IMG/VR virus record: IMGVR_UViG_3300013306_000002
Location: 18,647 to 82,646 of that record
Source: a virus
Reading direction: 5' to 3' (one strand)
Length of the DNA: 64,000 nt
Within the stretch, counting starts at the first letter, position 1. Each line of letters opens with the position of its first letter. The position numbers and the translations under genes were made by a program. Of this stretch, positions 1 to 64,000 are shown in pieces. A model generated the notes under the pieces. It was not told the origin of the DNA and did not search any database. It saw nothing but the letters and a program-made list of their open reading frames with translations.

Positions 1-137
1 TCTTCCAGACCGACCGGATCTGGACGCATGGCGCGACCCCGCTGCCGATTCGCGATGGGGTGTCGCTCAAGACCTCGCTTACGATTCCGGTCGACAACAT
101 CGCGGGCATGGTTCCCCAGCCGTTCCTGGAGCGCTAG
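1..137 (+). CDS. Partial hypothetical protein (3' end)
   Basis: Open frame from the window edge (FQTDRIWTHG...PFLER*) ending TAG at 135-137, just before the next ATG. Confidence 0.5.
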   Translation, partial: FQTDRIWTHGATPLPIRDGVSLKTSLTIPVDNIAGMVPQPFLER

Positions 138-140
138 GTA

Positions 141-893
141 ATGCTGGAGGCGACCGAAGTCATCATCCTGGCCCATGGCGCCGAGCGTCGCATGGGTGGC
201 CAGCAAGGCCCCCGCCAGCTCTTGCCGCTGCCCACGTGCGGTGGTGCGCCGATCCTATCGAGGACGCTGCGGCAACTGAGCGTGCTCTGGCCACAGGTCA
301 CCGCCACCGTGGTGGCGCCAATGGCTATCACGGACATGTTGTTCTCGCGCTGCCAGTGGCCGATCTATACCGTCTGTTTCGAGTTGCCGGCGCCCGGAAA
401 CTCGGCCCTGAAAGGCTTTGCTCGCTACCTCGAGCTCCGTGAGACTCAGGGGCGCCGATACCAGCGCACCATCGTGCTCCTGGGGGATGTGGTGTACTCC
501 TGGGACTGCCTACAGCAGATCTGGGAGATGTCCGCGGACTACGGGTTCGTCGGCACCCGAAACCTCTCGCTGTCGAAAGGCGACCTCTGGGGCGCTGGAT
601 GGTCAAGGCCGTACGAGGACTGGATGATGACCAAGTTGCGTGACGCCTTACTTCGGCATCCGCCGTTCGATGACGATCCCGAGCCGAGTCAACTCCGACG
701 CTGGATCAGCGGCATGCAGCGCGGGGATCTCGCGGACCATATCGCGAAACTGCGATGGGCGTCCCACTACGCATACGTGGACGACTACACGCACGACATC
801 GACATCCCGCACGATCTGGTGCTCCTACCCGATCTGTCCACGCTTGCGGCCGAGGACGATGCCAAGCACGGCGTGATCTGGACCAACCCGTGA
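141..893 (+). CDS. Nucleotidyltransferase-like (NTP_transferase / GT-A fold) protein
   Basis: VIILAHGAERRMGG..PRQLLPL...PILSRTLRQL resembles the GxGxRl..PK signature; LLGDVVY. Confidence 0.7.
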   Translation: MLEATEVIILAHGAERRMGGQQGPRQLLPLPTCGGAPILSRTLRQLSVLWPQVTATVVAPMAITDMLFSRCQWPIYTVCFELPAPGNSALKGFARYLELRETQGRRYQRTIVLLGDVVYSWDCLQQIWEMSADYGFVGTRNLSLSKGDLWGAGWSRPYEDWMMTKLRDALLRHPPFDDDPEPSQLRRWISGMQRGDLADHIAKLRWASHYAYVDDYTHDIDIPHDLVLLPDLSTLAAEDDAKHGVIWTNP

Positions 894-969
894 CTTGGCA
901 GATCTGGGCCGCCATCATCGGCTGTTTCATCGTCATCTGGGGCTGGCGGGATGCCAGTGGAAAGTCACC

Positions 970-1224
970 GTGAAGATCACGCAGCGCATCGACCGGGTTC
1001 TGTGGCCGTACTTGCGGAGCGGCCGGGTCTGCGCGACCCTGATGGTCGCCTATTTTCTAGGCAACGGCGTCATGGCGCTGCTCATGAAGCCGCTGTGGCT
1101 CGTGACGGTCTGCGACGTAGTAGCGCTGGCATTCGCCATGACATCCGTCGGGTCACGTCACAGGTACGTGCTATGGCGAGATTCACTCACTCGCGCGAGC
1201 CAGCGCAGGAGGATGTCGCAATGA
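970..1224 (+). CDS. Small membrane protein
   Basis: Two hydrophobic segments; GTGA overlap start. Confidence 0.45.
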   Translation: MKITQRIDRVLWPYLRSGRVCATLMVAYFLGNGVMALLMKPLWLVTVCDVVALAFAMTSVGSRHRYVLWRDSLTRASQRRRMSQ

Positions 1225-1667
1225 TCAACATCGTCACGGATCTGCTCGGCAAGCGAGTCACCGTCAGCATGTGGATGACCAAGGGCTCCGCGCGGGATGC
1301 CGATGGCGACATGGTCCGCCTCATCACTGGGATCGTTCGCGCGATCGGGTCGGGCCCCGACTGCTTCATGATCCTGGTGCAGACCGAGATCGCCCACAAG
1401 GGGACCCGCAAGGTCGGCGCGCTCACCATGTTCTCCATCGGCCCCAGGGGCGGAGTGGAGGTGGTGCCAGAGATCGAGCCCCCTGGAATGCTTCAGTACC
1501 GCGGATTGGGGGCTCGCCTGCGCAAGATCAGGGCGGGCAAGGCCACCGGAGACGAGGAGCAAGTCGTCCTGGATGCGATGGAGCAGCTCTGGTGGACACT
1601 ATCCCAGGACGAGCGGGATGCGCTCGACAAGGAGGAGCCGACCTCCGATCCGCCCGGGGGCCCATGA
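1221..1667 (+). CDS. Hypothetical protein
   Basis: AGGAGG RBS; ATGA overlaps at both ends. Confidence 0.6.
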   Translation: MINIVTDLLGKRVTVSMWMTKGSARDADGDMVRLITGIVRAIGSGPDCFMILVQTEIAHKGTRKVGALTMFSIGPRGGVEVVPEIEPPGMLQYRGLGARLRKIRAGKATGDEEQVVLDAMEQLWWTLSQDERDALDKEEPTSDPPGGP

Positions 1668-2656
1668 CGATCTGCCGCCCCATGATCGATCCTACGATCT
1701 CCGCGCACTACACGGGCGATGTCCGCGCGCTACTCAAGCGACTCCCCGACCGCTGCGTACAGACCTGCGTGACCTCGCCGCCCTACTGGGGACTTCGCTC
1801 GTACCTCGATGACGACGATCCGATGAAGGAGTTCGAGATCGGACTTGAGGGCACCCCGGAGGAATACGTGGCGGTCATGGTGGAGGTGTTCGAGAAAGTG
1901 CGCAGGGTGCTACGGGATGACGGGGCGCTGTGGCTCAACATGGGGGACTGCTACGTCACGAACCCTCGCGGACCGGGAGGCGCCGAGCAGTCGACTCTCG
2001 AGGGGACCAGCAACGCCAAGCGGAGAGCGAAGGGGTCGGTGGACCCAAAGAACCTGCGCAAGTATGGTCACCAGGGCGCCCTCAAGCACAAGGACCTCGT
2101 CGGCATCCCCTGGATGGCCGCGTTCGCGCTGCGCGCCGATGGCTGGTACCTCCGCAGCGAGGTCATCTGGCACAAGCCGTCACCGATGCCCGAGTCGGTC
2201 ACGGACCGGCCGACGAAGGCGCACGAGCAGATCTTCCTGCTGAGCAAGAGCGCGTCGTACTTCTACGACGCGGACGCGATCGCGGAGCCTGCCGTACGCG
2301 GTGCAGCCGGATCGCGCTTCGATACCGGGAAGACCGCCGAACATCAACTCCGGCGCTCGTCATCGCGTGAGCGAGATGAGGTTGACATCCGCAACAAGCG
2401 CTCGGTCTGGACCGTCGCATCGCAGCCCTACGCCGGCGCCCACTTCGCCACCTTCCCGCCCGATCTGATCGAGCCCTGCATCCTGGCCTGCTCTCGCCCC
2501 GGTGACCTCGTGCTGGATCCGTTCTTCGGGTCGGGCACCACGGGTCAGGTCGCAGAGAAGCACGAGCGGCTGTGGATCGGCTTCGACATCAACCCCAAGT
2601 ACGCTGAGCTCGCCAAGGAACGAACGGCACAACGCAGCTTGCCACTATCAAGATAG
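1664..2656 (+). CDS. DNA methyltransferase, N4-cytosine/N6-adenine (beta class, N6_N4_Mtase)
   Basis: VTSPPYW catalytic motif, LWLNMGD, IWHKPSPMPES, HFATFP, VLDPFFGSGTT SAM motif. Confidence 0.95.
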   Translation: MTICRPMIDPTISAHYTGDVRALLKRLPDRCVQTCVTSPPYWGLRSYLDDDDPMKEFEIGLEGTPEEYVAVMVEVFEKVRRVLRDDGALWLNMGDCYVTNPRGPGGAEQSTLEGTSNAKRRAKGSVDPKNLRKYGHQGALKHKDLVGIPWMAAFALRADGWYLRSEVIWHKPSPMPESVTDRPTKAHEQIFLLSKSASYFYDADAIAEPAVRGAAGSRFDTGKTAEHQLRRSSSRERDEVDIRNKRSVWTVASQPYAGAHFATFPPDLIEPCILACSRPGDLVLDPFFGSGTTGQVAEKHERLWIGFDINPKYAELAKERTAQRSLPLSR

Positions 2657-2669
2657 AAGGGAACTCTTC

Positions 2670-3137
2670 ATGAGAATTCTCGCGCTCGCACTCTGCATCG
2701 CCGCCTGCGTCAACGACGCTGCCACCGGAACATCCCGAGATCCGCTGTTGTTCGCCTCGGGGCCCAAGGCCTTCGAGGTGCTGGCCATGGCGCCGACGCT
2801 GCGCGGAATGGACCATCGCGCGATCGACTGCGGCGCGCCGGTCTCGGAGGCGGGGATTCTGACGTGCTCGCTGCTGGTGGCGTGCGCCCTGCCGATCGAT
2901 GTCTCCCTGGTGTCCGGCGGCATCGAATTCCCGGGTGACGCCGAACTCTTCACGAAGTGCCTGATGACAGTGTCCGCCGCGGAGATCTACGTGGCGTGGC
3001 TCATGGGACGACAACTCAGTCCGCGCGACCTCGCCCCGGCGTATAACAAGCTCAAGGGTCTGTTCTCTACGCGGATCGAGAAAGAGACCGCCAAAAGGGC
3101 GTACCTGCCGGCGCCTTCGTGGACGTCGCACGGGTGA
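2670..3137 (+). CDS. Putative lipoprotein
   Basis: MRILALALCIAAC signal with lipobox. Confidence 0.55.
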   Translation: MRILALALCIAACVNDAATGTSRDPLLFASGPKAFEVLAMAPTLRGMDHRAIDCGAPVSEAGILTCSLLVACALPIDVSLVSGGIEFPGDAELFTKCLMTVSAAEIYVAWLMGRQLSPRDLAPAYNKLKGLFSTRIEKETAKRAYLPAPSWTSHG

Positions 3138-3145
3138 GTGGACTC

Positions 3146-3995
3146 ATGGCCACGCGCAAGATCGAACAGGCGATGCTCCTGCCGCTCGGCGAGGATGCGA
3201 GCCTCCTGGACCACGTCAAGGATCTCCGTCCGCTCACCGATCTCGTCCTGCCGGATGAGCCCCGCGGCGCGCTGGATCGCATCCTGGCCGAGAATTACCG
3301 GGCTGCAGATCTGCAGGCGCGCGGCCTTCGCCCGGCCAACCGCCTCCTGTTCCGGGGGCCGCCCGGATGCGGCAAGACCGTGGCGGCCGGTGGCCTAGCG
3401 CTGGCGCTGGGTATTCCGCTGGTTGTTGTTCGGCTCGATGGCCTCATCGACCAGTACCTAGGGAACACCTCCAAGAACCTCCGCAAGGTGATCGACTTCG
3501 CCCACGCTCAGCGCGTGGTCCTGTTCCTGGATGAGGTGGACGCGATCGGGCGCGCGAGAAACGGCCGGCTTAATGACGTCGCGGAGATGAACCGCATCAC
3601 GAACTCGCTTTTGGTCATGCTCGAGGGGTTCGCGGTCCAGGCTCGCCCCTCCCCTTCCCTGCTGGTCGCCGCAACCAACCACCAGGACATGCTCGACGTG
3701 GCCATGGAGCGCCGGTTTGACCAGATCGTTCCCGAGGCCCACCGCCATCCAGGCAGCGGCGCTTCTGAAGCGGCTGGTAGAGCGCTACGACACCAGAACG
3801 ATTACCAAGCTGTCGCCGCCACCGTGGAAGGCATGGCCCAAACGACTGGCCGGGATGTCATTCGCGGACGTTGAGCGGCTGGCGCTTGACGCTGTCAAGT
3901 CGACCGCGATGGACGAGGCGCTAGGCATCGAACAGGCGCTGATTTCGGCGAAGACTACGCATAAGCGACGAGGGTCGCCGCGGGGACGGAGATGA
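3146..3995 (+). pseudogene. AAA+ ATPase (classic AAA clade), frameshifted near 3728
   Basis: GPPGCGKT Walker A, LFLDEVD Walker B, AATN sensor, RRFD arginine finger; the lid domain (FPRPT...GMSFADVERLALDAVK) continues in another frame (3717..3995). Confidence 0.8.
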
Positions 3996-4303
3996 CGGGA
4001 ATCGCCTGTCCCGTGTGCTCCGGGGATACCTACGTCCTTGAAACGAGGACCTGCGACGGACAGGTCCGGCGGCGTCGCGGTTGTGTCAACCGCCAGGGGT
4101 GCACCGGCCGGGTGACCACGGTGGAGATGGCGGTTCCCACATCGCGTCGAGGTCTCAAACTGCTGTCCGACATGGTCATCGCCCCAAAGCTACTCTTCGC
4201 GAAACTGCTGGAGTTGCAGTCCATGATCGCCGAGGTCCGCGGATGCATCTCCTTGGACCCAGCCATAGACGAAACGGCTCCAGAGACCGAGGCGCCACAA
4301 TGA
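3992..4303 (+). CDS. NrdR-like zinc-ribbon protein
   Basis: CPVC..DTYVLETR....VRRRRGC...C..RVTTVE. Confidence 0.75.
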   Translation: MTGIACPVCSGDTYVLETRTCDGQVRRRRGCVNRQGCTGRVTTVEMAVPTSRRGLKLLSDMVIAPKLLFAKLLELQSMIAEVRGCISLDPAIDETAPETEAPQ

Positions 4304-5541
4304 GCGCGCGCATCATCACGCTCCCGGCCGAGGCTGCCAAGATACTGATCGACAGCGGGCTGATGATCGTCGCCTCCGTGTCCGGCGGGAAGGACTCCAC
4401 CGCGCTGATCCTGGCGCTCTTGGAGGCCGTCGAGCGAGGCGAGATTCCACGCCACATGCTGCGGTTCGCGTTCGCCGACACCGGATGGGAGGCGCCCGAG
4501 ACCTACGCTTACCTGGACTACCTCCGCGAGAAGCTCGGCATCGAGATCGTGGTGGTGGGCGTGGAGGGCGGCATGCGCGCTCGCATCGCGCATCGTGCCG
4601 GATTCCCCGGCCGGATGCAGCGCTGGTGCACGCGCGAGCTCAAGATTGAGCCGCTGCGTGCCTACCATGACAGGTTGATCGAAGAGACCGGAATGGAGAC
4701 GGTGAGTGCCATGGGCATCCGGGCCGCCGAGAGCGAGTCCAGGGCCAAGATGGCGGAGTGGGAGGACGAGCCCGAAGGTCAGCGCTCGTGGGGCGGCTAC
4801 GTGTGGCGCCCTCTGCTGCAATGGACCATCGAGGACGTGCTCACCATTCACAACCGCCACGGCGTGAAGGTCAACCCGCTCTACCAGCGGGGCCACAACC
4901 GCGTCGGGTGCTACCCGTGCATCTTCGCCAGCAAGGAGGAGATCGCGCTCATCGCCGAGCATGCTCCCGACCGCATTGATGAGATCCGCCGACTCGAGGC
5001 GGACATGACAGCACTTCGAGCACAGCGAAACGAGGAGCGACCGGGGCGCTATACGCACGAAGCATCGTTCTTTCAAACCCAGCGCCAGGGGTTCACCGGA
5101 ATCGATGCGGTGGTGAAGTGGGCACGCACTGACCATGGTGGCAAGCAGTACGCGCTGTTCGCGCTACCCCCGCAGGGCGGATGCATGCGGTGGGGGATCT
5201 GCGACATGCCGGATGCCGAGGTAAGTCAGGAGCACCGAGACTGGGCTCAGGCCGCCGAGATCGTCATGGCGGAGCGCCCGGATCCGCTGGCGGTGAACCG
5301 GGCGGTCAGCGAGAACCCCGTCGAGGTCGCCCAGGCGTCCGAGGCGATCCGCGAGAAGCGCCGCGGCGAGCTCGATGACGAAGCAGATCCGGGGCGACCA
5401 TTCGTATGCGCCGTCTGTGGCTGGGAACAAGATTCCGATGTGCGGTGCTGTGGTCGGAGTACGTGTGGCTCGCCGCGCGTGGTCGCGATCTCGTTCGTCG
5501 AAAAAATATTTGGCCCTAACTGGCGAAGGAACTTCGAGTGA
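4300..5541 (+). CDS. PAPS-reductase family (PP-loop) protein with C-terminal Cys-rich extension
   Basis: SVSGGKDS, FADTGWE, RWCTRELK, GIRAAES..RA, RPLLQWT, NPLY..G..RVGCYPC. Confidence 0.92.
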   Translation: MSARIITLPAEAAKILIDSGLMIVASVSGGKDSTALILALLEAVERGEIPRHMLRFAFADTGWEAPETYAYLDYLREKLGIEIVVVGVEGGMRARIAHRAGFPGRMQRWCTRELKIEPLRAYHDRLIEETGMETVSAMGIRAAESESRAKMAEWEDEPEGQRSWGGYVWRPLLQWTIEDVLTIHNRHGVKVNPLYQRGHNRVGCYPCIFASKEEIALIAEHAPDRIDEIRRLEADMTALRAQRNEERPGRYTHEASFFQTQRQGFTGIDAVVKWARTDHGGKQYALFALPPQGGCMRWGICDMPDAEVSQEHRDWAQAAEIVMAERPDPLAVNRAVSENPVEVAQASEAIREKRRGELDDEADPGRPFVCAVCGWEQDSDVRCCGRSTCGSPRVVAISFVEKIFGPNWRRNFE

Positions 5542-6104
5542 TGCGCTGGCGCGAGTCATGGCGAGCGGACCCCGCCGGGCGCCGTATCGCCGACAACCAC
5601 TACAACCGCCAGAAGGTGGGCGCCAACCAGTTCGTGCCGCCCGGCCGGTGCGTGGTGCTGGTCATCCACGACCACCAGGTGGACGCCGCAGCGCTGTGGG
5701 TGACCTCGTGGCCGTTCGGCGAGTACGTGAAGCACGCATGGCCCGGTACCTGGGTGTGCTCAGCGTTCCGCAACCAGCGGCGTGACCTCTTCCTGTCCTC
5801 GGACCTGATCGTCGAGGCGCTGGCAGCGACGAGGTTCTACTGGGAGCCGCCGCCTGAGGGCATCATCACGTTCATCGACCCGTCCAAGACCAAGCACAAG
5901 CGGGATCCCGGGCGCTGCTTCCTGAAGGCGGGATTCCACGTGTCCGGGAAGGCCCCTGCCGGGGGCACCATGCGCCCTGTGTGCATCTGCGATGGTAAGC
6001 CCCCCCGGACGGCGGGCGGCCTCGTAGCGCTCCACATGGCCACGTCGAGGTTGCCAGCGGAATGCTCACCGCTGGGGGCGCAGGCGAGCCTGGGGCTTGG
6101 CTGA
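5538..6104 (+). CDS. Mom/GNAT-like putative DNA-modifying acyltransferase
   Basis: ADNHYNRQKVG..QFVPPGRCVVL, CSAFRN, SSDLI..A, ITFID, PGRCFLKAGF resemble phage Mom-like GNAT proteins. Confidence 0.55.
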   Translation: MMRWRESWRADPAGRRIADNHYNRQKVGANQFVPPGRCVVLVIHDHQVDAAALWVTSWPFGEYVKHAWPGTWVCSAFRNQRRDLFLSSDLIVEALAATRFYWEPPPEGIITFIDPSKTKHKRDPGRCFLKAGFHVSGKAPAGGTMRPVCICDGKPPRTAGGLVALHMATSRLPAECSPLGAQASLGLG

Positions 6105-6762
6105 ATCGAACAAGGAGATCGCGATGCAAACGACCGACGGCATTGTTCACATCCATCATGAGGCGGACTGGTCATCCACGGCGCTGGTGTCATGGCAACC
6201 GCCGGGAGTTGACCCAAGAGAAGTCTCCGTGGAGGCAGAGTTGCTGTGGGGCGACAACCACGGCCTGAGCCCAGATCTTCGGCTCCCTGCGCCTGTTCAT
6301 GTCAGGGCAGTTCGACTGGCGACTCGAGGTCGCGCGCAGTGGGAGCACGATCAGGTGCTGTCGCGTCCCGTTCCCGGGCGGGTGATGGTTCCGTGGTCCG
6401 CGCGCGACACGGAGAAGCGGCACGACCCGACCGATGCATGGCTGTTCGATATCGCCCTCGCGAATGACAGTTCCGGTCCCAGGGCGCCACGCCGGCGGAT
6501 CCCCGTGGGGTGGGTGGAGAACGTCGCGATCGCGATGTTCAACAACGGCCTCACCTCCAAGCCGTCCTCGGTCCTCGTCGACATCGGAGCGCCTCGCCGT
6601 GACCCCTGCACCTGCGGGAAGGCGTTCCATGACGGCGGGTGTCCGCAGGACGAGGTCTTCCCCAGGATCGGGCGACTCGCCATCAACCTGCAGCGAATCG
6701 ACAGGTTCATCGAGACGATGCAGGCGGCGAAGACTTCGACGGAACGGATCTTCGTCCCATGA
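6097..6762 (+). CDS. Hypothetical protein
   Basis: ORF in a coupled operon; AAGGAG upstream of an internal ATG. Confidence 0.5.
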   Translation: MAESNKEIAMQTTDGIVHIHHEADWSSTALVSWQPPGVDPREVSVEAELLWGDNHGLSPDLRLPAPVHVRAVRLATRGRAQWEHDQVLSRPVPGRVMVPWSARDTEKRHDPTDAWLFDIALANDSSGPRAPRRRIPVGWVENVAIAMFNNGLTSKPSSVLVDIGAPRRDPCTCGKAFHDGGCPQDEVFPRIGRLAINLQRIDRFIETMQAAKTSTERIFVP

Positions 6763-7274
6763 CCGAGGCCGACCTCCCCGGGAGGACGCCAGGCGCCCAG
6801 CGCCTGATCCGCGAGAACGGGCACATGATCGAGATCACCACGACTGCCGAGACGGGCTTCCACTCGGGGCGCGCTCGATACCGCCTGGAGTGTATCGACT
6901 GCGGGACCGTCTACAGCGCTGCCGTTATCCACGAGGCGACCACCGGCCCGGTCGAGCTCGTCAACCAGCACATCCAGAGCCGGCCGCGCATCTGGGTCGA
7001 TGGGCTCGACTGGAACAACACCGGACGCTGGGCCGTGGTCATGCTGATCGCCGGTTCCTCAGGGGAGGGGTGGACCGTCCACGCGTCCATCGGCGTGTCG
7101 CGGTGGGAATCTCAGGAGTACGCGACCGCGTACGCTGAGCGACGGCGCAAGGCTGGACTGGTTGCCACTGCGGTCCTCGATTGGGGCGACGATCTGAAGC
7201 AAGAGCACCTGTTCACCAACGCACGCGTGCGCGCCGCGCTGGAGGCCCAGGGCGTCTCGTTCCGGGGGTCGTGA
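6759..7274 (+). CDS. Hypothetical protein with CxxC
   Basis: ATGA overlap; LECIDCG. Confidence 0.55.
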   Translation: MTEADLPGRTPGAQRLIRENGHMIEITTTAETGFHSGRARYRLECIDCGTVYSAAVIHEATTGPVELVNQHIQSRPRIWVDGLDWNNTGRWAVVMLIAGSSGEGWTVHASIGVSRWESQEYATAYAERRRKAGLVATAVLDWGDDLKQEHLFTNARVRAALEAQGVSFRGS

Positions 7275-7519
7275 TGCGAGAGTTCCTGCAGCAGCTCGCG
7301 GCTCGCCACGGCCTCAGCGCCGCTGCGCTGTTCGAGGCGTGGGCGGAGCGGGCGGCAATCCGCCAGCACCTCGCGGGATTCGGCCTGCGCGCGGCTGAAC
7401 TGTTCGCGATCGGCGACGTCGAGCAGATGTACAAGATCGGCCTGCATTGTCCGGAGTCCCTGCAGCGGTGGGTGAAGGGCGGCGATCGCGTCCGCCCATC
7501 CAAGGCGGCGACCGAGTGA
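7274..7519 (+). CDS. Small phage protein (ERAAIR motif)
   Basis: W.ERAAIRQ..AGF..RAAE motif common in phage small proteins; TGATG coupling. Confidence 0.6.
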   Translation: MREFLQQLAARHGLSAAALFEAWAERAAIRQHLAGFGLRAAELFAIGDVEQMYKIGLHCPESLQRWVKGGDRVRPSKAATE

Positions 7520-7941
7520 TGGCGGAGTTGATCGCCTACGCCGTGCGCACGGGGACCAAGCGGAACCTTGCTGGGCTCCGCGAGCTCGGGTGGCGACTGC
7601 TCGTTTCGGCGGCCGGGGTGCAGAGTACCGAGGGCTTCGAGGACCTGGGCATCGCGCTCGACAACGGCGCGTGGTCAGCGCGCGGCACCGGCGAGTACCC
7701 GGACCGCCTGAAGCGGTTGTTCATCCGACTGGTGGTGACGCTCGGCTCGATCGCCGACTGGGCGGTCCCGCCTGACATCGTCGCTGGCGGCACGGCGTCC
7801 CTCAACCTGTCGCTGCACTGGTTACCCTGGGTGCTCAAGCACTGCCGCCGCGCGCTGCTGGCCGTGCAAGACGGGATGGTCGTTGACCAGGTCCGCCCGC
7901 ACCTGGGTCCTGATGTCGGGGTGTTCGTGGGGGGAACCTGA
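7519..7941 (+). pseudogene. Truncated DpdA/TGT-like (deazaguanine transglycosylase fold) protein
   Basis: ALDNGAWS, PDIVAGG..SL, LAVQDG, GVFVGGT then stop; about half of the expected barrel. Confidence 0.55.
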
Positions 7942-7946
7942 TCCCC

Positions 7947-8225
7947 ATGACCGCTATCACGCGATGCGGGAAGTGCCTTCGGCGTGGCGAACACACATGG
8001 TGGTGTCCCGAGACTGAGATCGAAGTGGCGTGGGCGACGCTGGTGCGGATGGGATTCGCCACACCCGAGAGGGCGTTTCGCACTGGTTACGCCTTGGGCC
8101 TGCTGCACACTCGACTTGACCCAGCACCAGCGGCGGTCGGCCACGCACTGCTTGAACTGTCCCCGGCGGATTTAGTCAGGGTGCAGGCGTTTGCATCAGG
8201 GCCCTTCCTGGATGATACTAAATAG
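7947..8225 (+). CDS. Hypothetical protein
   Basis: ORF with N-terminal CxxC..H...C. Confidence 0.45.
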   Translation: MTAITRCGKCLRRGEHTWWCPETEIEVAWATLVRMGFATPERAFRTGYALGLLHTRLDPAPAAVGHALLELSPADLVRVQAFASGPFLDDTK

Positions 8226-8238
8226 TAATTTAGTATCA
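8213..8238. promoter_or_regulatory. AT-rich perfect inverted repeat (operator or recombination site)
   Basis: TGATACTAAAT-agta-ATTTAGTATCA in otherwise GC-rich DNA. Confidence 0.6.
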
Positions 8239-8277
8239 CGATTCCACCATAACCACGTGATTTCAAGGAGTTAGAGC

Positions 8278-8673
8278 ATGTCCAAGGGGTTCGCGATCGA
8301 GTTCTCCGCCGTGACGTTCTTTTCCGAGGACGGCGACGAGCACAACACCATCCACCGCTTCCGCGTGCTGGTGAAGGACGAGGCGATCACGGCCTACGTC
8401 GCCTACGCCGGACCCTTCGGCGAGGGATGGGCGCGGATCGTCGATGACGAGGCCAGGGCGACCCGCGCGGATCTGCGTTCCTGCTCATGGACGGCGCCGT
8501 GCCACGAGAACCGGGTCATCGCGCTGGCGTTCGATGGCTACCACGAGTATTGGGCGGCACGGCTCCGGGCGCGGGTCGCGCCCTGCTCGATGATCCCACC
8601 GCCCTCCGATTGGAGCACGGAAGACAAGGGGCTCACGATCATCGACATCGGCACCATCAAGAGGGAGGCGTAG
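8278..8673 (+). CDS. Hypothetical protein
   Basis: AAGGAG RBS, ATG. Confidence 0.65.
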   Translation: MSKGFAIEFSAVTFFSEDGDEHNTIHRFRVLVKDEAITAYVAYAGPFGEGWARIVDDEARATRADLRSCSWTAPCHENRVIALAFDGYHEYWAARLRARVAPCSMIPPPSDWSTEDKGLTIIDIGTIKREA

Positions 8674-8676
8674 GCC

Positions 8677-9267
8677 ATGGACCTTGCGGACTGCGAGGCC
8701 TTGCGCCAGATGGTCTTCGCTGGCGACCGCGCGCTGTTCGACGGCCGGCCGCCCCGGACGCGCTCGTGCTCCACGTGTCACATTGGGGCCGTGCCCGATC
8801 CGTACTGCTTGGCGCCCCTGGACGCCGCCGTGAAGGGTGCGCCGGTGACCTCGGTCATGGCGATCACCGTCGGCTCCGCGGACATCTTCGAGACGACACG
8901 CGAGGCGCGCGAGATTGCCGACGCTCAAGCTGAGCAACGTCGCGCTACACCACCTCGGCCTGACCATCTTCGGCAACCCCAAGCATACGATGGCCCGCGG
9001 CAAGCACCGCATCCCGGCCGACCAGCAACCCATTCCCTGGATCTGAAAGGTGCACATCATGAGGAAGGCCATCAGGGCTCTCGGAATACTCGCGTGGATC
9101 GCTGTTTCCTCCCTGGCTACGGCGCTCATCCAGTCCTGGATGATGCAGTGCCTGTGGCGGTGGTTTCTCGCCCGCGAGTACGGGCATGGGCCCTCAATGG
9201 GAGCATGGTTCGGAGTCGCCACGATCACTGGCTTCGTGGTCCACAAGAGCACCAGGAACGGGACTAA
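8677..9267 (+). CDS. Hypothetical protein (3' part overlaps the next gene, doubtful)
   Basis: GGAGG RBS; plausible N-terminal half. Confidence 0.35.
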   Translation: MDLADCEALRQMVFAGDRALFDGRPPRTRSCSTCHIGAVPDPYCLAPLDAAVKGAPVTSVMAITVGSADIFETTREAREIADAQAEQRRATPPRPDHLRQPQAYDGPRQAPHPGRPATHSLDLKGAHHEEGHQGSRNTRVDRCFLPGYGAHPVLDDAVPVAVVSRPRVRAWALNGSMVRSRHDHWLRGPQEHQERD

Positions 9268-9400
9268 GACCGAGGACGACAAGTCCATCGACGAACTCGT
9301 TTGGGACGGGGTCCGCGAGACAGTCGGCCTGTGGATAGGTTGCGTGATCATCCTGGGTATCGCATGGTGCGTCGGCGCGTTTATGGGGTGGGGCCCGTGA
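9059..9400 (+). CDS. Membrane protein (3 TM)
   Basis: Three hydrophobic helices; LWRWF motif. Confidence 0.65.
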   Translation: MRKAIRALGILAWIAVSSLATALIQSWMMQCLWRWFLAREYGHGPSMGAWFGVATITGFVVHKSTRNGTKTEDDKSIDELVWDGVRETVGLWIGCVIILGIAWCVGAFMGWGP

Positions 9401-9574
9401 CGCGCCTCCTGCTCGCCTCCATTTTGGCCGCGCTCCTGTGGTGCTGCGCCGAACTGCGCCACTTGAAGCAGCAGCGCCAGAGGCCCGCGACCTCGAACCC
9501 CTGGCCGACCACCATCCACTACTACGTGCCGGACGGCACCTGCATCAACGTGCGGAACCCTGACGGAGGACGAG

Positions 9575-10195
9575 ATGACCGATAAATCACTTTTCGACCG
9601 AGTGCATGCCGCCGCGCTGGCGGAGCTCTGCGGCTACGCTGGCGTTGTCGAGGCGTCGCTCCGCGAGGGATCTCCGATCTTCAAGCACGCCATACGCATT
9701 GCCAGCGCGGCATCGGTGAAACCGGTGGAACCGGGCCACCCGACGGACGCGGAGACCATCGTGCGCGCAATCGATCGGATGGGCGACAAGATCGTCGCCT
9801 ATTACATGAGGAACCTCGACCTCATGGAGCGGATGTACGCGCGCCAGTTGAGCGGCGGCCCCACGCTCGAGTTGGCCGAGCAAGACGAACACAGCATCAC
9901 CTACCATGTAGGAGGCATCGTCCGCGACGAGGGCGAGAACGCAGGCGTTCTGGCGGTGACCGCCAACACCGACCCCAGCCCAAACTTCCCCGAGTCGGTC
10001 CGCATCGTCATCGGCGCACCCAAGAGGAGTCCACTGATGGCAGGCCGCATCCCGAAGATCGACACATTCGCCATGAGCGTGGAGACGGCCGAGCAGTGGG
10101 TTGCCACCGTCCAGCAGGCGATCCGGGACGTGAGGGCGGCGAAGACCATCCAACCGCCGAAGGGAGGGCACCATGCCGACCCGCAAGATCGCTGA
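9575..10195 (+). CDS. Hypothetical protein
   Basis: GGAGG RBS; GC3-rich coding. Confidence 0.6.
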   Translation: MTDKSLFDRVHAAALAELCGYAGVVEASLREGSPIFKHAIRIASAASVKPVEPGHPTDAETIVRAIDRMGDKIVAYYMRNLDLMERMYARQLSGGPTLELAEQDEHSITYHVGGIVRDEGENAGVLAVTANTDPSPNFPESVRIVIGAPKRSPLMAGRIPKIDTFAMSVETAEQWVATVQQAIRDVRAAKTIQPPKGGHHADPQDR

Positions 10196-10406
10196 CCACC
10201 TATCCCCGCCCACCACCACGCGAGGTCGCAAGCCAGATCCGAACTCGGCATCCGCGAAGGCGGCGCGGTGGGCTGAAGCCAACAACGCCAGTTACAAGGA
10301 GGCCGGCGAGAAGTTCAACATCACCGCTCAGGCCGTCCAAATCGCATGGAGCAAACAACACCCCGGGCAGCGCCGCTGGGGGCGCTGTGGCAAGAGGGCC
10401 TCGTGA
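10173..10406 (+). CDS. Small helix-turn-helix DNA-binding protein
   Basis: SYKEAGEKFNITAQAVQ HTH. Confidence 0.7.
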   Translation: MPTRKIADHLSPPTTTRGRKPDPNSASAKAARWAEANNASYKEAGEKFNITAQAVQIAWSKQHPGQRRWGRCGKRAS

Positions 10407-10806
10407 ACCGCCGCTACGGGGCCAGCAACCCGTCGAGGAAGCGGTGAGGCTGGGAGGCCTCGTTCACCCTCACTGAGGGCCCACACGCTGGGCAGCCTCA
10501 CGTCGTCGTCCACGAGGCGGTGCGCGGCCCGTGGTCCGAGATCCAGCGACGGTTCATATACCGCATCCAACTCTGCTACTGCGGCTCGGGGCGCTGGTAC
10601 GTGCCCACGTGGCATGACGTGGGCATCGTGTCCGACCAAGTCCCCGACAGCCTGCGTCTCCAGAGAGCCCGCTTCCTGTTGTCGGAGGTGACCGCTGATC
10701 CGGACGGATGGAAGCGCATCACCGTTGGGCGCGACGGCCAGTGTCGCCAAGTGATCGTGGGCCATATCAGTCAGGACGAGGCGCAACCAACAAAGGAGAA
10801 AGTCTG

Positions 10807-11061
10807 ATGCTGTCCACTCGACCACCACGTTCTGTGAAGCCCAACACCCGCTGGCGTAGCGCTCGCCGGCGCAGCCACGAGAAATCGGCCCGCCGGATCC
10901 GGCGCGAGCACGCCGACTACCTGAAGGTCATGGCGGACCTCGCCACGGCCACCGCTGATGACCGCGAGGCGATCGGGCTTCCGTCGCCGACGATCGTGCC
11001 GGATTCCCATTACGGGACAGGAACTGGACCGCGCGCCCAACAGGCGAAGCGCGACAAGTGA
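10807..11061 (+). CDS. Small basic hypothetical protein
   Basis: AAGGAG RBS, TGATG coupling. Confidence 0.5.
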   Translation: MLSTRPPRSVKPNTRWRSARRRSHEKSARRIRREHADYLKVMADLATATADDREAIGLPSPTIVPDSHYGTGTGPRAQQAKRDK

Positions 11062-11091
11062 TACCTTCTTCGCGATTGAAAGGAGTTTGAT

Positions 11092-12318
11092 ATGGGACAG
11101 AAGACCGACCGCATCAGGGAACTCGAGACCGAGAACGCCGCCGCCCGTCATCTGCTGCGCAGCATCGGTGACACGATGGGCATCAGCCCGGCACCGCCGA
11201 CCACCATCGCCGACGCACTGGAATGGCATCAGCGGTTCCTGGAATCACTTCGGAGCAAGATGATCGCCCCGATCGACGCGGGCAAGCCGGCCTCCGACAT
11301 CCCCCCCATCCCCTCCCCGCGGCGTCGCATCAGGCCGGTCCCTGGCTCGTGGGACACGTTCGACGAGCATGTCGACGACCAGATCGAGCGCATGGAGGCG
11401 CAGGGGCTCACCAAACCACGCGAGGACGGCGGTGGCAGCGCGCTGGTCCGCCGAGATTCTGGAGACTCGCCGTTCCCGGCCGATGGTCCGTTCGCGACTG
11501 ACTCGACGGTCACGTCGATCGCCCAGGAACTCGGACTCAATCTCGACGGCATGGCGCTCGGCGAGGCGCTTGGCGCCATCCACGAAGAGATTGTTCGGGT
11601 CAAGAACCAGGGCGCCGACGTCGAGGCCGAGTCTGGCAGCAAGTACCTGTCCACTGGCAAGTCGCTGGGCCAAGCGATCGCCCACGACCATGCCCAGGCA
11701 GCCGAGCTCCGCGACGCCACCACCCAGGCTCGCACCATCGTCGCCCGACTTGCCGCTGTCATGCAGATCGGCCAGTGGGACAAGGACGGAACCGAGTTAC
11801 TGGAGCGCGCCCAGAAGTGGGAGATGTGGAAGTTCGATCTCATGAAGCGGATCCGCGAGCTCCGGGCGAAGCGCCCCGGCGCTGTGATGTCCATCGACGA
11901 GGGCGATCTCGCGGGTCGCATTGGCGAGGAACTCCAGCGCCAACTCGACCGACTCCTGACACCCCGGGAACTACAAAACTGGCTCAAGTCCCTCGAGAAG
12001 GCCGGCGCCGCAGTGAAAGTGGACGCCGGTCCGCCGGTGCCGCCCTACCCGTTCGAATTCCGGGGCGCGGACGTCGTCATGGTGCTTTCGGGGCTGGAGC
12101 ACAGGAAGGCCAGCGGTCTCGTCGAGGAACTCGGTACGGTCGCGGAGATCGGCGGGCGGCGGAGCGATGCCATGGTCGAAGTCTTCCGTGACATCGCCGT
12201 CTCCCGCGTCGCCACCGAGGAGTTCACCCGCACCATGAACCTGGTCATCCTGCCTATCCTGGCCCGCCAGCGAGCCGCTCAAAGGGTGCGCGAAGATGTC
12301 AGCCGACCCACCGAGTAG
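11092..12318 (+). CDS. Hypothetical helical/coiled-coil protein
   Basis: AAGGAG RBS; 408-aa ORF. Confidence 0.7.
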   Translation: MGQKTDRIRELETENAAARHLLRSIGDTMGISPAPPTTIADALEWHQRFLESLRSKMIAPIDAGKPASDIPPIPSPRRRIRPVPGSWDTFDEHVDDQIERMEAQGLTKPREDGGGSALVRRDSGDSPFPADGPFATDSTVTSIAQELGLNLDGMALGEALGAIHEEIVRVKNQGADVEAESGSKYLSTGKSLGQAIAHDHAQAAELRDATTQARTIVARLAAVMQIGQWDKDGTELLERAQKWEMWKFDLMKRIRELRAKRPGAVMSIDEGDLAGRIGEELQRQLDRLLTPRELQNWLKSLEKAGAAVKVDAGPPVPPYPFEFRGADVVMVLSGLEHRKASGLVEELGTVAEIGGRRSDAMVEVFRDIAVSRVATEEFTRTMNLVILPILARQRAAQRVREDVSRPTE

Positions 12319-12594
12319 CGGCCTGCCGACCCCATCGATGTCGGCCACCATCGTGTTCGACCTGGATGGCGCACCCGGTCGCGTGGTGATCGGTTGCCAG
12401 GATCCGAAGGCCCGGAAACCAAAGGAACCACGCCGCCGTTGCCACTGCACGACCTGTGGCCGGCCGGGACACAACAGTCGCAGCCCCGAGTGTCCCGGCA
12501 AGGTCGCATCCGGATCCGGTTAGCGTTCCGCTGTCAATACCCACTTGACGGATCGATCTCCTACATGCAACTTGAGCATCAAGGAGATCACGCG

Positions 12595-12957
12595 ATGCTG
12601 ACCAGCCATGACCTCAACCACCTACGGACCCTCGCCGCCCCGGTGAATCAGCCACAGACCAGCGGTTCGACGCTGGGCCCGAAGGGCGCCGCCTGCGCGC
12701 TCTCCGGCGTCGTTCGGCTGGTGGCCACCAAGCACGGCCTGGGGACGATGCAGCGCTCCTGCGCGAAGCTGGCGCTTCTGGGGACCCCTGTGGGGCCAGC
12801 GCCCGGAGAGGCAACCGGCGAGGCCACCGAACTCTTGGCGGCGGCGGCCGATGGGCTGGCAGTGGTCGCCGGCCGCGAAAACGCGCGCGCCGCGCTGGCG
12901 TTCTGGGCCTGCGAGACCGACCCCGCGGTGTGGCGGGATGTTGCGGCGGCAGCCTGA
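12595..12957 (+). CDS. Hypothetical helical protein
   Basis: TTGACG -35-like element at 12545, AAGGAG RBS, ATG. Confidence 0.6.
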   Translation: MLTSHDLNHLRTLAAPVNQPQTSGSTLGPKGAACALSGVVRLVATKHGLGTMQRSCAKLALLGTPVGPAPGEATGEATELLAAAADGLAVVAGRENARAALAFWACETDPAVWRDVAAAA

Positions 12958-13130
12958 GGCACGCCGCCGGCCAGTCCCGCGAACCAGGGCTCGCGACGTC
13001 AGGATACCGGGTTCGACCTGAAGTAGCGTGTGCGACGTGCCCTCCGGGTATGTGACCGTCTGGCCGATCGCCATCTCCTGCCCGCTGCGGGCGTCGATGA
13101 TCTTCATCGACATCAGTTTATACTGGATGG

Positions 13131-13820
13131 ATGAATTCAGACCCCAAGGAATGCTGCATTCTGGTTCCATCTCGAGGCCGGATCGATCCGGCGTGCGAGA
13201 TCGGACTGAAGACACTAGCCCAGCGCGGTTACCAGTTGCGCATCATGTCCGGGCCGTGGTCGATTGATCAGATACGAAGCCAGATGGCCACCGACGCACT
13301 GGCAGACGGCTTCCGAGAACTCTTCTGGATCGACGACGATGTCGTCTTCAACCCCGACGATGTTGATCGACTGAGGTGCTCCGACCTCCCGGTCATTGGC
13401 GGGGTGTATCCCAAGAAAGGAGAACGAGAGCTCGCCGTCCGGTGGAAGCCGAGTACCACATCCGTGGTGCTCGGCGAGGGCGGCGGAATCTTCGAGATCC
13501 AGTATGCGGCCACGGGATTCTTGCTGACCCGCGCCATCGTATACAGTACCCTCGCCGAGAAGCTCCTGGTGGATCCAAACGTCATCGGTCACTTCGGGCG
13601 TCGGATGGCACCGTACTTCCAACCGATGACCGTTCGGGACGGCGACATCGAGCGATACCTTGCGGAAGACTGGTCGTTCTGCCACCGCCTCGCTCAGGCT
13701 GGAATCCCGATCCATGTCGACACCAGACCGCGACTCCTTCACGTCGGTCGCTACGCCTACTCATGGGAGGATCTGATCCCGCGAGAGCCGATGGCTTCGC
13801 TCACCGTCCGGATCGATTGA
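13131..13820 (+). CDS. Glycosyltransferase (GT2/GT-A fold, phage type)
   Basis: LFWIDDD (DxD), VIGGVYPKK, ATGFLL, AEDWSFC, LLHVG. Confidence 0.88.
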   Translation: MNSDPKECCILVPSRGRIDPACEIGLKTLAQRGYQLRIMSGPWSIDQIRSQMATDALADGFRELFWIDDDVVFNPDDVDRLRCSDLPVIGGVYPKKGERELAVRWKPSTTSVVLGEGGGIFEIQYAATGFLLTRAIVYSTLAEKLLVDPNVIGHFGRRMAPYFQPMTVRDGDIERYLAEDWSFCHRLAQAGIPIHVDTRPRLLHVGRYAYSWEDLIPREPMASLTVRID

Positions 13821-13928
13821 ACGTAAGGTGGCCATTGCCGACGGGGGGTTCGGACGTCACTCCCCTCCCGAGGCCGAGCGGCCATGCGCGGACATTCCAC
13901 TGCCCTTATTGGGGCAATCGGTAGGCGT

Positions 13929-14285
13929 TCAATCGTGGAACGAGACGTACATCTCGAGGGAGTTCGCCGTGGCCGAGCCGCTCGTGTTATGCAGACTGAT
14001 GCGGAAGTCAGCAACAGTCGAACCTGTTTTGCTGTTGTCGATGCCGCCCGACCCAGTGTTTTGGGTCTCGATATGCACCGAATCGGCCAGGGTCACCTCA
14101 GACCCTGGGTTGCCGTACGTGTACACGCTGGGCTGGAACGCGACAGGGAGCCTCACGTCGGGCGGGGTGCCCGTGGCGCCCGCCAAACCGATGGTCCCGG
14201 TCGCGCTGCCAGCCAGCGACAGCCCCGTAATCCGGACGATACGGTCGGAGATCTGCTTGATGGTGGCGGAGCCGGTGAATGCCAT
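13929..14285 (-). CDS. Small beta-rich putative virion protein
   Basis: MAFTGSATIKQISDRIVRITG..., Thr/Gly/Ser-rich. Confidence 0.6.
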   Translation of the reverse strand: MAFTGSATIKQISDRIVRITGLSLAGSATGTIGLAGATGTPPDVRLPVAFQPSVYTYGNPGSEVTLADSVHIETQNTGSGGIDNSKTGSTVADFRISLHNTSGSATANSLEMYVSFHD

Positions 14286-14329
14286 GGGCCTCACCGTACT
14301 ACCCCTGGGAGGGGAGTTCAAGGGTGCTC

Positions 14330-14384
14330 TGTCCGACCCCGGAACGGTTCACGCCGTTCCGGGGCTTGGTTCGGGCGTCGGACA
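14330..14384. other. Nested intergenic stem-loop
   Basis: CCCCGGAACGG-ttcacg-CCGTTCCGGGG inside outer TGTCCGAC...GTCGGACA. Confidence 0.55.
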
Positions 14385-14448
14385 CGCCGTGGTTCGGATC
14401 GTGGTCCGCGAAGACCACGTCGCCGATCGTGCCGCGTGAACGGCTGGA

Positions 14449-15279
14449 CTACCCCGCCCGCTCCGCCTCTGCCTGCTTCCTGGCGTGCGCGACATCCGCA
14501 TCGCTGGGGCCGCCGCCCAGATCGCCCGCGACCTCCGGCAGATCGGCGTCCGTGATGGCGTCGTCCGGCAGGGCTTCGCCATCCTCGAGCGTGGCTACCT
14601 TGAGCGGCGACGGGAGCGGCCTGGGCGGCGTGGGCGATGGCGCACCCAACCTGACCACCACCGGCCTGTTCGACACGGTGCGGTCGGGCGGCGGCGGCAC
14701 GACGCGCGGTGCGGACTGGCGTACCGTCACGTCCATCGGGATGCGGCGCCTCTGCTGAATGACCTGCGCGACTGCGGCGGTGGCGGCCGCGTGAGCGGAG
14801 GCCACCGCTGGCGCCAAGGATCGGCACTCGACGGCGTCGCCCTTGTGGACCCGGGCTGGCACCGGTTGGGCATGGCCGTTTACCAGCAGCTGGTGACCAC
14901 CCGGGATCGAGTTGACCACGCCATCGCTTTGGATCTGCGTCGGACCAAACGCGGCCGCTACCTGGTAGTCGGTCCCAGCGCTTGCCTCGCGCGCGCCGGG
15001 CGGCGCGACCTCCGGGGAGATCGACAAGTCGTCGAACCCAACCGGATCGGCCTCGCTCACGACTGGCATGGGCTCGATCACGGTGCTGCGACTCTTCTTC
15101 GATGCGCTCACGCGGTCACGGGCGACGAGCGCCTGCTGGTACGTCAGTCCCTGGCCGTTGCCGTCATCCCAGACCGTGGGCGGGTCGCCTTCACGGTCAC
15201 GAACGCGGTATCTGGTGCCATCCTCGCGGGGCTGGCGGTTCGATGGGACTGCGGATGCAGATGGTGGGGTGCGCGCCAT
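14449..15279 (-). CDS. Hypothetical Pro/Ala-rich protein
   Basis: 276-aa ORF with a leaderless TAGGAT-N6-ATG start. Confidence 0.6.
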   Translation of the reverse strand: MARTPPSASAVPSNRQPREDGTRYRVRDREGDPPTVWDDGNGQGLTYQQALVARDRVSASKKSRSTVIEPMPVVSEADPVGFDDLSISPEVAPPGAREASAGTDYQVAAAFGPTQIQSDGVVNSIPGGHQLLVNGHAQPVPARVHKGDAVECRSLAPAVASAHAAATAAVAQVIQQRRRIPMDVTVRQSAPRVVPPPPDRTVSNRPVVVRLGAPSPTPPRPLPSPLKVATLEDGEALPDDAITDADLPEVAGDLGGGPSDADVAHARKQAEAERAG

Positions 15280-15322
15280 GGACGAATCCTATCATGGGGC
15301 CGCGTCCATACGGGCTCGCGGG

Positions 15323-16069
15323 TCAGAACACGCTACGTGTGAGCACCCCATCCAGATGCACCCAGACCAGGGGTCGCGGGGCGATGTTTTCCGGCATGAT
15401 TTGAAGCAGGGCGGTCAGCGCTTGAGGGTCGCTGCGCAGGCGCACGGAGTAGTTCTGGCGCACCGGAACGATGACCGGACGAGTGAACGGGTAGACGCTG
15501 GCGGCAGCCAGCCAGACCTTGCGCTCGGCCGTGCGGAGATCGCTGAACTTCGCCCCCTTCATCGCCTTGCGCTCCTCGGCGCCAATGGTGGCGACCTCGA
15601 GATGTCGTCGCCACATCTTCTCGGCGAGTACCGCGATGTCGTCCCTCTCGGGGCCGGGATTGCCGCAAGCGTTGCCGAACATCCGCGACCCCAGGAGCTC
15701 GGCGAGTGGGCGGGTTGCCATTGGCTTGCATCCGATGACCAGTTCAGCGGTCGTCGCGTGCGCCCACGCGTCCCATGCGCGGATGACGTCCATCGACGGT
15801 AGCGCGTCGCCTCGGTAGGGCGCCCCGCTCTGGAACCGGCACACGTCGGTGACGTTGGTGCGCGCGTACCAAGTCAGGATGACGTAGGTCTGGTCGTACT
15901 CCAGTTGGCCACCCTGCTGCAGGTTGGTCAGCGCTGCGTTTCCGACGTTCCGGTTGTCGAACAGCCGGATCGTGGGGCTCTGGGGACCGCCGCCCCACAT
16001 GTCCTTCGGTGAGAACGCGTCGTACAGGGTGGAGTCGATGCGCTCAGGGTACCCAGGTAGGCGTGGCAT
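15323..16069 (-). CDS. Putative jelly-roll capsid-protein homolog
   Basis: LFDNRNVGNAALTNLQQGGQL.YDQTYVI...IVPVRQNYSV...HLDGVLTR pattern recalled from capsid-like proteins of tailless viruses (unverified). Confidence 0.45.
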   Translation of the reverse strand: MPRLPGYPERIDSTLYDAFSPKDMWGGGPQSPTIRLFDNRNVGNAALTNLQQGGQLEYDQTYVILTWYARTNVTDVCRFQSGAPYRGDALPSMDVIRAWDAWAHATTAELVIGCKPMATRPLAELLGSRMFGNACGNPGPERDDIAVLAEKMWRRHLEVATIGAEERKAMKGAKFSDLRTAERKVWLAAASVYPFTRPVIVPVRQNYSVRLRSDPQALTALLQIMPENIAPRPLVWVHLDGVLTRSVF

Positions 16070-16120
16070 GCGCTGATCATAACCCTAAACTGGGCGGGAC
16101 CCATGGTTAGAAGTCCGTCC

Positions 16121-16465
16121 CTAGACCCCGGTGCCGATATCGGTCGCCCCCCGCTTGAAGATCCATTTCCAGACCACGGTCGCCAGCGGGATCGACAGTG
16201 TGGCCAATATCTGGAGGAGCTTCATTGTGTCGCCCCGCTTCATTTCGGCCACACCGGCCTGGAGTTGTCCCAGGACGTTGGCTTGCCACTGTAACGTCGC
16301 TGGGTCCGGCCCTGGCGCTGGGAGGGTCGGCACGGTGATGGAGGTGGCGCCAGTTGTGTCATCCCCCAGTGACCCCAGCGCGCCAAACGCGACGCGCGGC
16401 CTCCATGTGACCGGGAACGTGGTCGAGACCCCGGAGAGCGCCCGTTGCTGCTTGCGGAAGTACAT
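16121..16465 (-). CDS. Small virion membrane protein
   Basis: C-terminal TM (LLQILATLSIPLATVVWKWIF) followed by KR; AGGAG RBS. Confidence 0.65.
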   Translation of the reverse strand: MYFRKQQRALSGVSTTFPVTWRPRVAFGALGSLGDDTTGATSITVPTLPAPGPDPATLQWQANVLGQLQAGVAEMKRGDTMKLLQILATLSIPLATVVWKWIFKRGATDIGTGV

Positions 16466-16475
16466 TCACGTTCTC

Positions 16476-17114
16476 CTAGTTGGCGAACACGCCCAGGTTC
16501 GCGGTGCCGATCGCGTCATCGATCGCCAGATCCGAACCATCGGTGGCCGGCGGGGACTGGTGGGGCTGGTTGGTGGGCGGCATGGGGCCCACCTTCATGG
16601 AGTTCGGTCCCTGCTGACCGCTGTACCTGCCCGCGTCGTAGGAATCATTGTAGGTGAATTCATTCGGGTCCTCGTTGGTCGGTTGCAGGTGCAACTGGGC
16701 CAGTTGCTGATCTGGTGCGGTGAGCGCGCTCTGGGCGGCGCCCGCCGCGAGCTCGGGTGTCGCGTCCGACACGATCCACCCCAAGAGGTTCGGGGCGTAG
16801 ATCTGGAGCAGCGACTGCCCGGCCGCGATCGCCGAGCCGACCACGATTGGGGTGTGCCACTTCTCAAGCAACCTCCACTTGTGGGCCAAAAACCACGCCG
16901 CCAGAAACGACCCGACCGAGGCGACCGCGCCGGCGTGCTTGCCCCAGGATGGGGCTCGCTGCGCGACCTGGGTCATGGCGACGCGCGTCACGAAGCGGGT
17001 GGCAGCGAACCCCCCGAACCCCGGCACCACGAACTCCACGAGGTCCGAAAGCAGTGGCGGGTTCGCCTTGAAGGTCTTCTTGACGTACCGGCGGTGCAGT
17101 CGGGATCTCGCCAT
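16476..17114 (-). CDS. Putative virion membrane protein
   Basis: Basic N-terminus MARSRLHRRY..ANP, three hydrophobic helices, GGAG RBS. Confidence 0.65.
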   Translation of the reverse strand: MARSRLHRRYVKKTFKANPPLLSDLVEFVVPGFGGFAATRFVTRVAMTQVAQRAPSWGKHAGAVASVGSFLAAWFLAHKWRLLEKWHTPIVVGSAIAAGQSLLQIYAPNLLGWIVSDATPELAAGAAQSALTAPDQQLAQLHLQPTNEDPNEFTYNDSYDAGRYSGQQGPNSMKVGPMPPTNQPHQSPPATDGSDLAIDDAIGTANLGVFAN

Positions 17115-17181
17115 TGTTGCTCCGTGGCGCGGGCCCGGAAGAACGCGCCTTCGGTAGCAGGGTACCCGGGCGCCCTCCGAA

Positions 17182-17487
17182 CTACAAGGGTCGGGTCGCT
17201 TTGGGGGCCGGCGGCGGGTTTGCCTGGAGCCACTCGCCGAGTTGACGATGCAGCAGTTCGACCTGTTCGCGGCCGAGGTTGAACCCTCCGTCGACCAGCG
17301 CTCGGGCGCCGATGACGAGATCGTACGGCTTGATCCGCAGGCCGAGGCTGACAGGGATTGCGCCGTCCATCTCGGCCGGGAAGTGGAACAACTCGAACGC
17401 GAGATGGTCGGGTCCACAGCCGCGGCTGTCGAACCAGAGTGTGGGCACGGTCTCGCCGATGACGCCGCGTTTCGTGTAGTCAGACAT
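17182..17487 (-). CDS. Hypothetical protein
   Basis: ORF in a coupled minus-strand operon. Confidence 0.5.
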   Translation of the reverse strand: MSDYTKRGVIGETVPTLWFDSRGCGPDHLAFELFHFPAEMDGAIPVSLGLRIKPYDLVIGARALVDGGFNLGREQVELLHRQLGEWLQANPPPAPKATRPL

Positions 17488-17800
17488 GGTTCCCTTTCGT
17501 TGCTCGAGATGGGGGGCCTGAAATTGACAGACCGAGCGACACGCTCACCGATGAAGGCGTCGCGATGTCGGCATAGCGCGACATGAACTCGCGACCGTTG
17601 ACACCGAGCGCGTCGCACGCCTCGTTGATGTCCGACTTAGTCAGCATCGCGTCGGCACCGCGCGAGTACCGACCACCTCCGCGATCTGGGCGGATGTGGA
17701 TCTTGCTTCTCAGCGTCGGATGTTCGTCGAGCATCTTGGCTTCGTGCGGGTCGAAGGTGATGTGGTAGCGGATGACAGTCTCTGCACGGTGGATTTTCAT
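17480..17800 (-). CDS. Hypothetical protein
   Basis: ORF in a coupled operon. Confidence 0.45.
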   Translation of the reverse strand: MKIHRAETVIRYHITFDPHEAKMLDEHPTLRSKIHIRPDRGGGRYSRGADAMLTKSDINEACDALGVNGREFMSRYADIATPSSVSVSLGLSISGPPSRATKGNHV

Positions 17801-18002
17801 GGTTACTTGAGCCTGGGACTCGGATCGATCTGCAGACGCGCACGCGCCACCCACCGAGCGCCGACCTGCGGATCCTCGGCATGATCAAGCACCTCGTCAT
17901 CGCTGACCTGGTAGGTGTCGAGGACTGTCGGCTCTGGTTCCGTGGGACCTTCCACGAGCATTCGGATCACCCGGAGTCGAGCTATTCTCTGGCGTTTGGT
18001 CA

Positions 18003-18419
18003 TCATCGCGCTCCTCCGGTTCGATGGCGAGCGCCGCTAGCCGGACGCTGAATACTGCCCGTGTTGCGGATCTCGGCGATGAGACGAGCTCGAGCTGCCG
18101 TCGCCATGAGGTCTCCCCAGTGCTCGCAGATCCAGTCGGTAGCGACCTCCATATCTCGGGCGCGACACCATCCCATCATGGCCCCTATTAGCCCGCCGAT
18201 GGCGCCGCACCATTCGGGGTCCGGACTGGGAATTGCGGACAGGTGGCCATGATCTGCAAAAGGCCTTCCGAACAGCACATCCTGAAGGCTGCGGAGATGC
18301 TCCAGTGCGGCATCTGGGTCGGCGCCCGCCTGCACGGCGCCGCACAACGCGCCGCTAATGACCTTGCAGATCTCACGACTGGTCAGCGGGCGAGTTTCGC
18401 GGGAATCGAGCGTCGCCAT
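18003..18419 (-). CDS. Hypothetical helical protein
   Basis: ATG just after the upstream stop; weak similarity to 12595..12957. Confidence 0.5.
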   Translation of the reverse strand: MATLDSRETRPLTSREICKVISGALCGAVQAGADPDAALEHLRSLQDVLFGRPFADHGHLSAIPSPDPEWCGAIGGLIGAMMGWCRARDMEVATDWICEHWGDLMATAARARLIAEIRNTGSIQRPASGARHRTGGAR

Positions 18420-18424
18420 GCTAC

Positions 18425-18832
18425 TCACATGTCCGGGCACTTGCACACGATTGCGCCGGTGGATGGGTTCCGATGGCAGCCGTGCTCGCCGTAGTCCGGA
18501 TCGGCGTATTCCAGGATGATCTCGGCGTCGGCGTCGAGTCGCTTGCCGAAGGCGGCGCCAGAGCGGTCGATTGACCCGTCCTCCCGCTTGGTACCGGCAA
18601 AGAACGTCCCGATCGACCCGCACCCGAACACGCCGCGCTCCGTGCGGAGCAGTGTGCCTGAATGCGTTGGGTAGCTCTCGCCGCCCCCGCCGACCTTGGA
18701 CGTCCATTCCCTCCACGTGAGATTGATCGGGTGCCACGTGAACTTGGCATCGCCGCCACTCCCCTTCTTGAGCAGATCCGCCGCGTCTTTGAGCAACTGT
18801 TCGTTTCCATTCGCCTTGATCACCTTCATCAC
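18425..18832 (-). CDS. Hypothetical protein
   Basis: AAGGAG RBS, GTG start. Confidence 0.6.
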   Translation of the reverse strand: MMKVIKANGNEQLLKDAADLLKKGSGGDAKFTWHPINLTWREWTSKVGGGGESYPTHSGTLLRTERGVFGCGSIGTFFAGTKREDGSIDRSGAAFGKRLDADAEIILEYADPDYGEHGCHRNPSTGAIVCKCPDM

Positions 18833-18841
18833 GATCTCCTT

Positions 18842-19804
18842 TCAGTGCATCCTATACGACACGTTGGTCACCCTGCCATCCCAGCAGGCCCTGCATCCTC
18901 CGCACATGTTCACGTCCGCATCGATGGCGTGGCACACGATGGCGCCCTTGCGCTTGACGGGTGGCGGGTCGCCCTTCCTGTGTGTGGTCGATGTTGGTAG
19001 GTGGGCGATCTCGGGAGGCACCTCAGCCGCCTTTCCCACATAGTGCGCCGACAGCCTGACAGCGAGGTTGCTCGGGATCCTTCCACCGGCATGCAGGTAC
19101 GCAACCACATCCTCGTACTCGCGGGTCGGAATCCAGTGGCGGACATCCGGCGTGGCCTCAGCCACCGCGCAGATCGCCGCGAGATGCCACGAACCGTGCA
19201 GATCTCCGCTATCATGCCAGCGGAAAGACGCCTCCCCACCGCTGTCGACGTAGTTCCGAATGAGGCAGATCATCGCCTCCACCCAGTACGGGTGGTGAAT
19301 GCCGGCCTCGCGCCGCTCGCGCGCCACGATGGCTGGCCGCCACGTCCGGTAGAAGTTCTTCTTGGCGTAGCAGCCGTGGCAAGTCGATGCCGGATCATCC
19401 GCGAGTCGCGACCCGACGCGGCAGCGGAAGGCGTCCAGACCGTAGGCCGCGCCCGGCATCTTGCTGGGCTGCCCCAGCGACCCGGCGATGCCCTCGGCAT
19501 CGCGCGGCGACATGCGGGACGCCAAATGGAGTCGGTGGCCGAGAGGGCGGATCGTTGGCCTCGTCTCGAGGCGCACCGGTCGGTCCCCGGGGTATCGCCC
19601 GCCGCCATTGACGGTCTCGCAGGCCGGGACCATGGTCGTGCCATCGCCCAGGTCGACGGGCGAAGCGTGCTTCGAGCGCAGGCGACCGCACCAGATGCAC
19701 TCGGGATCGTCAATGACAGTTGGTGCGTCCACGACCGGCAGGTGGATGCGGCGCCGCGAGATGTTCATGACAACGCCGTCGGGATATGATCGGGCCTGTG
19801 TCAT
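18842..19804 (-). CDS. GP88-like (radical-SAM-like Fe-S) phage protein
   Basis: PSKMPG.AYGL...C......STCHGCYA, FRWHDSGD, HWIPTRE, PSNLAVRLS, CGGCRACWD. Confidence 0.85.
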   Translation of the reverse strand: MTQARSYPDGVVMNISRRRIHLPVVDAPTVIDDPECIWCGRLRSKHASPVDLGDGTTMVPACETVNGGGRYPGDRPVRLETRPTIRPLGHRLHLASRMSPRDAEGIAGSLGQPSKMPGAAYGLDAFRCRVGSRLADDPASTCHGCYAKKNFYRTWRPAIVARERREAGIHHPYWVEAMICLIRNYVDSGGEASFRWHDSGDLHGSWHLAAICAVAEATPDVRHWIPTREYEDVVAYLHAGGRIPSNLAVRLSAHYVGKAAEVPPEIAHLPTSTTHRKGDPPPVKRKGAIVCHAIDADVNMCGGCRACWDGRVTNVSYRMH

Positions 19805-19832
19805 GAACCCCTTGAACCCATTGAACCCATTG
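19804..19832. repeat. 9-bp tandem repeat x3
   Basis: TGAACCCCT TGAACCCAT TGAACCCAT TG at the GP88 start, in a divergent intergenic region. Confidence 0.7.
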
Positions 19833-19991
19833 CCCGCCTACCATACCACTTCGTTGTGCGACTGTGATGCGCGCACAAAGCCCGGCTAGCGATCGGCTCG
19901 GAAGAGCATCCGCCCGCCCACGCCCCGAAGTCCTTTCGCTCTCCCCTGAAAATGACCGACACTCCGGGGTCAACCCTTCGAGGTCCGACCG

Positions 19992-20573
19992 ATGTCCCTA
20001 GACAAGCTTGCCAGCATGCTCTCGTTCGTTGGCGTTCCGGTCGGTGCCACGGCCACCCTGCCCCACGGTCTCACGCTGAGCGGTAGGTCGGTCACCCCAG
20101 ACCTCGTTTTTTTGCAGTATCCTTCGACGTTCGAGCTCGCTGGCGCGACGTCGACATCCATCACGTTGCGCAACACCGCGAACGCAAGCGGCGCCTGCTT
20201 GGCTTACGTGTCGGCGATCCATCCCGCCATCCGACTTCTCGGCATGGCTCCCGACGATGGGAATATGACCCAGGGGATGACGCCCAGGCCGTTCTGCCCT
20301 GGCACCCCGAACTCCGGTGGAGGCGGCGGCGGCAACGCGCAGGTGTTCGACTACACGGTAACCGGAGCGGAGCCCGACCCATCGGCGATCGTGATCGCCA
20401 TCCCACACGCTATGGCCGACGCAAACTACGAGGCGATCGCGACCATCCAGGGTGGACCAGTGCTGGCGTCCCTGGGGATCTCGGCCAAAACCAACACCGA
20501 TTTCGTACTGGATGCCACTGGCAACCTGCCAGCTGGCTTGGTGATCGGATTCATCGTCCTTCCAAAGACATAG
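19992..20573 (+). CDS. Short spike/fibre-like protein with the shared N-terminal module
   Basis: N-terminal ~100 aa paralogous to 21273..23027 and 23153..26602; Gly linker; small beta domain. Confidence 0.7.
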   Translation: MSLDKLASMLSFVGVPVGATATLPHGLTLSGRSVTPDLVFLQYPSTFELAGATSTSITLRNTANASGACLAYVSAIHPAIRLLGMAPDDGNMTQGMTPRPFCPGTPNSGGGGGGNAQVFDYTVTGAEPDPSAIVIAIPHAMADANYEAIATIQGGPVLASLGISAKTNTDFVLDATGNLPAGLVIGFIVLPKT

Positions 20574-20585
20574 GAGTCACCTTAC

Positions 20586-21230
20586 ATGGCCAAGCCTTTT
20601 CTTGCGCAGGTCATCCAGGAGGTCACGATCGAGATCGTAACCGCGGATGGGGGGTCCGGGAAGATCGTCCTGGATCAGACACTGGGCCCCGGCAATGACA
20701 CCGTCCAGATCACGACCGATCTGTTCTCCAAGGGCATCCTGGCACAGAACGACACCCAAGCGTTCATTAGGATGCGCGGAGGGAACGGAGAGTGGAATCT
20801 GCTGAACGGCAACCTGGCGCTCAACACGAGCCAGTTGCTGGAGCTCGGTTCTGGGAACCTTGAGCAGAACATGGTGACCGTCAACAACTCGGTGGTTCTT
20901 AACCCGGCGAACGCCAACTACAACGAGTTCAACAACACCTCGGTCGGCGGCCTAAATGTCGTGTCGCGTGTCAACTTGTTCCCGGACGCTGGCGGAACAT
21001 CGATCCAGTCCATCATTCTGAGCCCCGGCAACCCGAATCCCGACGGTCGGCAACTGTGGTGGCAGAACATCGGCGTCACTTCCCTGACGTTCGTGAACCT
21101 GTCGGGCGCGGGCACCATTGGCGGTCTGATCTTGTGCCCGAACTCGGCCGACTTTGTGATCAGGCCCGGTGGCGGGATGGGCATGATGTTCGATGAGTCG
21201 TCGAATCTGTGGTTTGTGCGCGTAGCCTGA
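20586..21230 (+). CDS. Beta-rich putative virion protein
   Basis: AGGAG RBS; Asn/Gly-rich. Confidence 0.6.
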   Translation: MAKPFLAQVIQEVTIEIVTADGGSGKIVLDQTLGPGNDTVQITTDLFSKGILAQNDTQAFIRMRGGNGEWNLLNGNLALNTSQLLELGSGNLEQNMVTVNNSVVLNPANANYNEFNNTSVGGLNVVSRVNLFPDAGGTSIQSIILSPGNPNPDGRQLWWQNIGVTSLTFVNLSGAGTIGGLILCPNSADFVIRPGGGMGMMFDESSNLWFVRVA

Positions 21231-21272
21231 GTCGTTGTCCGGCCGTTCGCTAATCCACCGGCGACCCGCGAA

Positions 21273-23027
21273 TCAAGGGCGCTGGAAGACTCGGCTGCCG
21301 CTGCACCCTCCGCTGCCGGCCCCTCCGACATCATCGCCACCAGGCGTGCTGAGTCCGCTCGCGACATTGACGACGAACGGTGTCTGCAGATCGAATTGGT
21401 TCTTGGTCGGAACCAGGGTGCGAAAATCTACCCATGTCCTCACGGGTAGGGTTCCGACCTTCATATCGCCTCCGGTCCCTGTGATGTTTGTGGCGTCGTC
21501 GAGCACACGCACGAAGGCCCCATCATTCACACGGAGTCCAACCCCGCCGTTGCCGGTGCCTGTGACACCCGCTGTCTTAAGCATGACCAGATCTCGGACT
21601 GATAGTCCATCGCCGACGCTATCGTCGATTTGCACTTCCTGTAGAGAGTAAGCACCGGCCTGAGAGGCAGCAAAACCATCACCCGTGCTGTTTCGTATCA
21701 GCACGTTCAGGAGTTCCCATCCACCAGGGAAAAGGGCGCCCTCGTTCGTTGCGAATAGTCCTGGGCCCAACGCCGCACATCCATCGAGAACGACCTGTCG
21801 GAAGACTTGGCCGGGGCCACCGCTTATCCCAAAGCCGGAATCCAACAGGAGACTGCGCCGAGGAGTCCAGGACGATGCTTGCGCGAAGACGAAGTTGCGG
21901 ATCACGTTGGACAGCGTCAGGCATTGCAACTGGACGCCAGACATGACCAAGCCGTCGATGTCGCAGAGCTCCGTGACTGGTAGAAGGGTGTTGGAGATCC
22001 CCAGCGACAGTTGAGCGTCGGACCCTCCGCCAGCGATCGTGAACTTGATCCCCTGAATGGCGAGGGATGGCGCCGCAGACACGTCGAAGCCGCTCCCGTC
22101 GCCTCCTGGCCCAGCGGATGCGAACACCGCGGACGGCTCGACGAGCGACAGCGTCTGACTCGTTACGTGACTCGGCGTATTGCACAAAAATAGATGGGTC
22201 GCGTCGGAGCCGTAAACGACGCAGTTGACCTGCGCGTCTCCGGCGCTGCCGATGATCATGGCCGTCTTGGCGCCGTCGGCCGCCCACGAAGCGCGGGGCG
22301 GGGCCACCTGGACGGAGGTCAACCCAGGCCCAATCGATGTGATGGCGACGATATCCCCGGCGGGCACGGTCGTGTCTGCTGAGGGGAGCCCACTGAACGA
22401 GCGGGGAGTCGCGCGAATATTGAGCGCTGCCAGCGCGGCAAAGGGGAGTGTCGATGGATCCAGAAACAGATATTCCTGGACGGATGCTTGAAATGGTGGA
22501 AGTGCGTATCCAGTGACGGGGAACGGTTCGGTCAGGCCCGTCACATCGACGATATAGGCGTAGCCAGCGGCAATCACGTTCGGAACCTGGAGGATCGCGT
22601 GTTTGAACGTCCGATAGGGATGCGCGAGCGAGCCGTCGCCTGTCTCATCGCTTCCGGTTGTTCGGGCGTAAATCGTGGTGACGACCGGGGTGTTGACCGG
22701 AAACGGCGGCGATGTGGTCGCTCCGGTGAGGAACGGCTGCGGATCAAGGTGCTGCGCGAGCGAGCCGTCATCCGGAGGACTACCGAATGAGCGCATCACC
22801 GGATGCAAGACCTCGCACCACGCCTGACAATCTCCGACGCCATCCGCGACGTTTCGTAGCGTCACCGTGGTCGTCGTCGCTGCGACCACCTCAAAGGTGT
22901 TCGGAAACTGCAAATCCACCCTGTCGGGCGTAAGGCGCCTGCCGTTGATCACCAGCCCATGGGCGATCTGTTGCGTACCGCCGATCGGAATCCCTGCAAA
23001 TCTGATGATCGCGTAGAGCCTGTCCAT
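21273..23027 (-). CDS. Spike / receptor-binding protein with beta-helix
   Basis: Shared N-module; IYARTTGSDETGDGSLAHPYRTFKHAI (DUF1565-like); beta-helix repeats (NSTGDG, DSVGDG, GNGGVG). Confidence 0.75.
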   Translation of the reverse strand: MDRLYAIIRFAGIPIGGTQQIAHGLVINGRRLTPDRVDLQFPNTFEVVAATTTTVTLRNVADGVGDCQAWCEVLHPVMRSFGSPPDDGSLAQHLDPQPFLTGATTSPPFPVNTPVVTTIYARTTGSDETGDGSLAHPYRTFKHAILQVPNVIAAGYAYIVDVTGLTEPFPVTGYALPPFQASVQEYLFLDPSTLPFAALAALNIRATPRSFSGLPSADTTVPAGDIVAITSIGPGLTSVQVAPPRASWAADGAKTAMIIGSAGDAQVNCVVYGSDATHLFLCNTPSHVTSQTLSLVEPSAVFASAGPGGDGSGFDVSAAPSLAIQGIKFTIAGGGSDAQLSLGISNTLLPVTELCDIDGLVMSGVQLQCLTLSNVIRNFVFAQASSWTPRRSLLLDSGFGISGGPGQVFRQVVLDGCAALGPGLFATNEGALFPGGWELLNVLIRNSTGDGFAASQAGAYSLQEVQIDDSVGDGLSVRDLVMLKTAGVTGTGNGGVGLRVNDGAFVRVLDDATNITGTGGDMKVGTLPVRTWVDFRTLVPTKNQFDLQTPFVVNVASGLSTPGGDDVGGAGSGGCSGSRVFQRP

Positions 23028-23152
23028 GCATGGATCATACAGTCATTCGCGAGCGTCCGTGTACGGGGAAACGCACCGGCAGGCGCGGTTGCGCTGATCG
23101 ACGCGACCCACTTGGTTGGGCGGTGCGCGCGCGCGCGCGAGTTGGTTGGCCC

Positions 23153-26100
23153 CTAGAACCCGACCCAGCCTGCGTTGCCACTGTCACGCGCCCCGCGAAA
23201 CAGAGCGATCTGCGCCATGATCCGGGGACCGTTGTGAGTAATTGTGGGCGCTGGCATGCTCGAGTTTAGCGCTCTGGCACCGAACAGTTGCATCTGGACA
23301 CCCTGATTCACGCCGAACGCCCCAACGACCGGAGAATTGGGGAACTGGATCCATTGCGGATCCGTGATCGCCGCGCCTGTGTCGCCTTCGTTGAGCATGA
23401 TCATGACGACCCCAAGATCGTTCTCTGAGTGGGCGGGCCATGGTGGGGCAATGCTCACGTTGCCACCCTGCGTTCGAGGGCCATTCGCGACCCAGTGTGG
23501 TGGCACGGTAGGGACCTGAGGAGCCAGGGCGAACGTGTACGTGCCGTTGCCAAACTCGCTTGAAACCGCGTTCTGCCGCACGGTCCCTACGCCGCTGCTT
23601 CCGAAGAGGGGCAGCACACCGGCTGCGGCGGCGAAGTCTCCACCGCCCCCGGTGTCCGTCTCTTGAGTGATCTGCGCGAAGCTAGCCAAGGGAGCGTTGG
23701 TCCACTGATCCCAGTCCGAGCTCCCGGCGCCGGGCACGGCCACCAGTGCCTGCACAACAAGGCAGTTGTCGATCGTGGTCACAACAGCGTCCAGGTTGAG
23801 GATCTGCCCTGTGGCCTTGACGTCGCCCGCTCGATCCGTCTTCGCGGTGACGTTCACGGGGAGACCGCCGATTTCCTTGACATAGAAGGTCGACCCCGAT
23901 CCACCGTCGCGGCGGTAGAAGGTGGAGGCCAGCGGAGCTGTGACGACGTTCTCGGGGGATCCGTAGCCTGAATACTGCTGGTGGGGCCCGTCGACCTCGA
24001 TCCAGTAGCCGCTAGTCAACCCGCCCACGTTCTGGTTGACCGACTCGCCGGTCCGATTCCCGAACAGGACAAGCTTCTTGACCTGGGTCAGGACATCGAA
24101 TGCCCCGGCCTGGTTGTCGAAGAAGACGCAGTCGGTGCACGTCGGCACCGGCTGGTTGTCGTAGGCGAAGTTGTTGCACACGGACAGGTACTTGATGGAC
24201 GGCGGGCTGAACAGGAATACGTGGATCCCGTGGGGGTTCGCGCCGCGGATCGTGTTGCCCTCGATGTTCACCCGCAAGTCGTTGAAGAACACCCCCCAGT
24301 CGCTGGTGGTGGTCAGATGGATGCCGTAGCGTCCGGCGGTTTGCCCGTCGCTCGCCACGCAGTCGAGGGTGTTGCCGACAACGCTGACGACGCCGCCGGT
24401 CGGCTGAATCGTGAAGGCCGCTGCGGGCGGCGTCGACTGCGGCTGTCCGCCGGAGTCCGTCCAGCCGTGGATTCCGTCGTTGTGCCACGTCGCCAGGGTA
24501 AGTGTGTCGCTCGTGTTGGAGAAGACGGTGGCCACGACCCCACCAGACACCACTTGGTGTCCCAGGAACTCGTTGGCGGTCCAGCCAGCTCCCGTTTGGA
24601 CCAGCGTGGTATTCGTGATCGCGGTGGCGACCCCGGCGAAGCCAGCGCCGCCGCCCGGCGAGGCCACGTAGATCCCGTCCACCCCTCCTCGCGCATGGAC
24701 GGTGTTGCCCCGAATGGTGACATTCGCTGACTGCGTCTCGGAGACAGCATCCACCACGAGCCGGAACACTTCGATGCCGCCCCGGTTGGCATCGTTCGTC
24801 TGGCCGTTGCGCATGTAGACGTAGTTGTCCAGGATCCAGATGTCGTCGCAGAACTCCGTGAGGAACACGGGTGCGTCCGAGCCAGAGACGAAGTCGCTGA
24901 TGACCGTGTTGCCAGCGAACTGCACGTCGATGGCGTCCGAGATGAGAACCGATCCATAGATCCGACAGCGGTTCACCCGGTAGTCCTGCGCATAGTTCCA
25001 AAAGGCCGGGGTCCCTGCGGCCCCACCCGAGATGCTCAAGGCCTCCTTCGACAGATCCCGAAATTCGTCCCACCATAGGGACAGCACGCAGTCCTCGATG
25101 ACGATCTTCACGACCTGTGCTTCGACTGGCTCGGTGTCGATTGCGGTCGTGATGATGTTGGTGAAGTTGCAGTGCTCGAAGCGACCGTCGGTCACGTAGA
25201 TCAGGGATGCGCCGTTGCGGGCGCACATGTCGAAGGTGCAGTCGCGAACTACGACCCCCTGCGTGCCGCCGATGGCCCCCGACTCGCCGCCGCTTGAGCC
25301 ATCGCCGCCCAGCCAGAGCCCGTCACCGTACGCCTGGCTGAAGGTGACGCGGTTGATCTTGAGGTTGCGGATGTCGCCCCCCACGGCATGGGAGAAGATC
25401 AGGTGGTTGTGGGGGTCGCGCTGGGTGGGTTGGTTGATACCGTTGGCCGGATTCCACACGCCGTCGCCGGTGTGCATGGTGCCGGTGCCACCGGACGCGC
25501 CCGTGAAGGTGGTCGGCGTCTTGCCGGTGTACGTGACGATCTGATCCCCGTCGAGTTGCGTGCCGATGACAATCTGACCTGAGCTCGGAAACGTGGTCGT
25601 GCTGGCGACGTTGATAACGGCCTGGGGCAGAACGGCGCCATCGCTGGCAACCGTGATGTGCGTGTTGCCAGGGCTCAGCAAGCCCACAGGGTCACCGATG
25701 CGACCCAGATCGCCGTTGCCGCGCAGCGTGCCGGTGCCACCGGACGCGCCCGTGAAGGAGGTGGCGGTCTTTCCGGTATACGTGATGGTCTGCGCGCCGC
25801 CGGGCAGGATGATGAGCACCGTGCCGGACGACGGGAAACCCGCCGTGCTGGCGACGTTGATAACGGCCTGGGGCAGCACGGCGCCGTCGCTGGCGGACGC
25901 CACTGTCGTGACGGCGTTGCCCCAGTTCCCGTTGAGCTCGAGATCCGCGATCTCCATGTTCGTTCCGCCAGAGATCTCGAGCAGGGAGCAGGAACTCGCG
26001 CCGGCGGCGACGTTCGCCACCTGCTTGATTACCGAGTGCCCGAGCACGCCGTACATGGCCACGTTGTCGCCGCGGATCAGGAGGCAATGGAAGGTGCCGG

Positions 26101-26602
26101 GTGCCCGGCTCACCATGTAGATGCCTGGCGGAAAGTAGATGGGTCCAGCGCCGCCGGTCAGAATGGCCAGATCGATCGCCGCCTGGATGGGGGCGCGGTC
26201 ATCGGCGATGCCGTTGCCGACCGCTCCCAGCGTCTTCACGTTGATCACAATGGGAGGCGTCGGGGGCCCGAAGTTGGCGGCCCCGGACTTCATCACGAAG
26301 GGACGGGGCGTCAGATGCAGCGCCAGTGACCCGTCATCGGGCGCGAGCCCGAACGACCGCTCGATGGGATGCCACACCTCCGCGAGAACCAGGATGGTGC
26401 CCGGCGCCGCCCCGTCGTTCCGCACGCTCAGGTTCGCCGTGTCGCTGGAGACCAGGGCGAAGTTGCCGCTGTCATCCCCCGCAAACCCCAGGTGGTCGGG
26501 CGCGCGAGCGACGCCGTTCATCACCAATCCATGCGGAAGCGTTGCCGTCGCCCCCGCGGGGACGGCAACGAAGGCAACATACTTCTTGATGGCGTCCAGC
26601 AA
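23153..26602 (-). CDS. Large spike / depolymerase-like protein (pectate-lyase-3-type beta-helix)
   Basis: Shared N-module; INVKTLGAVGNGIADDRAPIQAAID, IYFPPGIY; beta-helix; C-terminal GSPENVVTAP...YVKE motif. Confidence 0.85.
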   Translation of the reverse strand: MLDAIKKYVAFVAVPAGATATLPHGLVMNGVARAPDHLGFAGDDSGNFALVSSDTANLSVRNDGAAPGTILVLAEVWHPIERSFGLAPDDGSLALHLTPRPFVMKSGAANFGPPTPPIVINVKTLGAVGNGIADDRAPIQAAIDLAILTGGAGPIYFPPGIYMVSRAPGTFHCLLIRGDNVAMYGVLGHSVIKQVANVAAGASSCSLLEISGGTNMEIADLELNGNWGNAVTTVASASDGAVLPQAVINVASTAGFPSSGTVLIILPGGAQTITYTGKTATSFTGASGGTGTLRGNGDLGRIGDPVGLLSPGNTHITVASDGAVLPQAVINVASTTTFPSSGQIVIGTQLDGDQIVTYTGKTPTTFTGASGGTGTMHTGDGVWNPANGINQPTQRDPHNHLIFSHAVGGDIRNLKINRVTFSQAYGDGLWLGGDGSSGGESGAIGGTQGVVVRDCTFDMCARNGASLIYVTDGRFEHCNFTNIITTAIDTEPVEAQVVKIVIEDCVLSLWWDEFRDLSKEALSISGGAAGTPAFWNYAQDYRVNRCRIYGSVLISDAIDVQFAGNTVISDFVSGSDAPVFLTEFCDDIWILDNYVYMRNGQTNDANRGGIEVFRLVVDAVSETQSANVTIRGNTVHARGGVDGIYVASPGGGAGFAGVATAITNTTLVQTGAGWTANEFLGHQVVSGGVVATVFSNTSDTLTLATWHNDGIHGWTDSGGQPQSTPPAAAFTIQPTGGVVSVVGNTLDCVASDGQTAGRYGIHLTTTSDWGVFFNDLRVNIEGNTIRGANPHGIHVFLFSPPSIKYLSVCNNFAYDNQPVPTCTDCVFFDNQAGAFDVLTQVKKLVLFGNRTGESVNQNVGGLTSGYWIEVDGPHQQYSGYGSPENVVTAPLASTFYRRDGGSGSTFYVKEIGGLPVNVTAKTDRAGDVKATGQILNLDAVVTTIDNCLVVQALVAVPGAGSSDWDQWTNAPLASFAQITQETDTGGGGDFAAAAGVLPLFGSSGVGTVRQNAVSSEFGNGTYTFALAPQVPTVPPHWVANGPRTQGGNVSIAPPWPAHSENDLGVVMIMLNEGDTGAAITDPQWIQFPNSPVVGAFGVNQGVQMQLFGARALNSSMPAPTITHNGPRIMAQIALFRGARDSGNAGWVGF
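25478..25900 (-). repeat. Internal duplication of a ~60-aa beta domain in the spike
   Basis: ASDGAVLPQAVINVAST..FPSSG...TYTGKT.T.FTGASGGTGT occurs twice with near-identical DNA stretches. Confidence 0.85.
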
Positions 26603-26672
26603 TCTCGACCCCCAGTGAATAGGTGAGGCAAGCCTACCAGCGGCGACCCGGAACCGTCAGGGATTTCTCGGG

Positions 26673-26939
26673 TCAGGCGGTCGGGCTAGTCGTCCGCCAC
26701 AGCCCGCGAACCAACTCGATCTTGCCAGCCTGCTTTAGGCGCTGGAGCGCCTCACCGACGTAGCGGTAGTCGGGCTTCTCCTCGGGAAGCCCCTTGAGGG
26801 CCTCCATGACGATAGGGGCGGCCATGATCACGCCAGCACGGTCGGGGCCATAGGATCGGATCACCGCCAGAACGGCCTCGTCCATCTTCTGCCGTTGCTC
26901 ATCGGTCAACGTTACAGCGGGCGCGCGATTTCTTCTCAT
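26673..26939 (-). CDS. Small winged-helix protein
   Basis: RYVGEALQRLKQAGKIELVRGLW; GGAGG RBS. Confidence 0.6.
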   Translation of the reverse strand: MRRNRAPAVTLTDEQRQKMDEAVLAVIRSYGPDRAGVIMAAPIVMEALKGLPEEKPDYRYVGEALQRLKQAGKIELVRGLWRTTSPTA

Positions 26940-26983
26940 TGAAACCTCCCCAAGCGGAGGGGAGCGTTTGAGCGGAGGGCGCT

Positions 26984-27742
26984 TCATATGCGCATTGGCA
27001 TGATCAGAAACTTCACTCCGGCCGTGTTCTCGAAGACCATGGCGCCCAGGCGGTCCTTGCTCCAGGCGACGACCTTCACGCCTCGCATGCCCGGATCGCA
27101 TGTTTGGTTGGTGACCTCCGCTATGTCGGCAAGGTAGTTCGGGTCCAGGCCGTACCCCTCAGGGCCATCGGACTCCTGTTTGGAGGAGATCTTGACCACG
27201 TCCTCATAGGACGGAAACGCCCTGGCGTCAGCCGCTGGAACGAGCAGGCCGATCTCGGGCCTTCGGGAATCAAGGCCGAGTCGAATGAGCGATGGTGAGA
27301 ATACCTTGAGCGAAGGATCGACGTCGACCGGGGCGAGCGTGATCTCCTGGCCGTCTTTCATGGCGCGCTGAGCGGCAACGGCCGCTAACAGGTACCCGCG
27401 GGCCACGCCGAGAGTCAGACCGAAGGTCTCGCATGGAGCGATCACCATTCGATGGCCATCGACCGCCACCATAACCCCCTTTGAAAAGAACACCTGGTGG
27501 AGATGGGGTCTAGTCTCGTCCGTGCCGGTCCACCTCGCGACAGATTCGAGCACGTTGGTGGGAACGGAAATCACAGCAGTCTTGGTTACGGATGTTGGCT
27601 TGGTCTTTGTCACGATCTCATCTCCTTGGTTGGGTCGTTCGGGGCACGGACAACCCACGCAGATGAACGCGAGCTCGCGTCCAGCGTGCTGATGTCCGCA
27701 CTTGGGGCACTTCGTAGCCTGCACGGTGAACGTTGGGATCAC
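26984..27742 (-). CDS. DNA polymerase III beta-clamp-like protein (partial clamp domains)
   Basis: DETRPHLHQV...MVAVDGHRM, FPSYEDV, LDPNYL, FLIMPMR. Confidence 0.7.
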   Translation of the reverse strand: MIPTFTVQATKCPKCGHQHAGRELAFICVGCPCPERPNQGDEIVTKTKPTSVTKTAVISVPTNVLESVARWTGTDETRPHLHQVFFSKGVMVAVDGHRMVIAPCETFGLTLGVARGYLLAAVAAQRAMKDGQEITLAPVDVDPSLKVFSPSLIRLGLDSRRPEIGLLVPAADARAFPSYEDVVKISSKQESDGPEGYGLDPNYLADIAEVTNQTCDPGMRGVKVVAWSKDRLGAMVFENTAGVKFLIMPMRI

Positions 27743-28836
27743 GGTCTCGTCTCCTTGGTGTTGGGAAACGCGCGGTGCTGGACACCGTCAAGATAGGGGA
27801 GGCCGATGATGCCACCGGCCTTGCGCTTGGAGCCCGGCCCCGCGGTGACGATGTCGGTGAAGCGAGTGCGGTCGATCGGCGACACCGCCTTGATGATCTC
27901 GGGTGGCGAGCTCGATGGTGCAACGCATCCCTTCTTGACCTCTCGAACTTGCTTGAGGAAGTACGGCACCCCGGCCTCCTTGCACTGGTCACGCAGGCGC
28001 CTGTACCAGTCGACCTCGGCGGGGCGGGCGCCGGGGCCGCTCTCGCAGCCCGCGATGACCCAGTCAATGCGGTTCCAGTCATTCTCGATCGGATAGTGCG
28101 TCCTGCCGGCGAGCGCGTTGCTATGAAACACGCTGCTCGGAGCAACGCTCGTGAGATCGAGGGGCCCGAGCAGGGGCTCACAACTCAGGAACCGAACGGC
28201 GGCAGGCGTCCGCAGTAGCCACTGGACCCGCTCGTCGGCTGCGTCCTGGTTCTCGACCGAAACCCCCAGCCACACATTGGGCAGCGGCCATGGAACATCG
28301 ACGACCGAGGGCATTGCTTGCTCGGGCAGATGAGCATTCGCGCGCTCATAGCAGTGAAACACACACAACGAGGCGCGCGCGTCATGGATGCTGGTCGCGC
28401 AGTCGCGCCCTGACCAGTCAAGGGCAGCACTCTCGATCTCGTTGTCAAGCCACGCGAACCACTCGCGCATCCGCTTGGCGCGCTTCGTCAAGATCTGGAA
28501 CGTGTGCTGCGGGCATGCTGCCATAATCCCGAACACTGCCGCGATCTCCTCGTTCGTGAACTCCTCGTAGAAGAGGTCGGACATCGAGTTCACGAAGATC
28601 CGCCGGGGCCTCTTCCAGTGCAGCGGTTTGGCTAACTTTCCAGTGTCAAGCCTGCCCTCTCCTGTCCAGATGGCGCGCTTGTTCTTGCCGATGGTCACTA
28701 GGCCGTGGTAGCGCTCTCCCGGTTTGGCGAACCGGCCCGCGAGCCGCATGGCGTAACAGTTGGCGCACCCCGGCGAGCACACCTTGCAGCCATCGGTGGG
28801 ATTCCATGTCTCGTCCGTCCACTCGATCTCGCTCAC
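27739..28836 (-). CDS. Phage Gp37/Gp68 (DUF5131) radical-SAM-like protein
   Basis: IEWTDETWNPTDGCKVCSPGCANCYA, IFVNSMSDLF, HTFQILTKR, NVWLGVSVENQ, FLSCEPLLG, IDWVIAGCESG, YFLKQ. Confidence 0.95.
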   Translation of the reverse strand: MSEIEWTDETWNPTDGCKVCSPGCANCYAMRLAGRFAKPGERYHGLVTIGKNKRAIWTGEGRLDTGKLAKPLHWKRPRRIFVNSMSDLFYEEFTNEEIAAVFGIMAACPQHTFQILTKRAKRMREWFAWLDNEIESAALDWSGRDCATSIHDARASLCVFHCYERANAHLPEQAMPSVVDVPWPLPNVWLGVSVENQDAADERVQWLLRTPAAVRFLSCEPLLGPLDLTSVAPSSVFHSNALAGRTHYPIENDWNRIDWVIAGCESGPGARPAEVDWYRRLRDQCKEAGVPYFLKQVREVKKGCVAPSSSPPEIIKAVSPIDRTRFTDIVTAGPGSKRKAGGIIGLPYLDGVQHRAFPNTKETRP

Positions 28837-29198
28837 GAAAGCCTCGCGCGGTGCATGGCATGGAAACAACGACACATTCCGTCTGCCCCCCGAAATCGCT
28901 GAAGCGGTCGCCTACCACAGGTGCCACACCGATGGCGATTGCAGCAGCAATGCAGGTAGTGAAGCCCTGTTGTCGGGCACGCCCAGTTGGCCGGAATGTA
29001 CGGAAACCGCACTGACAAGGAGCCTGTGCGCAGTGAGAAGATCCCGTGCCTGAACGGGCACCAACAGAACGTTCCTGGCACCGACGGGAATCCTGATAGA
29101 CACACCCCATCATAGTCGTGTGCGTGATGATGTCCGCAATCGGGGCACCACCTTTCGCAGAGACCCGACTCCGCCCGCTTGTCGATCTGCCAGTCCAT
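28833..29198 (-). CDS. Cys/His-rich hypothetical protein
   Basis: GGAGG RBS; fills the gap between coupled genes. Confidence 0.4.
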   Translation of the reverse strand: MDWQIDKRAESGLCERWCPDCGHHHAHDYDGVCLSGFPSVPGTFCWCPFRHGIFSLRTGSLSVRFPYIPANWACPTTGLHYLHCCCNRHRCGTCGRRPLQRFRGADGMCRCFHAMHRARLS

Positions 29199-30055
29199 CA
29201 CCCCTCCTCCTTCCTGAAGGTATACGCCCACACCCAGGGGTTCTGGTCCCAGGGCGACGGGCCCGGCTTGAGATTCCAATTCGGACCGGTGTGGATGCAG
29301 TTCCACGCATTCGCGAACGCGTCTCGGGGACCGCGGAGGCACTCCTCGTCGTTATTCGATGGCCCGTAGTGCCAACCTGCCCGTTGCTCTCGGTACTGGT
29401 CGCGGCCGTAGTTAGTGAACGTCACGCCCTCCGCAATGGCGTCCTCATCGGTGATGTCCTGCAGGTGCATCAGCCGAGCTTGAATAGGGATGAGGTTGGT
29501 GCGCGATGCCCAACGCGGCATGAAGATCCCGGGGCGCCAGTGGTCGCCGTATTTTCCGTTGTCGTGCGCAACGACCCACTGCCCTGCGCCTCTCTGGCTG
29601 TTCTCGATCCGCACGAACGCGCCGTCAAAGAAGCGAACGCCGTCGGTCCCGTCCTTGAGTTCCTCCGCACGCCATCTCTCGCGCACCCACAGCCGCTGCT
29701 CGCCGACCGGAGTGATAGTCCAGACCTTCTTGTCGTTGCCGTGGTCCGCGAGGTGCGTTGTGCCATCCACCAGCGGGCACCGGAAGTGGAACTCGCCGGT
29801 CTTCAGCCCGAGAGATTCGCCGGTCTTCAGGATCAGGAACACCGCGCCCTGAGGGTTCAGGCGAACTCGATACCGGCCCTTCTGGGCGACCCGGCGTTCG
29901 CTCGCGGGCATCTCGTACCAAAGGTCAGACCGCACTGTTGCTGGCAGGTCGACGCTCAGGTGATCCAGATCCACGACCCGCCGAGTCTGGGTCTTGGTGC
30001 CATCCATCACCATCGGGATGGATGGGCCAGTGAACAGGATGGGGCGCTCCTTCAC
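29198..30055 (-). CDS. ASCH/PUA-like phage protein
   Basis: KERPILF......GTKTQTRR, LWVRE.W, WRPGIFMPRWASR, LQDITDEDAIAEG, W..NPWVW. Confidence 0.85.
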   Translation of the reverse strand: MKERPILFTGPSIPMVMDGTKTQTRRVVDLDHLSVDLPATVRSDLWYEMPASERRVAQKGRYRVRLNPQGAVFLILKTGESLGLKTGEFHFRCPLVDGTTHLADHGNDKKVWTITPVGEQRLWVRERWRAEELKDGTDGVRFFDGAFVRIENSQRGAGQWVVAHDNGKYGDHWRPGIFMPRWASRTNLIPIQARLMHLQDITDEDAIAEGVTFTNYGRDQYREQRAGWHYGPSNNDEECLRGPRDAFANAWNCIHTGPNWNLKPGPSPWDQNPWVWAYTFRKEEG

Positions 30056-30420
30056 GGCCCCGCCAACTCCTCGGCCACGACCGAGAAGAACGCCCAGCGG
30101 TCATCATCGGGCACCCCGTGGACGTTCTTGCGTCGCCAGTGCCTATTGTTGAACTCGCGCTGCAAACGTCGCGCGACGCGCTGGGCGTCGGAGAGTTCCA
30201 GGTCTGCGCATAGGTCGTTCAAACTTAGGCCCGAAGGGACATATCGCGCCAGCGCTGCGCTGCGATCGGCGTCGCTGACCTCGACGGTGTGCGATCCGGC
30301 GTACCACTTACCCGTCCACATCTCGTGGTCGGTTCCCGGATCGTCGATGTCGGCCTTCCAGTCGTCGGGCCACCGGGAACGCTCCTTCTGCAGTTCCACG
30401 ATGCTTGGCTTATCGCTCAT
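30052..30420 (-). CDS. Hypothetical protein
   Basis: GGAG RBS, ATGA overlap. Confidence 0.55.
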   Translation of the reverse strand: MSDKPSIVELQKERSRWPDDWKADIDDPGTDHEMWTGKWYAGSHTVEVSDADRSAALARYVPSGLSLNDLCADLELSDAQRVARRLQREFNNRHWRRKNVHGVPDDDRWAFFSVVAEELAGP

Positions 30421-30923
30421 GATCTCCCCCATGTGGTCCATCTCGTCAGGTGCGCAAAGACCTTGGTGAACCTCTCCGGCCTGGGTCCGAAGTAGGTCAG
30501 CGCCGGCTCGAACCGGCAACTCATGCGCTTCTGCCCGGCCTGGTCGGCGAACGGATCCAGGAACGCGATCCGCTTGAGCGCCAGGATGCGCGGGTTGCGT
30601 CTGGGCTTCATGCACATGTCCGCCCACCACTTCGCCGACGTCGAAAACATCGACAGCCGGATGTGCTCTCGCACGTTGCCGGTGGCGAGCTCGGCCAGCA
30701 TCTTGGCGGTCCATGTATCCGCCTGGGAATACGGGTCATTCTGGTACCCGGTACGCTTGGGCGTCCGCCAGGGCGCGACCAGCCCACCCGAGGTCAGGGC
30801 CACGACCGCCCGGATGATGGAGCGGTTATTCGAGCAAGGGTCGATGCCCACCTGTCCCCCGAAGAACTCCTCGAGCGGATCGGCGATCGCGGGCGGCGAG
30901 CACCACCAGTCGGACGTGGCCAT
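30417..30923 (-). CDS. Phage Dam-like DNA N6-adenine methyltransferase
   Basis: SDWWCSPP, IDPCS, GGL..PW, QNDPYS (NPPY variant), TSAKWW, RIAF. Confidence 0.75.
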   Translation of the reverse strand: MATSDWWCSPPAIADPLEEFFGGQVGIDPCSNNRSIIRAVVALTSGGLVAPWRTPKRTGYQNDPYSQADTWTAKMLAELATGNVREHIRLSMFSTSAKWWADMCMKPRRNPRILALKRIAFLDPFADQAGQKRMSCRFEPALTYFGPRPERFTKVFAHLTRWTTWGRS

Positions 30924-31163
30924 CTACCGCATCTTTCCAGTGGCAAGTAGGTGGTTCAGCAAGGCCACCAGTCCCGGCATTACCCGGGCGTACATCTCGT
31001 TCTCGCTGAGGAGATCGCGACTTCGCGCCACCGCTGCCTCGCGCTCCTGCTCAAGCTCTCGGATTCGCTTCTGCAAAGGGAATTCAAGGCGCTCGAGCTG
31101 GTTACGTAGGTCCCGGTTGGCCTGCAGCGCGTCTGCCAACTGGTCGCGTCGTCTGGGTGGCAT
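30924..31163 (-). CDS. Small coiled-coil protein
   Basis: Heptad-like E/R/L pattern. Confidence 0.5.
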   Translation of the reverse strand: MPPRRRDQLADALQANRDLRNQLERLEFPLQKRIRELEQEREAAVARSRDLLSENEMYARVMPGLVALLNHLLATGKMR

Positions 31164-31174
31164 CTGAACTCGGT

Positions 31175-31248
31175 CGCGTCGTCGCGATGCTGATGAAGAA
31201 TCTTGGGGCGGAGCGAATTCTCCGCTTACCTAGTATCGCGACGACGCG
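31175..31248 (-). promoter_or_regulatory. Structured leader (17-bp outer stem plus inner hairpin)
   Basis: CGCGTCGTCGCGATGCT ... AGTATCGCGACGACGCG enclosing GCGGAG-cgaatt-CTCCGC. Confidence 0.55.
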
Positions 31249-31266
31249 TCTACGTTTGTAGCACAA

Positions 31267-31725
31267 TCAGTCCAAGTCCAGCAATGACATGCGAATGACC
31301 GTGGCGTCCCGCTGGTCCTCTGTCTGTGGGAGTTCGGGTGCGGACGTGTGCTTGACGAGCTCGGCGCGTGCAGCGTTCCGCTCGCGGATAGCGGCATCCC
31401 GTGCGACCTCAGCTTGGACTTGTCGGCTCACCGCCTCATCTCGCTCAAGCCCGGCGTTGTCGACCCGCTCGTCCGCCATGCGCGCTGCCTGTTCGGAGTT
31501 CAGCGCGCGCTGTCGCTCCTGTTGAAGCGCAACGGCCTGGCGCCGCTGGCTCTCCTGAGCCGATACCAGCTTGCTGCGCAAGTCTGCTAACTCTCGCTGG
31601 TATCGCTGGCCGATGGTCTCCTGGCCGGAGAACGCGCAGGATCGGTGCATCACCTCGGTCCCAAGCACCCGGACATCGTTGCCCGCAATGATGGACTGCA
31701 GGCAGATAGCGCAGGTCGCAGGCAT
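31267..31725 (-). CDS. Zinc-finger plus coiled-coil protein
   Basis: CAIC...HRSC, then coiled coil. Confidence 0.6.
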   Translation of the reverse strand: MPATCAICLQSIIAGNDVRVLGTEVMHRSCAFSGQETIGQRYQRELADLRSKLVSAQESQRRQAVALQQERQRALNSEQAARMADERVDNAGLERDEAVSRQVQAEVARDAAIRERNAARAELVKHTSAPELPQTEDQRDATVIRMSLLDLD

Positions 31726-31735
31726 GCCGATGGAT

Positions 31736-32308
31736 TCAGTGCTGCGTCGACCGCGCGATCATGATCCGCTCAACCGCGTCGCGGATCTCGACGAGCGTGT
31801 CGGGATCGGCCTCGGAGCACAGCGCTTGCACACACTCGACGATCATTACAGGCTCCCTGAGGTGCGGCAAAAGCTGAGTTACTAACGCGCCAATGACTTC
31901 CTGCCGAGGATGTTGACTAGTGACAAACCGAACTCGAATATCGGTTGCCGCCTCGCCGATAAAACTCGTTAGAATCGCCGGTACCGCAATGTTGAACTCG
32001 AGCCCGCTGAGCTTGATGGTCTCAGTTTCGTAACTCTCAATGAAGTCTTCGTGCTCCATCACATCCAGATCGAAAACAGGGATATCGCGTTCCTCGTCGC
32101 GCTCGCCGGCCCCATAGTCGGTGCGAACTACCCAGTCGCCAGTCTCCGCGAAGATCGGTTCTCCATCGGTGTGGATGACGAGCAGAGGGTCGCCGGCCGA
32201 CTTGACCGCGATCTCTCTCGTCCCAAACAGCGCCTGCAATTCCGGCGTGACCTCGCCTTTCCACTGCGCGGCGGTCACCTCGTGGGGGATGCTCCTGAAC
32301 CTGGGCAT
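31736..32308 (-). CDS. Phage hypothetical protein; N-domain paralogous to the N-terminus of the NADAR fusion
   Basis: FRSIPHEVTAAQW.G...TGDWVV...F.ESYE. Confidence 0.6.
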   Translation of the reverse strand: MPRFRSIPHEVTAAQWKGEVTPELQALFGTREIAVKSAGDPLLVIHTDGEPIFAETGDWVVRTDYGAGERDEERDIPVFDLDVMEHEDFIESYETETIKLSGLEFNIAVPAILTSFIGEAATDIRVRFVTSQHPRQEVIGALVTQLLPHLREPVMIVECVQALCSEADPDTLVEIRDAVERIMIARSTQH

Positions 32309-32485
32309 CAGCGAATGTCCTCGTCGCGGGTCCCGAGATGAAACCACGACGGGGTTCGCGGCGCGCGCATGAGGGTCGCCAGCGCTTGGCCAAAGAACCC
32401 GCCGATGGCCGCAGAGACTTCGCAGTCCCGCTTCAAGGACTCGAAGTCGACCGCTGGCGGATCGCGATCCGCGACTTGTTGGCGC

Positions 32486-33283
32486 TCACGTGTTGAGCGG
32501 TGAGGACGAGGCATGTTGTGAACTCCTTTCGTTCAGGGGCCGGATTTGAGCGCGGATCTCCATCCAGAGATGGCCTAGCATGTTCTGCCCGTCGCGGTTC
32601 GGTCCCCATCCCCAGAAGCTGTCGCGCCACGAGTCCTCGATGAGGATGCGGTCGCCGGTCTCGAGCAACTTCTTGCGCACGTACGAGTGCTGCTCGACCT
32701 TGGCGCGCAGGATGTCCCGCATGACATCAACCCGCATGTCGCCCCAAGTGGGGACCTTGAGGAGATCGTTGTTCTGGGCGATCTTGAACGCCTCGTGCGC
32801 GGAGCCGGCGTTGCGGATCTCGTCGCGAACCATGGCTCGCCGACCGTTGGTCTCCTCGTCGAAGAACTTCTCCCACTGGTAGGCGGCCTCGCTCGTATCA
32901 AACCGATGCCCTCGCCAGCGAAGCGTGAATGCGCTGAAGTTGCTCAGCACGTAGAACTCATTTCCGTAGAAACACACCTGATCAGCAGGTTCATAGATCG
33001 CCTCGAAAGCTTCGGCCGACCAGGAGGCGAACTGACCCTGCCTGTCCCGGGCGATCCACGAGCCGGCCGATACTGGCATCGGACCATGTTGCGTCGTCAC
33101 CATCGCGCACGGAGGCGTCTCGGTGTAGTCGAACTGACACAGAAGCTCCGAGCGACCAGCCGGAGCGTCCGGCCACGCGACCCGCACCTCGGCGCCAGCG
33201 AGCCATGTCGTGAGTTCTTCCACGTTCGCCCCGGTCCATCGGAACGCATCGACCACACTTGATTTTCTCTGAAACTTGGCCAT
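32486..33283 (-). CDS. NADAR (YbiA-like) domain protein with N-terminal phage domain
   Basis: LSNFS, FDTSEAAYQWEKF, W..MR.DVM..ILRAK..QH, LLETGDRILIEDSWRDSFWG.G....GQNMLG.LWME.R. Confidence 0.9.
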   Translation of the reverse strand: MAKFQRKSSVVDAFRWTGANVEELTTWLAGAEVRVAWPDAPAGRSELLCQFDYTETPPCAMVTTQHGPMPVSAGSWIARDRQGQFASWSAEAFEAIYEPADQVCFYGNEFYVLSNFSAFTLRWRGHRFDTSEAAYQWEKFFDEETNGRRAMVRDEIRNAGSAHEAFKIAQNNDLLKVPTWGDMRVDVMRDILRAKVEQHSYVRKKLLETGDRILIEDSWRDSFWGWGPNRDGQNMLGHLWMEIRAQIRPLNERSSQHASSSPLNT

Positions 33284-33302
33284 CTCGTGAACTCCTTTTC
33301 GC

Positions 33303-34391
33303 TCAGAACGAGTCTGCCATGGCCTTGGCCCGCACGTCTCGCAAGTCGAGCGTCCTTCGTGCCTTACTCACTTCGGCTACGATGTCGCACCCCACCAGCC
33401 AGCGGGCGCTCAGCCGCTGCCCTGAAATCGCGCTGTACTCGCGCAGGAGCGCGAGGTCGTCCATGGTCACCCGATCGGCGACCCAGACCGGGATCATCGC
33501 GCTGAGCGCGTTCTGGTGGCTCCTGTCGAATGCCGGGTCCCACCTGCCCTGGGACAGTTCCCGGATGATCTCCGCAGCGGTGAACGGAGGCACCAGCGCA
33601 AGCACGGGTCGCGCCCCTCTCCCCCCCTCCCCCTCTCCGGAAGAGATCAGATCCTCCGGGATCCGGGATCCGGGATCCGGGATCCTGTTGGTATCCGATA
33701 CGGTATCGGATACGGTTTCCGGAGCCCTGATTTCTTTCGGTTGACGCAAGATGGCAGAGTTATCCACAGATGGCTGTGGATTCTGTGAACAACCTGCTCC
33801 ATGCTGCGGAGCGATACCGTTTCCAGACCCCGAAGCAGTCGCAAAGAGAGATGGCTGAACGGAAGTCCCGGTGTCCGAATCGGCCAGACGTCGGACGCCG
33901 CGGCGCCGCGGTTGCGGGACCACGATGGTCGCGAACGTCTCCTGCCATGCGGACTGGTGATGCGAGCTCATGGTCTTGCCTGATGCCCGGGATCCTTCGT
34001 CGCAGATCCACGCAAGCAACTTCACATGGCTGTCGCGGACGGGGCACTGCGGCACCGTCCGGAACTTCGTCCACCACCCCAGGATCACCTTGCCGTTAGA
34101 TGGGTACTCGCCCGCATCGGGGAGTTCGCAGAGACGCAAGACGCGGAGTTTGGCATCGTATTCGACGAGTTCACGCTGGAGCAGCTTGTCGAGCGCGTCG
34201 ATGACATCGTCAGGCGGGAGGCGAGCAGCATCAGCCATCGATGGAATGCCGCCGTGCCAGAGCCCGGGAACATGCCGCTTGGCTTCAGCGGAGGTGTAGA
34301 GCGCCAACCACAGGACACGCGGCAACGGGGCTAGGTCGGTCCATGGCTCCCAGTCCCACAGCGAGGAACCCAGCCGGGTGAAGGCCGTCAT
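33303..34391 (-). CDS. Replication initiator (wHTH, lambda-O/DnaD-like)
   Basis: N-terminal RVLWLALYT...PGLW..G...MA...LDKL..RELVEYD winged helix; repetitive linker containing iterons and DnaA boxes. Confidence 0.75.
   Translation of the reverse strand: MTAFTRLGSSLWDWEPWTDLAPLPRVLWLALYTSAEAKRHVPGLWHGGIPSMADAARLPPDDVIDALDKLLQRELVEYDAKLRVLRLCELPDAGEYPSNGKVILGWWTKFRTVPQCPVRDSHVKLLAWICDEGSRASGKTMSSHHQSAWQETFATIVVPQPRRRGVRRLADSDTGTSVQPSLFATASGSGNGIAPQHGAGCSQNPQPSVDNSAILRQPKEIRAPETVSDTVSDTNRIPDPGSRIPEDLISSGEGEGGRGARPVLALVPPFTAAEIIRELSQGRWDPAFDRSHQNALSAMIPVWVADRVTMDDLALLREYSAISGQRLSARWLVGCDIVAEVSKARRTLDLRDVRAKAMADSF
33655..33792. other. Putative replication origin inside the initiator gene
   Basis: (TCCGGGA)x4 at 33655-33682; palindrome GTATCCGATAC-G-GTATCGGATAC at 33691-33713; perfect DnaA box TTATCCACA at 33760-33768 plus two degenerate inverted boxes. 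Confidence 0.7.
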
Positions 34392-34777
34392 TTCTTCCTC
34401 GGGCGATGCCGTCGCGACGCCACTCCCATGAGGCGTCCGTCGGGCGTCCGCTCGTTGAAAAGTCTGTTCTTGACGTCGGTGAGGTGCGAGATCTCGCCGT
34501 TTAGGCGAGTTATCGTCTCATTCATTCGCGCGAGGATCCGGTTCCCCTCGTCGATCTTGGCGTCGACCGCGCCCTCTTGTCGCTTTCGCCACGCGACCAG
34601 TTCTTCACGATACTCACACAGCTTCCTTATGTACCACCACGGATCAACAGCCTTCCCGCAATCATCGCAACTGAGTTCCGCTGCCTTGAATGAGACCGTG
34701 ACATTGTCATGGTCGCAGGTTTCCTGCTGCCGTCGACGCAGGCGTGGGATCAGATCGATGATCTTCGCTTCATCCAT
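34388..34777 (-). CDS. Zinc-finger plus coiled-coil protein
   Basis: CDH...LSCDDCGKAVDPWWY. Confidence 0.65.
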   Translation of the reverse strand: MDEAKIIDLIPRLRRRQQETCDHDNVTVSFKAAELSCDDCGKAVDPWWYIRKLCEYREELVAWRKRQEGAVDAKIDEGNRILARMNETITRLNGEISHLTDVKNRLFNERTPDGRLMGVASRRHRPRKK

Positions 34778-35039
34778 CGACCATGCCTCCAGTGCCCGGG
34801 GGCTCCGGAAAGTCGGCGCCCTCGACGGGCGCGTAGTACGTGCCGTCGAGCATCGCCAACCCTATTCCGAGGAGATCGTACCAGTAGATGAAGTAGGCCA
34901 GGACATGCAGGCGCCACATGGCAACCAACAGTACGCCACCCGCGACGTAGATCGTGCGTTCTCGTCACTGGTGGCGTGTTATGCGGCACGCTGGACAGCC
35001 GCACAGCACCACCTGTAGCGTGTCAGGTCGTCGACCACC

Positions 35040-35801
35040 CTACAAATCAACGACGGCAATGTGACCAGGATCCGTGATCACCCAGTGATCCCCGTCGGCG
35101 CGGTGGACGAGCCCTAGGTTTCCAGCGTGGATGTCGCCGAAAAAGATGTGCTGGGCGCGGTAGGTCTCAACGAGGCCATCGCCGAGCTCGCGCAGTTCTG
35201 GCACCTGAGTCTGTCTGGCCATCTGCTCGCACGTCTCCAGCCACGCCGCGATCGTACGACGCATTACCTCGTGCGGTCGTCCTCCCTGTCCAAGTCCATT
35301 GATTGCCTTGTAAGCCTCTTGTGCCGCGTCCCACTGCGTATTGATGAGCAACATGGCGCGATCACCTTGCCGTGAATTATCGGTGCGCTGGTCGAAGAAG
35401 ACATCGATCTGGCCGACGTAAGCCGCGCTTTCGCGCCAGAGCAAATAGACCTGCGCGCCCTTCTGATCCAGTGCGCCCTCGGGACGGATCGCCATGTAGT
35501 AGCGCACGCAGATCGGCCTTTCGAGCGTACCGGCCAACTCGGCGGCGAACTCCGCCTCGGTGTCGTCGGCCGTCATCTTCAAGACCACCTGGTCGTCGAG
35601 CGTCGGGAAGACGCATCCATACTTGCCGCACCCGTATTCTCGGACGCTCGCTTCTACGACCTCACCGTCGATGGGTACGATGTCCTGGAACCGGGGCAAC
35701 CATCGCGCAGGCACGCCCATGCCGCTGAGGGAATCGTACGTATCGGCGATGATCTTCGTGGCCCAGGGCGGATTGGGGACCATGCGAGAAGCGCGGGGCA
35801 T
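35040..35801 (-). CDS. Protein-kinase-like phosphotransferase
   Basis: GCGKYGCVF Gly loop, VLKMT lysine, TEAE alphaC Glu, DIHAGN catalytic loop, ITDPG. Confidence 0.8.
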   Translation of the reverse strand: MPRASRMVPNPPWATKIIADTYDSLSGMGVPARWLPRFQDIVPIDGEVVEASVREYGCGKYGCVFPTLDDQVVLKMTADDTEAEFAAELAGTLERPICVRYYMAIRPEGALDQKGAQVYLLWRESAAYVGQIDVFFDQRTDNSRQGDRAMLLINTQWDAAQEAYKAINGLGQGGRPHEVMRRTIAAWLETCEQMARQTQVPELRELGDGLVETYRAQHIFFGDIHAGNLGLVHRADGDHWVITDPGHIAVVDL

Positions 35802-35822
35802 GGTGGTATCCTACAGCGGACG

Positions 35823-36671
35823 ATGGAGATCACGGACGAAAACCTGGGCAAGTTCAAGGCGTGGCTCCTTGAGCGAGGGCGCACCGAAGGTACCGCCGAC
35901 GCCTACGTCACGAACCTCCGCAGTTGCGCGGGCGATCGCAAGGGGCTGACTCACCGCCTCGTCGCAGGCGATCTTTCACCCAACTCCCTCCGCACGAACC
36001 TCGCGGCACTGAGATCCTGGGCGGTCTTCATCGAAGATCCCAGGCTCAGCAAGCGCCTGGGAGACATCCGCTTGCCGCCAGCGCGCCGCATCCACACCAA
36101 ACAGCCCTTGGCGATCGATATCCTGCGGAAGCTGATCAAGCACCTACAAGTCTGCCGAATGCCTTCGGAAGCCATGCGTCAAGTCTTACTTATCATGGCC
36201 ATCCGAGGCTTCCGGTCGGGCGATGTCCTTCGTCTACGACGGACCGAGATCCAGCGCGCGCTTGACACCGGCAAGTTGGTTTACGAGGGGAAGGGCCGAA
36301 AGCGCCTGGAGTTCGCGGCACAGCCGTTCCGCACTCAACTCGAGGCCCTGATTCAGATCAGGGGCTGGGACCGGGTGAGGGATCTGATCGCGCACTCCCG
36401 AGATCCCAAGGTGGCCAGTGTCAAGGTTTGGCGCGCCGCGCGGCGCGCGGCGAACGAGGTCGGCGTTCCCGACATGAACCCCCACCGCTTCCGCCACACC
36501 TTCGCAACCCGCTATCTCGAGCAGCTGCGCGGAGATCCCAACGCGATCATCAAGCTCCAGAAGTACATGGGGTGGGAATCCATGAATACGGCCGCGCGCT
36601 ACGTGGATGCGGTGTCACAGGACGAACTCGATGCTATCGGGGCCGGGTTGGTGTCCGGGCTCTTGGACTGA
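35823..36671 (+). CDS. Tyrosine recombinase (Xer/integrase family)
   Basis: SAM-like N-domain (T...Y...L), GFRSGDV (R), GKG (K), HRFRHTFA (HxxR), MGW..MNT.ARY (W, Y). Confidence 0.92.
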   Translation: MEITDENLGKFKAWLLERGRTEGTADAYVTNLRSCAGDRKGLTHRLVAGDLSPNSLRTNLAALRSWAVFIEDPRLSKRLGDIRLPPARRIHTKQPLAIDILRKLIKHLQVCRMPSEAMRQVLLIMAIRGFRSGDVLRLRRTEIQRALDTGKLVYEGKGRKRLEFAAQPFRTQLEALIQIRGWDRVRDLIAHSRDPKVASVKVWRAARRAANEVGVPDMNPHRFRHTFATRYLEQLRGDPNAIIKLQKYMGWESMNTAARYVDAVSQDELDAIGAGLVSGLLD

Positions 36672-36900
36672 GGTTCTGGCACCACGCAGTCCTTCGTGGC
36701 CTCATCGACGATACTGGCCATCGACTGTCCGGTCTCCTCGCTGCGCTTCTGACCACTCCACTCCGTAAGCGCAAGAAGAACGCCGTGATCGAGCCGCTAC
36801 CCGTAGCGTGCAGCAAACCACTGCACCGCCATGCGAGACATGGATCTGACCGTCCGGATTGGGTACCCTGCAGGAGATGCCACCATCGAGATCTGCCGTG

Positions 36901-37248
36901 ATGAACGACGATCCACCACCCACCCAGGAGAAGTGGGTGGATCTGGATCCTCCCTTGCGCAACTCTGATCAACTCGTGGCCGTGTTTTCGCAATGTCGAT
37001 GGGACGGGAGGATCACGTTCGCGATCCACCGGGAGTTCGAGCGCTACGACTACAAGACCGGAGAGACCCACATTCTCAAGACCTCCTTCGTTCCGGAAAG
37101 TCTCACGGCCTCGTACGCGGCGATCTTGCAACTTGCGCTGCAGCACATCGAGAAGCTCAAGGGTGAGCGCCTCGCCGGAAAGCTACCCTACCCGGAGGGT
37201 GGGGTGGAATCAGAATCCAGGCGCCGCCGGCGTCGCCCGGCCGGATGA
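36901..37248 (+). CDS. Hypothetical protein
   Basis: ORF coupled (ATGA) to the phosphatase. Confidence 0.55.
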   Translation: MNDDPPPTQEKWVDLDPPLRNSDQLVAVFSQCRWDGRITFAIHREFERYDYKTGETHILKTSFVPESLTASYAAILQLALQHIEKLKGERLAGKLPYPEGGVESESRRRRRRPAG

Positions 37249-37832
37249 CTGGTTGTATCGCGCCCGGGGCGGGCAATCTGCGATGCCCGGAACCCCGGGA
37301 GCCCGGGAGCCTGTTCTGCAGGGCCCACGAGAACGCCCCTGCCCCGCAACGCGGCGGCTGGCTATCGGCTGAGCGCCGGAGACGCAAGATGGCGGCACAC
37401 CACGAGCAGCGACTCGACGCGTCTAACGTGGCCACTCGCCTGTGGGTGGGCGGCAGGCCACCATTTGACCGCGATCTGCCAGAGTTCGATGTCCTGGTGC
37501 TGTGCGCTCAGGAACTCCAGCCCCGCGAGCTCGCCTTCCACGGGCGCGTGCTGCGTTGCCCCATCCCCGATGGCACACTTGACCACCAGGAATTGACACG
37601 GGCCGTGCTCACGGCCAAGGATGTCGGCGATGAACTCCTGGCCGGTCGGCGTGTTTTTGTGACCTGTGCGATGGGCCTCAACCGATCGGCGCTCGTGGCC
37701 GCACTGGCACTGGCCCGCGCGACCAAAATGACCGCCCCGGAGATTATCGGGCGAATCCGCCAGCGTAGACATGCCACCGCACTCTACAACGCGCACTTTC
37801 AGGAGATCATCAAGCGCTTAGTGCGCCGATAG
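37245..37832 (+). CDS. Dual-specificity/tyrosine phosphatase with N-terminal CCCH zinc finger
   Basis: RLWVGG, PIPDG acid loop, VTCAMGLNRSA (CX5R). Confidence 0.9.
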   Translation: MTGCIAPGAGNLRCPEPREPGSLFCRAHENAPAPQRGGWLSAERRRRKMAAHHEQRLDASNVATRLWVGGRPPFDRDLPEFDVLVLCAQELQPRELAFHGRVLRCPIPDGTLDHQELTRAVLTAKDVGDELLAGRRVFVTCAMGLNRSALVAALALARATKMTAPEIIGRIRQRRHATALYNAHFQEIIKRLVRR

Positions 37833-37835
37833 TCT

Positions 37836-38192
37836 TTACGGGAAGGCGATGTTGGTGTTGTAGCTCGCCAGGAGCGTGTTCCCCTGGGATATCGAGATGC
37901 CACCGGTGCTCTGAAGGAAGCTGGCCATCCAGCAGAGGCCGTAGAGCGCCTTGGCCGCCTGAGTGAGTTGAGTGAGCGTGATGTTGACTGCGGGCAACTG
38001 GTTCGCGATCGCGGAGAGCACCGTCAACCAGTTACTGACCGGATGGGAGTCCGGCTGCGACTCCGGGAACAGCGGTAGATTCTGAGAGCAAAAAACGGTG
38101 AGTACGTTCTTGACCTGATTCGCAATCGACCGCAGTGCCAGGTTGTCATACGACTGCCCAGCTGCCGCCGCGAGGGAAGTTGCAAAGGTCAT
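37836..38192 (-). CDS. Putative virion protein
   Basis: Last gene of a coupled operon with the SLT gene. Confidence 0.55.
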   Translation of the reverse strand: MTFATSLAAAAGQSYDNLALRSIANQVKNVLTVFCSQNLPLFPESQPDSHPVSNWLTVLSAIANQLPAVNITLTQLTQAAKALYGLCWMASFLQSTGGISISQGNTLLASYNTNIAFP

Positions 38193-38974
38193 GACTCGTC
38201 CTGGTCGGCTACATCGATTCGCAGGGGCGCCGGTCCTCCGTTGTTAAGCGAGAAGACCAACGCGTCAAACATCCCGTCGACTGTGGCGCGGATGATTTTC
38301 CGCACCGATGCCCCTGGGGCCACCACCGCTGGCGCCAGGATCGTCGTCTCCTGGTGGAAAGGGTTCACGCTGCTATCATCCGTAATGGCGTAGTTGACGG
38401 CGCTGATCCCGAACGTGTTGGGCGACACGTTATTACGGTTCGTGAAGTTCACGAACGCGTAGCGCCTTCCGTAATAGGGAACGACGATGTAGAGCACGTG
38501 GCCACCGGGCACCACGTAGTTTTGGAACACAAACTCCTTGTTGATTCTGGGCGGGACCACGGAGGCGAGCGGCGTAAAATACTGGACCACATCGAGCAGT
38601 GGAGGAACGAACTGGATCGTATCCCCTGCGACGGCGGCGCTGGGCCTGAAGTTTGGATCGTAGATGTCGTCCGACCAGAATAGGATCCTCCCGGGGCGAC
38701 CAGCGGGAACGTACTGGGCATCGTTGCGCGCGTTGACGAGACCCGTGAATGATCGGGTGGGCGAGATCGTCATAAACTGCATGAACGTCGGCACCTGATC
38801 ATCGAAGTACGCCATGTTGACGTTGGCGATGTCGCTATTGGGGCCCACGCAGAAGGCATGGCCACCCTGGTCAGACTCGTAGATGTCCCCAGGCGATGAG
38901 AGTGGCGTGTTCAGGCGAAAAAACCCGTAGTTGTTGACGGAGTAGGGTGTGGCTTGCGGTTGAGGAAAGGACAT
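38189..38974 (-). CDS. Beta-rich putative virion (vertex/penton-like) protein
   Basis: Aromatic/beta-rich composition; TGATG coupling. Confidence 0.55.
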   Translation of the reverse strand: MSFPQPQATPYSVNNYGFFRLNTPLSSPGDIYESDQGGHAFCVGPNSDIANVNMAYFDDQVPTFMQFMTISPTRSFTGLVNARNDAQYVPAGRPGRILFWSDDIYDPNFRPSAAVAGDTIQFVPPLLDVVQYFTPLASVVPPRINKEFVFQNYVVPGGHVLYIVVPYYGRRYAFVNFTNRNNVSPNTFGISAVNYAITDDSSVNPFHQETTILAPAVVAPGASVRKIIRATVDGMFDALVFSLNNGGPAPLRIDVADQDES

Positions 38975-39447
38975 CAGCGACCCGACTTTCCACTGGAAAG
39001 CATGGTCGCCGGGGCGGCCGGGACAACCCCCGAGGCCGCGCCCGCGAGACCCGTGATGGTCTCGAGCCACGGGTACGCTTCCACCAGGACCGCCACCGGG
39101 TTCACGCTGGTTGCGGCGATGTAGAGTCGATGCCCCTTCGCCACGTTGAAGGCGGTCGGCACGCCAGTTTGCAGGAGCTGACCGCGCCCCGAGAGAACTG
39201 GCGTTAGGTTGGCGTGTTGCCCGACCGCCACCGGGCCGGCCGTCTTGAGTGTCAGCGTGACCTTGGCCCACATTCGGTCAGCGTTGTACAGGATGTGCGT
39301 GCCGCCAATCTTGGTCAGGTATGTGGACACCTCGTTGCGATTCTCGGCGTCGCCCGTTGTGGCGGCCGGGGCCCTGGCCTGTGCCACGCTGGGGTTCAGC
39401 GAGACTGGAGCGAGTTTGTTGGAGCGGGGCGGGGCTGGCACGTTCAC
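38974..39447 (-). CDS. Putative virion protein
   Basis: Small beta-sandwich-like sequence; coupled. Confidence 0.55.
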   Translation of the reverse strand: MNVPAPPRSNKLAPVSLNPSVAQARAPAATTGDAENRNEVSTYLTKIGGTHILYNADRMWAKVTLTLKTAGPVAVGQHANLTPVLSGRGQLLQTGVPTAFNVAKGHRLYIAATSVNPVAVLVEAYPWLETITGLAGAASGVVPAAPATMLSSGKSGR

Positions 39448-40175
39448 CTCTTCAAGAGGAGCAGGTACCCCAGAATGAGAGCACCGACGGTGATCATGAT
39501 GGTACCAGAAAGCGGCTCGGTGAAATAGGGGGCGGCGTCATCCGGGATGGTGTACGGGCCGACCGGCGGGTCCGGGATTAGGATTGGCGGTCCGCTCAAC
39601 CCGGAAGAGACCGCCTGGCCGATCGCCCACTGCCGGTCGATGTCGAGTACGCGCGCGGCGACTTTTGTGGCGCTCTGACTTCCGAGCGGGACCGCGCCGC
39701 TCGAGGCCGTCCACTTTGCGATGTCGTGATAGACGTCGCCCGTCGTTAATCCACCGAGCGCAGCCTGGGCGAACTGCGCGAGTTGATGGGAACCAGCACG
39801 TCCCACCGCGAATGCTAGGCGTGCCAGCTTCCAGGAATCGTCTGTTCCGAGAATCGCCTCAGGGAAGGTAAGCATCCAGAGAACGGCCTCGAGTTCGTAC
39901 TCGAGCACGCCGATGGCAATGTTGGATTCCGGATCCATGCGGGCACCCGCGTCGAGGCTGAACAGTGGCGGTACATATGCCGCTACCTGCATGAACCCAA
40001 CCTCTCCAAGCGTCGGGTCGCCGGGCGCCCCGAAGTTACCGCCGCTCTCGTGCAGGATGATCGAGGCAACCCAGCCGGCCGGCAGCCCACCGCGGTACCT
40101 GTCGATCCATACCCCGAGCTGGTCGTAGATCGCCTTCGCGCGTGCTACGTCCGCGTCGAAGTTCGGGTCGGCCAC
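39444..40175 (-). CDS. Lytic transglycosylase (SLT) with C-terminal membrane anchor
   Basis: IILHESGGN (catalytic E), GFMQV, DPESNI; C-terminal TM followed by KR. Confidence 0.8.
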   Translation of the reverse strand: MADPNFDADVARAKAIYDQLGVWIDRYRGGLPAGWVASIILHESGGNFGAPGDPTLGEVGFMQVAAYVPPLFSLDAGARMDPESNIAIGVLEYELEAVLWMLTFPEAILGTDDSWKLARLAFAVGRAGSHQLAQFAQAALGGLTTGDVYHDIAKWTASSGAVPLGSQSATKVAARVLDIDRQWAIGQAVSSGLSGPPILIPDPPVGPYTIPDDAAPYFTEPLSGTIMITVGALILGYLLLLKR

Positions 40176-40255
40176 GGAACGGGAGCGTAACGCGAGGCTG
40201 GCGCGACCGCAACCGCCGCTTCAAATGCCCCAGAAGCGGGGGCGCAAGAAGATGC

Positions 40256-40828
40256 TCACAGCGCCGCCATCAGGACATCCCTGGCCAAGTTGATGTTCGC
40301 CATCTTTTGGGTCGACCCCCCGTGATCCGGGTGATGCTTCTTGACCAGCACGCGGTGCCGCGCCTTGATCTTGTCGGCGTCCAGCAACTCGTGCATCTGG
40401 AACCCCATCACCTGCCGTGCCGCCGCCCGTGCCCTGTGGATCTCGGCCCCGGGGGGTGGTTGCTGCCGATGTCCGCCTGCGTGCGGGATATTCCAGTTCC
40501 ACGGGCGACGGGCGCCTGACTGGGCCCTCCGGTGAGATGCATCCTCCGAGACCCCGGAGATGTCCGGCCGGTAATCGCCCCCGATGCCAGCGACCCACTG
40601 GTTCAGAAACGCCTCCGCCGCGCCCAGGGTGGCCTCCCGGTTGATAGGGTTGCCCTGCAAGAAATCGCTCAGCGAGTCCAGCAGGACCCGCGCCGGCGGT
40701 CTTGGGCGGCTGGCCTCCGCCAGTGACACACGATGCGGCGGGCAGAGCGCTGGGTCGCCCGATCCGTCCATCGGACACCGGCGCGTGCCCTCCTTGTACG
40801 TGCAGCGCGGGACCCTGGCGCGTGGCAT
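40256..40828 (-). CDS. J-domain protein with N-terminal CCCH zinc finger
   Basis: ARQVMGF...KIKARHRVLVKKHHPDHGG....MANINLARDVL (HPD). Confidence 0.85.
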   Translation of the reverse strand: MPRARVPRCTYKEGTRRCPMDGSGDPALCPPHRVSLAEASRPRPPARVLLDSLSDFLQGNPINREATLGAAEAFLNQWVAGIGGDYRPDISGVSEDASHRRAQSGARRPWNWNIPHAGGHRQQPPPGAEIHRARAAARQVMGFQMHELLDADKIKARHRVLVKKHHPDHGGSTQKMANINLARDVLMAAL

Positions 40829-40835
40829 GCCCGGA

Positions 40836-41492
40836 TCACTCGGTCTCGGACGGATCGCCCAGCACAACCTCGGAGGTTGGTGTTGGTGTGGCCGTGCTGG
40901 CGGCGGCTGCGCGGGCGGCGATCTTCTCGGCAAGTCCGCGGTTCACCGGGATAGTGATCGGCGAACGCCGGTTATAGTCGTGCGGGACGGGCGGCTTGGG
41001 TCCGTACACCCCATCGAAGTCGATCGGGGGCACCACGGAGCGACCATCGTCGGCGACCACACATGTCATCGCTCCGTCGATGGGTACTGTGACCACGGAT
41101 CCGTCTGCGCCCTCCGTCGTGGTAGGCGGTGCGCCGTAATCGCGTACCATGCTCGTGTAGTTGGGCGGGAGATTGTCTCCCAAGGCATCCGCGAATATAT
41201 CGCCATCAAGGGTGCCGAACGGCCCTAGCGACTCGACGCCCATGGGCCATTGGGGGGCCACATCAGGGGTCTCCGCGTCGAAGTACGCGCGAGAATCGAA
41301 CGTCGGAGCATCGGTTGGCGCGGCGCCGGGTCGCGACCAGATGTGGCGAACGACAGCGACCACCGTCGTGGACAGCGCATACAGAATGGTCACCCACTTC
41401 GCGACATCTACGAACTGGTCAGGCGGGAGGAGCCCGAACGCACAGAGGGCCAGGATGCCAGCTGTGGTCAGGCCGAAGAACGCGTGTGGCAT
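40836..41492 (-). CDS. Holin-like 2-TM protein with long acidic/Pro tail
   Basis: LCAFG..PPDQFVDVAKW...Y, paralogous to the upstream gene. Confidence 0.5.
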   Translation of the reverse strand: MPHAFFGLTTAGILALCAFGLLPPDQFVDVAKWVTILYALSTTVVAVVRHIWSRPGAAPTDAPTFDSRAYFDAETPDVAPQWPMGVESLGPFGTLDGDIFADALGDNLPPNYTSMVRDYGAPPTTTEGADGSVVTVPIDGAMTCVVADDGRSVVPPIDFDGVYGPKPPVPHDYNRRSPITIPVNRGLAEKIAARAAAASTATPTPTSEVVLGDPSETE

Positions 41493-41498
41493 GCTCGG

Positions 41499-41837
41499 TC
41501 ACCCAGCCTTCGGCGGCGGAACGATGGCGACTGGCGGCGCGGGCGGCGACTCAGGTCTGGCCGGCGCCCGCTCGGTCGCCATCCTGGCCACGATGCCCGT
41601 GATCAGCGGCTCGATCTGCTGCCACACTGCCAGCGGCGCCTTCGGTTGCGCGGACGCAATCCCCACTACCCCGGTCACGGTCTTGGCGGCCGCATAGGTC
41701 ACGAAAATCCATTTCGTGTAGTCGAGCCACTGATCGACCGCGACAAATCCCAAGGCGCACAGCGTAGTGGCGGCAGCGATGAGCGCGACCGCGACAAGGC
41801 CGCGTTCGCTTTTCCAAAGATCCAGGATAGCTCCCAT
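41499..41837 (-). CDS. Holin-like 2-TM protein
   Basis: LWKSERGLVAVALI..LCALG..AVDQWLDYTKWIFVTY. Confidence 0.55.
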   Translation of the reverse strand: MGAILDLWKSERGLVAVALIAAATTLCALGFVAVDQWLDYTKWIFVTYAAAKTVTGVVGIASAQPKAPLAVWQQIEPLITGIVARMATERAPARPESPPAPPVAIVPPPKAG

Positions 41838-41965
41838 GGTGGGCATCCTGGCATGGAAGACGGTCCAACCTCAACATGAGGGAACCGCCGCTAAAGGTTG
41901 CGCGACCGGATCATGTCATCCAAGAACACCCGGTCGCGCTTCGCGCGGAGAATTCCGCGCCAAGG

Positions 41966-43396
41966 CTACTTGCGCTTGCCCTTCTTAGGGGGCTTGGCCG
42001 GAGTCGTGCCGGTCGCGTGGTGGATGTACTGGTGCCACTGCTTGGGTAGCGTCTCCATATCCATTCGGCCCGACGCCACCATGATGCCGAGGACCACGCC
42101 CTTCACCAAGTCGTGCGTCGGTGGCTTCTTGGCGGTCATGACCAGCAGATCCTCGATGATGACGGCCTGCATGGGTTTGGGTTTGGTCGGGGCAGCGGCC
42201 GGCGCAGGCTTATCAGGGCCCGAGGCAGCGGCCGGCGCAGACTTATCAGGGCCCGAGGCCAGTGGCAGATCGGCCTGGGGACCTGCGACCACCGGGCCCT
42301 TCTTACCCTTGCCCTGCTTCTTGGCGGCGCGCTTGGCCTCCTTGTCGGCCTTCCTCTGTGCCTTCGCCGCGTCCTTGTCGGCCTTGGCTTTGTCGCGCTT
42401 GACCTGCGCCTCCAGGCGGGCGACCTCCCTTCTTTCCTTGGCGCTCTGCCGCGCCCCGGACTTGTCGCCGGACGCCCGCGCCTCGGCCACGGCATCGGCC
42501 TGCTTCTCCTGCTCTGCACCCTTGGCGCTTACGGCCAGATCCCGGAACTGCTCCTCGCTGATCTCGCCTTTGCGCCAGCGCTCCAGCAACTTGGCACTCG
42601 CAGCCTTGCGAGCGGTCAGAATCTTGGAGACCCATGACTCGGATCGGCCAATCGTGGCCGCGATCGCCGCCATGGTGGTGATGTTTCCGGTATCGGGGTC
42701 GTTGGTCGCCCTCAACTCGGCCGCGCTCTCACTGAGTTCGAAGGCCGAGAGTCCCTCGCGCAACCCGACGACCCGCAGAACCTCCCGCAGATATAGTCGC
42801 GCCAAGTCCTGCGACCACTTGACGGGAACCGGCTCTCGGTCTCGCACCGGGATCAGGGCATCGTCTCCCAGTTCGGCCATGGTCGCCGCCTTGTGCCGCC
42901 GCTGTCCGTCCAGCACGAGCTCGTGGATCTCGCTCTTCGGGCCTTGAATGCGGACGACCAGCAGGGGGTCATTGATCCCCGCCAGGAGACCTTCCTCGGT
43001 GTTCTTCGAGTTCCGCTTGATGTCGTCGGCCAGGAGCCTGATCGAATCCGGATCCAGACCCGTGAAGGAGCGAGGATTTCGCCAGTGCTTGTAATCGAGC
43101 AGGAGATCGCCCAGCCGCGCCCATCGCGGCGTGCGTGCCTCGATCTCGTCGGCCGCCAACGCCTCAGCTTCGTTGTCGATCACCTCGGTCCCCTCGTCGG
43201 TTGGCCCCGCTCCGGGGCTGTCGTTCTCGATTTCGTTGTCATCCTCCCCATCCGCCTCGACGCCGGGGTCGGTCTCCTCCTCATGGGTAACCAGCCCCTC
43301 ATCCTCCTCGTCGTCGTCTTCATCCAGGGGACCCACCGTGCTGTCGTCGTACTCTTTGTCGCGGAGGTCCGGATCCAGAAACTCGAGGCTGCGCAT
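41966..43396 (-). CDS. ParB/Spo0J-like protein with acidic N-tail and basic C-tail
   Basis: NPRSF...IRLLADDI, GINDPLLV, LVLDGQRRHKA, LSAFE, TMAAIAATIGRSESWVS HTH. Confidence 0.8.
   Translation of the reverse strand: MRSLEFLDPDLRDKEYDDSTVGPLDEDDDEEDEGLVTHEEETDPGVEADGEDDNEIENDSPGAGPTDEGTEVIDNEAEALAADEIEARTPRWARLGDLLLDYKHWRNPRSFTGLDPDSIRLLADDIKRNSKNTEEGLLAGINDPLLVVRIQGPKSEIHELVLDGQRRHKAATMAELGDDALIPVRDREPVPVKWSQDLARLYLREVLRVVGLREGLSAFELSESAAELRATNDPDTGNITTMAAIAATIGRSESWVSKILTARKAASAKLLERWRKGEISEEQFRDLAVSAKGAEQEKQADAVAEARASGDKSGARQSAKERREVARLEAQVKRDKAKADKDAAKAQRKADKEAKRAAKKQGKGKKGPVVAGPQADLPLASGPDKSAPAAASGPDKPAPAAAPTKPKPMQAVIIEDLLVMTAKKPPTHDLVKGVVLGIMVASGRMDMETLPKQWHQYIHHATGTTPAKPPKKGKRK
42191..42259. 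repeat. 33-bp tandem duplication in the ParB-like gene
   Basis: GGCAGCGGCCGGCGCAG(G/A)CTTATCAGGGCCCGA x2. Confidence 0.85.
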
Positions 43397-43613
43397 GGTC
43401 AATCTCCTGTCGGTTGGAAGAAAAGGTGGCAGGGACAACGGCATGAGGGGACCGTCGTCCTTTGCGTCGGTGGTGGGGTGTGCACCACTTCGCGGGCTAC
43501 TGCCATTGCCGGCCCTTGGCGTCTACCACCTCGGGCCAAGAGTCATCACCCATCATCTCGTTGCTGAACATCATGCACATCGGGCTTTCCACTGGCAAGG
43601 GCTTCGCAGCGTC

Positions 43614-44931
43614 TTACGCGCTCTGCTGTGCGATGGCTTCCAGGGAGGCCACGATGAACTCCACAGCTACCTGCGGGACGATCGAGTTGCCGTAGCCCCG
43701 CAGAAGCCCCACTCGGCCGGGTAACCCTGCAACCAGCGGGAATGTTCCGGGTTCAACTGGCCGGGCGACGGGTGGTCCGCCGGATGGGTCTCGGCAGAGG
43801 ACCCAGTCGGCATCGGCCCAGAATCCGCCAGTTGCGCCTGCAGGGATAGCGAGGTCACAGACTCGCCGATGTGGGTACCCGTCGCCTTGGTCTTGCGCTT
43901 GCGCTCCAGGAACGCTGGGGTCGCCCAGGATGCCGCTCGTATCACTTCGCCCGCCGTTGTCGGCAGATCCTGGCCGGTCGCCACCCTTCGCTTGCCGCCC
44001 TTGGCGCCGTCCGCCGCGCGGGGCGTCGGCCAGGACGCCAGCGCCGCCGCTCCGTGCAGGGTCAGTTGCACCTTCGTCCCGCTCTTCCTGGTCATGCCCT
44101 CGGGTGGCCCGACCGTTCCGCGCGCGTGCGCGTCGGGAGTCGGCCAGTGGCTCAGTCTCGCCACTTCGTTCAGCGGCCGGGCGTTCTCGCCGTGCATGTT
44201 CGACGCGCTGGACTTCCAGTCCCTTGCCGCCGGGGTGGACCATGGCTGCCGTCCGGGCCGCGCCCAGTAGCATCGGATTGTTCGGCCCGTGGTGGAATGT
44301 CTCCCTGCTCGCCGTGCCATCGCTGGCCAGCGGGGTTGGCCACACGGCGGTCTTTGCCGCCCCCGCCAGCTTGAGCGTCGGCGTCTCGTGGTCCCCGTTC
44401 GCGTACGAGTAGTCCCCGCGGGACACGGTCGGTGTAGGCCACGAAGTACAGCCGCTGTCGCTGGTGCGGAGCGCCGACGCCCGCCGCGCACAGATCCGCC
44501 GCCCCGACGGTGTAACCGCATCGTTCCAGGTCAGCGAAAACAACGTCGAGCCACCCAAGGCCATCCTTGCTCGCAACCTGCTCTCCAAAGAGGATTGGAG
44601 GGCGACACTCCTGGATGAGTGCGAACCATGCTGGCCAAAGATGTCGAGCGTCGCGAACTCCTTCCCCCTTGCCCGCATCGCTGAACGGCTGGCAGGGGCA
44701 ACTGCCGGTCCAGATGTCGGCGTCATCAGGGATGCTCGCGAGGCGGAGGGCATACGACCAGCCGCCGATGCCCCCGAAGAAATGCCGCTGTCCAGGTCCA
44801 GCGACGTCTGCGGGTGTGAGATCGGCGATGGAGCGCCGGTCAACTCGTCCTGGGGCGATGTGGCCATGGGTGATGAGACTCTCCAGCCAGTCGGCTGCGA
44901 AGGGATCGTTCTCGTTGTAGAGGGCCGTCAC
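43614..44931 (-). pseudogene. C5-cytosine DNA methyltransferase (catalytic chain), frameshifted at ~44244
   Basis: NENDPFAA, HFFGGIGG, GSCPCQPFS, GEQV, HQRQRLYFV in one frame; LRGYGNSIVPQVA (motif X) in another frame. Confidence 0.85.
43667..44867 (-). pseudogene. Overlapping alternative-frame MTase subunit (WPTP target-recognition repeats plus motif IX), same frameshift
   Basis: Five W(P/S/A)TP repeats and LNPEHSRWLQGYPAEW, out of frame with the catalytic chain. Confidence 0.65.
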
Positions 44932-45212
44932 CGGGCCCAGGTGCGCTGACAGACATCGGGAACGGAATACGATCCATCCCAGGTCCGCTGCATCGTGGCT
45001 ACGGCCCCCAGGCAGGCATCCTGGTCCCGATCGTTCACCGTCCCGCCCATGCCGCACCACTGGTGATAGACGATCGGGCAACCCGGAGCGCCGGGCGCCG
45101 CCGCGTCGCACCAAGCGTCGGCCTGTTCCTGGCAGGCCTCCGCGCGGGGCATGTCAGGGATGGAGATGGTGCAGGCGGTGAGCGCCAGCGTGCAGAGGAT
45201 GGCGACGCGCAT
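44928..45212 (-). CDS. Cys-rich lipoprotein
   Basis: MRVAILCTLALTAC lipobox; six further Cys. Confidence 0.65.
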   Translation of the reverse strand: MRVAILCTLALTACTISIPDMPRAEACQEQADAWCDAAAPGAPGCPIVYHQWCGMGGTVNDRDQDACLGAVATMQRTWDGSYSVPDVCQRTWAR

Positions 45213-45300
45213 CACAACCACCACCCGAGGGTAACGACCGAGACCAGCACGCCAGCCAGGACGCCGCTGGCGAAGGCCAGTGGGTATGCGAGAGCGCGCA

Positions 45301-45924
45301 TCACGCGGCACCTCCGAGCTCTGCCTCGGCCTCTTGTAGCGCCACATTGAGTTCTGCTGCGCGCTCGTTGGTCCCACCCTTGTCCGGGTGGGCAATCTGC
45401 ATGGCCTGACGGTGGCGGAGCTTGATGGTCTCCAGCGTTCGCGCCTTGTCTACGAGCCCCATCTCGTAGGCATCGGCGACATCCTTGCCAAGCAGCTCGC
45501 GCCACCCCTTCCAAGGGGCGGAGGCCGGTGGTAGCGCAGCGAACCCCGAGAACGCCCGCGTCACCATGTCCGCCGCGCCCCAGTTCTCGAGGCCACGCAG
45601 CGCCTCCACGGTCTTGCCGATGGCGCGGAGGTTTGCCGCAGCCGTAGACCAGCGGTCACAGGCGAACACCCGCTCGGCGCCGTTGATGACAACCCAGACG
45701 GCGATCCCGGGGTCCTCGGCCTTGCCACTGGAATACGGCACGCCCTTGCTGGTGGTGGGGAGGTCGGACGTGATGACCACGTTGTCGGCCTTCATGAGCC
45801 GGAGTTCGTAGAGTAGGTCCTGGATGCCCTCGGTCAGGGTGACGCGGAACAGGGCGCGCTCGCGCTTGGAGGAGTCGGTGCGGGCCCAGCCGGCGGGCCA
45901 CTGCAGGGGAAAGGGCTGGCGCAT
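45301..45924 (-). CDS. Phage DnaJ-domain protein
   Basis: PLQWPAGWART, VVITSDLP, DPGIAV, ACDRW, C-terminal HPDKGG...ELNVA. Confidence 0.88.
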   Translation of the reverse strand: MRQPFPLQWPAGWARTDSSKRERALFRVTLTEGIQDLLYELRLMKADNVVITSDLPTTSKGVPYSSGKAEDPGIAVWVVINGAERVFACDRWSTAAANLRAIGKTVEALRGLENWGAADMVTRAFSGFAALPPASAPWKGWRELLGKDVADAYEMGLVDKARTLETIKLRHRQAMQIAHPDKGGTNERAAELNVALQEAEAELGGAA

Positions 45925-46178
45925 CACCGCAGCTCCGGGAAGCAACGCGGGTGAAGGATCTCTTCCGATCCATCCTCCATCCGCACCCTCACCGCCTGGG
46001 CGGCGAGGTGGCCCAGGTAGGTGACCTTGACACCGGCATGCACCATGAGCCCCCGCTCGCTGATGCAGGGCCGGTCGCTGGTCATGGACAGATCGAGCGG
46101 CGCCGCGAAGTTGCGCCGGTTCATTCCTGGCCGCGGATGGTCTACTGACCTACCGGGCACGATCTTCTGCTTTGTCAC
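45924..46178 (-). CDS. Small hypothetical (SH3-like) protein
   Basis: AAGGAG RBS, GTG start, TGATG coupling. Confidence 0.5.
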   Translation of the reverse strand: MTKQKIVPGRSVDHPRPGMNRRNFAAPLDLSMTSDRPCISERGLMVHAGVKVTYLGHLAAQAVRVRMEDGSEEILHPRCFPELR

Positions 46179-46373
46179 GTCGATCTCCTTGGTTGAGGTG
46201 CCGCTGCCACGCGCTGGCTTGCGGATCGGGCTTGGGACGGTCGCTCTGCCACCGGGCCGGGCCGGTCCCCGGCCAATACTTGAACCCCATCCAGACCAGC
46301 ACTGTATCACCCAGATCACCCAGGATGCCAGCGAGCGGCCACAGGATGGCGCGCAGGAACGTCCAGTACCCGC

Positions 46374-46829
46374 TCATTGGTTGCCTCGTTTGTTGATCGC
46401 GAAACATATGCGACCGGCCGCCGCGCGGATCTCCGCGTCCGTGCCATCGCGGTACAGCACCGTGTCGCAATCAAGCACCATCCGAGACGCGACGTCCGGC
46501 GGCAGCAGAAGCGTTCGTTGGCGCTCTTCGCGAAGGATTGCTTCGGTAAGATCCGCCGGGCTGAGTATAGCGGCAGCAGATCCTGACGCTCGCCCGATCT
46601 GGCTTCCGATTCCAAGTCGTTGGCGTGCCGTGGTCTGATTCATCCCACCGATTCGGCTCCGCTCGATAGGGGTCAGGCGTCTATAGGTGGAGTAGGTCAC
46701 CAGGCCCATGTGAGCCTTCTCGAGTACGGCGACGGCCTCCCATGTGGCCCGGCCGAGCTCAGCCTGGGCGACTAGCTCGGTGACTTCGCTTGGTATGACC
46801 AACTCCCAGATCGTCGTGATCGTGCTCAT
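46374..46829 (-). CDS. Hypothetical protein
   Basis: ORF in the minus-strand operon. Confidence 0.5.
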   Translation of the reverse strand: MSTITTIWELVIPSEVTELVAQAELGRATWEAVAVLEKAHMGLVTYSTYRRLTPIERSRIGGMNQTTARQRLGIGSQIGRASGSAAAILSPADLTEAILREERQRTLLLPPDVASRMVLDCDTVLYRDGTDAEIRAAAGRICFAINKRGNQ

Positions 46830-46835
46830 GGGGTC

Positions 46836-47237
46836 TCACCGATCCCTGATGGGTCGCCACGCGGCGATCCGCTTATCCGGCGGCACATCCGGGTCAGACA
46901 GGTTGACGACCACATGCCAGTGGCAATCGCGGGCGAGCCATGTCGGGCCGATCACCCAGTCAACGCGGCCGGCGGGGTCAACGCACTCCGCGATCGAGTC
47001 CGCGATGATGTCGGTGTCGGCGCCCACCGTGAATCCGGCCAGCACGAAGTAGTGCGACTCGGCCGGATGCCGCAGCGTCGTGTCCAGATCCAGGGTCTGT
47101 TCACGTTCGATCTGGACCGGGATGCCGACCATGGTGTTGGACTGGACAGCGGTTGCCTCCAGGTCTGGATCGTCGACAACGACAGTATCGTCATCATCGT
47201 AAGACAGGACAGGGATCTCAACGGCTCGGGTACGCAT
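46836..47237 (-). CDS. Hypothetical acidic protein
   Basis: GAGG RBS, ATG. Confidence 0.5.
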   Translation of the reverse strand: MRTRAVEIPVLSYDDDDTVVVDDPDLEATAVQSNTMVGIPVQIEREQTLDLDTTLRHPAESHYFVLAGFTVGADTDIIADSIAECVDPAGRVDWVIGPTWLARDCHWHVVVNLSDPDVPPDKRIAAWRPIRDR

Positions 47238-47507
47238 AACGACCTCGGTGTGGAAGCGTAGAACGAACGTGACGGCGGAAAGGTGGAGCGAAGTGAGGCG
47301 GCGGCTACCCGTCCGACAAGATCGACGCCTCCACCTCCACGGGGGCGACATCGAACACGACGTCCTGACGGCAACCCCGTTGATTGGCTCGATTGGCTCG
47401 GTCAGCCCAGGACTGCGCTTCCCATCGGTCATCAAACAAGAGAGCTCGGCACTTCGGCCATGTCACCCGTCGCCCATCTGACCAGTTCTCGCGGATGGTC
47501 CAGCGTG

Positions 47508-48209
47508 TCACAGCACGTACTCCCTGCTAAGGTTCCGCCTCGCCCACTGCACGGTCACCAGGGCCGACCGCTCGAAGGTCATACCCCCGCACTTTTTGCA
47601 AGCGCCCCGGTGCTCGCGCACCTCGACGGACACCGTCTCCCGGCTGGCGCCCTGCATCCAGGGGTGCCGCTGAATCTCAGCGGTCGCCTCCTGGATTCGG
47701 AGGAGCGTGCGGTACTCGGGGGCCGTGAGGCGTGGGTTGGTCGCGGTCTCCCATGTCACCAGGTCGGCGAGCGCCTTCGTGGCTCCACCGATCGCGGTCC
47801 CCTGCAGGCATGTCCAGACTCCCCGGACGTCGACCGGGTGGGGAATGTCCGCGAACACCATCTGCCGGCGCTTGGTGAGTAGGCCGAACGGCCGGAACAG
47901 TTCGGTTCGCGCGATGCCCAGGAGCTCCTCATCAGGCAAAAGACAAGCAATCCACCGGGCGCGCTGGTCGGAGTTGCCCCGATCTCTCAGCGCAGCGTGC
48001 TCCTGCAAGTGATCCCGGTTCCTGAGCTCCTGCTGCTCGAGTGCGGTCAGCGGGGTGATGTGGACTGAGGTGACATGCTCGGGGCGAACCCCGGGGCGGC
48101 GCAGCGCAGCCCGCCTGGCTTGCTCGGTAGCGGAATCCATGTCGCTGGACTCGACCATCAGGCGTACCTGGAGCGTAATGTCGGCGTGGTAGCGGTGGGT
48201 AGCGGTCAT
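47508..48209 (-). CDS. Hypothetical protein
   Basis: GGAG RBS; 233-aa ORF. Confidence 0.6.
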   Translation of the reverse strand: MTATHRYHADITLQVRLMVESSDMDSATEQARRAALRRPGVRPEHVTSVHITPLTALEQQELRNRDHLQEHAALRDRGNSDQRARWIACLLPDEELLGIARTELFRPFGLLTKRRQMVFADIPHPVDVRGVWTCLQGTAIGGATKALADLVTWETATNPRLTAPEYRTLLRIQEATAEIQRHPWMQGASRETVSVEVREHRGACKKCGGMTFERSALVTVQWARRNLSREYVL

Positions 48210-48285
48210 GTGGTCTCCATACTTGAGCGGTCCCGCGAAGACACGTAGCGAAGGGCCACGTGTCGCCGAAGGACACTCCAGCGAT

Positions 48286-48879
48286 TCAGCCGTCGTTAAG
48301 GATCTCGTCGATCTCCGCCGATGCCCCTTGCGACGTCGGATAGGAGTGTCCGGCGTGCATGAGTTTGCCCGCTCGCTCCCAGATCGGGTGTCCGCCGATG
48401 CGGCGCCCGCCGGGGCCGACGATAAGGGTCGTGCTGGTCGTGTTGGTTCGCTGGATCACGCGGTAGCCGCCATCGTCGCTAAGGATGGCGTAGGTCGGCG
48501 GAGCGGTCACACTGGCGTCGGTGTCGGCAGGAACCTCGGGGGGCGCGGGGGGCGCGAGCGCGAACACTCCGCGCTCCAGGAAGATCTGCACACCCTCGGT
48601 GAACGAGATCACCTGCTCCTGCACCCCGCTCGCGCTGTAGCCGTGCGCGGCGTGCCAGCGTCTGTGAACGAGCCAGCACTGAAACGGCTCAGCCCCCGTG
48701 AATGCCGGGTAGATCGTGACAGCGTCGCAGCCAGCGGCCGAGTGGCGATCCTCGAACGCCAGCGCCGCCCGGTCGCCCACGAGGAGCAAGCCGTCAACCT
48801 CTCGGTCAGGCTCCTGCTCGACGGGACCACGGGTGCGAAGGGTGCGAATCTGCGCGTACTTGAGCGTCGTCCTGGTCAT
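48286..48879 (-). CDS. Hypothetical protein
   Basis: AAGGAG RBS, ATG. Confidence 0.55.
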   Translation of the reverse strand: MTRTTLKYAQIRTLRTRGPVEQEPDREVDGLLLVGDRAALAFEDRHSAAGCDAVTIYPAFTGAEPFQCWLVHRRWHAAHGYSASGVQEQVISFTEGVQIFLERGVFALAPPAPPEVPADTDASVTAPPTYAILSDDGGYRVIQRTNTTSTTLIVGPGGRRIGGHPIWERAGKLMHAGHSYPTSQGASAEIDEILNDG

Positions 48880-48961
48880 ATCTATCTCCTTTGGGTGGTC
48901 GAAGTCTGAAGGCAGTCCCACAGAAGCACGTGTGTAGAACCACATGCCGCCAGAGGATGCC

Positions 48962-51900
48962 TTAGGCCGCGAGACTGCGCCGGTGGTAGGTCCGGAACCG
49001 AGCGGCGCGCTTGGCCATCGCCTCGCGGTAGGCGCTGGGGGATCCGGCGCCACGGGATCCGGGGCGGCTCTCAGCAGATTGAAACCGCTCGGGGGGCGTT
49101 TCGGGCTGAGCCAGTGGACGCGGCGCTGGTGGTAGCGGAGGAGGCGGAGCGGGCTGCAGTACCTCGTGCGCGAGCTCGAGCAGGAAGTTGCCCCCGCCCG
49201 CGTCGAACTGGGCGAGCCCCCCGGCCATATCACCGTCAACCAACTCGGCCGCCCGCATCTTGCGCGCAATCAAATCGATCGCCGTGGCCTGCATTGTGCC
49301 GCGGTAGCCCATGAAGACGACCCGGACCGGCTTGTCCTGGCCCAGCCTCCAGCTGCGGCGGATCGACTGGCGCAGCGTGTTGATCGAGTATTCGATCCCG
49401 TACTGCACGATCGTGTTCGCGAACATCAGATCCAGCCCGGTCTCCACAAGCCGACCATTCGTGAACATGACGTCAAAACCCGCCCGGACCTGAGCGCGCA
49501 TCCACTCCTCGCGCTTTTCCGGTTCGACGTTCGAGTCGAGGATGACGACACGCAGCCCGGCGGCCTCTAGAGCGGCGCGGACGCGCGGGCGCGCGTCACG
49601 GCGATGCGTTTGCGTAAAAAACACGAGCACCTTGCGCTCCTTGGCGTGCTCCTTGTGCACCAAGTCGATCAAGGCCTCATCTTTGGGCCAGAGGTCACCT
49701 TCGATTGCGTCCACAGACGCCAGGACTTCCGTGCGCTCGCCATCCTCATCGATATCGTAGATGTCTTCGCGCTGGTCGGGGCGATCCGGCCATCCTAGGC
49801 ATGCCTGCAGGTAGGCGCCGAGCGCCCTGGGATGTTCCCGTATCAGGGCGCGTAGCTCGCCCTGGAATCTCGACACAGCCGCAAGCACCCCGGCGTCAGG
49901 CTCGACGAGGAGGACCTCCTCTGTGTATTCGGGAAGCTCAAGACGTAGGTCGCGGAGCTTCACAAATACCGTGTACGGTAGTAAGAGTGGAATCATGGCA
50001 GGGGACATGCCGGGGATTTCCCGGATCCGGCCGCCAGTGTTTCCCTTGCGGTAACCGAACGTGGAAGTGCGCTCATCCTCTTTGTGGATCGTCTCGAATA
50101 GTCCGTGATGCTGGACGAAGGTCGCGCAATCGGTGGCCTTGTAGGCTGCGCGGAACGCGGGATCCAGTCGATAGAGTAGATGGAAGATAGACGATGCGCG
50201 TCCGCCGTAGAGGGTTCCGGTCATCACGAGGATTTTCCGTGCGCCGGTCATGAGTTGATGCACCGCGCGCGCCTGGTCTGTCTCCCCCTTTGCATGCTGG
50301 TGTGCTTCGTCGACTACCAGCACATAGCGGCGCGCGTAACGATGGTGCAGGTAGGCTGCGAGCGGCCACCGTTTGGTGCCCTTGGCGGTGATTGGTGTGA
50401 ACTGGTACAGCGGTTCCGAGCAGCCAGCGCACTTCGACTGCACCTTAGGATCAAGCGTGACCTCGGCGCCGCATGCCGGGCAAGCATCGAACTTGCGGCG
50501 CTCACTGACCATCTCGCTGATCGTGCGGCTTGACCAGTCCTCCGCGCGCTTCACTTCGCGCGTTACGACCTTGCTCCCGGTCGCACACGCGGTCTCCCAT
50601 CTCGCGCCGAGCTTCGCGGTCTCCTTGCTCAAAACCAAGTAGGTCGCCGAGTTCGACGCCGCAAAGAATGTGTCGATGTCGGCGAGCCGCTTGGCGATCA
50701 TGGCCGATCCGGGCCGACCTGTGATGATCTCGATCTCCCTCGCCCATTTGGGTACAAGGTGCGTAGGGCACACCACGACAACCTTATCCGCCCGCGCGAG
50801 TTCCGAGGCCACGATCGCCATCGTGGTTTTCCCGGTGCCCATCTCTCCGCACAGGATCACAGCCTTGTGACCGCGACGGCGACGGCTTGGCGTGGGTCCG
50901 CCGTACCATCGGTGCACAACGGCCGCGGACGCCTCGCGTTGAACCTGCAGGATCTCCGGCTCGCTGCGTCCGGGTAGGATGCCAGGTGCGCGCAGGCCGG
51001 CTAGATCGTACGCGTCCAGGTCAGAGGGGCGGAATTGCGGCGAATGTGCCGCCAGGATTCCACTGGCAAGAGCTTCGCCATGCAACTTGAACCAATCGCC
51101 GGTTTTCGTTTGATCGTCCTCGACTTGCCATGAGTCAAGGATTCCGGTCGATAGGTCCAGTACGGACAGGTAAGACGCGATGCGTTCACGGTGAATCGTC
51201 TCGCCCTCGCCCTCGATCACCGCGGTGACCTTGCGACTCCCTCCCTTGACGAGTAGGCGCGCATCGCCGTCGGACAGTTCGAGGCCATTGAGCGCGCCCG
51301 CAGCGAGGAGCATCGCTTGGTGACCCGGTCGCGGCGCGACCAGCGGAGCGAGGCTATGTGCAGCACCCTCGCCCGTGTGGGCGTCCCATTGCTGCGCCAG
51401 CCATGCGCCCTCATTCTCGAGCGGTTGGTAACTCTCAGGCGCCCGCCCCACCAGCGCAACGCGCGCGGTCGCAACGGGTACGCTGATCTCGTAGGGTTCG
51501 GCCGTATCGAGGGACGGCAAGGCCCCGACGTCTTCGAGTGCCGAGACATCGCTGTAGCAGTAGCCTCCGCTACTCCCCCGGCGCGCGAGCACCACGACCT
51601 GATCAAACGCTTCGACCTCGGGCGCCGGAAACGCGTAGGCGCGGATATCGATGTAGTTCCGTTGCATGAACTCGCGGAAGGCCTCGATCTTCAATATCTT
51701 GCGCGGTGGTATGAACACGAGCAGTCCGCCCGGTGCCAGAAAAGGCGTTGTTGCGCGCAGGAACTCGACTTCCTGTCGCATGTCGGCGCCCGTCTCGTCG
51801 GTGCCATCATCGTAGGGAGGATTCAGAAATAGGATCCCGAAAGGTCGCGCGCCCGCAGCGGGGTAGTGCCCTTCGCTGGCCAGCGGTTCGCCCGCCTCTG

Positions 51901-52171
51901 AGATGGCGGTAAGCTGGTGATAGGAACCCTGCTGTGCCCATGTGAGCACGCGTGCAGAGGCCTCCGCGCGCCCCTTGTGTAGCTCAACGCCATACGACAG
52001 CACGTTCCAGCGCCGCGCCAGCGCTGCGGCTGCAGCGCCCTCGCCCGCGCACGGATCGAGTAATGCCGCACCCTCGGAGTCGTCAAGCCGCACGGTGTCG
52101 CCGATGATCCCCACGACGCGATCAGGGCTCGGATAGTACAGGGCCCGCGCGATCGCTTCCAAGCGCGCCAT
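48962..52171 (-). CDS. N6-adenine methyltransferase (DUF6094-like) fused to SNF2-like helicase
   Basis: LLDPCAGEG, FLNPPY; GEMGTGKT, VCPTHLVPKW, VVDEAH, MTGT, VETGLDL, QSIRRSWRLGQ. Confidence 0.9.
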   Translation of the reverse strand: MARLEAIARALYYPSPDRVVGIIGDTVRLDDSEGAALLDPCAGEGAAAAALARRWNVLSYGVELHKGRAEASARVLTWAQQGSYHQLTAISEAGEPLASEGHYPAAGARPFGILFLNPPYDDGTDETGADMRQEVEFLRATTPFLAPGGLLVFIPPRKILKIEAFREFMQRNYIDIRAYAFPAPEVEAFDQVVVLARRGSSGGYCYSDVSALEDVGALPSLDTAEPYEISVPVATARVALVGRAPESYQPLENEGAWLAQQWDAHTGEGAAHSLAPLVAPRPGHQAMLLAAGALNGLELSDGDARLLVKGGSRKVTAVIEGEGETIHRERIASYLSVLDLSTGILDSWQVEDDQTKTGDWFKLHGEALASGILAAHSPQFRPSDLDAYDLAGLRAPGILPGRSEPEILQVQREASAAVVHRWYGGPTPSRRRRGHKAVILCGEMGTGKTTMAIVASELARADKVVVVCPTHLVPKWAREIEIITGRPGSAMIAKRLADIDTFFAASNSATYLVLSKETAKLGARWETACATGSKVVTREVKRAEDWSSRTISEMVSERRKFDACPACGAEVTLDPKVQSKCAGCSEPLYQFTPITAKGTKRWPLAAYLHHRYARRYVLVVDEAHQHAKGETDQARAVHQLMTGARKILVMTGTLYGGRASSIFHLLYRLDPAFRAAYKATDCATFVQHHGLFETIHKEDERTSTFGYRKGNTGGRIREIPGMSPAMIPLLLPYTVFVKLRDLRLELPEYTEEVLLVEPDAGVLAAVSRFQGELRALIREHPRALGAYLQACLGWPDRPDQREDIYDIDEDGERTEVLASVDAIEGDLWPKDEALIDLVHKEHAKERKVLVFFTQTHRRDARPRVRAALEAAGLRVVILDSNVEPEKREEWMRAQVRAGFDVMFTNGRLVETGLDLMFANTIVQYGIEYSINTLRQSIRRSWRLGQDKPVRVVFMGYRGTMQATAIDLIARKMRAAELVDGDMAGGLAQFDAGGGNFLLELAHEVLQPAPPPPLPPAPRPLAQPETPPERFQSAESRPGSRGAGSPSAYREAMAKRAARFRTYHRRSLAA

Positions 52172-52725
52172 TACTGCAACTCCCCTGCGAGCAGGGCCTC
52201 GCGCACGATAGGCTCCCACGTGTCGGTCACGGTGGAAACCTTCCACGCCTCGCGACCGTGACCGGACGCTTGAACGATCGCGCCATGCTTGCGCCCGAGA
52301 TCCCACAGGGATGAACGCCATGCGACGCGAAGCGGCACGGGACACCAGCGGGCGAGCCTGGTGAAGTACCGGCGATCTGCGTTGGGTCCGGTCTGGTAGA
52401 ACCAACCCACATCCGGCGCATTGTGACTGAACATCGGATGAAAGATCACGGTGTGCAACATCCCACGCTCGAGCGGCGCGCTCACCGTCAGATAGCTAAC
52501 GCTTTCGCTCATGCCGACATTGCTACCGCCGACGGTTATCGATCCGCAACGTCCGCGCCGACCGGATGACTTAGAGAGATTGGCCCACGCAGCACGTACG
52601 GCATTGCGCGGACCGAACATACTCAGCATGACCAGATCCGAGCGCCACCCGCTACCACTCACACGGAGCGTGTCGCTGTAGCAGGGAAGCGCTCCCTCGA
52701 TCTCGAGCAGCATGCCGGAACCCAT
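52171..52725 (-). CDS. Hypothetical protein coupled to the MTase-helicase
   Basis: AAGGAG RBS; TAATG overlap with the downstream gene. Confidence 0.7.
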   Translation of the reverse strand: MGSGMLLEIEGALPCYSDTLRVSGSGWRSDLVMLSMFGPRNAVRAAWANLSKSSGRRGRCGSITVGGSNVGMSESVSYLTVSAPLERGMLHTVIFHPMFSHNAPDVGWFYQTGPNADRRYFTRLARWCPVPLRVAWRSSLWDLGRKHGAIVQASGHGREAWKVSTVTDTWEPIVREALLAGELQ

Positions 52726-52853
52726 GGTTATACTCCTTGCCCCCAAGGGGCCTTGATTGGTTGACGTCTGTATCGCCGCACCGATGGCGGGATCGGCGCT
52801 AGCTGGACAGCGGCAAGCTACAGCTTGCGTATGTAGTTGGTGAGCGCTGCTAG

Positions 52854-52869
52854 TGCACGGAGCCTGCCA
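52854..52869 (-). promoter_or_regulatory. Sigma54-type -24/-12 promoter
   Basis: TGGCAGG-ctcc-GTGCA (GG-N10-GC), intergenic. Confidence 0.55.
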
Positions 52870-52879
52870 GCGTGTGACT

Positions 52880-53309
52880 TCAGGTGAACCGCGCGCGCCC
52901 TCTGATTGTGCACGTGCAGACAGGCCATGTAGGCGCCACGATCTCGGACATACAATCCAGCAGTTCGCTCCTCGAAGGCCCACGCTGGCGCACCGCGCCC
53001 AGATCGGCGGTTTGCACTGTGACCACACGTCCACTGCCGTGGTGTTCACCGCCACACTGGCAGTCACAACTCGGGCCCGTCGCGCCCGTGCACCGGCCAT
53101 CGCACACGGCGTGATCTTCCAACCTCACCACACGATGCCGCCGCACGACACCGATGTAGGAGATCTTCCCACCGCACGCGCACGTCGTGCCGACCGGAAG
53201 CGCACCCTCCACAACCTGGGAAGTCAGGCAGTCCCCGCAGCGGTAGTAGGAGCGGCGCGGTTTGGCCGGTCGCGGTGGAGTGGTTCCAGCGAGCGAGATC
53301 ACAGGGCAT
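52880..53309 (-). CDS. Cys-rich hypothetical protein (start uncertain)
   Basis: CGDC, CACGG, CDGRCTGATGPSCDCQCGGEHHG. Confidence 0.5.
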
Positions 53310-53574
53310 CCCCTCCGATCAGCGCGCATCCCTCGCGGTGGTAGCCGATCCCGTTGCACACATTGCACAGTGTCATCTCCACGCCACACGTGAGACAGAA
53401 CCCATGCTCGTCCTCGTGACACTTGGCGCCCGCCGCCGCTTCGTGGAGAGTCTTCTCTGTGTCCAGGTAGGAAGCTACCGATGCGTCGTGCTCCGTCGCC
53501 GTGTGGGAGTGGTCGTGGTAGCAGTGCTTACAGCGACCGTCGTACACTCGCGAGGGCTCGCTCATGGGGTCCAC
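53299..53574 (-). CDS. Small Cys/His-rich protein
   Basis: CKHC, CLTC, CNVC..GYH..GC. Confidence 0.5.
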   Translation of the reverse strand: MDPMSEPSRVYDGRCKHCYHDHSHTATEHDASVASYLDTEKTLHEAAAGAKCHEDEHGFCLTCGVEMTLCNVCNGIGYHREGCALIGGDAL

Positions 53575-53897
53575 CCGAGCTCGCCGACCGACGGTACGAT
53601 CCGCACCTCGGGCTCCACATACTCACGCCGCCCCACGATGACATGGGCGATCCGCCCGCTGGGGAGCCGCCGCTCCTCACGGCGCTCGATCACGGCATAG
53701 GGGGCATGTCCCAGGTCACGCTCCCATGTCCACGAGGTTCCTTCCACGAAAGGGACGGGGAGCATGTTCCGGGCCCGCTCGCGCGCGTGCTTGAGGTCGG
53801 ATCCGAGGTTGTGAACCGCACCGATTCTGCGGTAGGCGCCACGACCGGCCGCGATGTTGCGTTGCCAGACGGCTGCGATGTAGGTGTGCTTGCGCAT
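53562..53897 (-). CDS. Hypothetical protein
   Basis: GGAGG RBS, ATG. Confidence 0.55.
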   Translation of the reverse strand: MRKHTYIAAVWQRNIAAGRGAYRRIGAVHNLGSDLKHARERARNMLPVPFVEGTSWTWERDLGHAPYAVIERREERRLPSGRIAHVIVGRREYVEPEVRIVPSVGELGWTP

Positions 53898-53947
53898 GGG
53901 TACCTCCAAGAGGTTTCAGGGTTGCGAGTCGCGATGTCTGTCCATCT

Positions 53948-53963
53948 TGCCAGCGTCATGCCT
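53948..53963 (-). promoter_or_regulatory. Sigma54-type -24/-12 promoter
   Basis: AGGCATG-acgc-TGGCA, intergenic. Confidence 0.45.
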
Positions 53964-54349
53964 GACAGGATCGACGGAAACCGCGCCGTACTACCAGAGT
54001 CGCACATGGCTGGCGCAGCACGCCAGCACTACCACGAGCAGGATCAGCGCCGCGCTTGCCAGTGTCCAGCCATGCCCCGGGCGGCGCGACTCCGAGAACT
54101 CGACATCCGACATGGCGTAGCGTGTGGGTGCGCTGTGCCTAGCGCGCCGCGCCAGAATCAGGGCTGGTGGCGACAACCGGGTGGAGTGGCGACGGGTGAG
54201 GAACATGCGCTGGATTCGGTGGCCGGTGAACCCGTGCGCCGTGTAGCTCACGCGGCGACGGGCAAGCACAAGCACGTACACGCCAGTGCCGACACCGCAT
54301 CCGACCACGATCACTCCGCTGGAACGAGCCGCGATGAGCGCCTGCATCT

Positions 54350-54595
54350 TCAGGTAACCTCGACCGCTTCGCTCGTGTCGTACCGATCGTCATCGAAAGA
54401 CGGAACGATCCAACTAATCTCCTGTCCCGACCAGCGATTGTACCCTGCAACGATGGCCATATCGCGTACGTTGCGCACATTGCGACGATACGCCAGGACA
54501 ACCCACGGCTTGGTCGCATGCTCGTCATATTCGCGCGCCGCACGACTCCGCACCCATCCGGGAGCGTGCTGCGCGTACCACTCGGCGGCAGTCAC
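54350..54595 (-). CDS. Hypothetical protein
   Basis: Coupled small ORF (GTGA overlap). Confidence 0.45.
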   Translation of the reverse strand: MTAAEWYAQHAPGWVRSRAAREYDEHATKPWVVLAYRRNVRNVRDMAIVAGYNRWSGQEISWIVPSFDDDRYDTSEAVEVT

Positions 54596-54933
54596 GCTGC
54601 ACGCTCCGGTAGCTTGCCGCTCTCAGCAACCGCGAGGAGCTTAGCCCGGAAGTCTCCGAGGTCGGGCGCCATGGAGATCGGCTGGCAATGCGCCAGTTTC
54701 CACGCCACGATCTGGTCGCGCGTGCTCTCCTGCCAGTCGCTCCCGGCGTGGACCATGACGCGGTGGAATTTCCAGCCCGGGAACAACGTCGGAAGCATTT
54801 CCACGACGGCGATGTCGCACTCCGCGTGCTCCGTCTGCCAGTGCTCGACGCGTTGCGCCGTGTTCTGGTCGACGATCGTCCAATCGTCGCCGAGCGCCAC
54901 GTGCATGCAGTCCTCGCAGAGCTGGATCTGCAT
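54592..54933 (-). CDS. Hypothetical protein
   Basis: GAGG RBS; CEDC. Confidence 0.5.
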   Translation of the reverse strand: MQIQLCEDCMHVALGDDWTIVDQNTAQRVEHWQTEHAECDIAVVEMLPTLFPGWKFHRVMVHAGSDWQESTRDQIVAWKLAHCQPISMAPDLGDFRAKLLAVAESGKLPERAA

Positions 54934-54935
54934 GG

Positions 54936-55490
54936 CTATGCCACCTCGGACGTGACGCGCTCGCCTGTGGCGACGCTGTAGATCGGAAACGGTGCGGGGT
55001 TGTCCTCGTCAAACCAGTCCGGGCCCGGACAGTAGGCGCGCTCGCCGTCCTCGCACGGTGAGGTCAGATAGCACGCGCCCGGCGCACAAGGCGAGCAGAA
55101 CGCTGCGCGCGTGTAGTACGGTGAGAGCGTGAACCACGCGTCACCGGACGAGTCGAGGTGAGCCTTGTAGCCATGCTCGTCGCAGATCTGCGAGCTAGGT
55201 TCGTCGCAGATCTGCGAGCTAGGTTCGTCGCAGATCTGCGAGCTAGGTTCGTCGCCGAACTGCTCGCCGTCGCGCACGTGATTCCCGCACGCAGGGCAAT
55301 TCGCTGGAGTGTCGAGATCTTCCGGCCAGTCCTCGCCGCAGTGCCCGCACGTAGCGTCGTAGTGCGGCTCGAAGGATTCATGTGCGAATTCCCCAAGCGC
55401 ACCGAGCGGGATCACGCCGTAGCGGATCCCCGTGTCCGGGTCGCGGTTGCAGGTACCGAGCGGACCGCTGTAGTCAATGCCACGCCCCAT
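54936..55490 (-). CDS. Cys-rich phage protein
   Basis: NRDPDTGIRYGVI, CGHC/CPAC, SPYYTRAAFCSPCAPGA, AYCPGPDWF. Confidence 0.7.
   Translation of the reverse strand: MGRGIDYSGPLGTCNRDPDTGIRYGVIPLGALGEFAHESFEPHYDATCGHCGEDWPEDLDTPANCPACGNHVRDGEQFGDEPSSQICDEPSSQICDEPSSQICDEHGYKAHLDSSGDAWFTLSPYYTRAAFCSPCAPGACYLTSPCEDGERAYCPGPDWFDEDNPAPFPIYSVATGERVTSEVA
55177..55255. repeat. 24-bp perfect tandem repeat x3.3 (encodes DEPSSQIC)
   Basis: TCGTCGCAGATCTGCGAGCTAGGT x3 plus 7 nt. Confidence 0.95.
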
Positions 55491-55561
55491 GGGCCTAGCC
55501 TTCCTACCCTCCAAGAGGGTGTCAGGTCCCCGACGGGAATCGCCGGGTCGGAAAGAGGTAC

Positions 55562-55577
55562 TGCAGGGACCTTGCCA
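55562..55577 (-). promoter_or_regulatory. Sigma54-type -24/-12 promoter
   Basis: TGGCAAG-gtcc-CTGCA at the head of the leftward gene block. Confidence 0.55.
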
Positions 55578-55629
55578 GCGGAAAGTCAGGCCACTCCGGA
55601 GGCCCCCAGCGGGCCTAGGCGCTCGGACC

Positions 55630-55707
55630 CACTCCGGAGTGGTGAAAAGTGTCGAAACCCTGACAACTGGGGTGTCGGATCTGGTCGATTTTAACCACTC
55701 CGGAGTG
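55630..55707. repeat. 19-bp inverted repeat whose arms contain the palindrome CACTCCGGAGTG
   Basis: CACTCCGGAGTGGTGAAAA -40 bp- TTTTAACCACTCCGGAGTG (1 mismatch). Confidence 0.8.
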
Positions 55708-55883
55708 CCTCCTGACAGGCACTTGAGAGGGTTCTCGCTCCGGATTTGGGCTCCGGAATGGGGTCAAGCAACCCCTAGGCCAGTGACCATGGGCTGCAGA
55801 CCCCAGATCGACCTGCCTCGAAAGCGCTCCGAAATCCCACCTCGAGTCCACCGGAACCCCACGGGAGCGCGCATGATGCCCGA

Positions 55884-56729
55884 ATGAAGACCCAAGACCC
55901 CCACTCCGAGCTCCAAGACGGGTTCGAGGTGGCTCCGCTACCGCCCATCGGGCCCGATGGGGCGCCCCAGATTCCACCTCAGCGCGCCGATCCGCCCGTA
56001 AGACCCTCGCTCTGCCAGGCCGGACCCTGCCGGCGCTACCACCGGCTCGTGGTCCAGGTGGATGCGGCGACCCCGGGCGCCGTTCGGCTCCCCATCGCGC
56101 CAGCCTACAACCACACGCGCGAGGATTCCCCGCGGACCCCATGCCCGGAGTGCGCCCAGGGTGTTCTCTACCGCGCACCAGCTGCGTTCCACGTCCAGAC
56201 CCATCACTACTGCTACCCAGACACGGGGATCGAGATGCCCCTGGGGGCGCTTCCGGTGGTGGAGTGCAACAGGTGGGATCCTGGTGGTGTGTTTCGGGAT
56301 TCGCATGGCCACGAGTTGGAGGCGTCGACCAAAGAGGATCGCATCTTCCTGTTCTGGCAGCGCGAAGCCGGGGCCGATTATCGCGCCCGGGTGGGCGCAT
56401 GGGAAGCCGCGCGCGCGGCTGAGCAGTCCGAGGCAGCGGAGGCCGAGCGGCTGATCGCCCAGTCCATGGCCGACACGCCGACCATCGCCTGCCAAGTGTG
56501 CGGCCAGAAGTTTGAGAAGCACGAGCTCGACGACCAGATGCGATGCCGCTCCTGCAATGGCGTCAGTCTGCAGCCCCGCTCACGCGCGTCGATGGATATC
56601 CCGCCCCGTGACCATGTCGACAGGTTGCATCCAGAGAGCCTCATCTATAGGTGCGAGTGCGGCGAGGAATCGCCCGGTAACCGAGTCTGTGCGACATGCC
56701 GGGCCTCCCGGCCCAAGGAGACTCCATGA
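55884..56729 (+). CDS. Multi zinc-finger hypothetical protein
   Basis: CPEC, CQVC..CRSC, CECG..CATC. Confidence 0.65.
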   Translation: MKTQDPHSELQDGFEVAPLPPIGPDGAPQIPPQRADPPVRPSLCQAGPCRRYHRLVVQVDAATPGAVRLPIAPAYNHTREDSPRTPCPECAQGVLYRAPAAFHVQTHHYCYPDTGIEMPLGALPVVECNRWDPGGVFRDSHGHELEASTKEDRIFLFWQREAGADYRARVGAWEAARAAEQSEAAEAERLIAQSMADTPTIACQVCGQKFEKHELDDQMRCRSCNGVSLQPRSRASMDIPPRDHVDRLHPESLIYRCECGEESPGNRVCATCRASRPKETP

Positions 56730-57175
56730 GCATCGAGCAACTGAAGCAAGATCTGAAGGATGTCACCAGCGCGCTGCCGACCGGCCCGCTCGTGACAGCG
56801 GCCGAGATGTCGGCCTACCTGAAGAACAACCTTCTACCCTTCATCGAGTCCGCTATAACCGAGATGGAGGAGATGGACGGGTCCATCGAAGATCTCGTCG
56901 TCCACGGCCAGGAGGTGCTGCACGAAGAGAATGCAGCGTTGTTCATGGCGCTCATCACGAGCGGGACAACCCTGGCCAAGGAACTCGAAGAGTTGGCCGC
57001 GAAGACCGGAGACGGCAAGCGGATCGCGTTGCTCATCAAGGAGTGGCGCGATCTTGCTGAGCAGGGCGCGGAGGTGCTCGAGGACATCACGATCCCGGAC
57101 CCCGACGCGGAGCCCGAGCCGGATGAGACTCCGGCCGTCGAATCTCCTGCCCTACCGGCGGGAGGGAAAGCATGA
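56726..57175 (+). CDS. Acidic helical protein
   Basis: AAGGAG RBS, ATGA overlaps. Confidence 0.7.
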   Translation: MSIEQLKQDLKDVTSALPTGPLVTAAEMSAYLKNNLLPFIESAITEMEEMDGSIEDLVVHGQEVLHEENAALFMALITSGTTLAKELEELAAKTGDGKRIALLIKEWRDLAEQGAEVLEDITIPDPDAEPEPDETPAVESPALPAGGKA

Positions 57176-58881
57176 AGGGCCGCGCAGGCGTCGCCGCGAC
57201 CGCGGAAGATGCGGATGCGGAGCCCGACCAGCCAGCGGCGGCGTCCACGGATGATGCGCCCAAGGAGCCAGCGGCGGTCGCGGAGGAGGCGTCCAAGAAG
57301 ACCGAGCCACAGCGCGAGAAACTCTCCCCGACGATGCGGAAGATCCGCGATGAGGAGGAGCAGTCGCTCAAGGCCTGGCTCGAGACCATCGGCACCCAGG
57401 GAGCATTCAAAGTTCAACTCCGGCGGACCGAGCCGGCCACCTGCTGGGACATCCGCAAGAACGACAACGTCAAGGTGAAGGGCTACCTTGGCACCTTCGA
57501 CCACACCATCGACGAGGCGTTCATCGCGCGCGAGTACGGCGGCGGCACCTTCGCGCTGCGGGTGACGAGGCAGGGCGCCGATGGAAGCTTTCAGTACGAG
57601 AAGGGGCTCCACCGGACGATCGAGATCGCTGGCGAGCCCAGGACCGACCGACTTCCTTCGAACGCGCCGCAACCGCCCCCGCAAGCACCCCCGAACCACG
57701 GTGAGAGCGGCACCGTCGTCCAGCACGCGCTCGATATGATGGAGCGCATGGTCAGCAAGCAGGGAGCGCACGAGCCCAAGGGGATCGACCCGGCCATGGC
57801 GATGCTGGTCGAGCAGATGAGGGAGTCGCAGCGCACCCAAGCCAAGGAGATGGCGGATCTCCGCGCCGAACTCTCAGCCGCGCGCAACCAGAAGCCGCCC
57901 GAGGATCCGTTCCGGGACCGGATGCTCGACAAGCTGATCGATGGCGACTCGGCGCGCGTCACCGCGCTCCGCACGCAGCACGACAGCGAGATCCGCATGC
58001 TCAAGGAGGGCCACCAGCAGGAGATCCGTCTGCTTGAGGATCGCCACGACCGCTCCATGAAGCAGATGCAGCAGAGCCACGAGCTCATGCTGGCGAACAT
58101 GAAGGCCAGCTATGAGCGCGAGATTGCCGCCTTAAACACCGCGCACCAAGTGGCTGCGACGGCGACCTCGACCACAAAGGATGTCACCGTCACGACGCTC
58201 AACGCCGAGCTCCGCCGCATGGACGCCGAGCTCGCCGCGTTGCGCGCCGAGAACAAGGAACTCCGCGAGCGCAAGGACAAGTCCGTGATCGAGCAGATAA
58301 AGGACATGAACGTGCTCAAGGAGGCGCTGGGCGGTGACGGGGACGGGGACGGGTCGACCATCAAGGAGGCCATCGCGATGGTCCCGGCGGCCATCGAAGG
58401 CATCGGCGCCATCGTTGCCAGCCGGTCGGCGGCGCAGCAGCAACCGCAGCAAGTCCAGGGTCGCGCCACGGCGCAGGCCCAGCAACAGCGACCGCGGGTG
58501 GTCGCGGCGCCGAACGGGGAGCGCCTGATGCAGGTCGGCAACAGGCTCGTCCCGGTCAAGCCCAAGCCCAAGGTGGTGACCACGGACGCTGGCGAGACCA
58601 TCGAGATCCCCAAGATCGAGGATCCCACCATCAAGCTCATCATCTCCCAACTCGAGGCGGCGTTCGGTCGAGACGAAGACCCCAACATCGTGGCCCAGTC
58701 CGCCAAGGCTATGATTCCGCCCGACATCCTGGCATGGATCCGCCAGCACCACACCGAGCAGGTGGCGGGCGTTGACCTGTTCATGCAGAAGGTGGCAAAG
58801 TTGCCGGGCACCTCGCCCCTGGCAACGCAGGGGGGGCGCAACTGGTTACGCAAGGTCGGGGCAGCCCTCATCGGAGAGTGA
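57172..58881 (+). CDS. Long coiled-coil protein
   Basis: 569 aa with extended heptad region; YGGGTF N-domain. Confidence 0.8.
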   Translation: MKGRAGVAATAEDADAEPDQPAAASTDDAPKEPAAVAEEASKKTEPQREKLSPTMRKIRDEEEQSLKAWLETIGTQGAFKVQLRRTEPATCWDIRKNDNVKVKGYLGTFDHTIDEAFIAREYGGGTFALRVTRQGADGSFQYEKGLHRTIEIAGEPRTDRLPSNAPQPPPQAPPNHGESGTVVQHALDMMERMVSKQGAHEPKGIDPAMAMLVEQMRESQRTQAKEMADLRAELSAARNQKPPEDPFRDRMLDKLIDGDSARVTALRTQHDSEIRMLKEGHQQEIRLLEDRHDRSMKQMQQSHELMLANMKASYEREIAALNTAHQVAATATSTTKDVTVTTLNAELRRMDAELAALRAENKELRERKDKSVIEQIKDMNVLKEALGGDGDGDGSTIKEAIAMVPAAIEGIGAIVASRSAAQQQPQQVQGRATAQAQQQRPRVVAAPNGERLMQVGNRLVPVKPKPKVVTTDAGETIEIPKIEDPTIKLIISQLEAAFGRDEDPNIVAQSAKAMIPPDILAWIRQHHTEQVAGVDLFMQKVAKLPGTSPLATQGGRNWLRKVGAALIGE

Positions 58882-58882
58882 C

Positions 58883-59404
58883 ATGACAGCGGAAAGTTTC
58901 CTGGATGTCTACCTCGCCGCGCTGCTCGCTGGAATCACGCTCTGGGCGTTCGTGTTCACGGTCTACAAGCCGATATCCGAGTACCTGATGCGGCGGAACG
59001 GATGGAAGCAAACGGCCCCAGACGAGTGGACCTACTCGGACGATGATGTGCCCGACCGGGGGATCGTGACCGAGGCACCAGCGCGCTCGCATCGGATCTG
59101 GGCACGCAGGGGGCATGCTCATGCTGGCGGTCGCCTGCAGGTGTTTGTGGACATTCCAGGTATCGGGTGGAAGGTCGTATTCGACGAACCCTGGCCTCTC
59201 GGCGCGTGCAACATCGAGTGCCTCTGGAATGGCGATCTCACGAAGCTGAAGCTCGCGCAGAATGGCCCTGCCCTCACACTGGAGGAACTGTCGGAGGATC
59301 CGCGAACGAGAGGGAATGGCAGCGTAAGCATGCATTGGGACGGCCCTGGGACGGCCCCGCGCTATCAAAGCGGTGGAATGGAGGCCGGACGCGGACAACG
59401 CTGA
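58883..59404 (+). CDS. Membrane protein
   Basis: N-terminal TM (VYLAALLAGITLWAFVFTVY). Confidence 0.5.
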   Translation: MTAESFLDVYLAALLAGITLWAFVFTVYKPISEYLMRRNGWKQTAPDEWTYSDDDVPDRGIVTEAPARSHRIWARRGHAHAGGRLQVFVDIPGIGWKVVFDEPWPLGACNIECLWNGDLTKLKLAQNGPALTLEELSEDPRTRGNGSVSMHWDGPGTAPRYQSGGMEAGRGQR

Positions 59405-59478
59405 TTCCACGCCGGAATCTCTCGATATCGAGTAGAATCGGCGGGTCGCCTCTCATCTTTTCCGGGTGAAGGCAATGC

Positions 59479-60096
59479 TTGCACCGAGCCCCCCATAGCC
59501 TGACGGTCTCGCCGCTCCAGCCGATATCCGGCCTGGGGTACGGTGGATCGCGCCTGTTCTGGATGCCGGATGAGCCACCCACCAGTCTTTGTGGCTACCT
59601 CGGGGCACCGCAGACGATCAGCGTGATGCGTCAGGCGGCGCTCGACGACGCCAGCCACTTCGAGACACGCCAGCTTGCCGAGGCGGTGTGTGAGGGCCTC
59701 GACTCGAAGGACTACTGCTCCGAGTATATGGCGCTCTACTACTGCCTGCTCCAGCGGACGCGCTACATGCGCGACCCCCGGCGCACCGAGCTCGTCCGGG
59801 CACCCTACATCATCAGCCGCCAGATCCTGGCCGGCCACCGGCCCTCGATTGATTGCGACGATGGAGCCCTGTGGCTCGCCGCAGCGATCCTCTCAGTAGG
59901 GGGCCAGCCAGACTTCATCACCTGCGCCTTCAAGCGCATGTACTACGATGGGCGCATCCAGCACAGCCATGTGTTCACCCGGGCGCTCGAGCCCCGGAAT
60001 CGGACCCGCATCGTGCTGGATCCGGTCGCCGCCGAGAAGACCCCACAGATGCTACGCCGTATCGTCGATGCCTCCGTCTGGCCGGTCGCGGCCTAA
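59479..60096 (+). CDS. Transglutaminase-like cysteine protease
   Basis: RYMRDP..TELV..P, IDCDD (Cys), HSHVF (His), VLDP (Asp). Confidence 0.85.
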   Translation: MHRAPHSLTVSPLQPISGLGYGGSRLFWMPDEPPTSLCGYLGAPQTISVMRQAALDDASHFETRQLAEAVCEGLDSKDYCSEYMALYYCLLQRTRYMRDPRRTELVRAPYIISRQILAGHRPSIDCDDGALWLAAAILSVGGQPDFITCAFKRMYYDGRIQHSHVFTRALEPRNRTRIVLDPVAAEKTPQMLRRIVDASVWPVAA

Positions 60097-60110
60097 CCCA
60101 AGGAATCAAG

Positions 60111-61922
60111 ATGGCCTACAACCTTCCACCAGCCTGGGATGCAGGGTTCGCGCTCCCCAAGAACGTCCGCGACGAGGGCCTGCAGCGCCGCGCGTTCGTC
60201 ACCAAGCAGATGCCGCGCGGCACGTACGACGACTCGACCGACGGGACGGCCGGTTACAACGTCCCGCAGTACATCAAGGACGAGGGCACTGGCCAGGGCG
60301 CGTTCACCACGTTCTGGCAACCGCGCGGCACGTACAACGGCGGCAAGGTTCCGCACTGGCTGAACAAGCGACCGACCGTCACCGGCGTGATCCCGCTTCC
60401 CGGCGGCGGCCAGCAGATCACCATGCAACCAGCGGGCATGGGCGACGACGCGCCGATGGGCGAGCCGTTCGACACCTACGGCCAGAAGGCGGCGCAACTC
60501 ATCATCTCGAGGTTTCAGACTGTTCCCCAGCCCCAGCGCCAGAAGGCGATGCGAGCCTTCCTGGATTCCGTCGACAAGAGCCTGTGGACCCGGACCACGG
60601 ACATCTTCAACCGCTACGTGCAGCAGCAGAAGATCCCCCCGGCCAACGCCTTTCCGCTGGCGCTGGCACGCGCACTTTCCACTGGCATCACGGCCGAGAT
60701 CATCGCGACGGGCCTCCGACGTACGGCGCCCCAGGCCAACTCGCTCCTGGGCCTGGGGTGCTATGGCTGTGCAGCCTTTCTGGGAGCGATGGGGGATGAC
60801 ACCGCCGGATGTCAGGCGGCGCCCGCCGGATACACGTGGATCTATGGAGCCACAGTGAACGGCCAAGCCATCCCCGGCCACTGGGCGAAGGCGGCGGCGG
60901 GGCAACCTGTGCAGGCGTTCTGCTTGACGCCGCCGCCTGGAGCCATCACGGCCGCCACCATCGCGGCGACCGGGACGACCGAAGTGAGAGACCACGGGGC
61001 TGGCTATGACTGGTTCGTCGGTCCGTTTGGGTTCAACTCGAGCACCTTCAAGCCCCGCGTGTGGGGCATCGGGGCCCCCTCCGCGACCATCGCGAACCGG
61101 GCTGCGCCACCGGACATCATGTACTTGACCCCCGGGGATCTCCCGGCGACCCCCCAGCTCGCCTACGTCCGGCCCATGATCCCCGAGGTGCTGGCGTGGC
61201 TGAAGGCGCGACTGACCGAGGCCAAGGACTCAAGCGGCAACGGCGACACTCCGACGACGTATGTCGATATGGCCGGCAACCGCCAAGCGTCGAGCTACAT
61301 GTTCGATGGCAACGGCAATCTCTCGCAGGGCCAAGCAGACGACGCCAAGATGTGGTTCGATGCGATGGGCATCCAGCCGGGTACGCCGGTCCGACTTCAC
61401 ACGCTCTGGAACCTGAAAACCGGCGGCGCGCCCATGGCCAGGACGACCCACATCAAGACGGGCGCCAACATGGCACTGGCGGTGTCACTGGCGCCGATGG
61501 ATCTCACCAGGGGAGACTGGTCCAAGGCCAATCCGCTCGTGCTCAAGGTCTGGCTCTCGTCGGTCCCCGATCCGAACATTTTCGGCGCTCTCTGGAATCC
61601 GATGATCCTGATCAACCCCCTGACCGCCCTGCAGGCCATCGCCTCGGTGACGGCGGGCATCGCGCCGATCCTGGGGAATCTCGCCTGCGACGTCCTCGGC
61701 AACCCCGCAGCTGGCGCAGCCGCCGGGGCTGCGGCTGCGGCGTACGGAATCCCGCCGCAGGCCGGCACCGCTGGCGTCGCTCTGGCAGCGTCGCAATGCG
61801 GGCAGCCGCCACCACCGCCACCCGTGGTGGCTGCAAAGCGCTCCGTCTGGCCGTGGGTGCTGGGGGGTGGCGCGGTCGTCGTGGCGGCGCTGCTAACCAA
61901 GCCCAGGAGGGCAACGCCATGA
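60111..61922 (+). CDS. Large virion protein with C-terminal membrane anchor
   Basis: AAGGA RBS; ends WPWVLGGGAVVVAALL-TKPRR. Confidence 0.75.
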   Translation: MAYNLPPAWDAGFALPKNVRDEGLQRRAFVTKQMPRGTYDDSTDGTAGYNVPQYIKDEGTGQGAFTTFWQPRGTYNGGKVPHWLNKRPTVTGVIPLPGGGQQITMQPAGMGDDAPMGEPFDTYGQKAAQLIISRFQTVPQPQRQKAMRAFLDSVDKSLWTRTTDIFNRYVQQQKIPPANAFPLALARALSTGITAEIIATGLRRTAPQANSLLGLGCYGCAAFLGAMGDDTAGCQAAPAGYTWIYGATVNGQAIPGHWAKAAAGQPVQAFCLTPPPGAITAATIAATGTTEVRDHGAGYDWFVGPFGFNSSTFKPRVWGIGAPSATIANRAAPPDIMYLTPGDLPATPQLAYVRPMIPEVLAWLKARLTEAKDSSGNGDTPTTYVDMAGNRQASSYMFDGNGNLSQGQADDAKMWFDAMGIQPGTPVRLHTLWNLKTGGAPMARTTHIKTGANMALAVSLAPMDLTRGDWSKANPLVLKVWLSSVPDPNIFGALWNPMILINPLTALQAIASVTAGIAPILGNLACDVLGNPAAGAAAGAAAAAYGIPPQAGTAGVALAASQCGQPPPPPPVVAAKRSVWPWVLGGGAVVVAALLTKPRRATP

Positions 61923-62383
61923 AGCAGACTTCTCGCGATCTCCTGAGCGCCATCGGCATGGGGCAGCACAACGCCACGCAGGCGATCCCGTACCTGATGA
62001 TTGCGCCCGCGACCACGGACCCCAAAACGCCGATGGTCATCAACATGGTCCGCCACGTCCAGCAGCAGCTCTACCAAATGGGGGCGACCGACGTGGCCAA
62101 CAGTGGCTACCTGGATGCGCCGACCGCTGCGGCGCTGCTGCAGATCGCTGGACCCGACTGGGAGCGGATGTCGTGGGCCCAGAACATCCAGGCGGTCCTG
62201 GGTGCTCGCGACCGCGGGATGAGCCTCTCGCCGCCCCCGCCCGCCCGGTCCGCCGCGCCTATGCCAGCGGCGGTCAGCGGCCCCTTGGACTTCCTGCCCG
62301 ACGTCCCCGGCGGTATCGTCACCTACGGCGTGGCGTTCTACCTGCTCTACCGTCACTTCACCAAGCCAAGGAGCGCGCGATGA
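61919..62383 (+). CDS. PG-binding-like protein with C-terminal TM
   Basis: VRHVQQQL..MG.....SGYLDAPTAAAL; TM plus basic tail. Confidence 0.65.
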   Translation: MKQTSRDLLSAIGMGQHNATQAIPYLMIAPATTDPKTPMVINMVRHVQQQLYQMGATDVANSGYLDAPTAAALLQIAGPDWERMSWAQNIQAVLGARDRGMSLSPPPPARSAAPMPAAVSGPLDFLPDVPGGIVTYGVAFYLLYRHFTKPRSAR

Positions 62384-63084
62384 CCTACCTCGTGAGGAGG
62401 CGACCCGGGATGGGCGACTTCATGACCGATTCGAACCCGTTCTGGTCGGGCGACAACACGGGCCTAGTCGACTTCATGACCGGCACGAGCGCGGTCACCG
62501 CGGATGCCGCGCCCGCCTCCGACAACGTGAACCAGACGGCGACGGGAACCACGACCAGCGCCGCCGACTTCACCGTGGTCAGCGGCGTATGCAAGCCCAT
62601 GAACTTCCCGGCGCTGGCGACCGTGCGCGCGTTTCAGGCGCAGCTCAACCGCGTCGCGCAGGCCAAGGGGTTCTCCAAGATCGCCGCCGATGGGGCCGTT
62701 GGGCCCGCGACGATGGCGCTGTTCAAGAAGGTCCAGGCTGCAGCGCCGCGCGGCCAGATCATGGGGGATGCCTCCACCTGCATCAACATCTCCGCGGATG
62801 TCGACGTGCTGGGGCAGCAGATCCAGGTGTTCGCCGACGCGCTGGGTGCACCGGCCACGGTGGGCGCCTCGCCCTCGCTGTCGCCGCCCAGCATCACGAC
62901 CAAGAGCGGAGCCACGGTGGTGGCACCGGATGCTGGCATCCTAGGGTCGCTGGCCACGCTGTCGGGCACCGAGAAGCTGGCGCTCCTGGGGGTCGCCGGC
63001 GGGCTGGGTTACATGCTGCTCAAGAAAAAGCCCAGGGTGCACCAGACGGTGCGCTACACGCGGCGAACCACACGGAGGCGGTAA
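62380..63084 (+). CDS. Peptidoglycan-binding domain protein with C-terminal TM
   Basis: VRAFQAQLN....IAADGAVGPAT; TM followed by KKKPR...RRTTRRR. Confidence 0.75.
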   Translation: MTYLVRRRPGMGDFMTDSNPFWSGDNTGLVDFMTGTSAVTADAAPASDNVNQTATGTTTSAADFTVVSGVCKPMNFPALATVRAFQAQLNRVAQAKGFSKIAADGAVGPATMALFKKVQAAAPRGQIMGDASTCINISADVDVLGQQIQVFADALGAPATVGASPSLSPPSITTKSGATVVAPDAGILGSLATLSGTEKLALLGVAGGLGYMLLKKKPRVHQTVRYTRRTTRRR

Positions 63085-63323
63085 TGTACCTACCCATGGG
63101 CGATGCGGCGCCGGTCGCGCCCCCGAGATCAAGCATCCACGACATCGTCGCCTCGGAGGGCGTGAGCACGGCCGCGACCATCGCGCTGACCTACCACGGG
63201 TACAAGCGGACGGGTTCGCTCGTCTGGGCGCTGATCTACGGCATGGCCGGGCGGTGGTTCCCGGTGGTGGCGGTGCCGGTGTCGCTCGCACAGGGGTTCG
63301 GCGAAAGGAAGCCCTGCCCATGA
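63084..63323 (+). CDS. Small virion membrane protein
   Basis: YHGYKRTGSLVWALIYG...PVSLAQGFG; TAATG coupling. Confidence 0.7.
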   Translation: MYLPMGDAAPVAPPRSSIHDIVASEGVSTAATIALTYHGYKRTGSLVWALIYGMAGRWFPVVAVPVSLAQGFGERKPCP

Positions 63324-63712
63324 GGCATACGTACGGCTACACCTACCGCGGGGGCCCGCTCATTCGCTGGGGCCACGGGTCGCCAGTTCAGGCCAAGGCG
63401 GCGGACGCCCAGTCACTGGGGTCGCTCGAAGAGTCGACGCTGTCCACGCCGACCCTATACGGGTCCAGCATCCTGCCGGCGCCCGGCGCCCCCGAGCCGA
63501 TCGGCGTGTCCAACCAGCGCATGCAGGCCATGGGGGACACCCAGGTCTACGAGGCGATGGGCGGATGCAGCTGCAGCGGGACCTGTGGATGTGGAACGCC
63601 CGCCGCGGCGACCGGCGCGCTGTCGGGGTTCGCGGACGCGGTGCCCGGCGGCTGGGTCACGCTGGGCGTGGGAACGCTCCTATTGTGGCACTTCATGAAG
63701 AGGCGGAGGTAG
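63320..63712 (+). CDS. Small virion membrane protein
   Basis: C-terminal TM followed by KRRR; ATGA coupling. Confidence 0.65.
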   Translation: MRHTYGYTYRGGPLIRWGHGSPVQAKAADAQSLGSLEESTLSTPTLYGSSILPAPGAPEPIGVSNQRMQAMGDTQVYEAMGGCSCSGTCGCGTPAAATGALSGFADAVPGGWVTLGVGTLLLWHFMKRRR

Positions 63713-63819
63713 TGATGCAGCGGTCGTTCATCACCGTCCACAACTGGCGTCTCTGTGCGTATGTCGCGTCATCATGGGGGGCGCGCTGGAGGATTAAGGG
63801 AGCGCGAGCCTGAACTCTC

Positions 63820-64000
63820 ATGCGCTACTCGGTCTACGACTACAATCGGCACGCCTTCGACTACTACGAGGCCCCGGGCGTCGGCGGAACCCACGCCGGA
63901 TCGCCGCCCGTCCCTCGAGCGGTGGGCGAAATCGGCACGCCGGCTGAGCGCGCAGCCTGGAAACTGCCGGCCTCCGCCCGGAAGGTCGGCACCGGCTTCC
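63820..64000 (+). CDS. Partial putative virion protein
   Basis: MRYSVYDYNRHAFDYYEA..., open to the window end. Confidence 0.55.
   Translation, partial: MRYSVYDYNRHAFDYYEAPGVGGTHAGSPPVPRAVGEIGTPAERAAWKLPASARKVGTGF

What the first reader, a model, noticed from the sequence alone, without database searches (positions are those of the whole stretch)
1..64000. Large tailless, membrane-containing virus with plasmid-like maintenance, likely infecting a myxobacterium
Seen: 64 kb of continuous viral-type genes with no terminase, portal, HK97 capsid or tail. Present instead are a transglutaminase-like gene, about eight small-to-large proteins with TM helices and basic tails, a TM-anchored transglycosylase, beta-helix spikes and a capsid-like beta protein. 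Established: TM-rich virion genes and a virion transglycosylase typify internal-membrane viruses such as PRD1, whose characterised genomes are much smaller. Inference: this is an unusually large tailless virus whose accessory genome resembles that of tailed phages. The initiator with origin, ParB and a centrally placed Tyr recombinase with viral genes on both sides suggest an episomal prophage. Sigma54 promoters and Cys-rich lipoproteins point to Myxococcota.
Basis: partly seen in the sequence, partly recalled or inferred. Interest (0 to 1): 0.85.

Follow-up and report, generated by a model that had tools for sequence, protein, structure and literature searches.

The report
Large tailless jelly-roll membrane virus
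The window is three quarters of a complete, circular 82.5-kb soil virus genome with no tailed-phage hallmark gene and no DNA-packaging motor. It probably builds a jelly-roll protein shell and a protein-rich membrane around DNA condensed by a protamine-like protein; the proposed myxobacterial host is not supported.

Summary
Observation confirmed. The window is bases 18647-82646 of an 82,646-bp IMG/VR virus record with a 123-bp end overlap, rated 100% complete by CheckV. Pfam and PHROGs scans of all 129 called proteins found no terminase, portal, HK97 capsid or tail gene. Six-frame scans with two terminase, one portal and one capsid profile also found none. This includes the 18.6 kb outside the window.

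Five complete relatives (76-86 kb) share this module. Four of them have no P-loop ATPase candidate at all. So a tailless jelly-roll membrane virus with motor-free DNA condensation is the best reading, closest to Portogloboviridae and Helvetiavirae rather than PRD1.

A ParB-like protein, a short tyrosine recombinase and a conserved repeat array fit a circular plasmid-like replicon. Lysogeny is not shown. Sigma-54 promoters are not enriched, and the host is unknown.

This scan already found the same virus family on at least a dozen other genomes. No paper describing it was found.

The parts
55884..64000 (+). Start of the conserved virion (late) operon. It runs off the window end, across the contig junction, and continues through genome 1 to about 16,600 (L001).
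   Evidence: All genes are on the + strand. Order and sequence are conserved in five complete relatives. No Pfam or PHROG function was found.
57172..58881 (+). 569-aa core protein with a long central coiled coil. Candidate scaffold or size-determining protein (inferred).
   Evidence: Present in all 5 relatives at 28-45% identity. Sequence read. Only coiled-coil noise in Pfam.
59563..60096 (+). Transglutaminase-fold Cys-His-Asp enzyme. Candidate virion maturation protease.
   Evidence: Among the most conserved core genes (53-75% in 5 relatives). Atlas score 0.97 to PF01841 clusters. The family HMM hits SSIP-1 virion protein gp34 at 26.8 bits, including the DCD motif.
60111..61922 (+). 603-aa tail-anchored membrane protein of the virion operon.
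   Evidence: C-terminal TM helix plus basic tail. Found in all 5 relatives.
61919..63712 (+). Four small proteins (154, 234, 79 and 130 aa). Three end in a TM helix followed by a basic tail.
   Evidence: Sequences. Conserved in 4 of 5 relatives.
63820..64000 (+). 5' part of a 96-aa tail-anchored ORF that continues across the contig's end overlap.
   Evidence: The joined ORF was read on the circularised sequence. It is contiguous in the relatives, which shows that the contig ends are arbitrary cuts of a circular map.
15323..16069 (-). Diverged paralog (248 aa, with an insertion) of the family's most conserved small beta protein at genome 4134-4709. Candidate vertex or second small capsid protein.
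   Evidence: blastp 38% identity, E 9e-16. Family-to-family hhalign 99.5%, E 3.5e-23. Orthologs in all 5 relatives.
16121..17114 (-). Two membrane proteins. One is a tail-anchored protein with an MYF...LGD leader. The other is a paralog of the membrane domain of the arginine-rich core protein, without the Arg tract.
   Evidence: Conserved in 4-5 relatives.
13929..14285 (-). 118-aa domain that also forms the N-terminal part of the ice-binding-domain protein at genome 12841-13830.
   Evidence: blastp 45% identity over 106 aa. Ice_binding Pfam 4.4e-64 on the longer paralog.
19992..20573 (+). Small spike-like protein carrying the shared N-terminal anchor of about 100 aa.
   Evidence: 42-44% identity to the N-termini of the two proteins below.
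21273..23027 (-). 584-aa spike-like protein with the shared anchor. Its head domain is unassigned.
   Evidence: No Pfam hit.
23153..26602 (-). 1149-aa pectate-lyase-like beta-helix protein with the shared anchor. Candidate receptor-binding depolymerase.
   Evidence: Pect-lyase 1.5e-9 and Beta_helix 5e-6. Tail-spike PHROG 1.8e-9. These hits are assigned to this gene by elimination.
33303..34391 (-). 362-aa conserved protein of unknown family with a DNA repeat array inside the gene at 33614-33721. Candidate initiator plus origin, or a centromere.
   Evidence: Repeats GTATCCGATAC x2-3 and TCCCGGA x3-4 are kept in 3 of the 4 relatives that carry the gene. Third-codon invariance there is 0.38-0.43 against 0.15 overall. 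No Pfam or PDB match.
35823..36671 (+). 282-aa tyrosine recombinase, about the length of XerC/XerD.
   Evidence: Pfam Phage_integrase 3.7e-14. 55-65% identity in 4 relatives.
37836..39441 (-). Three conserved proteins (118, 261 and 155 aa), two of them beta-rich, next to the wall enzyme. Candidate further virion proteins.
   Evidence: Conserved in 4-5 relatives. No family match. No similarity to the jelly-roll family.
39444..40175 (-). Tail-anchored, lytic-transglycosylase-like protein.
   Evidence: SLT E 0.065, below the cut-off. Invariant H42-E43-S44-G46 and a C-terminal TM helix. Found in all 5 relatives at 44-73%.
41966..43396 (-). 476-aa ParB-like protein with acidic N-terminal and basic C-terminal regions.
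   Evidence: The family profile hits Thermus Spo0J 1vz0 at E 0.0016 over the N-terminal and HTH domains. GxRR motif. Found in all 5 relatives.
141..13820 (+). Variable accessory block: N6/N4 methyltransferase, AAA ATPase, PAPS reductase and others.
   Evidence: Pfam hits. Mostly absent from relatives.
44464..55490 (-). Variable accessory block including a 1069-aa SNF2-type helicase at 48962-52171.
   Evidence: Pfam and PHROG helicase hits. Most genes, including the helicase, have no homolog in the five relatives.

Best explanation
This is a complete circular dsDNA genome of about 82.5 kb. It belongs to an uncultured soil bacterial virus that builds a tailless particle.

Proposed particle:
- A shell made of two unrelated small jelly-roll proteins (genome 4134-4709 and 4840-5481), plus a paralog of the first (window 15323-16069).
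- A membrane studded with about 20 tail-anchored viral proteins, including M23 and transglycosylase-like wall enzymes.
- Vertex spikes with exchangeable heads on a shared anchor.

Proposed packaging: the DNA is not pumped in by a motor. It is condensed by an arginine-rich protein (335 aa, net +136) whose C-terminal half is a membrane-binding domain, and it is enclosed as the membrane and shell assemble. A transglutaminase-fold cysteine enzyme in the operon may trim precursors.

Proposed maintenance: the genome replicates with host enzymes as a circular, plasmid-like replicon. A ParB-like protein, a short Xer-like recombinase and a conserved repeat array serve its upkeep.

SHOWN: gene content, conservation across relatives, the circular map, the jelly-roll model and the absence of motor genes.
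INFERRED: the particle shape, the position of the membrane, condensation, proteolysis and the lifestyle.
For: 1. NO TAILED-PHAGE GENES AND NO MOTOR.
- No terminase, portal, HK97 capsid or tail family among all 129 proteins or in six frames.
- The only canonical Walker A motifs are an accessory AAA protein, an accessory SNF2 helicase and one non-conserved chance motif.
- Relatives G001-G004 (76-86 kb) have no convincing P-loop candidate at all. A scan for the canonical motif gave only three incidental matches.

2. A CONSERVED TRIO SITS IN EVERY RELATIVE.
- Arg-rich protein (94-103 Arg per copy; 116 R + 27 K in ours), then a 191-aa protein, then a 213-aa protein.
- The 191-aa protein is the most conserved gene of the family (47-99% identity, 648 homologs).

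3. FOLD EVIDENCE.
- The 213-aa protein models at pLDDT 94 as a long helix plus a beta sandwich.
- Foldseek top hits are the HHIV-2, SH1 and P23-77 VP17 capsid proteins.

4. VIRION-LIKE GENE SET. About 20 tail-anchored proteins, a membrane-anchored M23 peptidase and an SLT-like enzyme, and spikes with a shared anchor.

5. LINK TO A CULTURED PHAGE. The transglutaminase-like gene is homologous to a virion protein of SSIP-1, a cultured tailless membrane phage.

6. GENOME FORM. Six genomes of 76-86 kb all have end overlaps, cut at different places in the gene order.

7. PRECEDENT. SPV1 and FLiP are accepted icosahedral membrane viruses without a packaging ATPase (PMC8812541).
Against: - No particle, lipid or protein data exist for any member.
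- A helix followed by a jelly roll also fits trimeric fibre heads.
- The 191-aa model has low confidence.
- There is no sequence-level link between the capsid candidates and any solved or cultured capsid protein.
- Beta-helix depolymerases are typical of tailed phages.
- Folds of only two of 129 proteins were predicted, so a cryptic HK97-fold protein cannot be formally excluded.
- An 82-kb genome is well beyond any cultured virus of this design.
- Enclosing 82 kb without a motor has no precedent.
Confidence: 0.6

Rival explanations
1. It is a virus, but not an icosahedral one with an internal membrane. The protamine-condensed DNA is wrapped by an outer envelope derived from the host membrane, giving a pleomorphic or spherical enveloped particle. 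The small jelly-roll proteins would act as matrix, fusion or spike proteins rather than as a capsid lattice.
For: - About 20 tail-anchored membrane proteins and a core protein that binds both membrane and DNA.
- No packaging motor.
- The 213-aa protein has a 40-residue N-terminal helix in front of the jelly roll, as trimeric spikes do.
- Foldseek's top hits for the 191-aa model are PRD1 spike P5 and C1q/TNF heads.
Against: - The two small beta proteins are among the most conserved genes of the family. Spikes and receptor binders are usually the most variable.
- Separate, variable spike proteins with exchangeable heads already exist.
- The best structural matches of the high-confidence model are capsid lattice proteins.
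Confidence: 0.15
2. It is not a virus but a plasmid-like element. It may spread in membrane vesicles or stay vertical. Its conserved membrane and beta proteins would serve cell-surface functions, and the phage-like genes would be accessory cargo.
For: - A ParB-like protein, a Xer-like recombinase and a conserved repeat array.
- No capsid family recognised by sequence.
- A circular map.
- All copies seen are free unit-length contigs.
Against: - No ParA, relaxase or type IV secretion ATPase. There is no conserved P-loop protein at all.
- About 25 kb of co-oriented, conserved non-enzymatic genes with a protamine-like DNA binder next to jelly-roll proteins is a virion-module signature.
- Membrane-anchored wall hydrolases and depolymerase-like spikes imply entry from outside.
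- The transglutaminase-like gene has a homolog in SSIP-1 that is a virion protein.
Confidence: 0.13
3. It is a tailed phage whose terminase, portal, HK97 capsid and tail genes have diverged beyond recognition by sequence profiles.
For: - Circular assembly with an end overlap is also what headful-packaging phages give.
- A tail-spike PHROG and a pectate-lyase beta helix are present.
- The accessory genes are typical of tailed phages.
- IMG-based atlas clusters are auto-labelled Uroviricota.
Against: - The terminase large subunit is a P-loop ATPase and the best conserved phage gene.
- The conserved core holds no Walker A motif. Four relatives have no convincing P-loop candidate.
- No hit at E<=10 in six frames to the TerL, portal and HK97 profiles tried.
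- No tape-measure-sized gene lies in the conserved operon.
- The conserved operon is dominated by tail-anchored membrane proteins, which tailed-phage structural modules lack.
Confidence: 0.07

Closest known systems
Portogloboviridae (Sulfolobus polyhedral virus 1, SPV1; capsid proteins in PDB 6OJ0)
   Same: - No genome-packaging ATPase (PMC8812541).
- A circular dsDNA genome that, from my own knowledge, is condensed by a basic protein inside a membrane under an icosahedral shell.
   Different: - SPV1 has an archaeal hyperthermophile host and a genome of about 20 kb. This genome is 82.5 kb and shows bacterial features such as lipoboxes and peptidoglycan enzymes.
- No sequence similarity.
- Here there are two unrelated small beta proteins plus a paralog.
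- The DNA binder is a 335-aa Arg tract fused to a membrane domain.
- Here there are also a transglutaminase-like enzyme, about 20 tail-anchored proteins and beta-helix spikes.
Helvetiavirae (Sphaerolipoviridae, Simuloviridae, Matsushitaviridae: SH1, HHIV-2, HCIV-1, P23-77)
   Same: - Two adjacent genes for small capsid-type jelly-roll proteins, with an internal-membrane design.
   Different: - The FtsK-HerA packaging ATPase that accompanies the two capsid genes in that kingdom is absent here.
- Those genomes are 17-31 kb, from my own knowledge.
- No sequence similarity.
- The vertical orientation of the barrels cannot be tested here.
[quoted passage not shown]
   Same: - Bacterial host and circular dsDNA.
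- Described as having PRD1-type architecture with two capsid protein types (PMC6356626).
- Its virion protein gp34 is a homolog of the transglutaminase-like core gene (26.8 bits, DCD motif) and is also tail-anchored.
- Several of its virion proteins end in a TM helix plus a short tail.
   Different: - 43.8 kb and 57% GC.
- None of its proteins matches the capsid-candidate families here by hmmsearch or hhalign.
- SSIP-1 has a virion protein with a Walker A motif (gp40), which this family lacks.
- No long Arg-rich protein was seen among the SSIP-1 structural proteins inspected.
   Same: Tailless design with many small membrane proteins, a virion-associated transglycosylase and vertex spikes.
   Different: - PRD1 has one double jelly-roll capsid protein, an A32/FtsK-type packaging ATPase, a linear 15-kb genome with terminal proteins and its own protein-primed polymerase.
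- None of these was found here.
Adenovirus core proteins VII/mu and the adenovirus protease (functional analogy only)
   Same: - Arg-rich proteins that condense dsDNA inside a jelly-roll capsid.
- Precursors trimmed by a virion cysteine protease at Gly-containing sites.
- Here a G-L-G-D motif sits exactly at the boundary between the Arg tract and the membrane domain.
   Different: - No homology.
- Adenovirus still uses a packaging ATPase.
- Cleavage here is only inferred.

Membership tests
Caudoviricetes (tailed phages) | Terminase large subunit (P-loop ATPase plus nuclease) | tested here: not met
   - No hit in Pfam or PHROGs on 129 proteins.
- PF03237 and PF03354 in six frames gave nothing at E<=10.
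- No conserved Walker A motif in the core.
- Relatives G001-G004 have no convincing P-loop candidate.
Caudoviricetes (tailed phages) | Portal protein and HK97-fold major capsid protein | tested here: inconclusive
   No sequence-profile match. Folds of only two proteins were predicted, so a cryptic fold is not excluded.
Helvetiavirae | Two single jelly-roll major capsid proteins encoded side by side | tested here: inconclusive
   - Two adjacent small beta proteins.
- The other model has pLDDT 63.
- Lattice role and vertical orientation are not testable here.
Helvetiavirae | FtsK-HerA superfamily genome-packaging ATPase | tested here: not met
   No such family or motif in this genome or in four relatives.
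Portogloboviridae | Single jelly-roll capsid protein(s) and no packaging ATPase | tested here: inconclusive
   [not shown]
Portogloboviridae | Genome condensed by a basic nucleoprotein inside a membrane | not testable with these tools
   A conserved Arg-rich protein fused to a membrane domain lies directly upstream of the capsid candidates. Its function is inferred.
Tectiviridae / PRD1-like | Double jelly-roll capsid protein, A32-type ATPase, protein-primed DNA polymerase, linear genome with inverted terminal repeats | tested here: not met
   No polymerase or ATPase family was found. The map is circular with a direct end overlap. A double jelly-roll protein was not recognised by sequence profiles, and folds were not tested genome-wide.
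SSIP-1-like phages | Homologous virion proteins | tested here: inconclusive
   Only the transglutaminase-like protein matches (gp34, 26.8 bits). The capsid-candidate profiles find nothing in SSIP-1.
ParABS plasmid partition | ParB CTPase/HTH protein, ParA ATPase and a centromere | tested here: inconclusive
   - ParB-like: Spo0J at E 0.0016 with a family profile, but no Pfam hit.
- ParA: absent, because there is no Walker A protein.
- Candidate centromere or origin repeats lie at 33614-33721.
Temperate (integrating) phage | Integrase with an attachment site, and integrated copies in host genomes | tested here: inconclusive
   A recombinase is present but only 282 aa long. All six copies in species-representative genomes are unit-length or fragmentary contigs without host flanks.

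The most novel reading that the evidence does not exclude
This genome belongs to a widespread, undescribed high-rank lineage of bacterial viruses. Like Helvetiavirae it has two single jelly-roll capsid genes. Like Portogloboviridae it has no packaging ATPase. It encloses genomes of 76-86 kb (other members noted by this scan reach over 100 kb) by co-assembly of membrane and shell around DNA. That DNA would be condensed by a membrane-tethered protamine-like polyprotein, released by a virion transglutaminase-fold protease at [LM]G|D sites. It would be the missing bacterial intermediate in the proposed route from SPV1-like ancestors to Helvetiavirae, and the first large-genome case of motor-free encapsidation.
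Probability: 0.35. Interest if true: 0.88.

Novelty: new variant of a known kind. Interest (0 to 1): 0.75.

Why it matters
- PMC8812541 states that prokaryotic viruses with double jelly-roll capsids have genomes under 20 kb. From my own knowledge, the largest cultured tailless membrane-containing ones are about 31-44 kb.
- A common soil lineage at 76-86 kb would enlarge the size range of non-tailed prokaryotic viruses two- to four-fold. The conserved protein has 648 homologs in metagenomes. The lineage has jelly-roll capsid-type genes, no packaging motor and a protamine-like core.
- It would also give a testable case of how a large dsDNA genome is enclosed without ATP-driven pumping.
- It bears on the proposed origin of Helvetiavirae from a portoglobovirus-like ancestor by capsid-gene duplication and later gain of the ATPase (PMC8812541). 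This family would show the duplicated-gene state without the ATPase, and in bacteria.
- Virus-detection pipelines label these contigs as tailed phages (atlas clusters are labelled Uroviricota). That label is probably wrong.

Tried and rejected
- Only two structure predictions were allowed. So 38189-38974, 38974-39441, the 569-aa protein and the 603-aa protein were not folded.

HOST AND EXPRESSION.
- Sequencing-run search: the source is a rhizosphere metagenome, with partial shares in two other soil or rhizosphere runs. No isolate and no RNA holder is listed.
- Phylum sampling with the conserved-protein profile: Myxococcota gave 1 extra hit, a 7.6-kb fragment with no host flank. Gemmatimonadota, Actinomycetota and Chloroflexota gave 0 of 400 each. 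This is too few to name a host.
- Sigma-54 consensus: 1 site against 1.74 expected, and that site lies inside a gene. The looser GG-N10-GC form gave 13 against 18 +/- 4.5. Rejected as host evidence.

SIMILARITY SEARCHES THAT FOUND NOTHING USEFUL.
- Megablast of 24 kb against GenBank phages found only a 78-140-bp methylase stretch in Rhodobacter phages. Against plasmids it found nothing.
- tblastn of both capsid candidates against GenBank phages gave no match at E<=1.
- Profiles of both against PDB sequences gave only coiled-coil or chance hits.
- The two families show no similarity to each other.
- The 261- and 155-aa proteins show no similarity to the jelly-roll family.
- Atlas leads to PM2/PRD1 capsid-domain families (scores 0.76-0.78) did not hold: PF25513 gave no match. 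DUF7592 gave 14.7 bits, below its cut-off.
- The BFVD fold search gave only generic, mostly unnamed jelly-roll matches.
- SSIP-1 capsid-region proteins gave no match to any of five family profiles.

LITERATURE.
- Four searches found no description of this group.
- The original SSIP-1 paper is not held.

Full report
WHAT THE SEQUENCE IS. The window is bases 18647-82646 of a one-contig record of 82,646 bp. Its first 123 bp are repeated at its end. IMG/VR classes it as having direct terminal repeats, and CheckV estimates it as 100% complete. GC is 60-69% throughout and there is no tRNA. A codon-usage gene call gave 129 genes covering 88% of the contig. A 96-aa ORF runs across the end overlap. Its orthologs are uninterrupted in related genomes, whose contigs are cut at other places in the same gene order. 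The map is therefore circular, or circularly permuted, with a unit of 82,523 bp. The source is a rhizosphere metagenome.

CHECKING THE OBSERVATION. I scanned all 129 proteins against Pfam and PHROGs (plus 8, 10, 36, 68). No terminase, portal, HK97 capsid, tail, double jelly-roll capsid or A32-type ATPase family appeared. One of the six lists showed only the best 25 of 45 families. Six-frame scans of the whole contig with the terminase ATPase profiles PF03237 and PF03354, the HK97 capsid profile PF05065 and the portal profile PF04860 returned nothing even at E<=10. The same scans did ring in control genomes.

What is recognisable is an accessory set typical of phages:
- several DNA methyltransferases, PAPS reductase, DUF5131, GP88, RusA, NADAR and a nucleoside deoxyribosyltransferase;
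- an AAA protein, an SNF2 helicase and a dual-specificity phosphatase;
- a tyrosine recombinase, an M23 peptidase, an ice-binding-like domain and a pectate-lyase beta helix.

The per-item results are in the observation check.

THE CONSERVED MODULE AND ITS RELATIVES.
- The 191-aa protein (genome 4134-4709) has 648 homologs in metagenomes. The 120 listed are 70-99% identical, and their longest contigs cluster at 70-104 kb.
- Related IMG/VR contigs are mostly 75.6-86.4 kb.
- Six copies in species-representative genomes lie on 43-89-kb contigs binned to six different phyla.
- I fetched five complete relatives (75.6-86.4 kb, GC 63-68%, end overlaps of 32-125 bp) and compared all genes.

Core genes present in all five relatives:
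- the C-domain of the arginine-rich protein;
- the 191- and 213-aa proteins, and the paralog of the former (window 15323-16069);
- the 569-aa coiled-coil protein;
- the transglutaminase-like protein;
- the 603-aa tail-anchored protein;
- the SLT-like tail-anchored protein;
- a DnaJ-domain protein;
- the ParB-like protein;
- several small membrane proteins.

Genes present in four of five relatives: the 362-aa protein with internal repeats, a kinase-like protein, the recombinase, the phosphatase and the 118/261-aa pair. The methylases, the AAA protein and the SNF2 helicase are not shared.

NO MOTOR. In coding frames there are only three canonical Walker A motifs: the accessory AAA protein, the accessory helicase, and a non-conserved stretch in the 362-aa protein. 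A scan of relatives G001-G004 for the canonical motif gave only three incidental matches, and none is a convincing P-loop protein. G005 has one in a 955-aa ORF. A terminase or an FtsK-HerA packaging ATPase in the shared core is therefore very unlikely. There is also no ParA and no replicative helicase or polymerase.

FOLD EVIDENCE. The 213-aa protein has 53 representative relatives.
- From an alignment of 37 of them it models at pLDDT 94 as a 40-residue helix followed by a beta sandwich.
- Foldseek against the PDB ranks the HHIV-2, SH1 and P23-77 VP17 capsid proteins among the top hits (E 1.6e-3 to 1e-2, probability 0.98-0.99).
- Nucleoplasmin-type and other jelly rolls are within one Z unit, so this shows a jelly roll of the capsid type and not proven homology.

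THE CORE PROTEIN AND THE MEMBRANE PROTEINS. Directly upstream of the two beta proteins is a 548-aa ORF.
- Its first 335 residues hold 116 Arg and 27 Lys (net +136).
- Its last 213 residues are hydrophobic, then acidic and repeat-rich.
- A G-L-G-D motif lies at the boundary.
- Every relative has the same arrangement, with 94-103 Arg.
- About 1,200 copies would neutralise the whole genome.
- A paralog of the membrane domain without the Arg tract lies at window 16476-17114.

Around these genes about 20 proteins end in a TM helix and a short basic tail. Many begin with an M-x-Y...[LM]G[D] leader. That leader is the subject of other notes (e1-6053366, e1-6053381) and I did not test cleavage. The adjacent transglutaminase-like gene is supported by language-model features (0.97 to PF01841 clusters). 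It is also supported by a 26.8-bit profile match, including the catalytic-Cys motif, to gp34 of SSIP-1. The GenBank record marks gp34 as a structural protein, and gp34 is also tail-anchored.

MECHANISM PROPOSED. Everything in this paragraph is inferred.
- Late genes are expressed from the + strand operon.
- Tail-anchored proteins insert into the host membrane.
- The core protein tethers and condenses the circular genome on that membrane patch.
- The jelly-roll proteins polymerise over it, with the paralog or other beta proteins at the vertices and anchor-sharing spikes attached.
- The cysteine enzyme trims leaders and may free the Arg tract.
- The M23 and SLT-like enzymes, carried in the membrane, open the wall at entry or exit.

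This is the SPV1-type solution (no ATPase, nucleoprotein core), scaled up and in bacteria.

MAINTENANCE.
- The ParB-like protein gives Spo0J as its best PDB match with a family profile (E 0.0016), but no Pfam hit.
- The recombinase is 282 aa. By my own knowledge of lengths it resembles Xer resolvases more than arm-binding integrases.
- Inside the 362-aa gene lies an array of a near-palindromic 11-mer (2-3 copies) and a 7-mer (3-4 copies) after an AT-richer stretch. Three of the four relatives that carry the gene keep it at DNA level, with varying copy number. Third-codon invariance there is 0.38-0.43 against 0.15 for the whole gene.
- This array could be an origin inside an initiator gene, as in lambda O, or a centromere for the ParB-like protein.
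- No integrated copy, repressor or ParA was found. 'Episomal prophage' therefore remains a reasonable guess only.

HOST. Sigma-54 promoter matches are at or below chance. Three lipobox proteins say only 'bacterium'. Bin labels of relatives span six phyla, one of them Myxococcales. Sampling 400 genomes from each of four phyla with the family profile added one 7.6-kb fragment in Myxococcota and none elsewhere. I put Myxococcota at about 20-25%. High GC and a soil origin are all that is firm.

COMPARISON AND NOVELTY.
- The family fails the Caudoviricetes test (no terminase).
- It fails the Helvetiavirae test (no FtsK-HerA ATPase).
- It fails the PRD1 test.
- It resembles Portogloboviridae in design but not in host domain, genome size or sequence.
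- It shares one virion gene with the cultured phage SSIP-1. SSIP-1 is described as membrane-containing with two capsid protein types (PMC6356626). SSIP-1 has a Walker A virion protein and no detectable homolog of the capsid candidates.
- Four literature searches found no description of this group.

EARLIER WORK IN THIS SCAN. The scan has met the same family on at least a dozen other genomes. Earlier follow-up agents reached the same reading, among them e1-5345316, e1-5798506, e1-5923930 and e1-6021657. My analysis repeated the key tests on this genome. It adds the whole-genome core comparison, the lack of any convincing P-loop candidate in four relatives, the conserved repeat array, the ParB profile match, the direct SSIP-1 test and the negative host tests.

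LIMITS. No experiment exists for any member. Only two folds were predicted. Confidence in the tailless jelly-roll membrane virus reading is about 0.6. The main rivals are an enveloped non-icosahedral virus (0.15), a non-viral plasmid-like element (0.13) and a very divergent tailed phage (0.07).

Noticed in passing
L001:4017-4060 and L001:4760-4775 (genome coordinates, outside the window): The motif GAGTTCACGAG occurs twice just upstream of the 191-aa capsid-candidate gene, and a degenerate copy (GAGTTCGCCAC) lies downstream. GC-rich hairpins sit in unusually long spacers (150 and 131 bp) of an otherwise tightly packed operon. Earlier notes report the same motif around the orthologous gene in other genomes. 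It may set expression or transcript processing.
   Followed up: partly
window 55177-55263: A 24-bp unit (TCGTCGCAGATCTGCGAGCTAGGT) is repeated 3.6 times at 96% identity. It lies inside a Cys-rich acidic gene (54936-55490), next to the 394-bp divergent intergenic region where the two transcription arms part. It could be a protein repeat or a cis site.
   Followed up: no
window 42188-42253: A 33-bp direct repeat (2 copies, 94-97% identity) lies inside the ParB-like gene. It encodes the duplicated 'SGPDKxAPAAA' stretch of the basic C-terminal region.
   Followed up: no
relatives G001-G004 (L019-L036): Four complete genomes of 76-86 kb contain no convincing P-loop NTPase candidate. A scan for the canonical Walker A motif gave only three incidental matches. 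This is unusual for replicons of this size.
   Followed up: partly
window 35040-35801, 37389-37832, 40256-40729, 45301-45924: A protein-kinase-like protein and a dual-specificity phosphatase are conserved in the close relatives. One DnaJ-domain protein (40256-40729) is conserved in all five relatives, and a second (45301-45924) matches in one. This hints at manipulation of host signalling and chaperones.
   Followed up: no
L001:12841-13830 and window 13929-14285: A complete ice-binding-like (DUF3494) beta-solenoid domain (Pfam 4.4e-64) lies inside a protein whose N-terminal 105 residues match a stand-alone 118-aa paralog. The two look like a loaded and an empty version of a display scaffold.
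   Followed up: partly
L001:3330-3345 (genome coordinates): The motif G-L-G-D sits exactly at the junction of the Arg tract and the membrane domain of the core protein. It matches the [LM]G|D motif that ends the shared N-terminal leaders of the membrane proteins.
   Followed up: partly
window 43614-44931: My gene call is poor here: low-scoring ORFs overlap on both strands. A 78-140-bp stretch at about 43625-43765 is 82-94% identical to a methylase gene of Rhodobacter phages.
   Followed up: no
L045 (SSIP-1, JN880423) 24775-25737: The SSIP-1 structural protein gp40 carries a Walker A motif (GEKGSGKS). It is followed by a basic, tail-anchored protein (gp41). This is a possible packaging ATPase with no counterpart in the family studied here.
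   Followed up: partly
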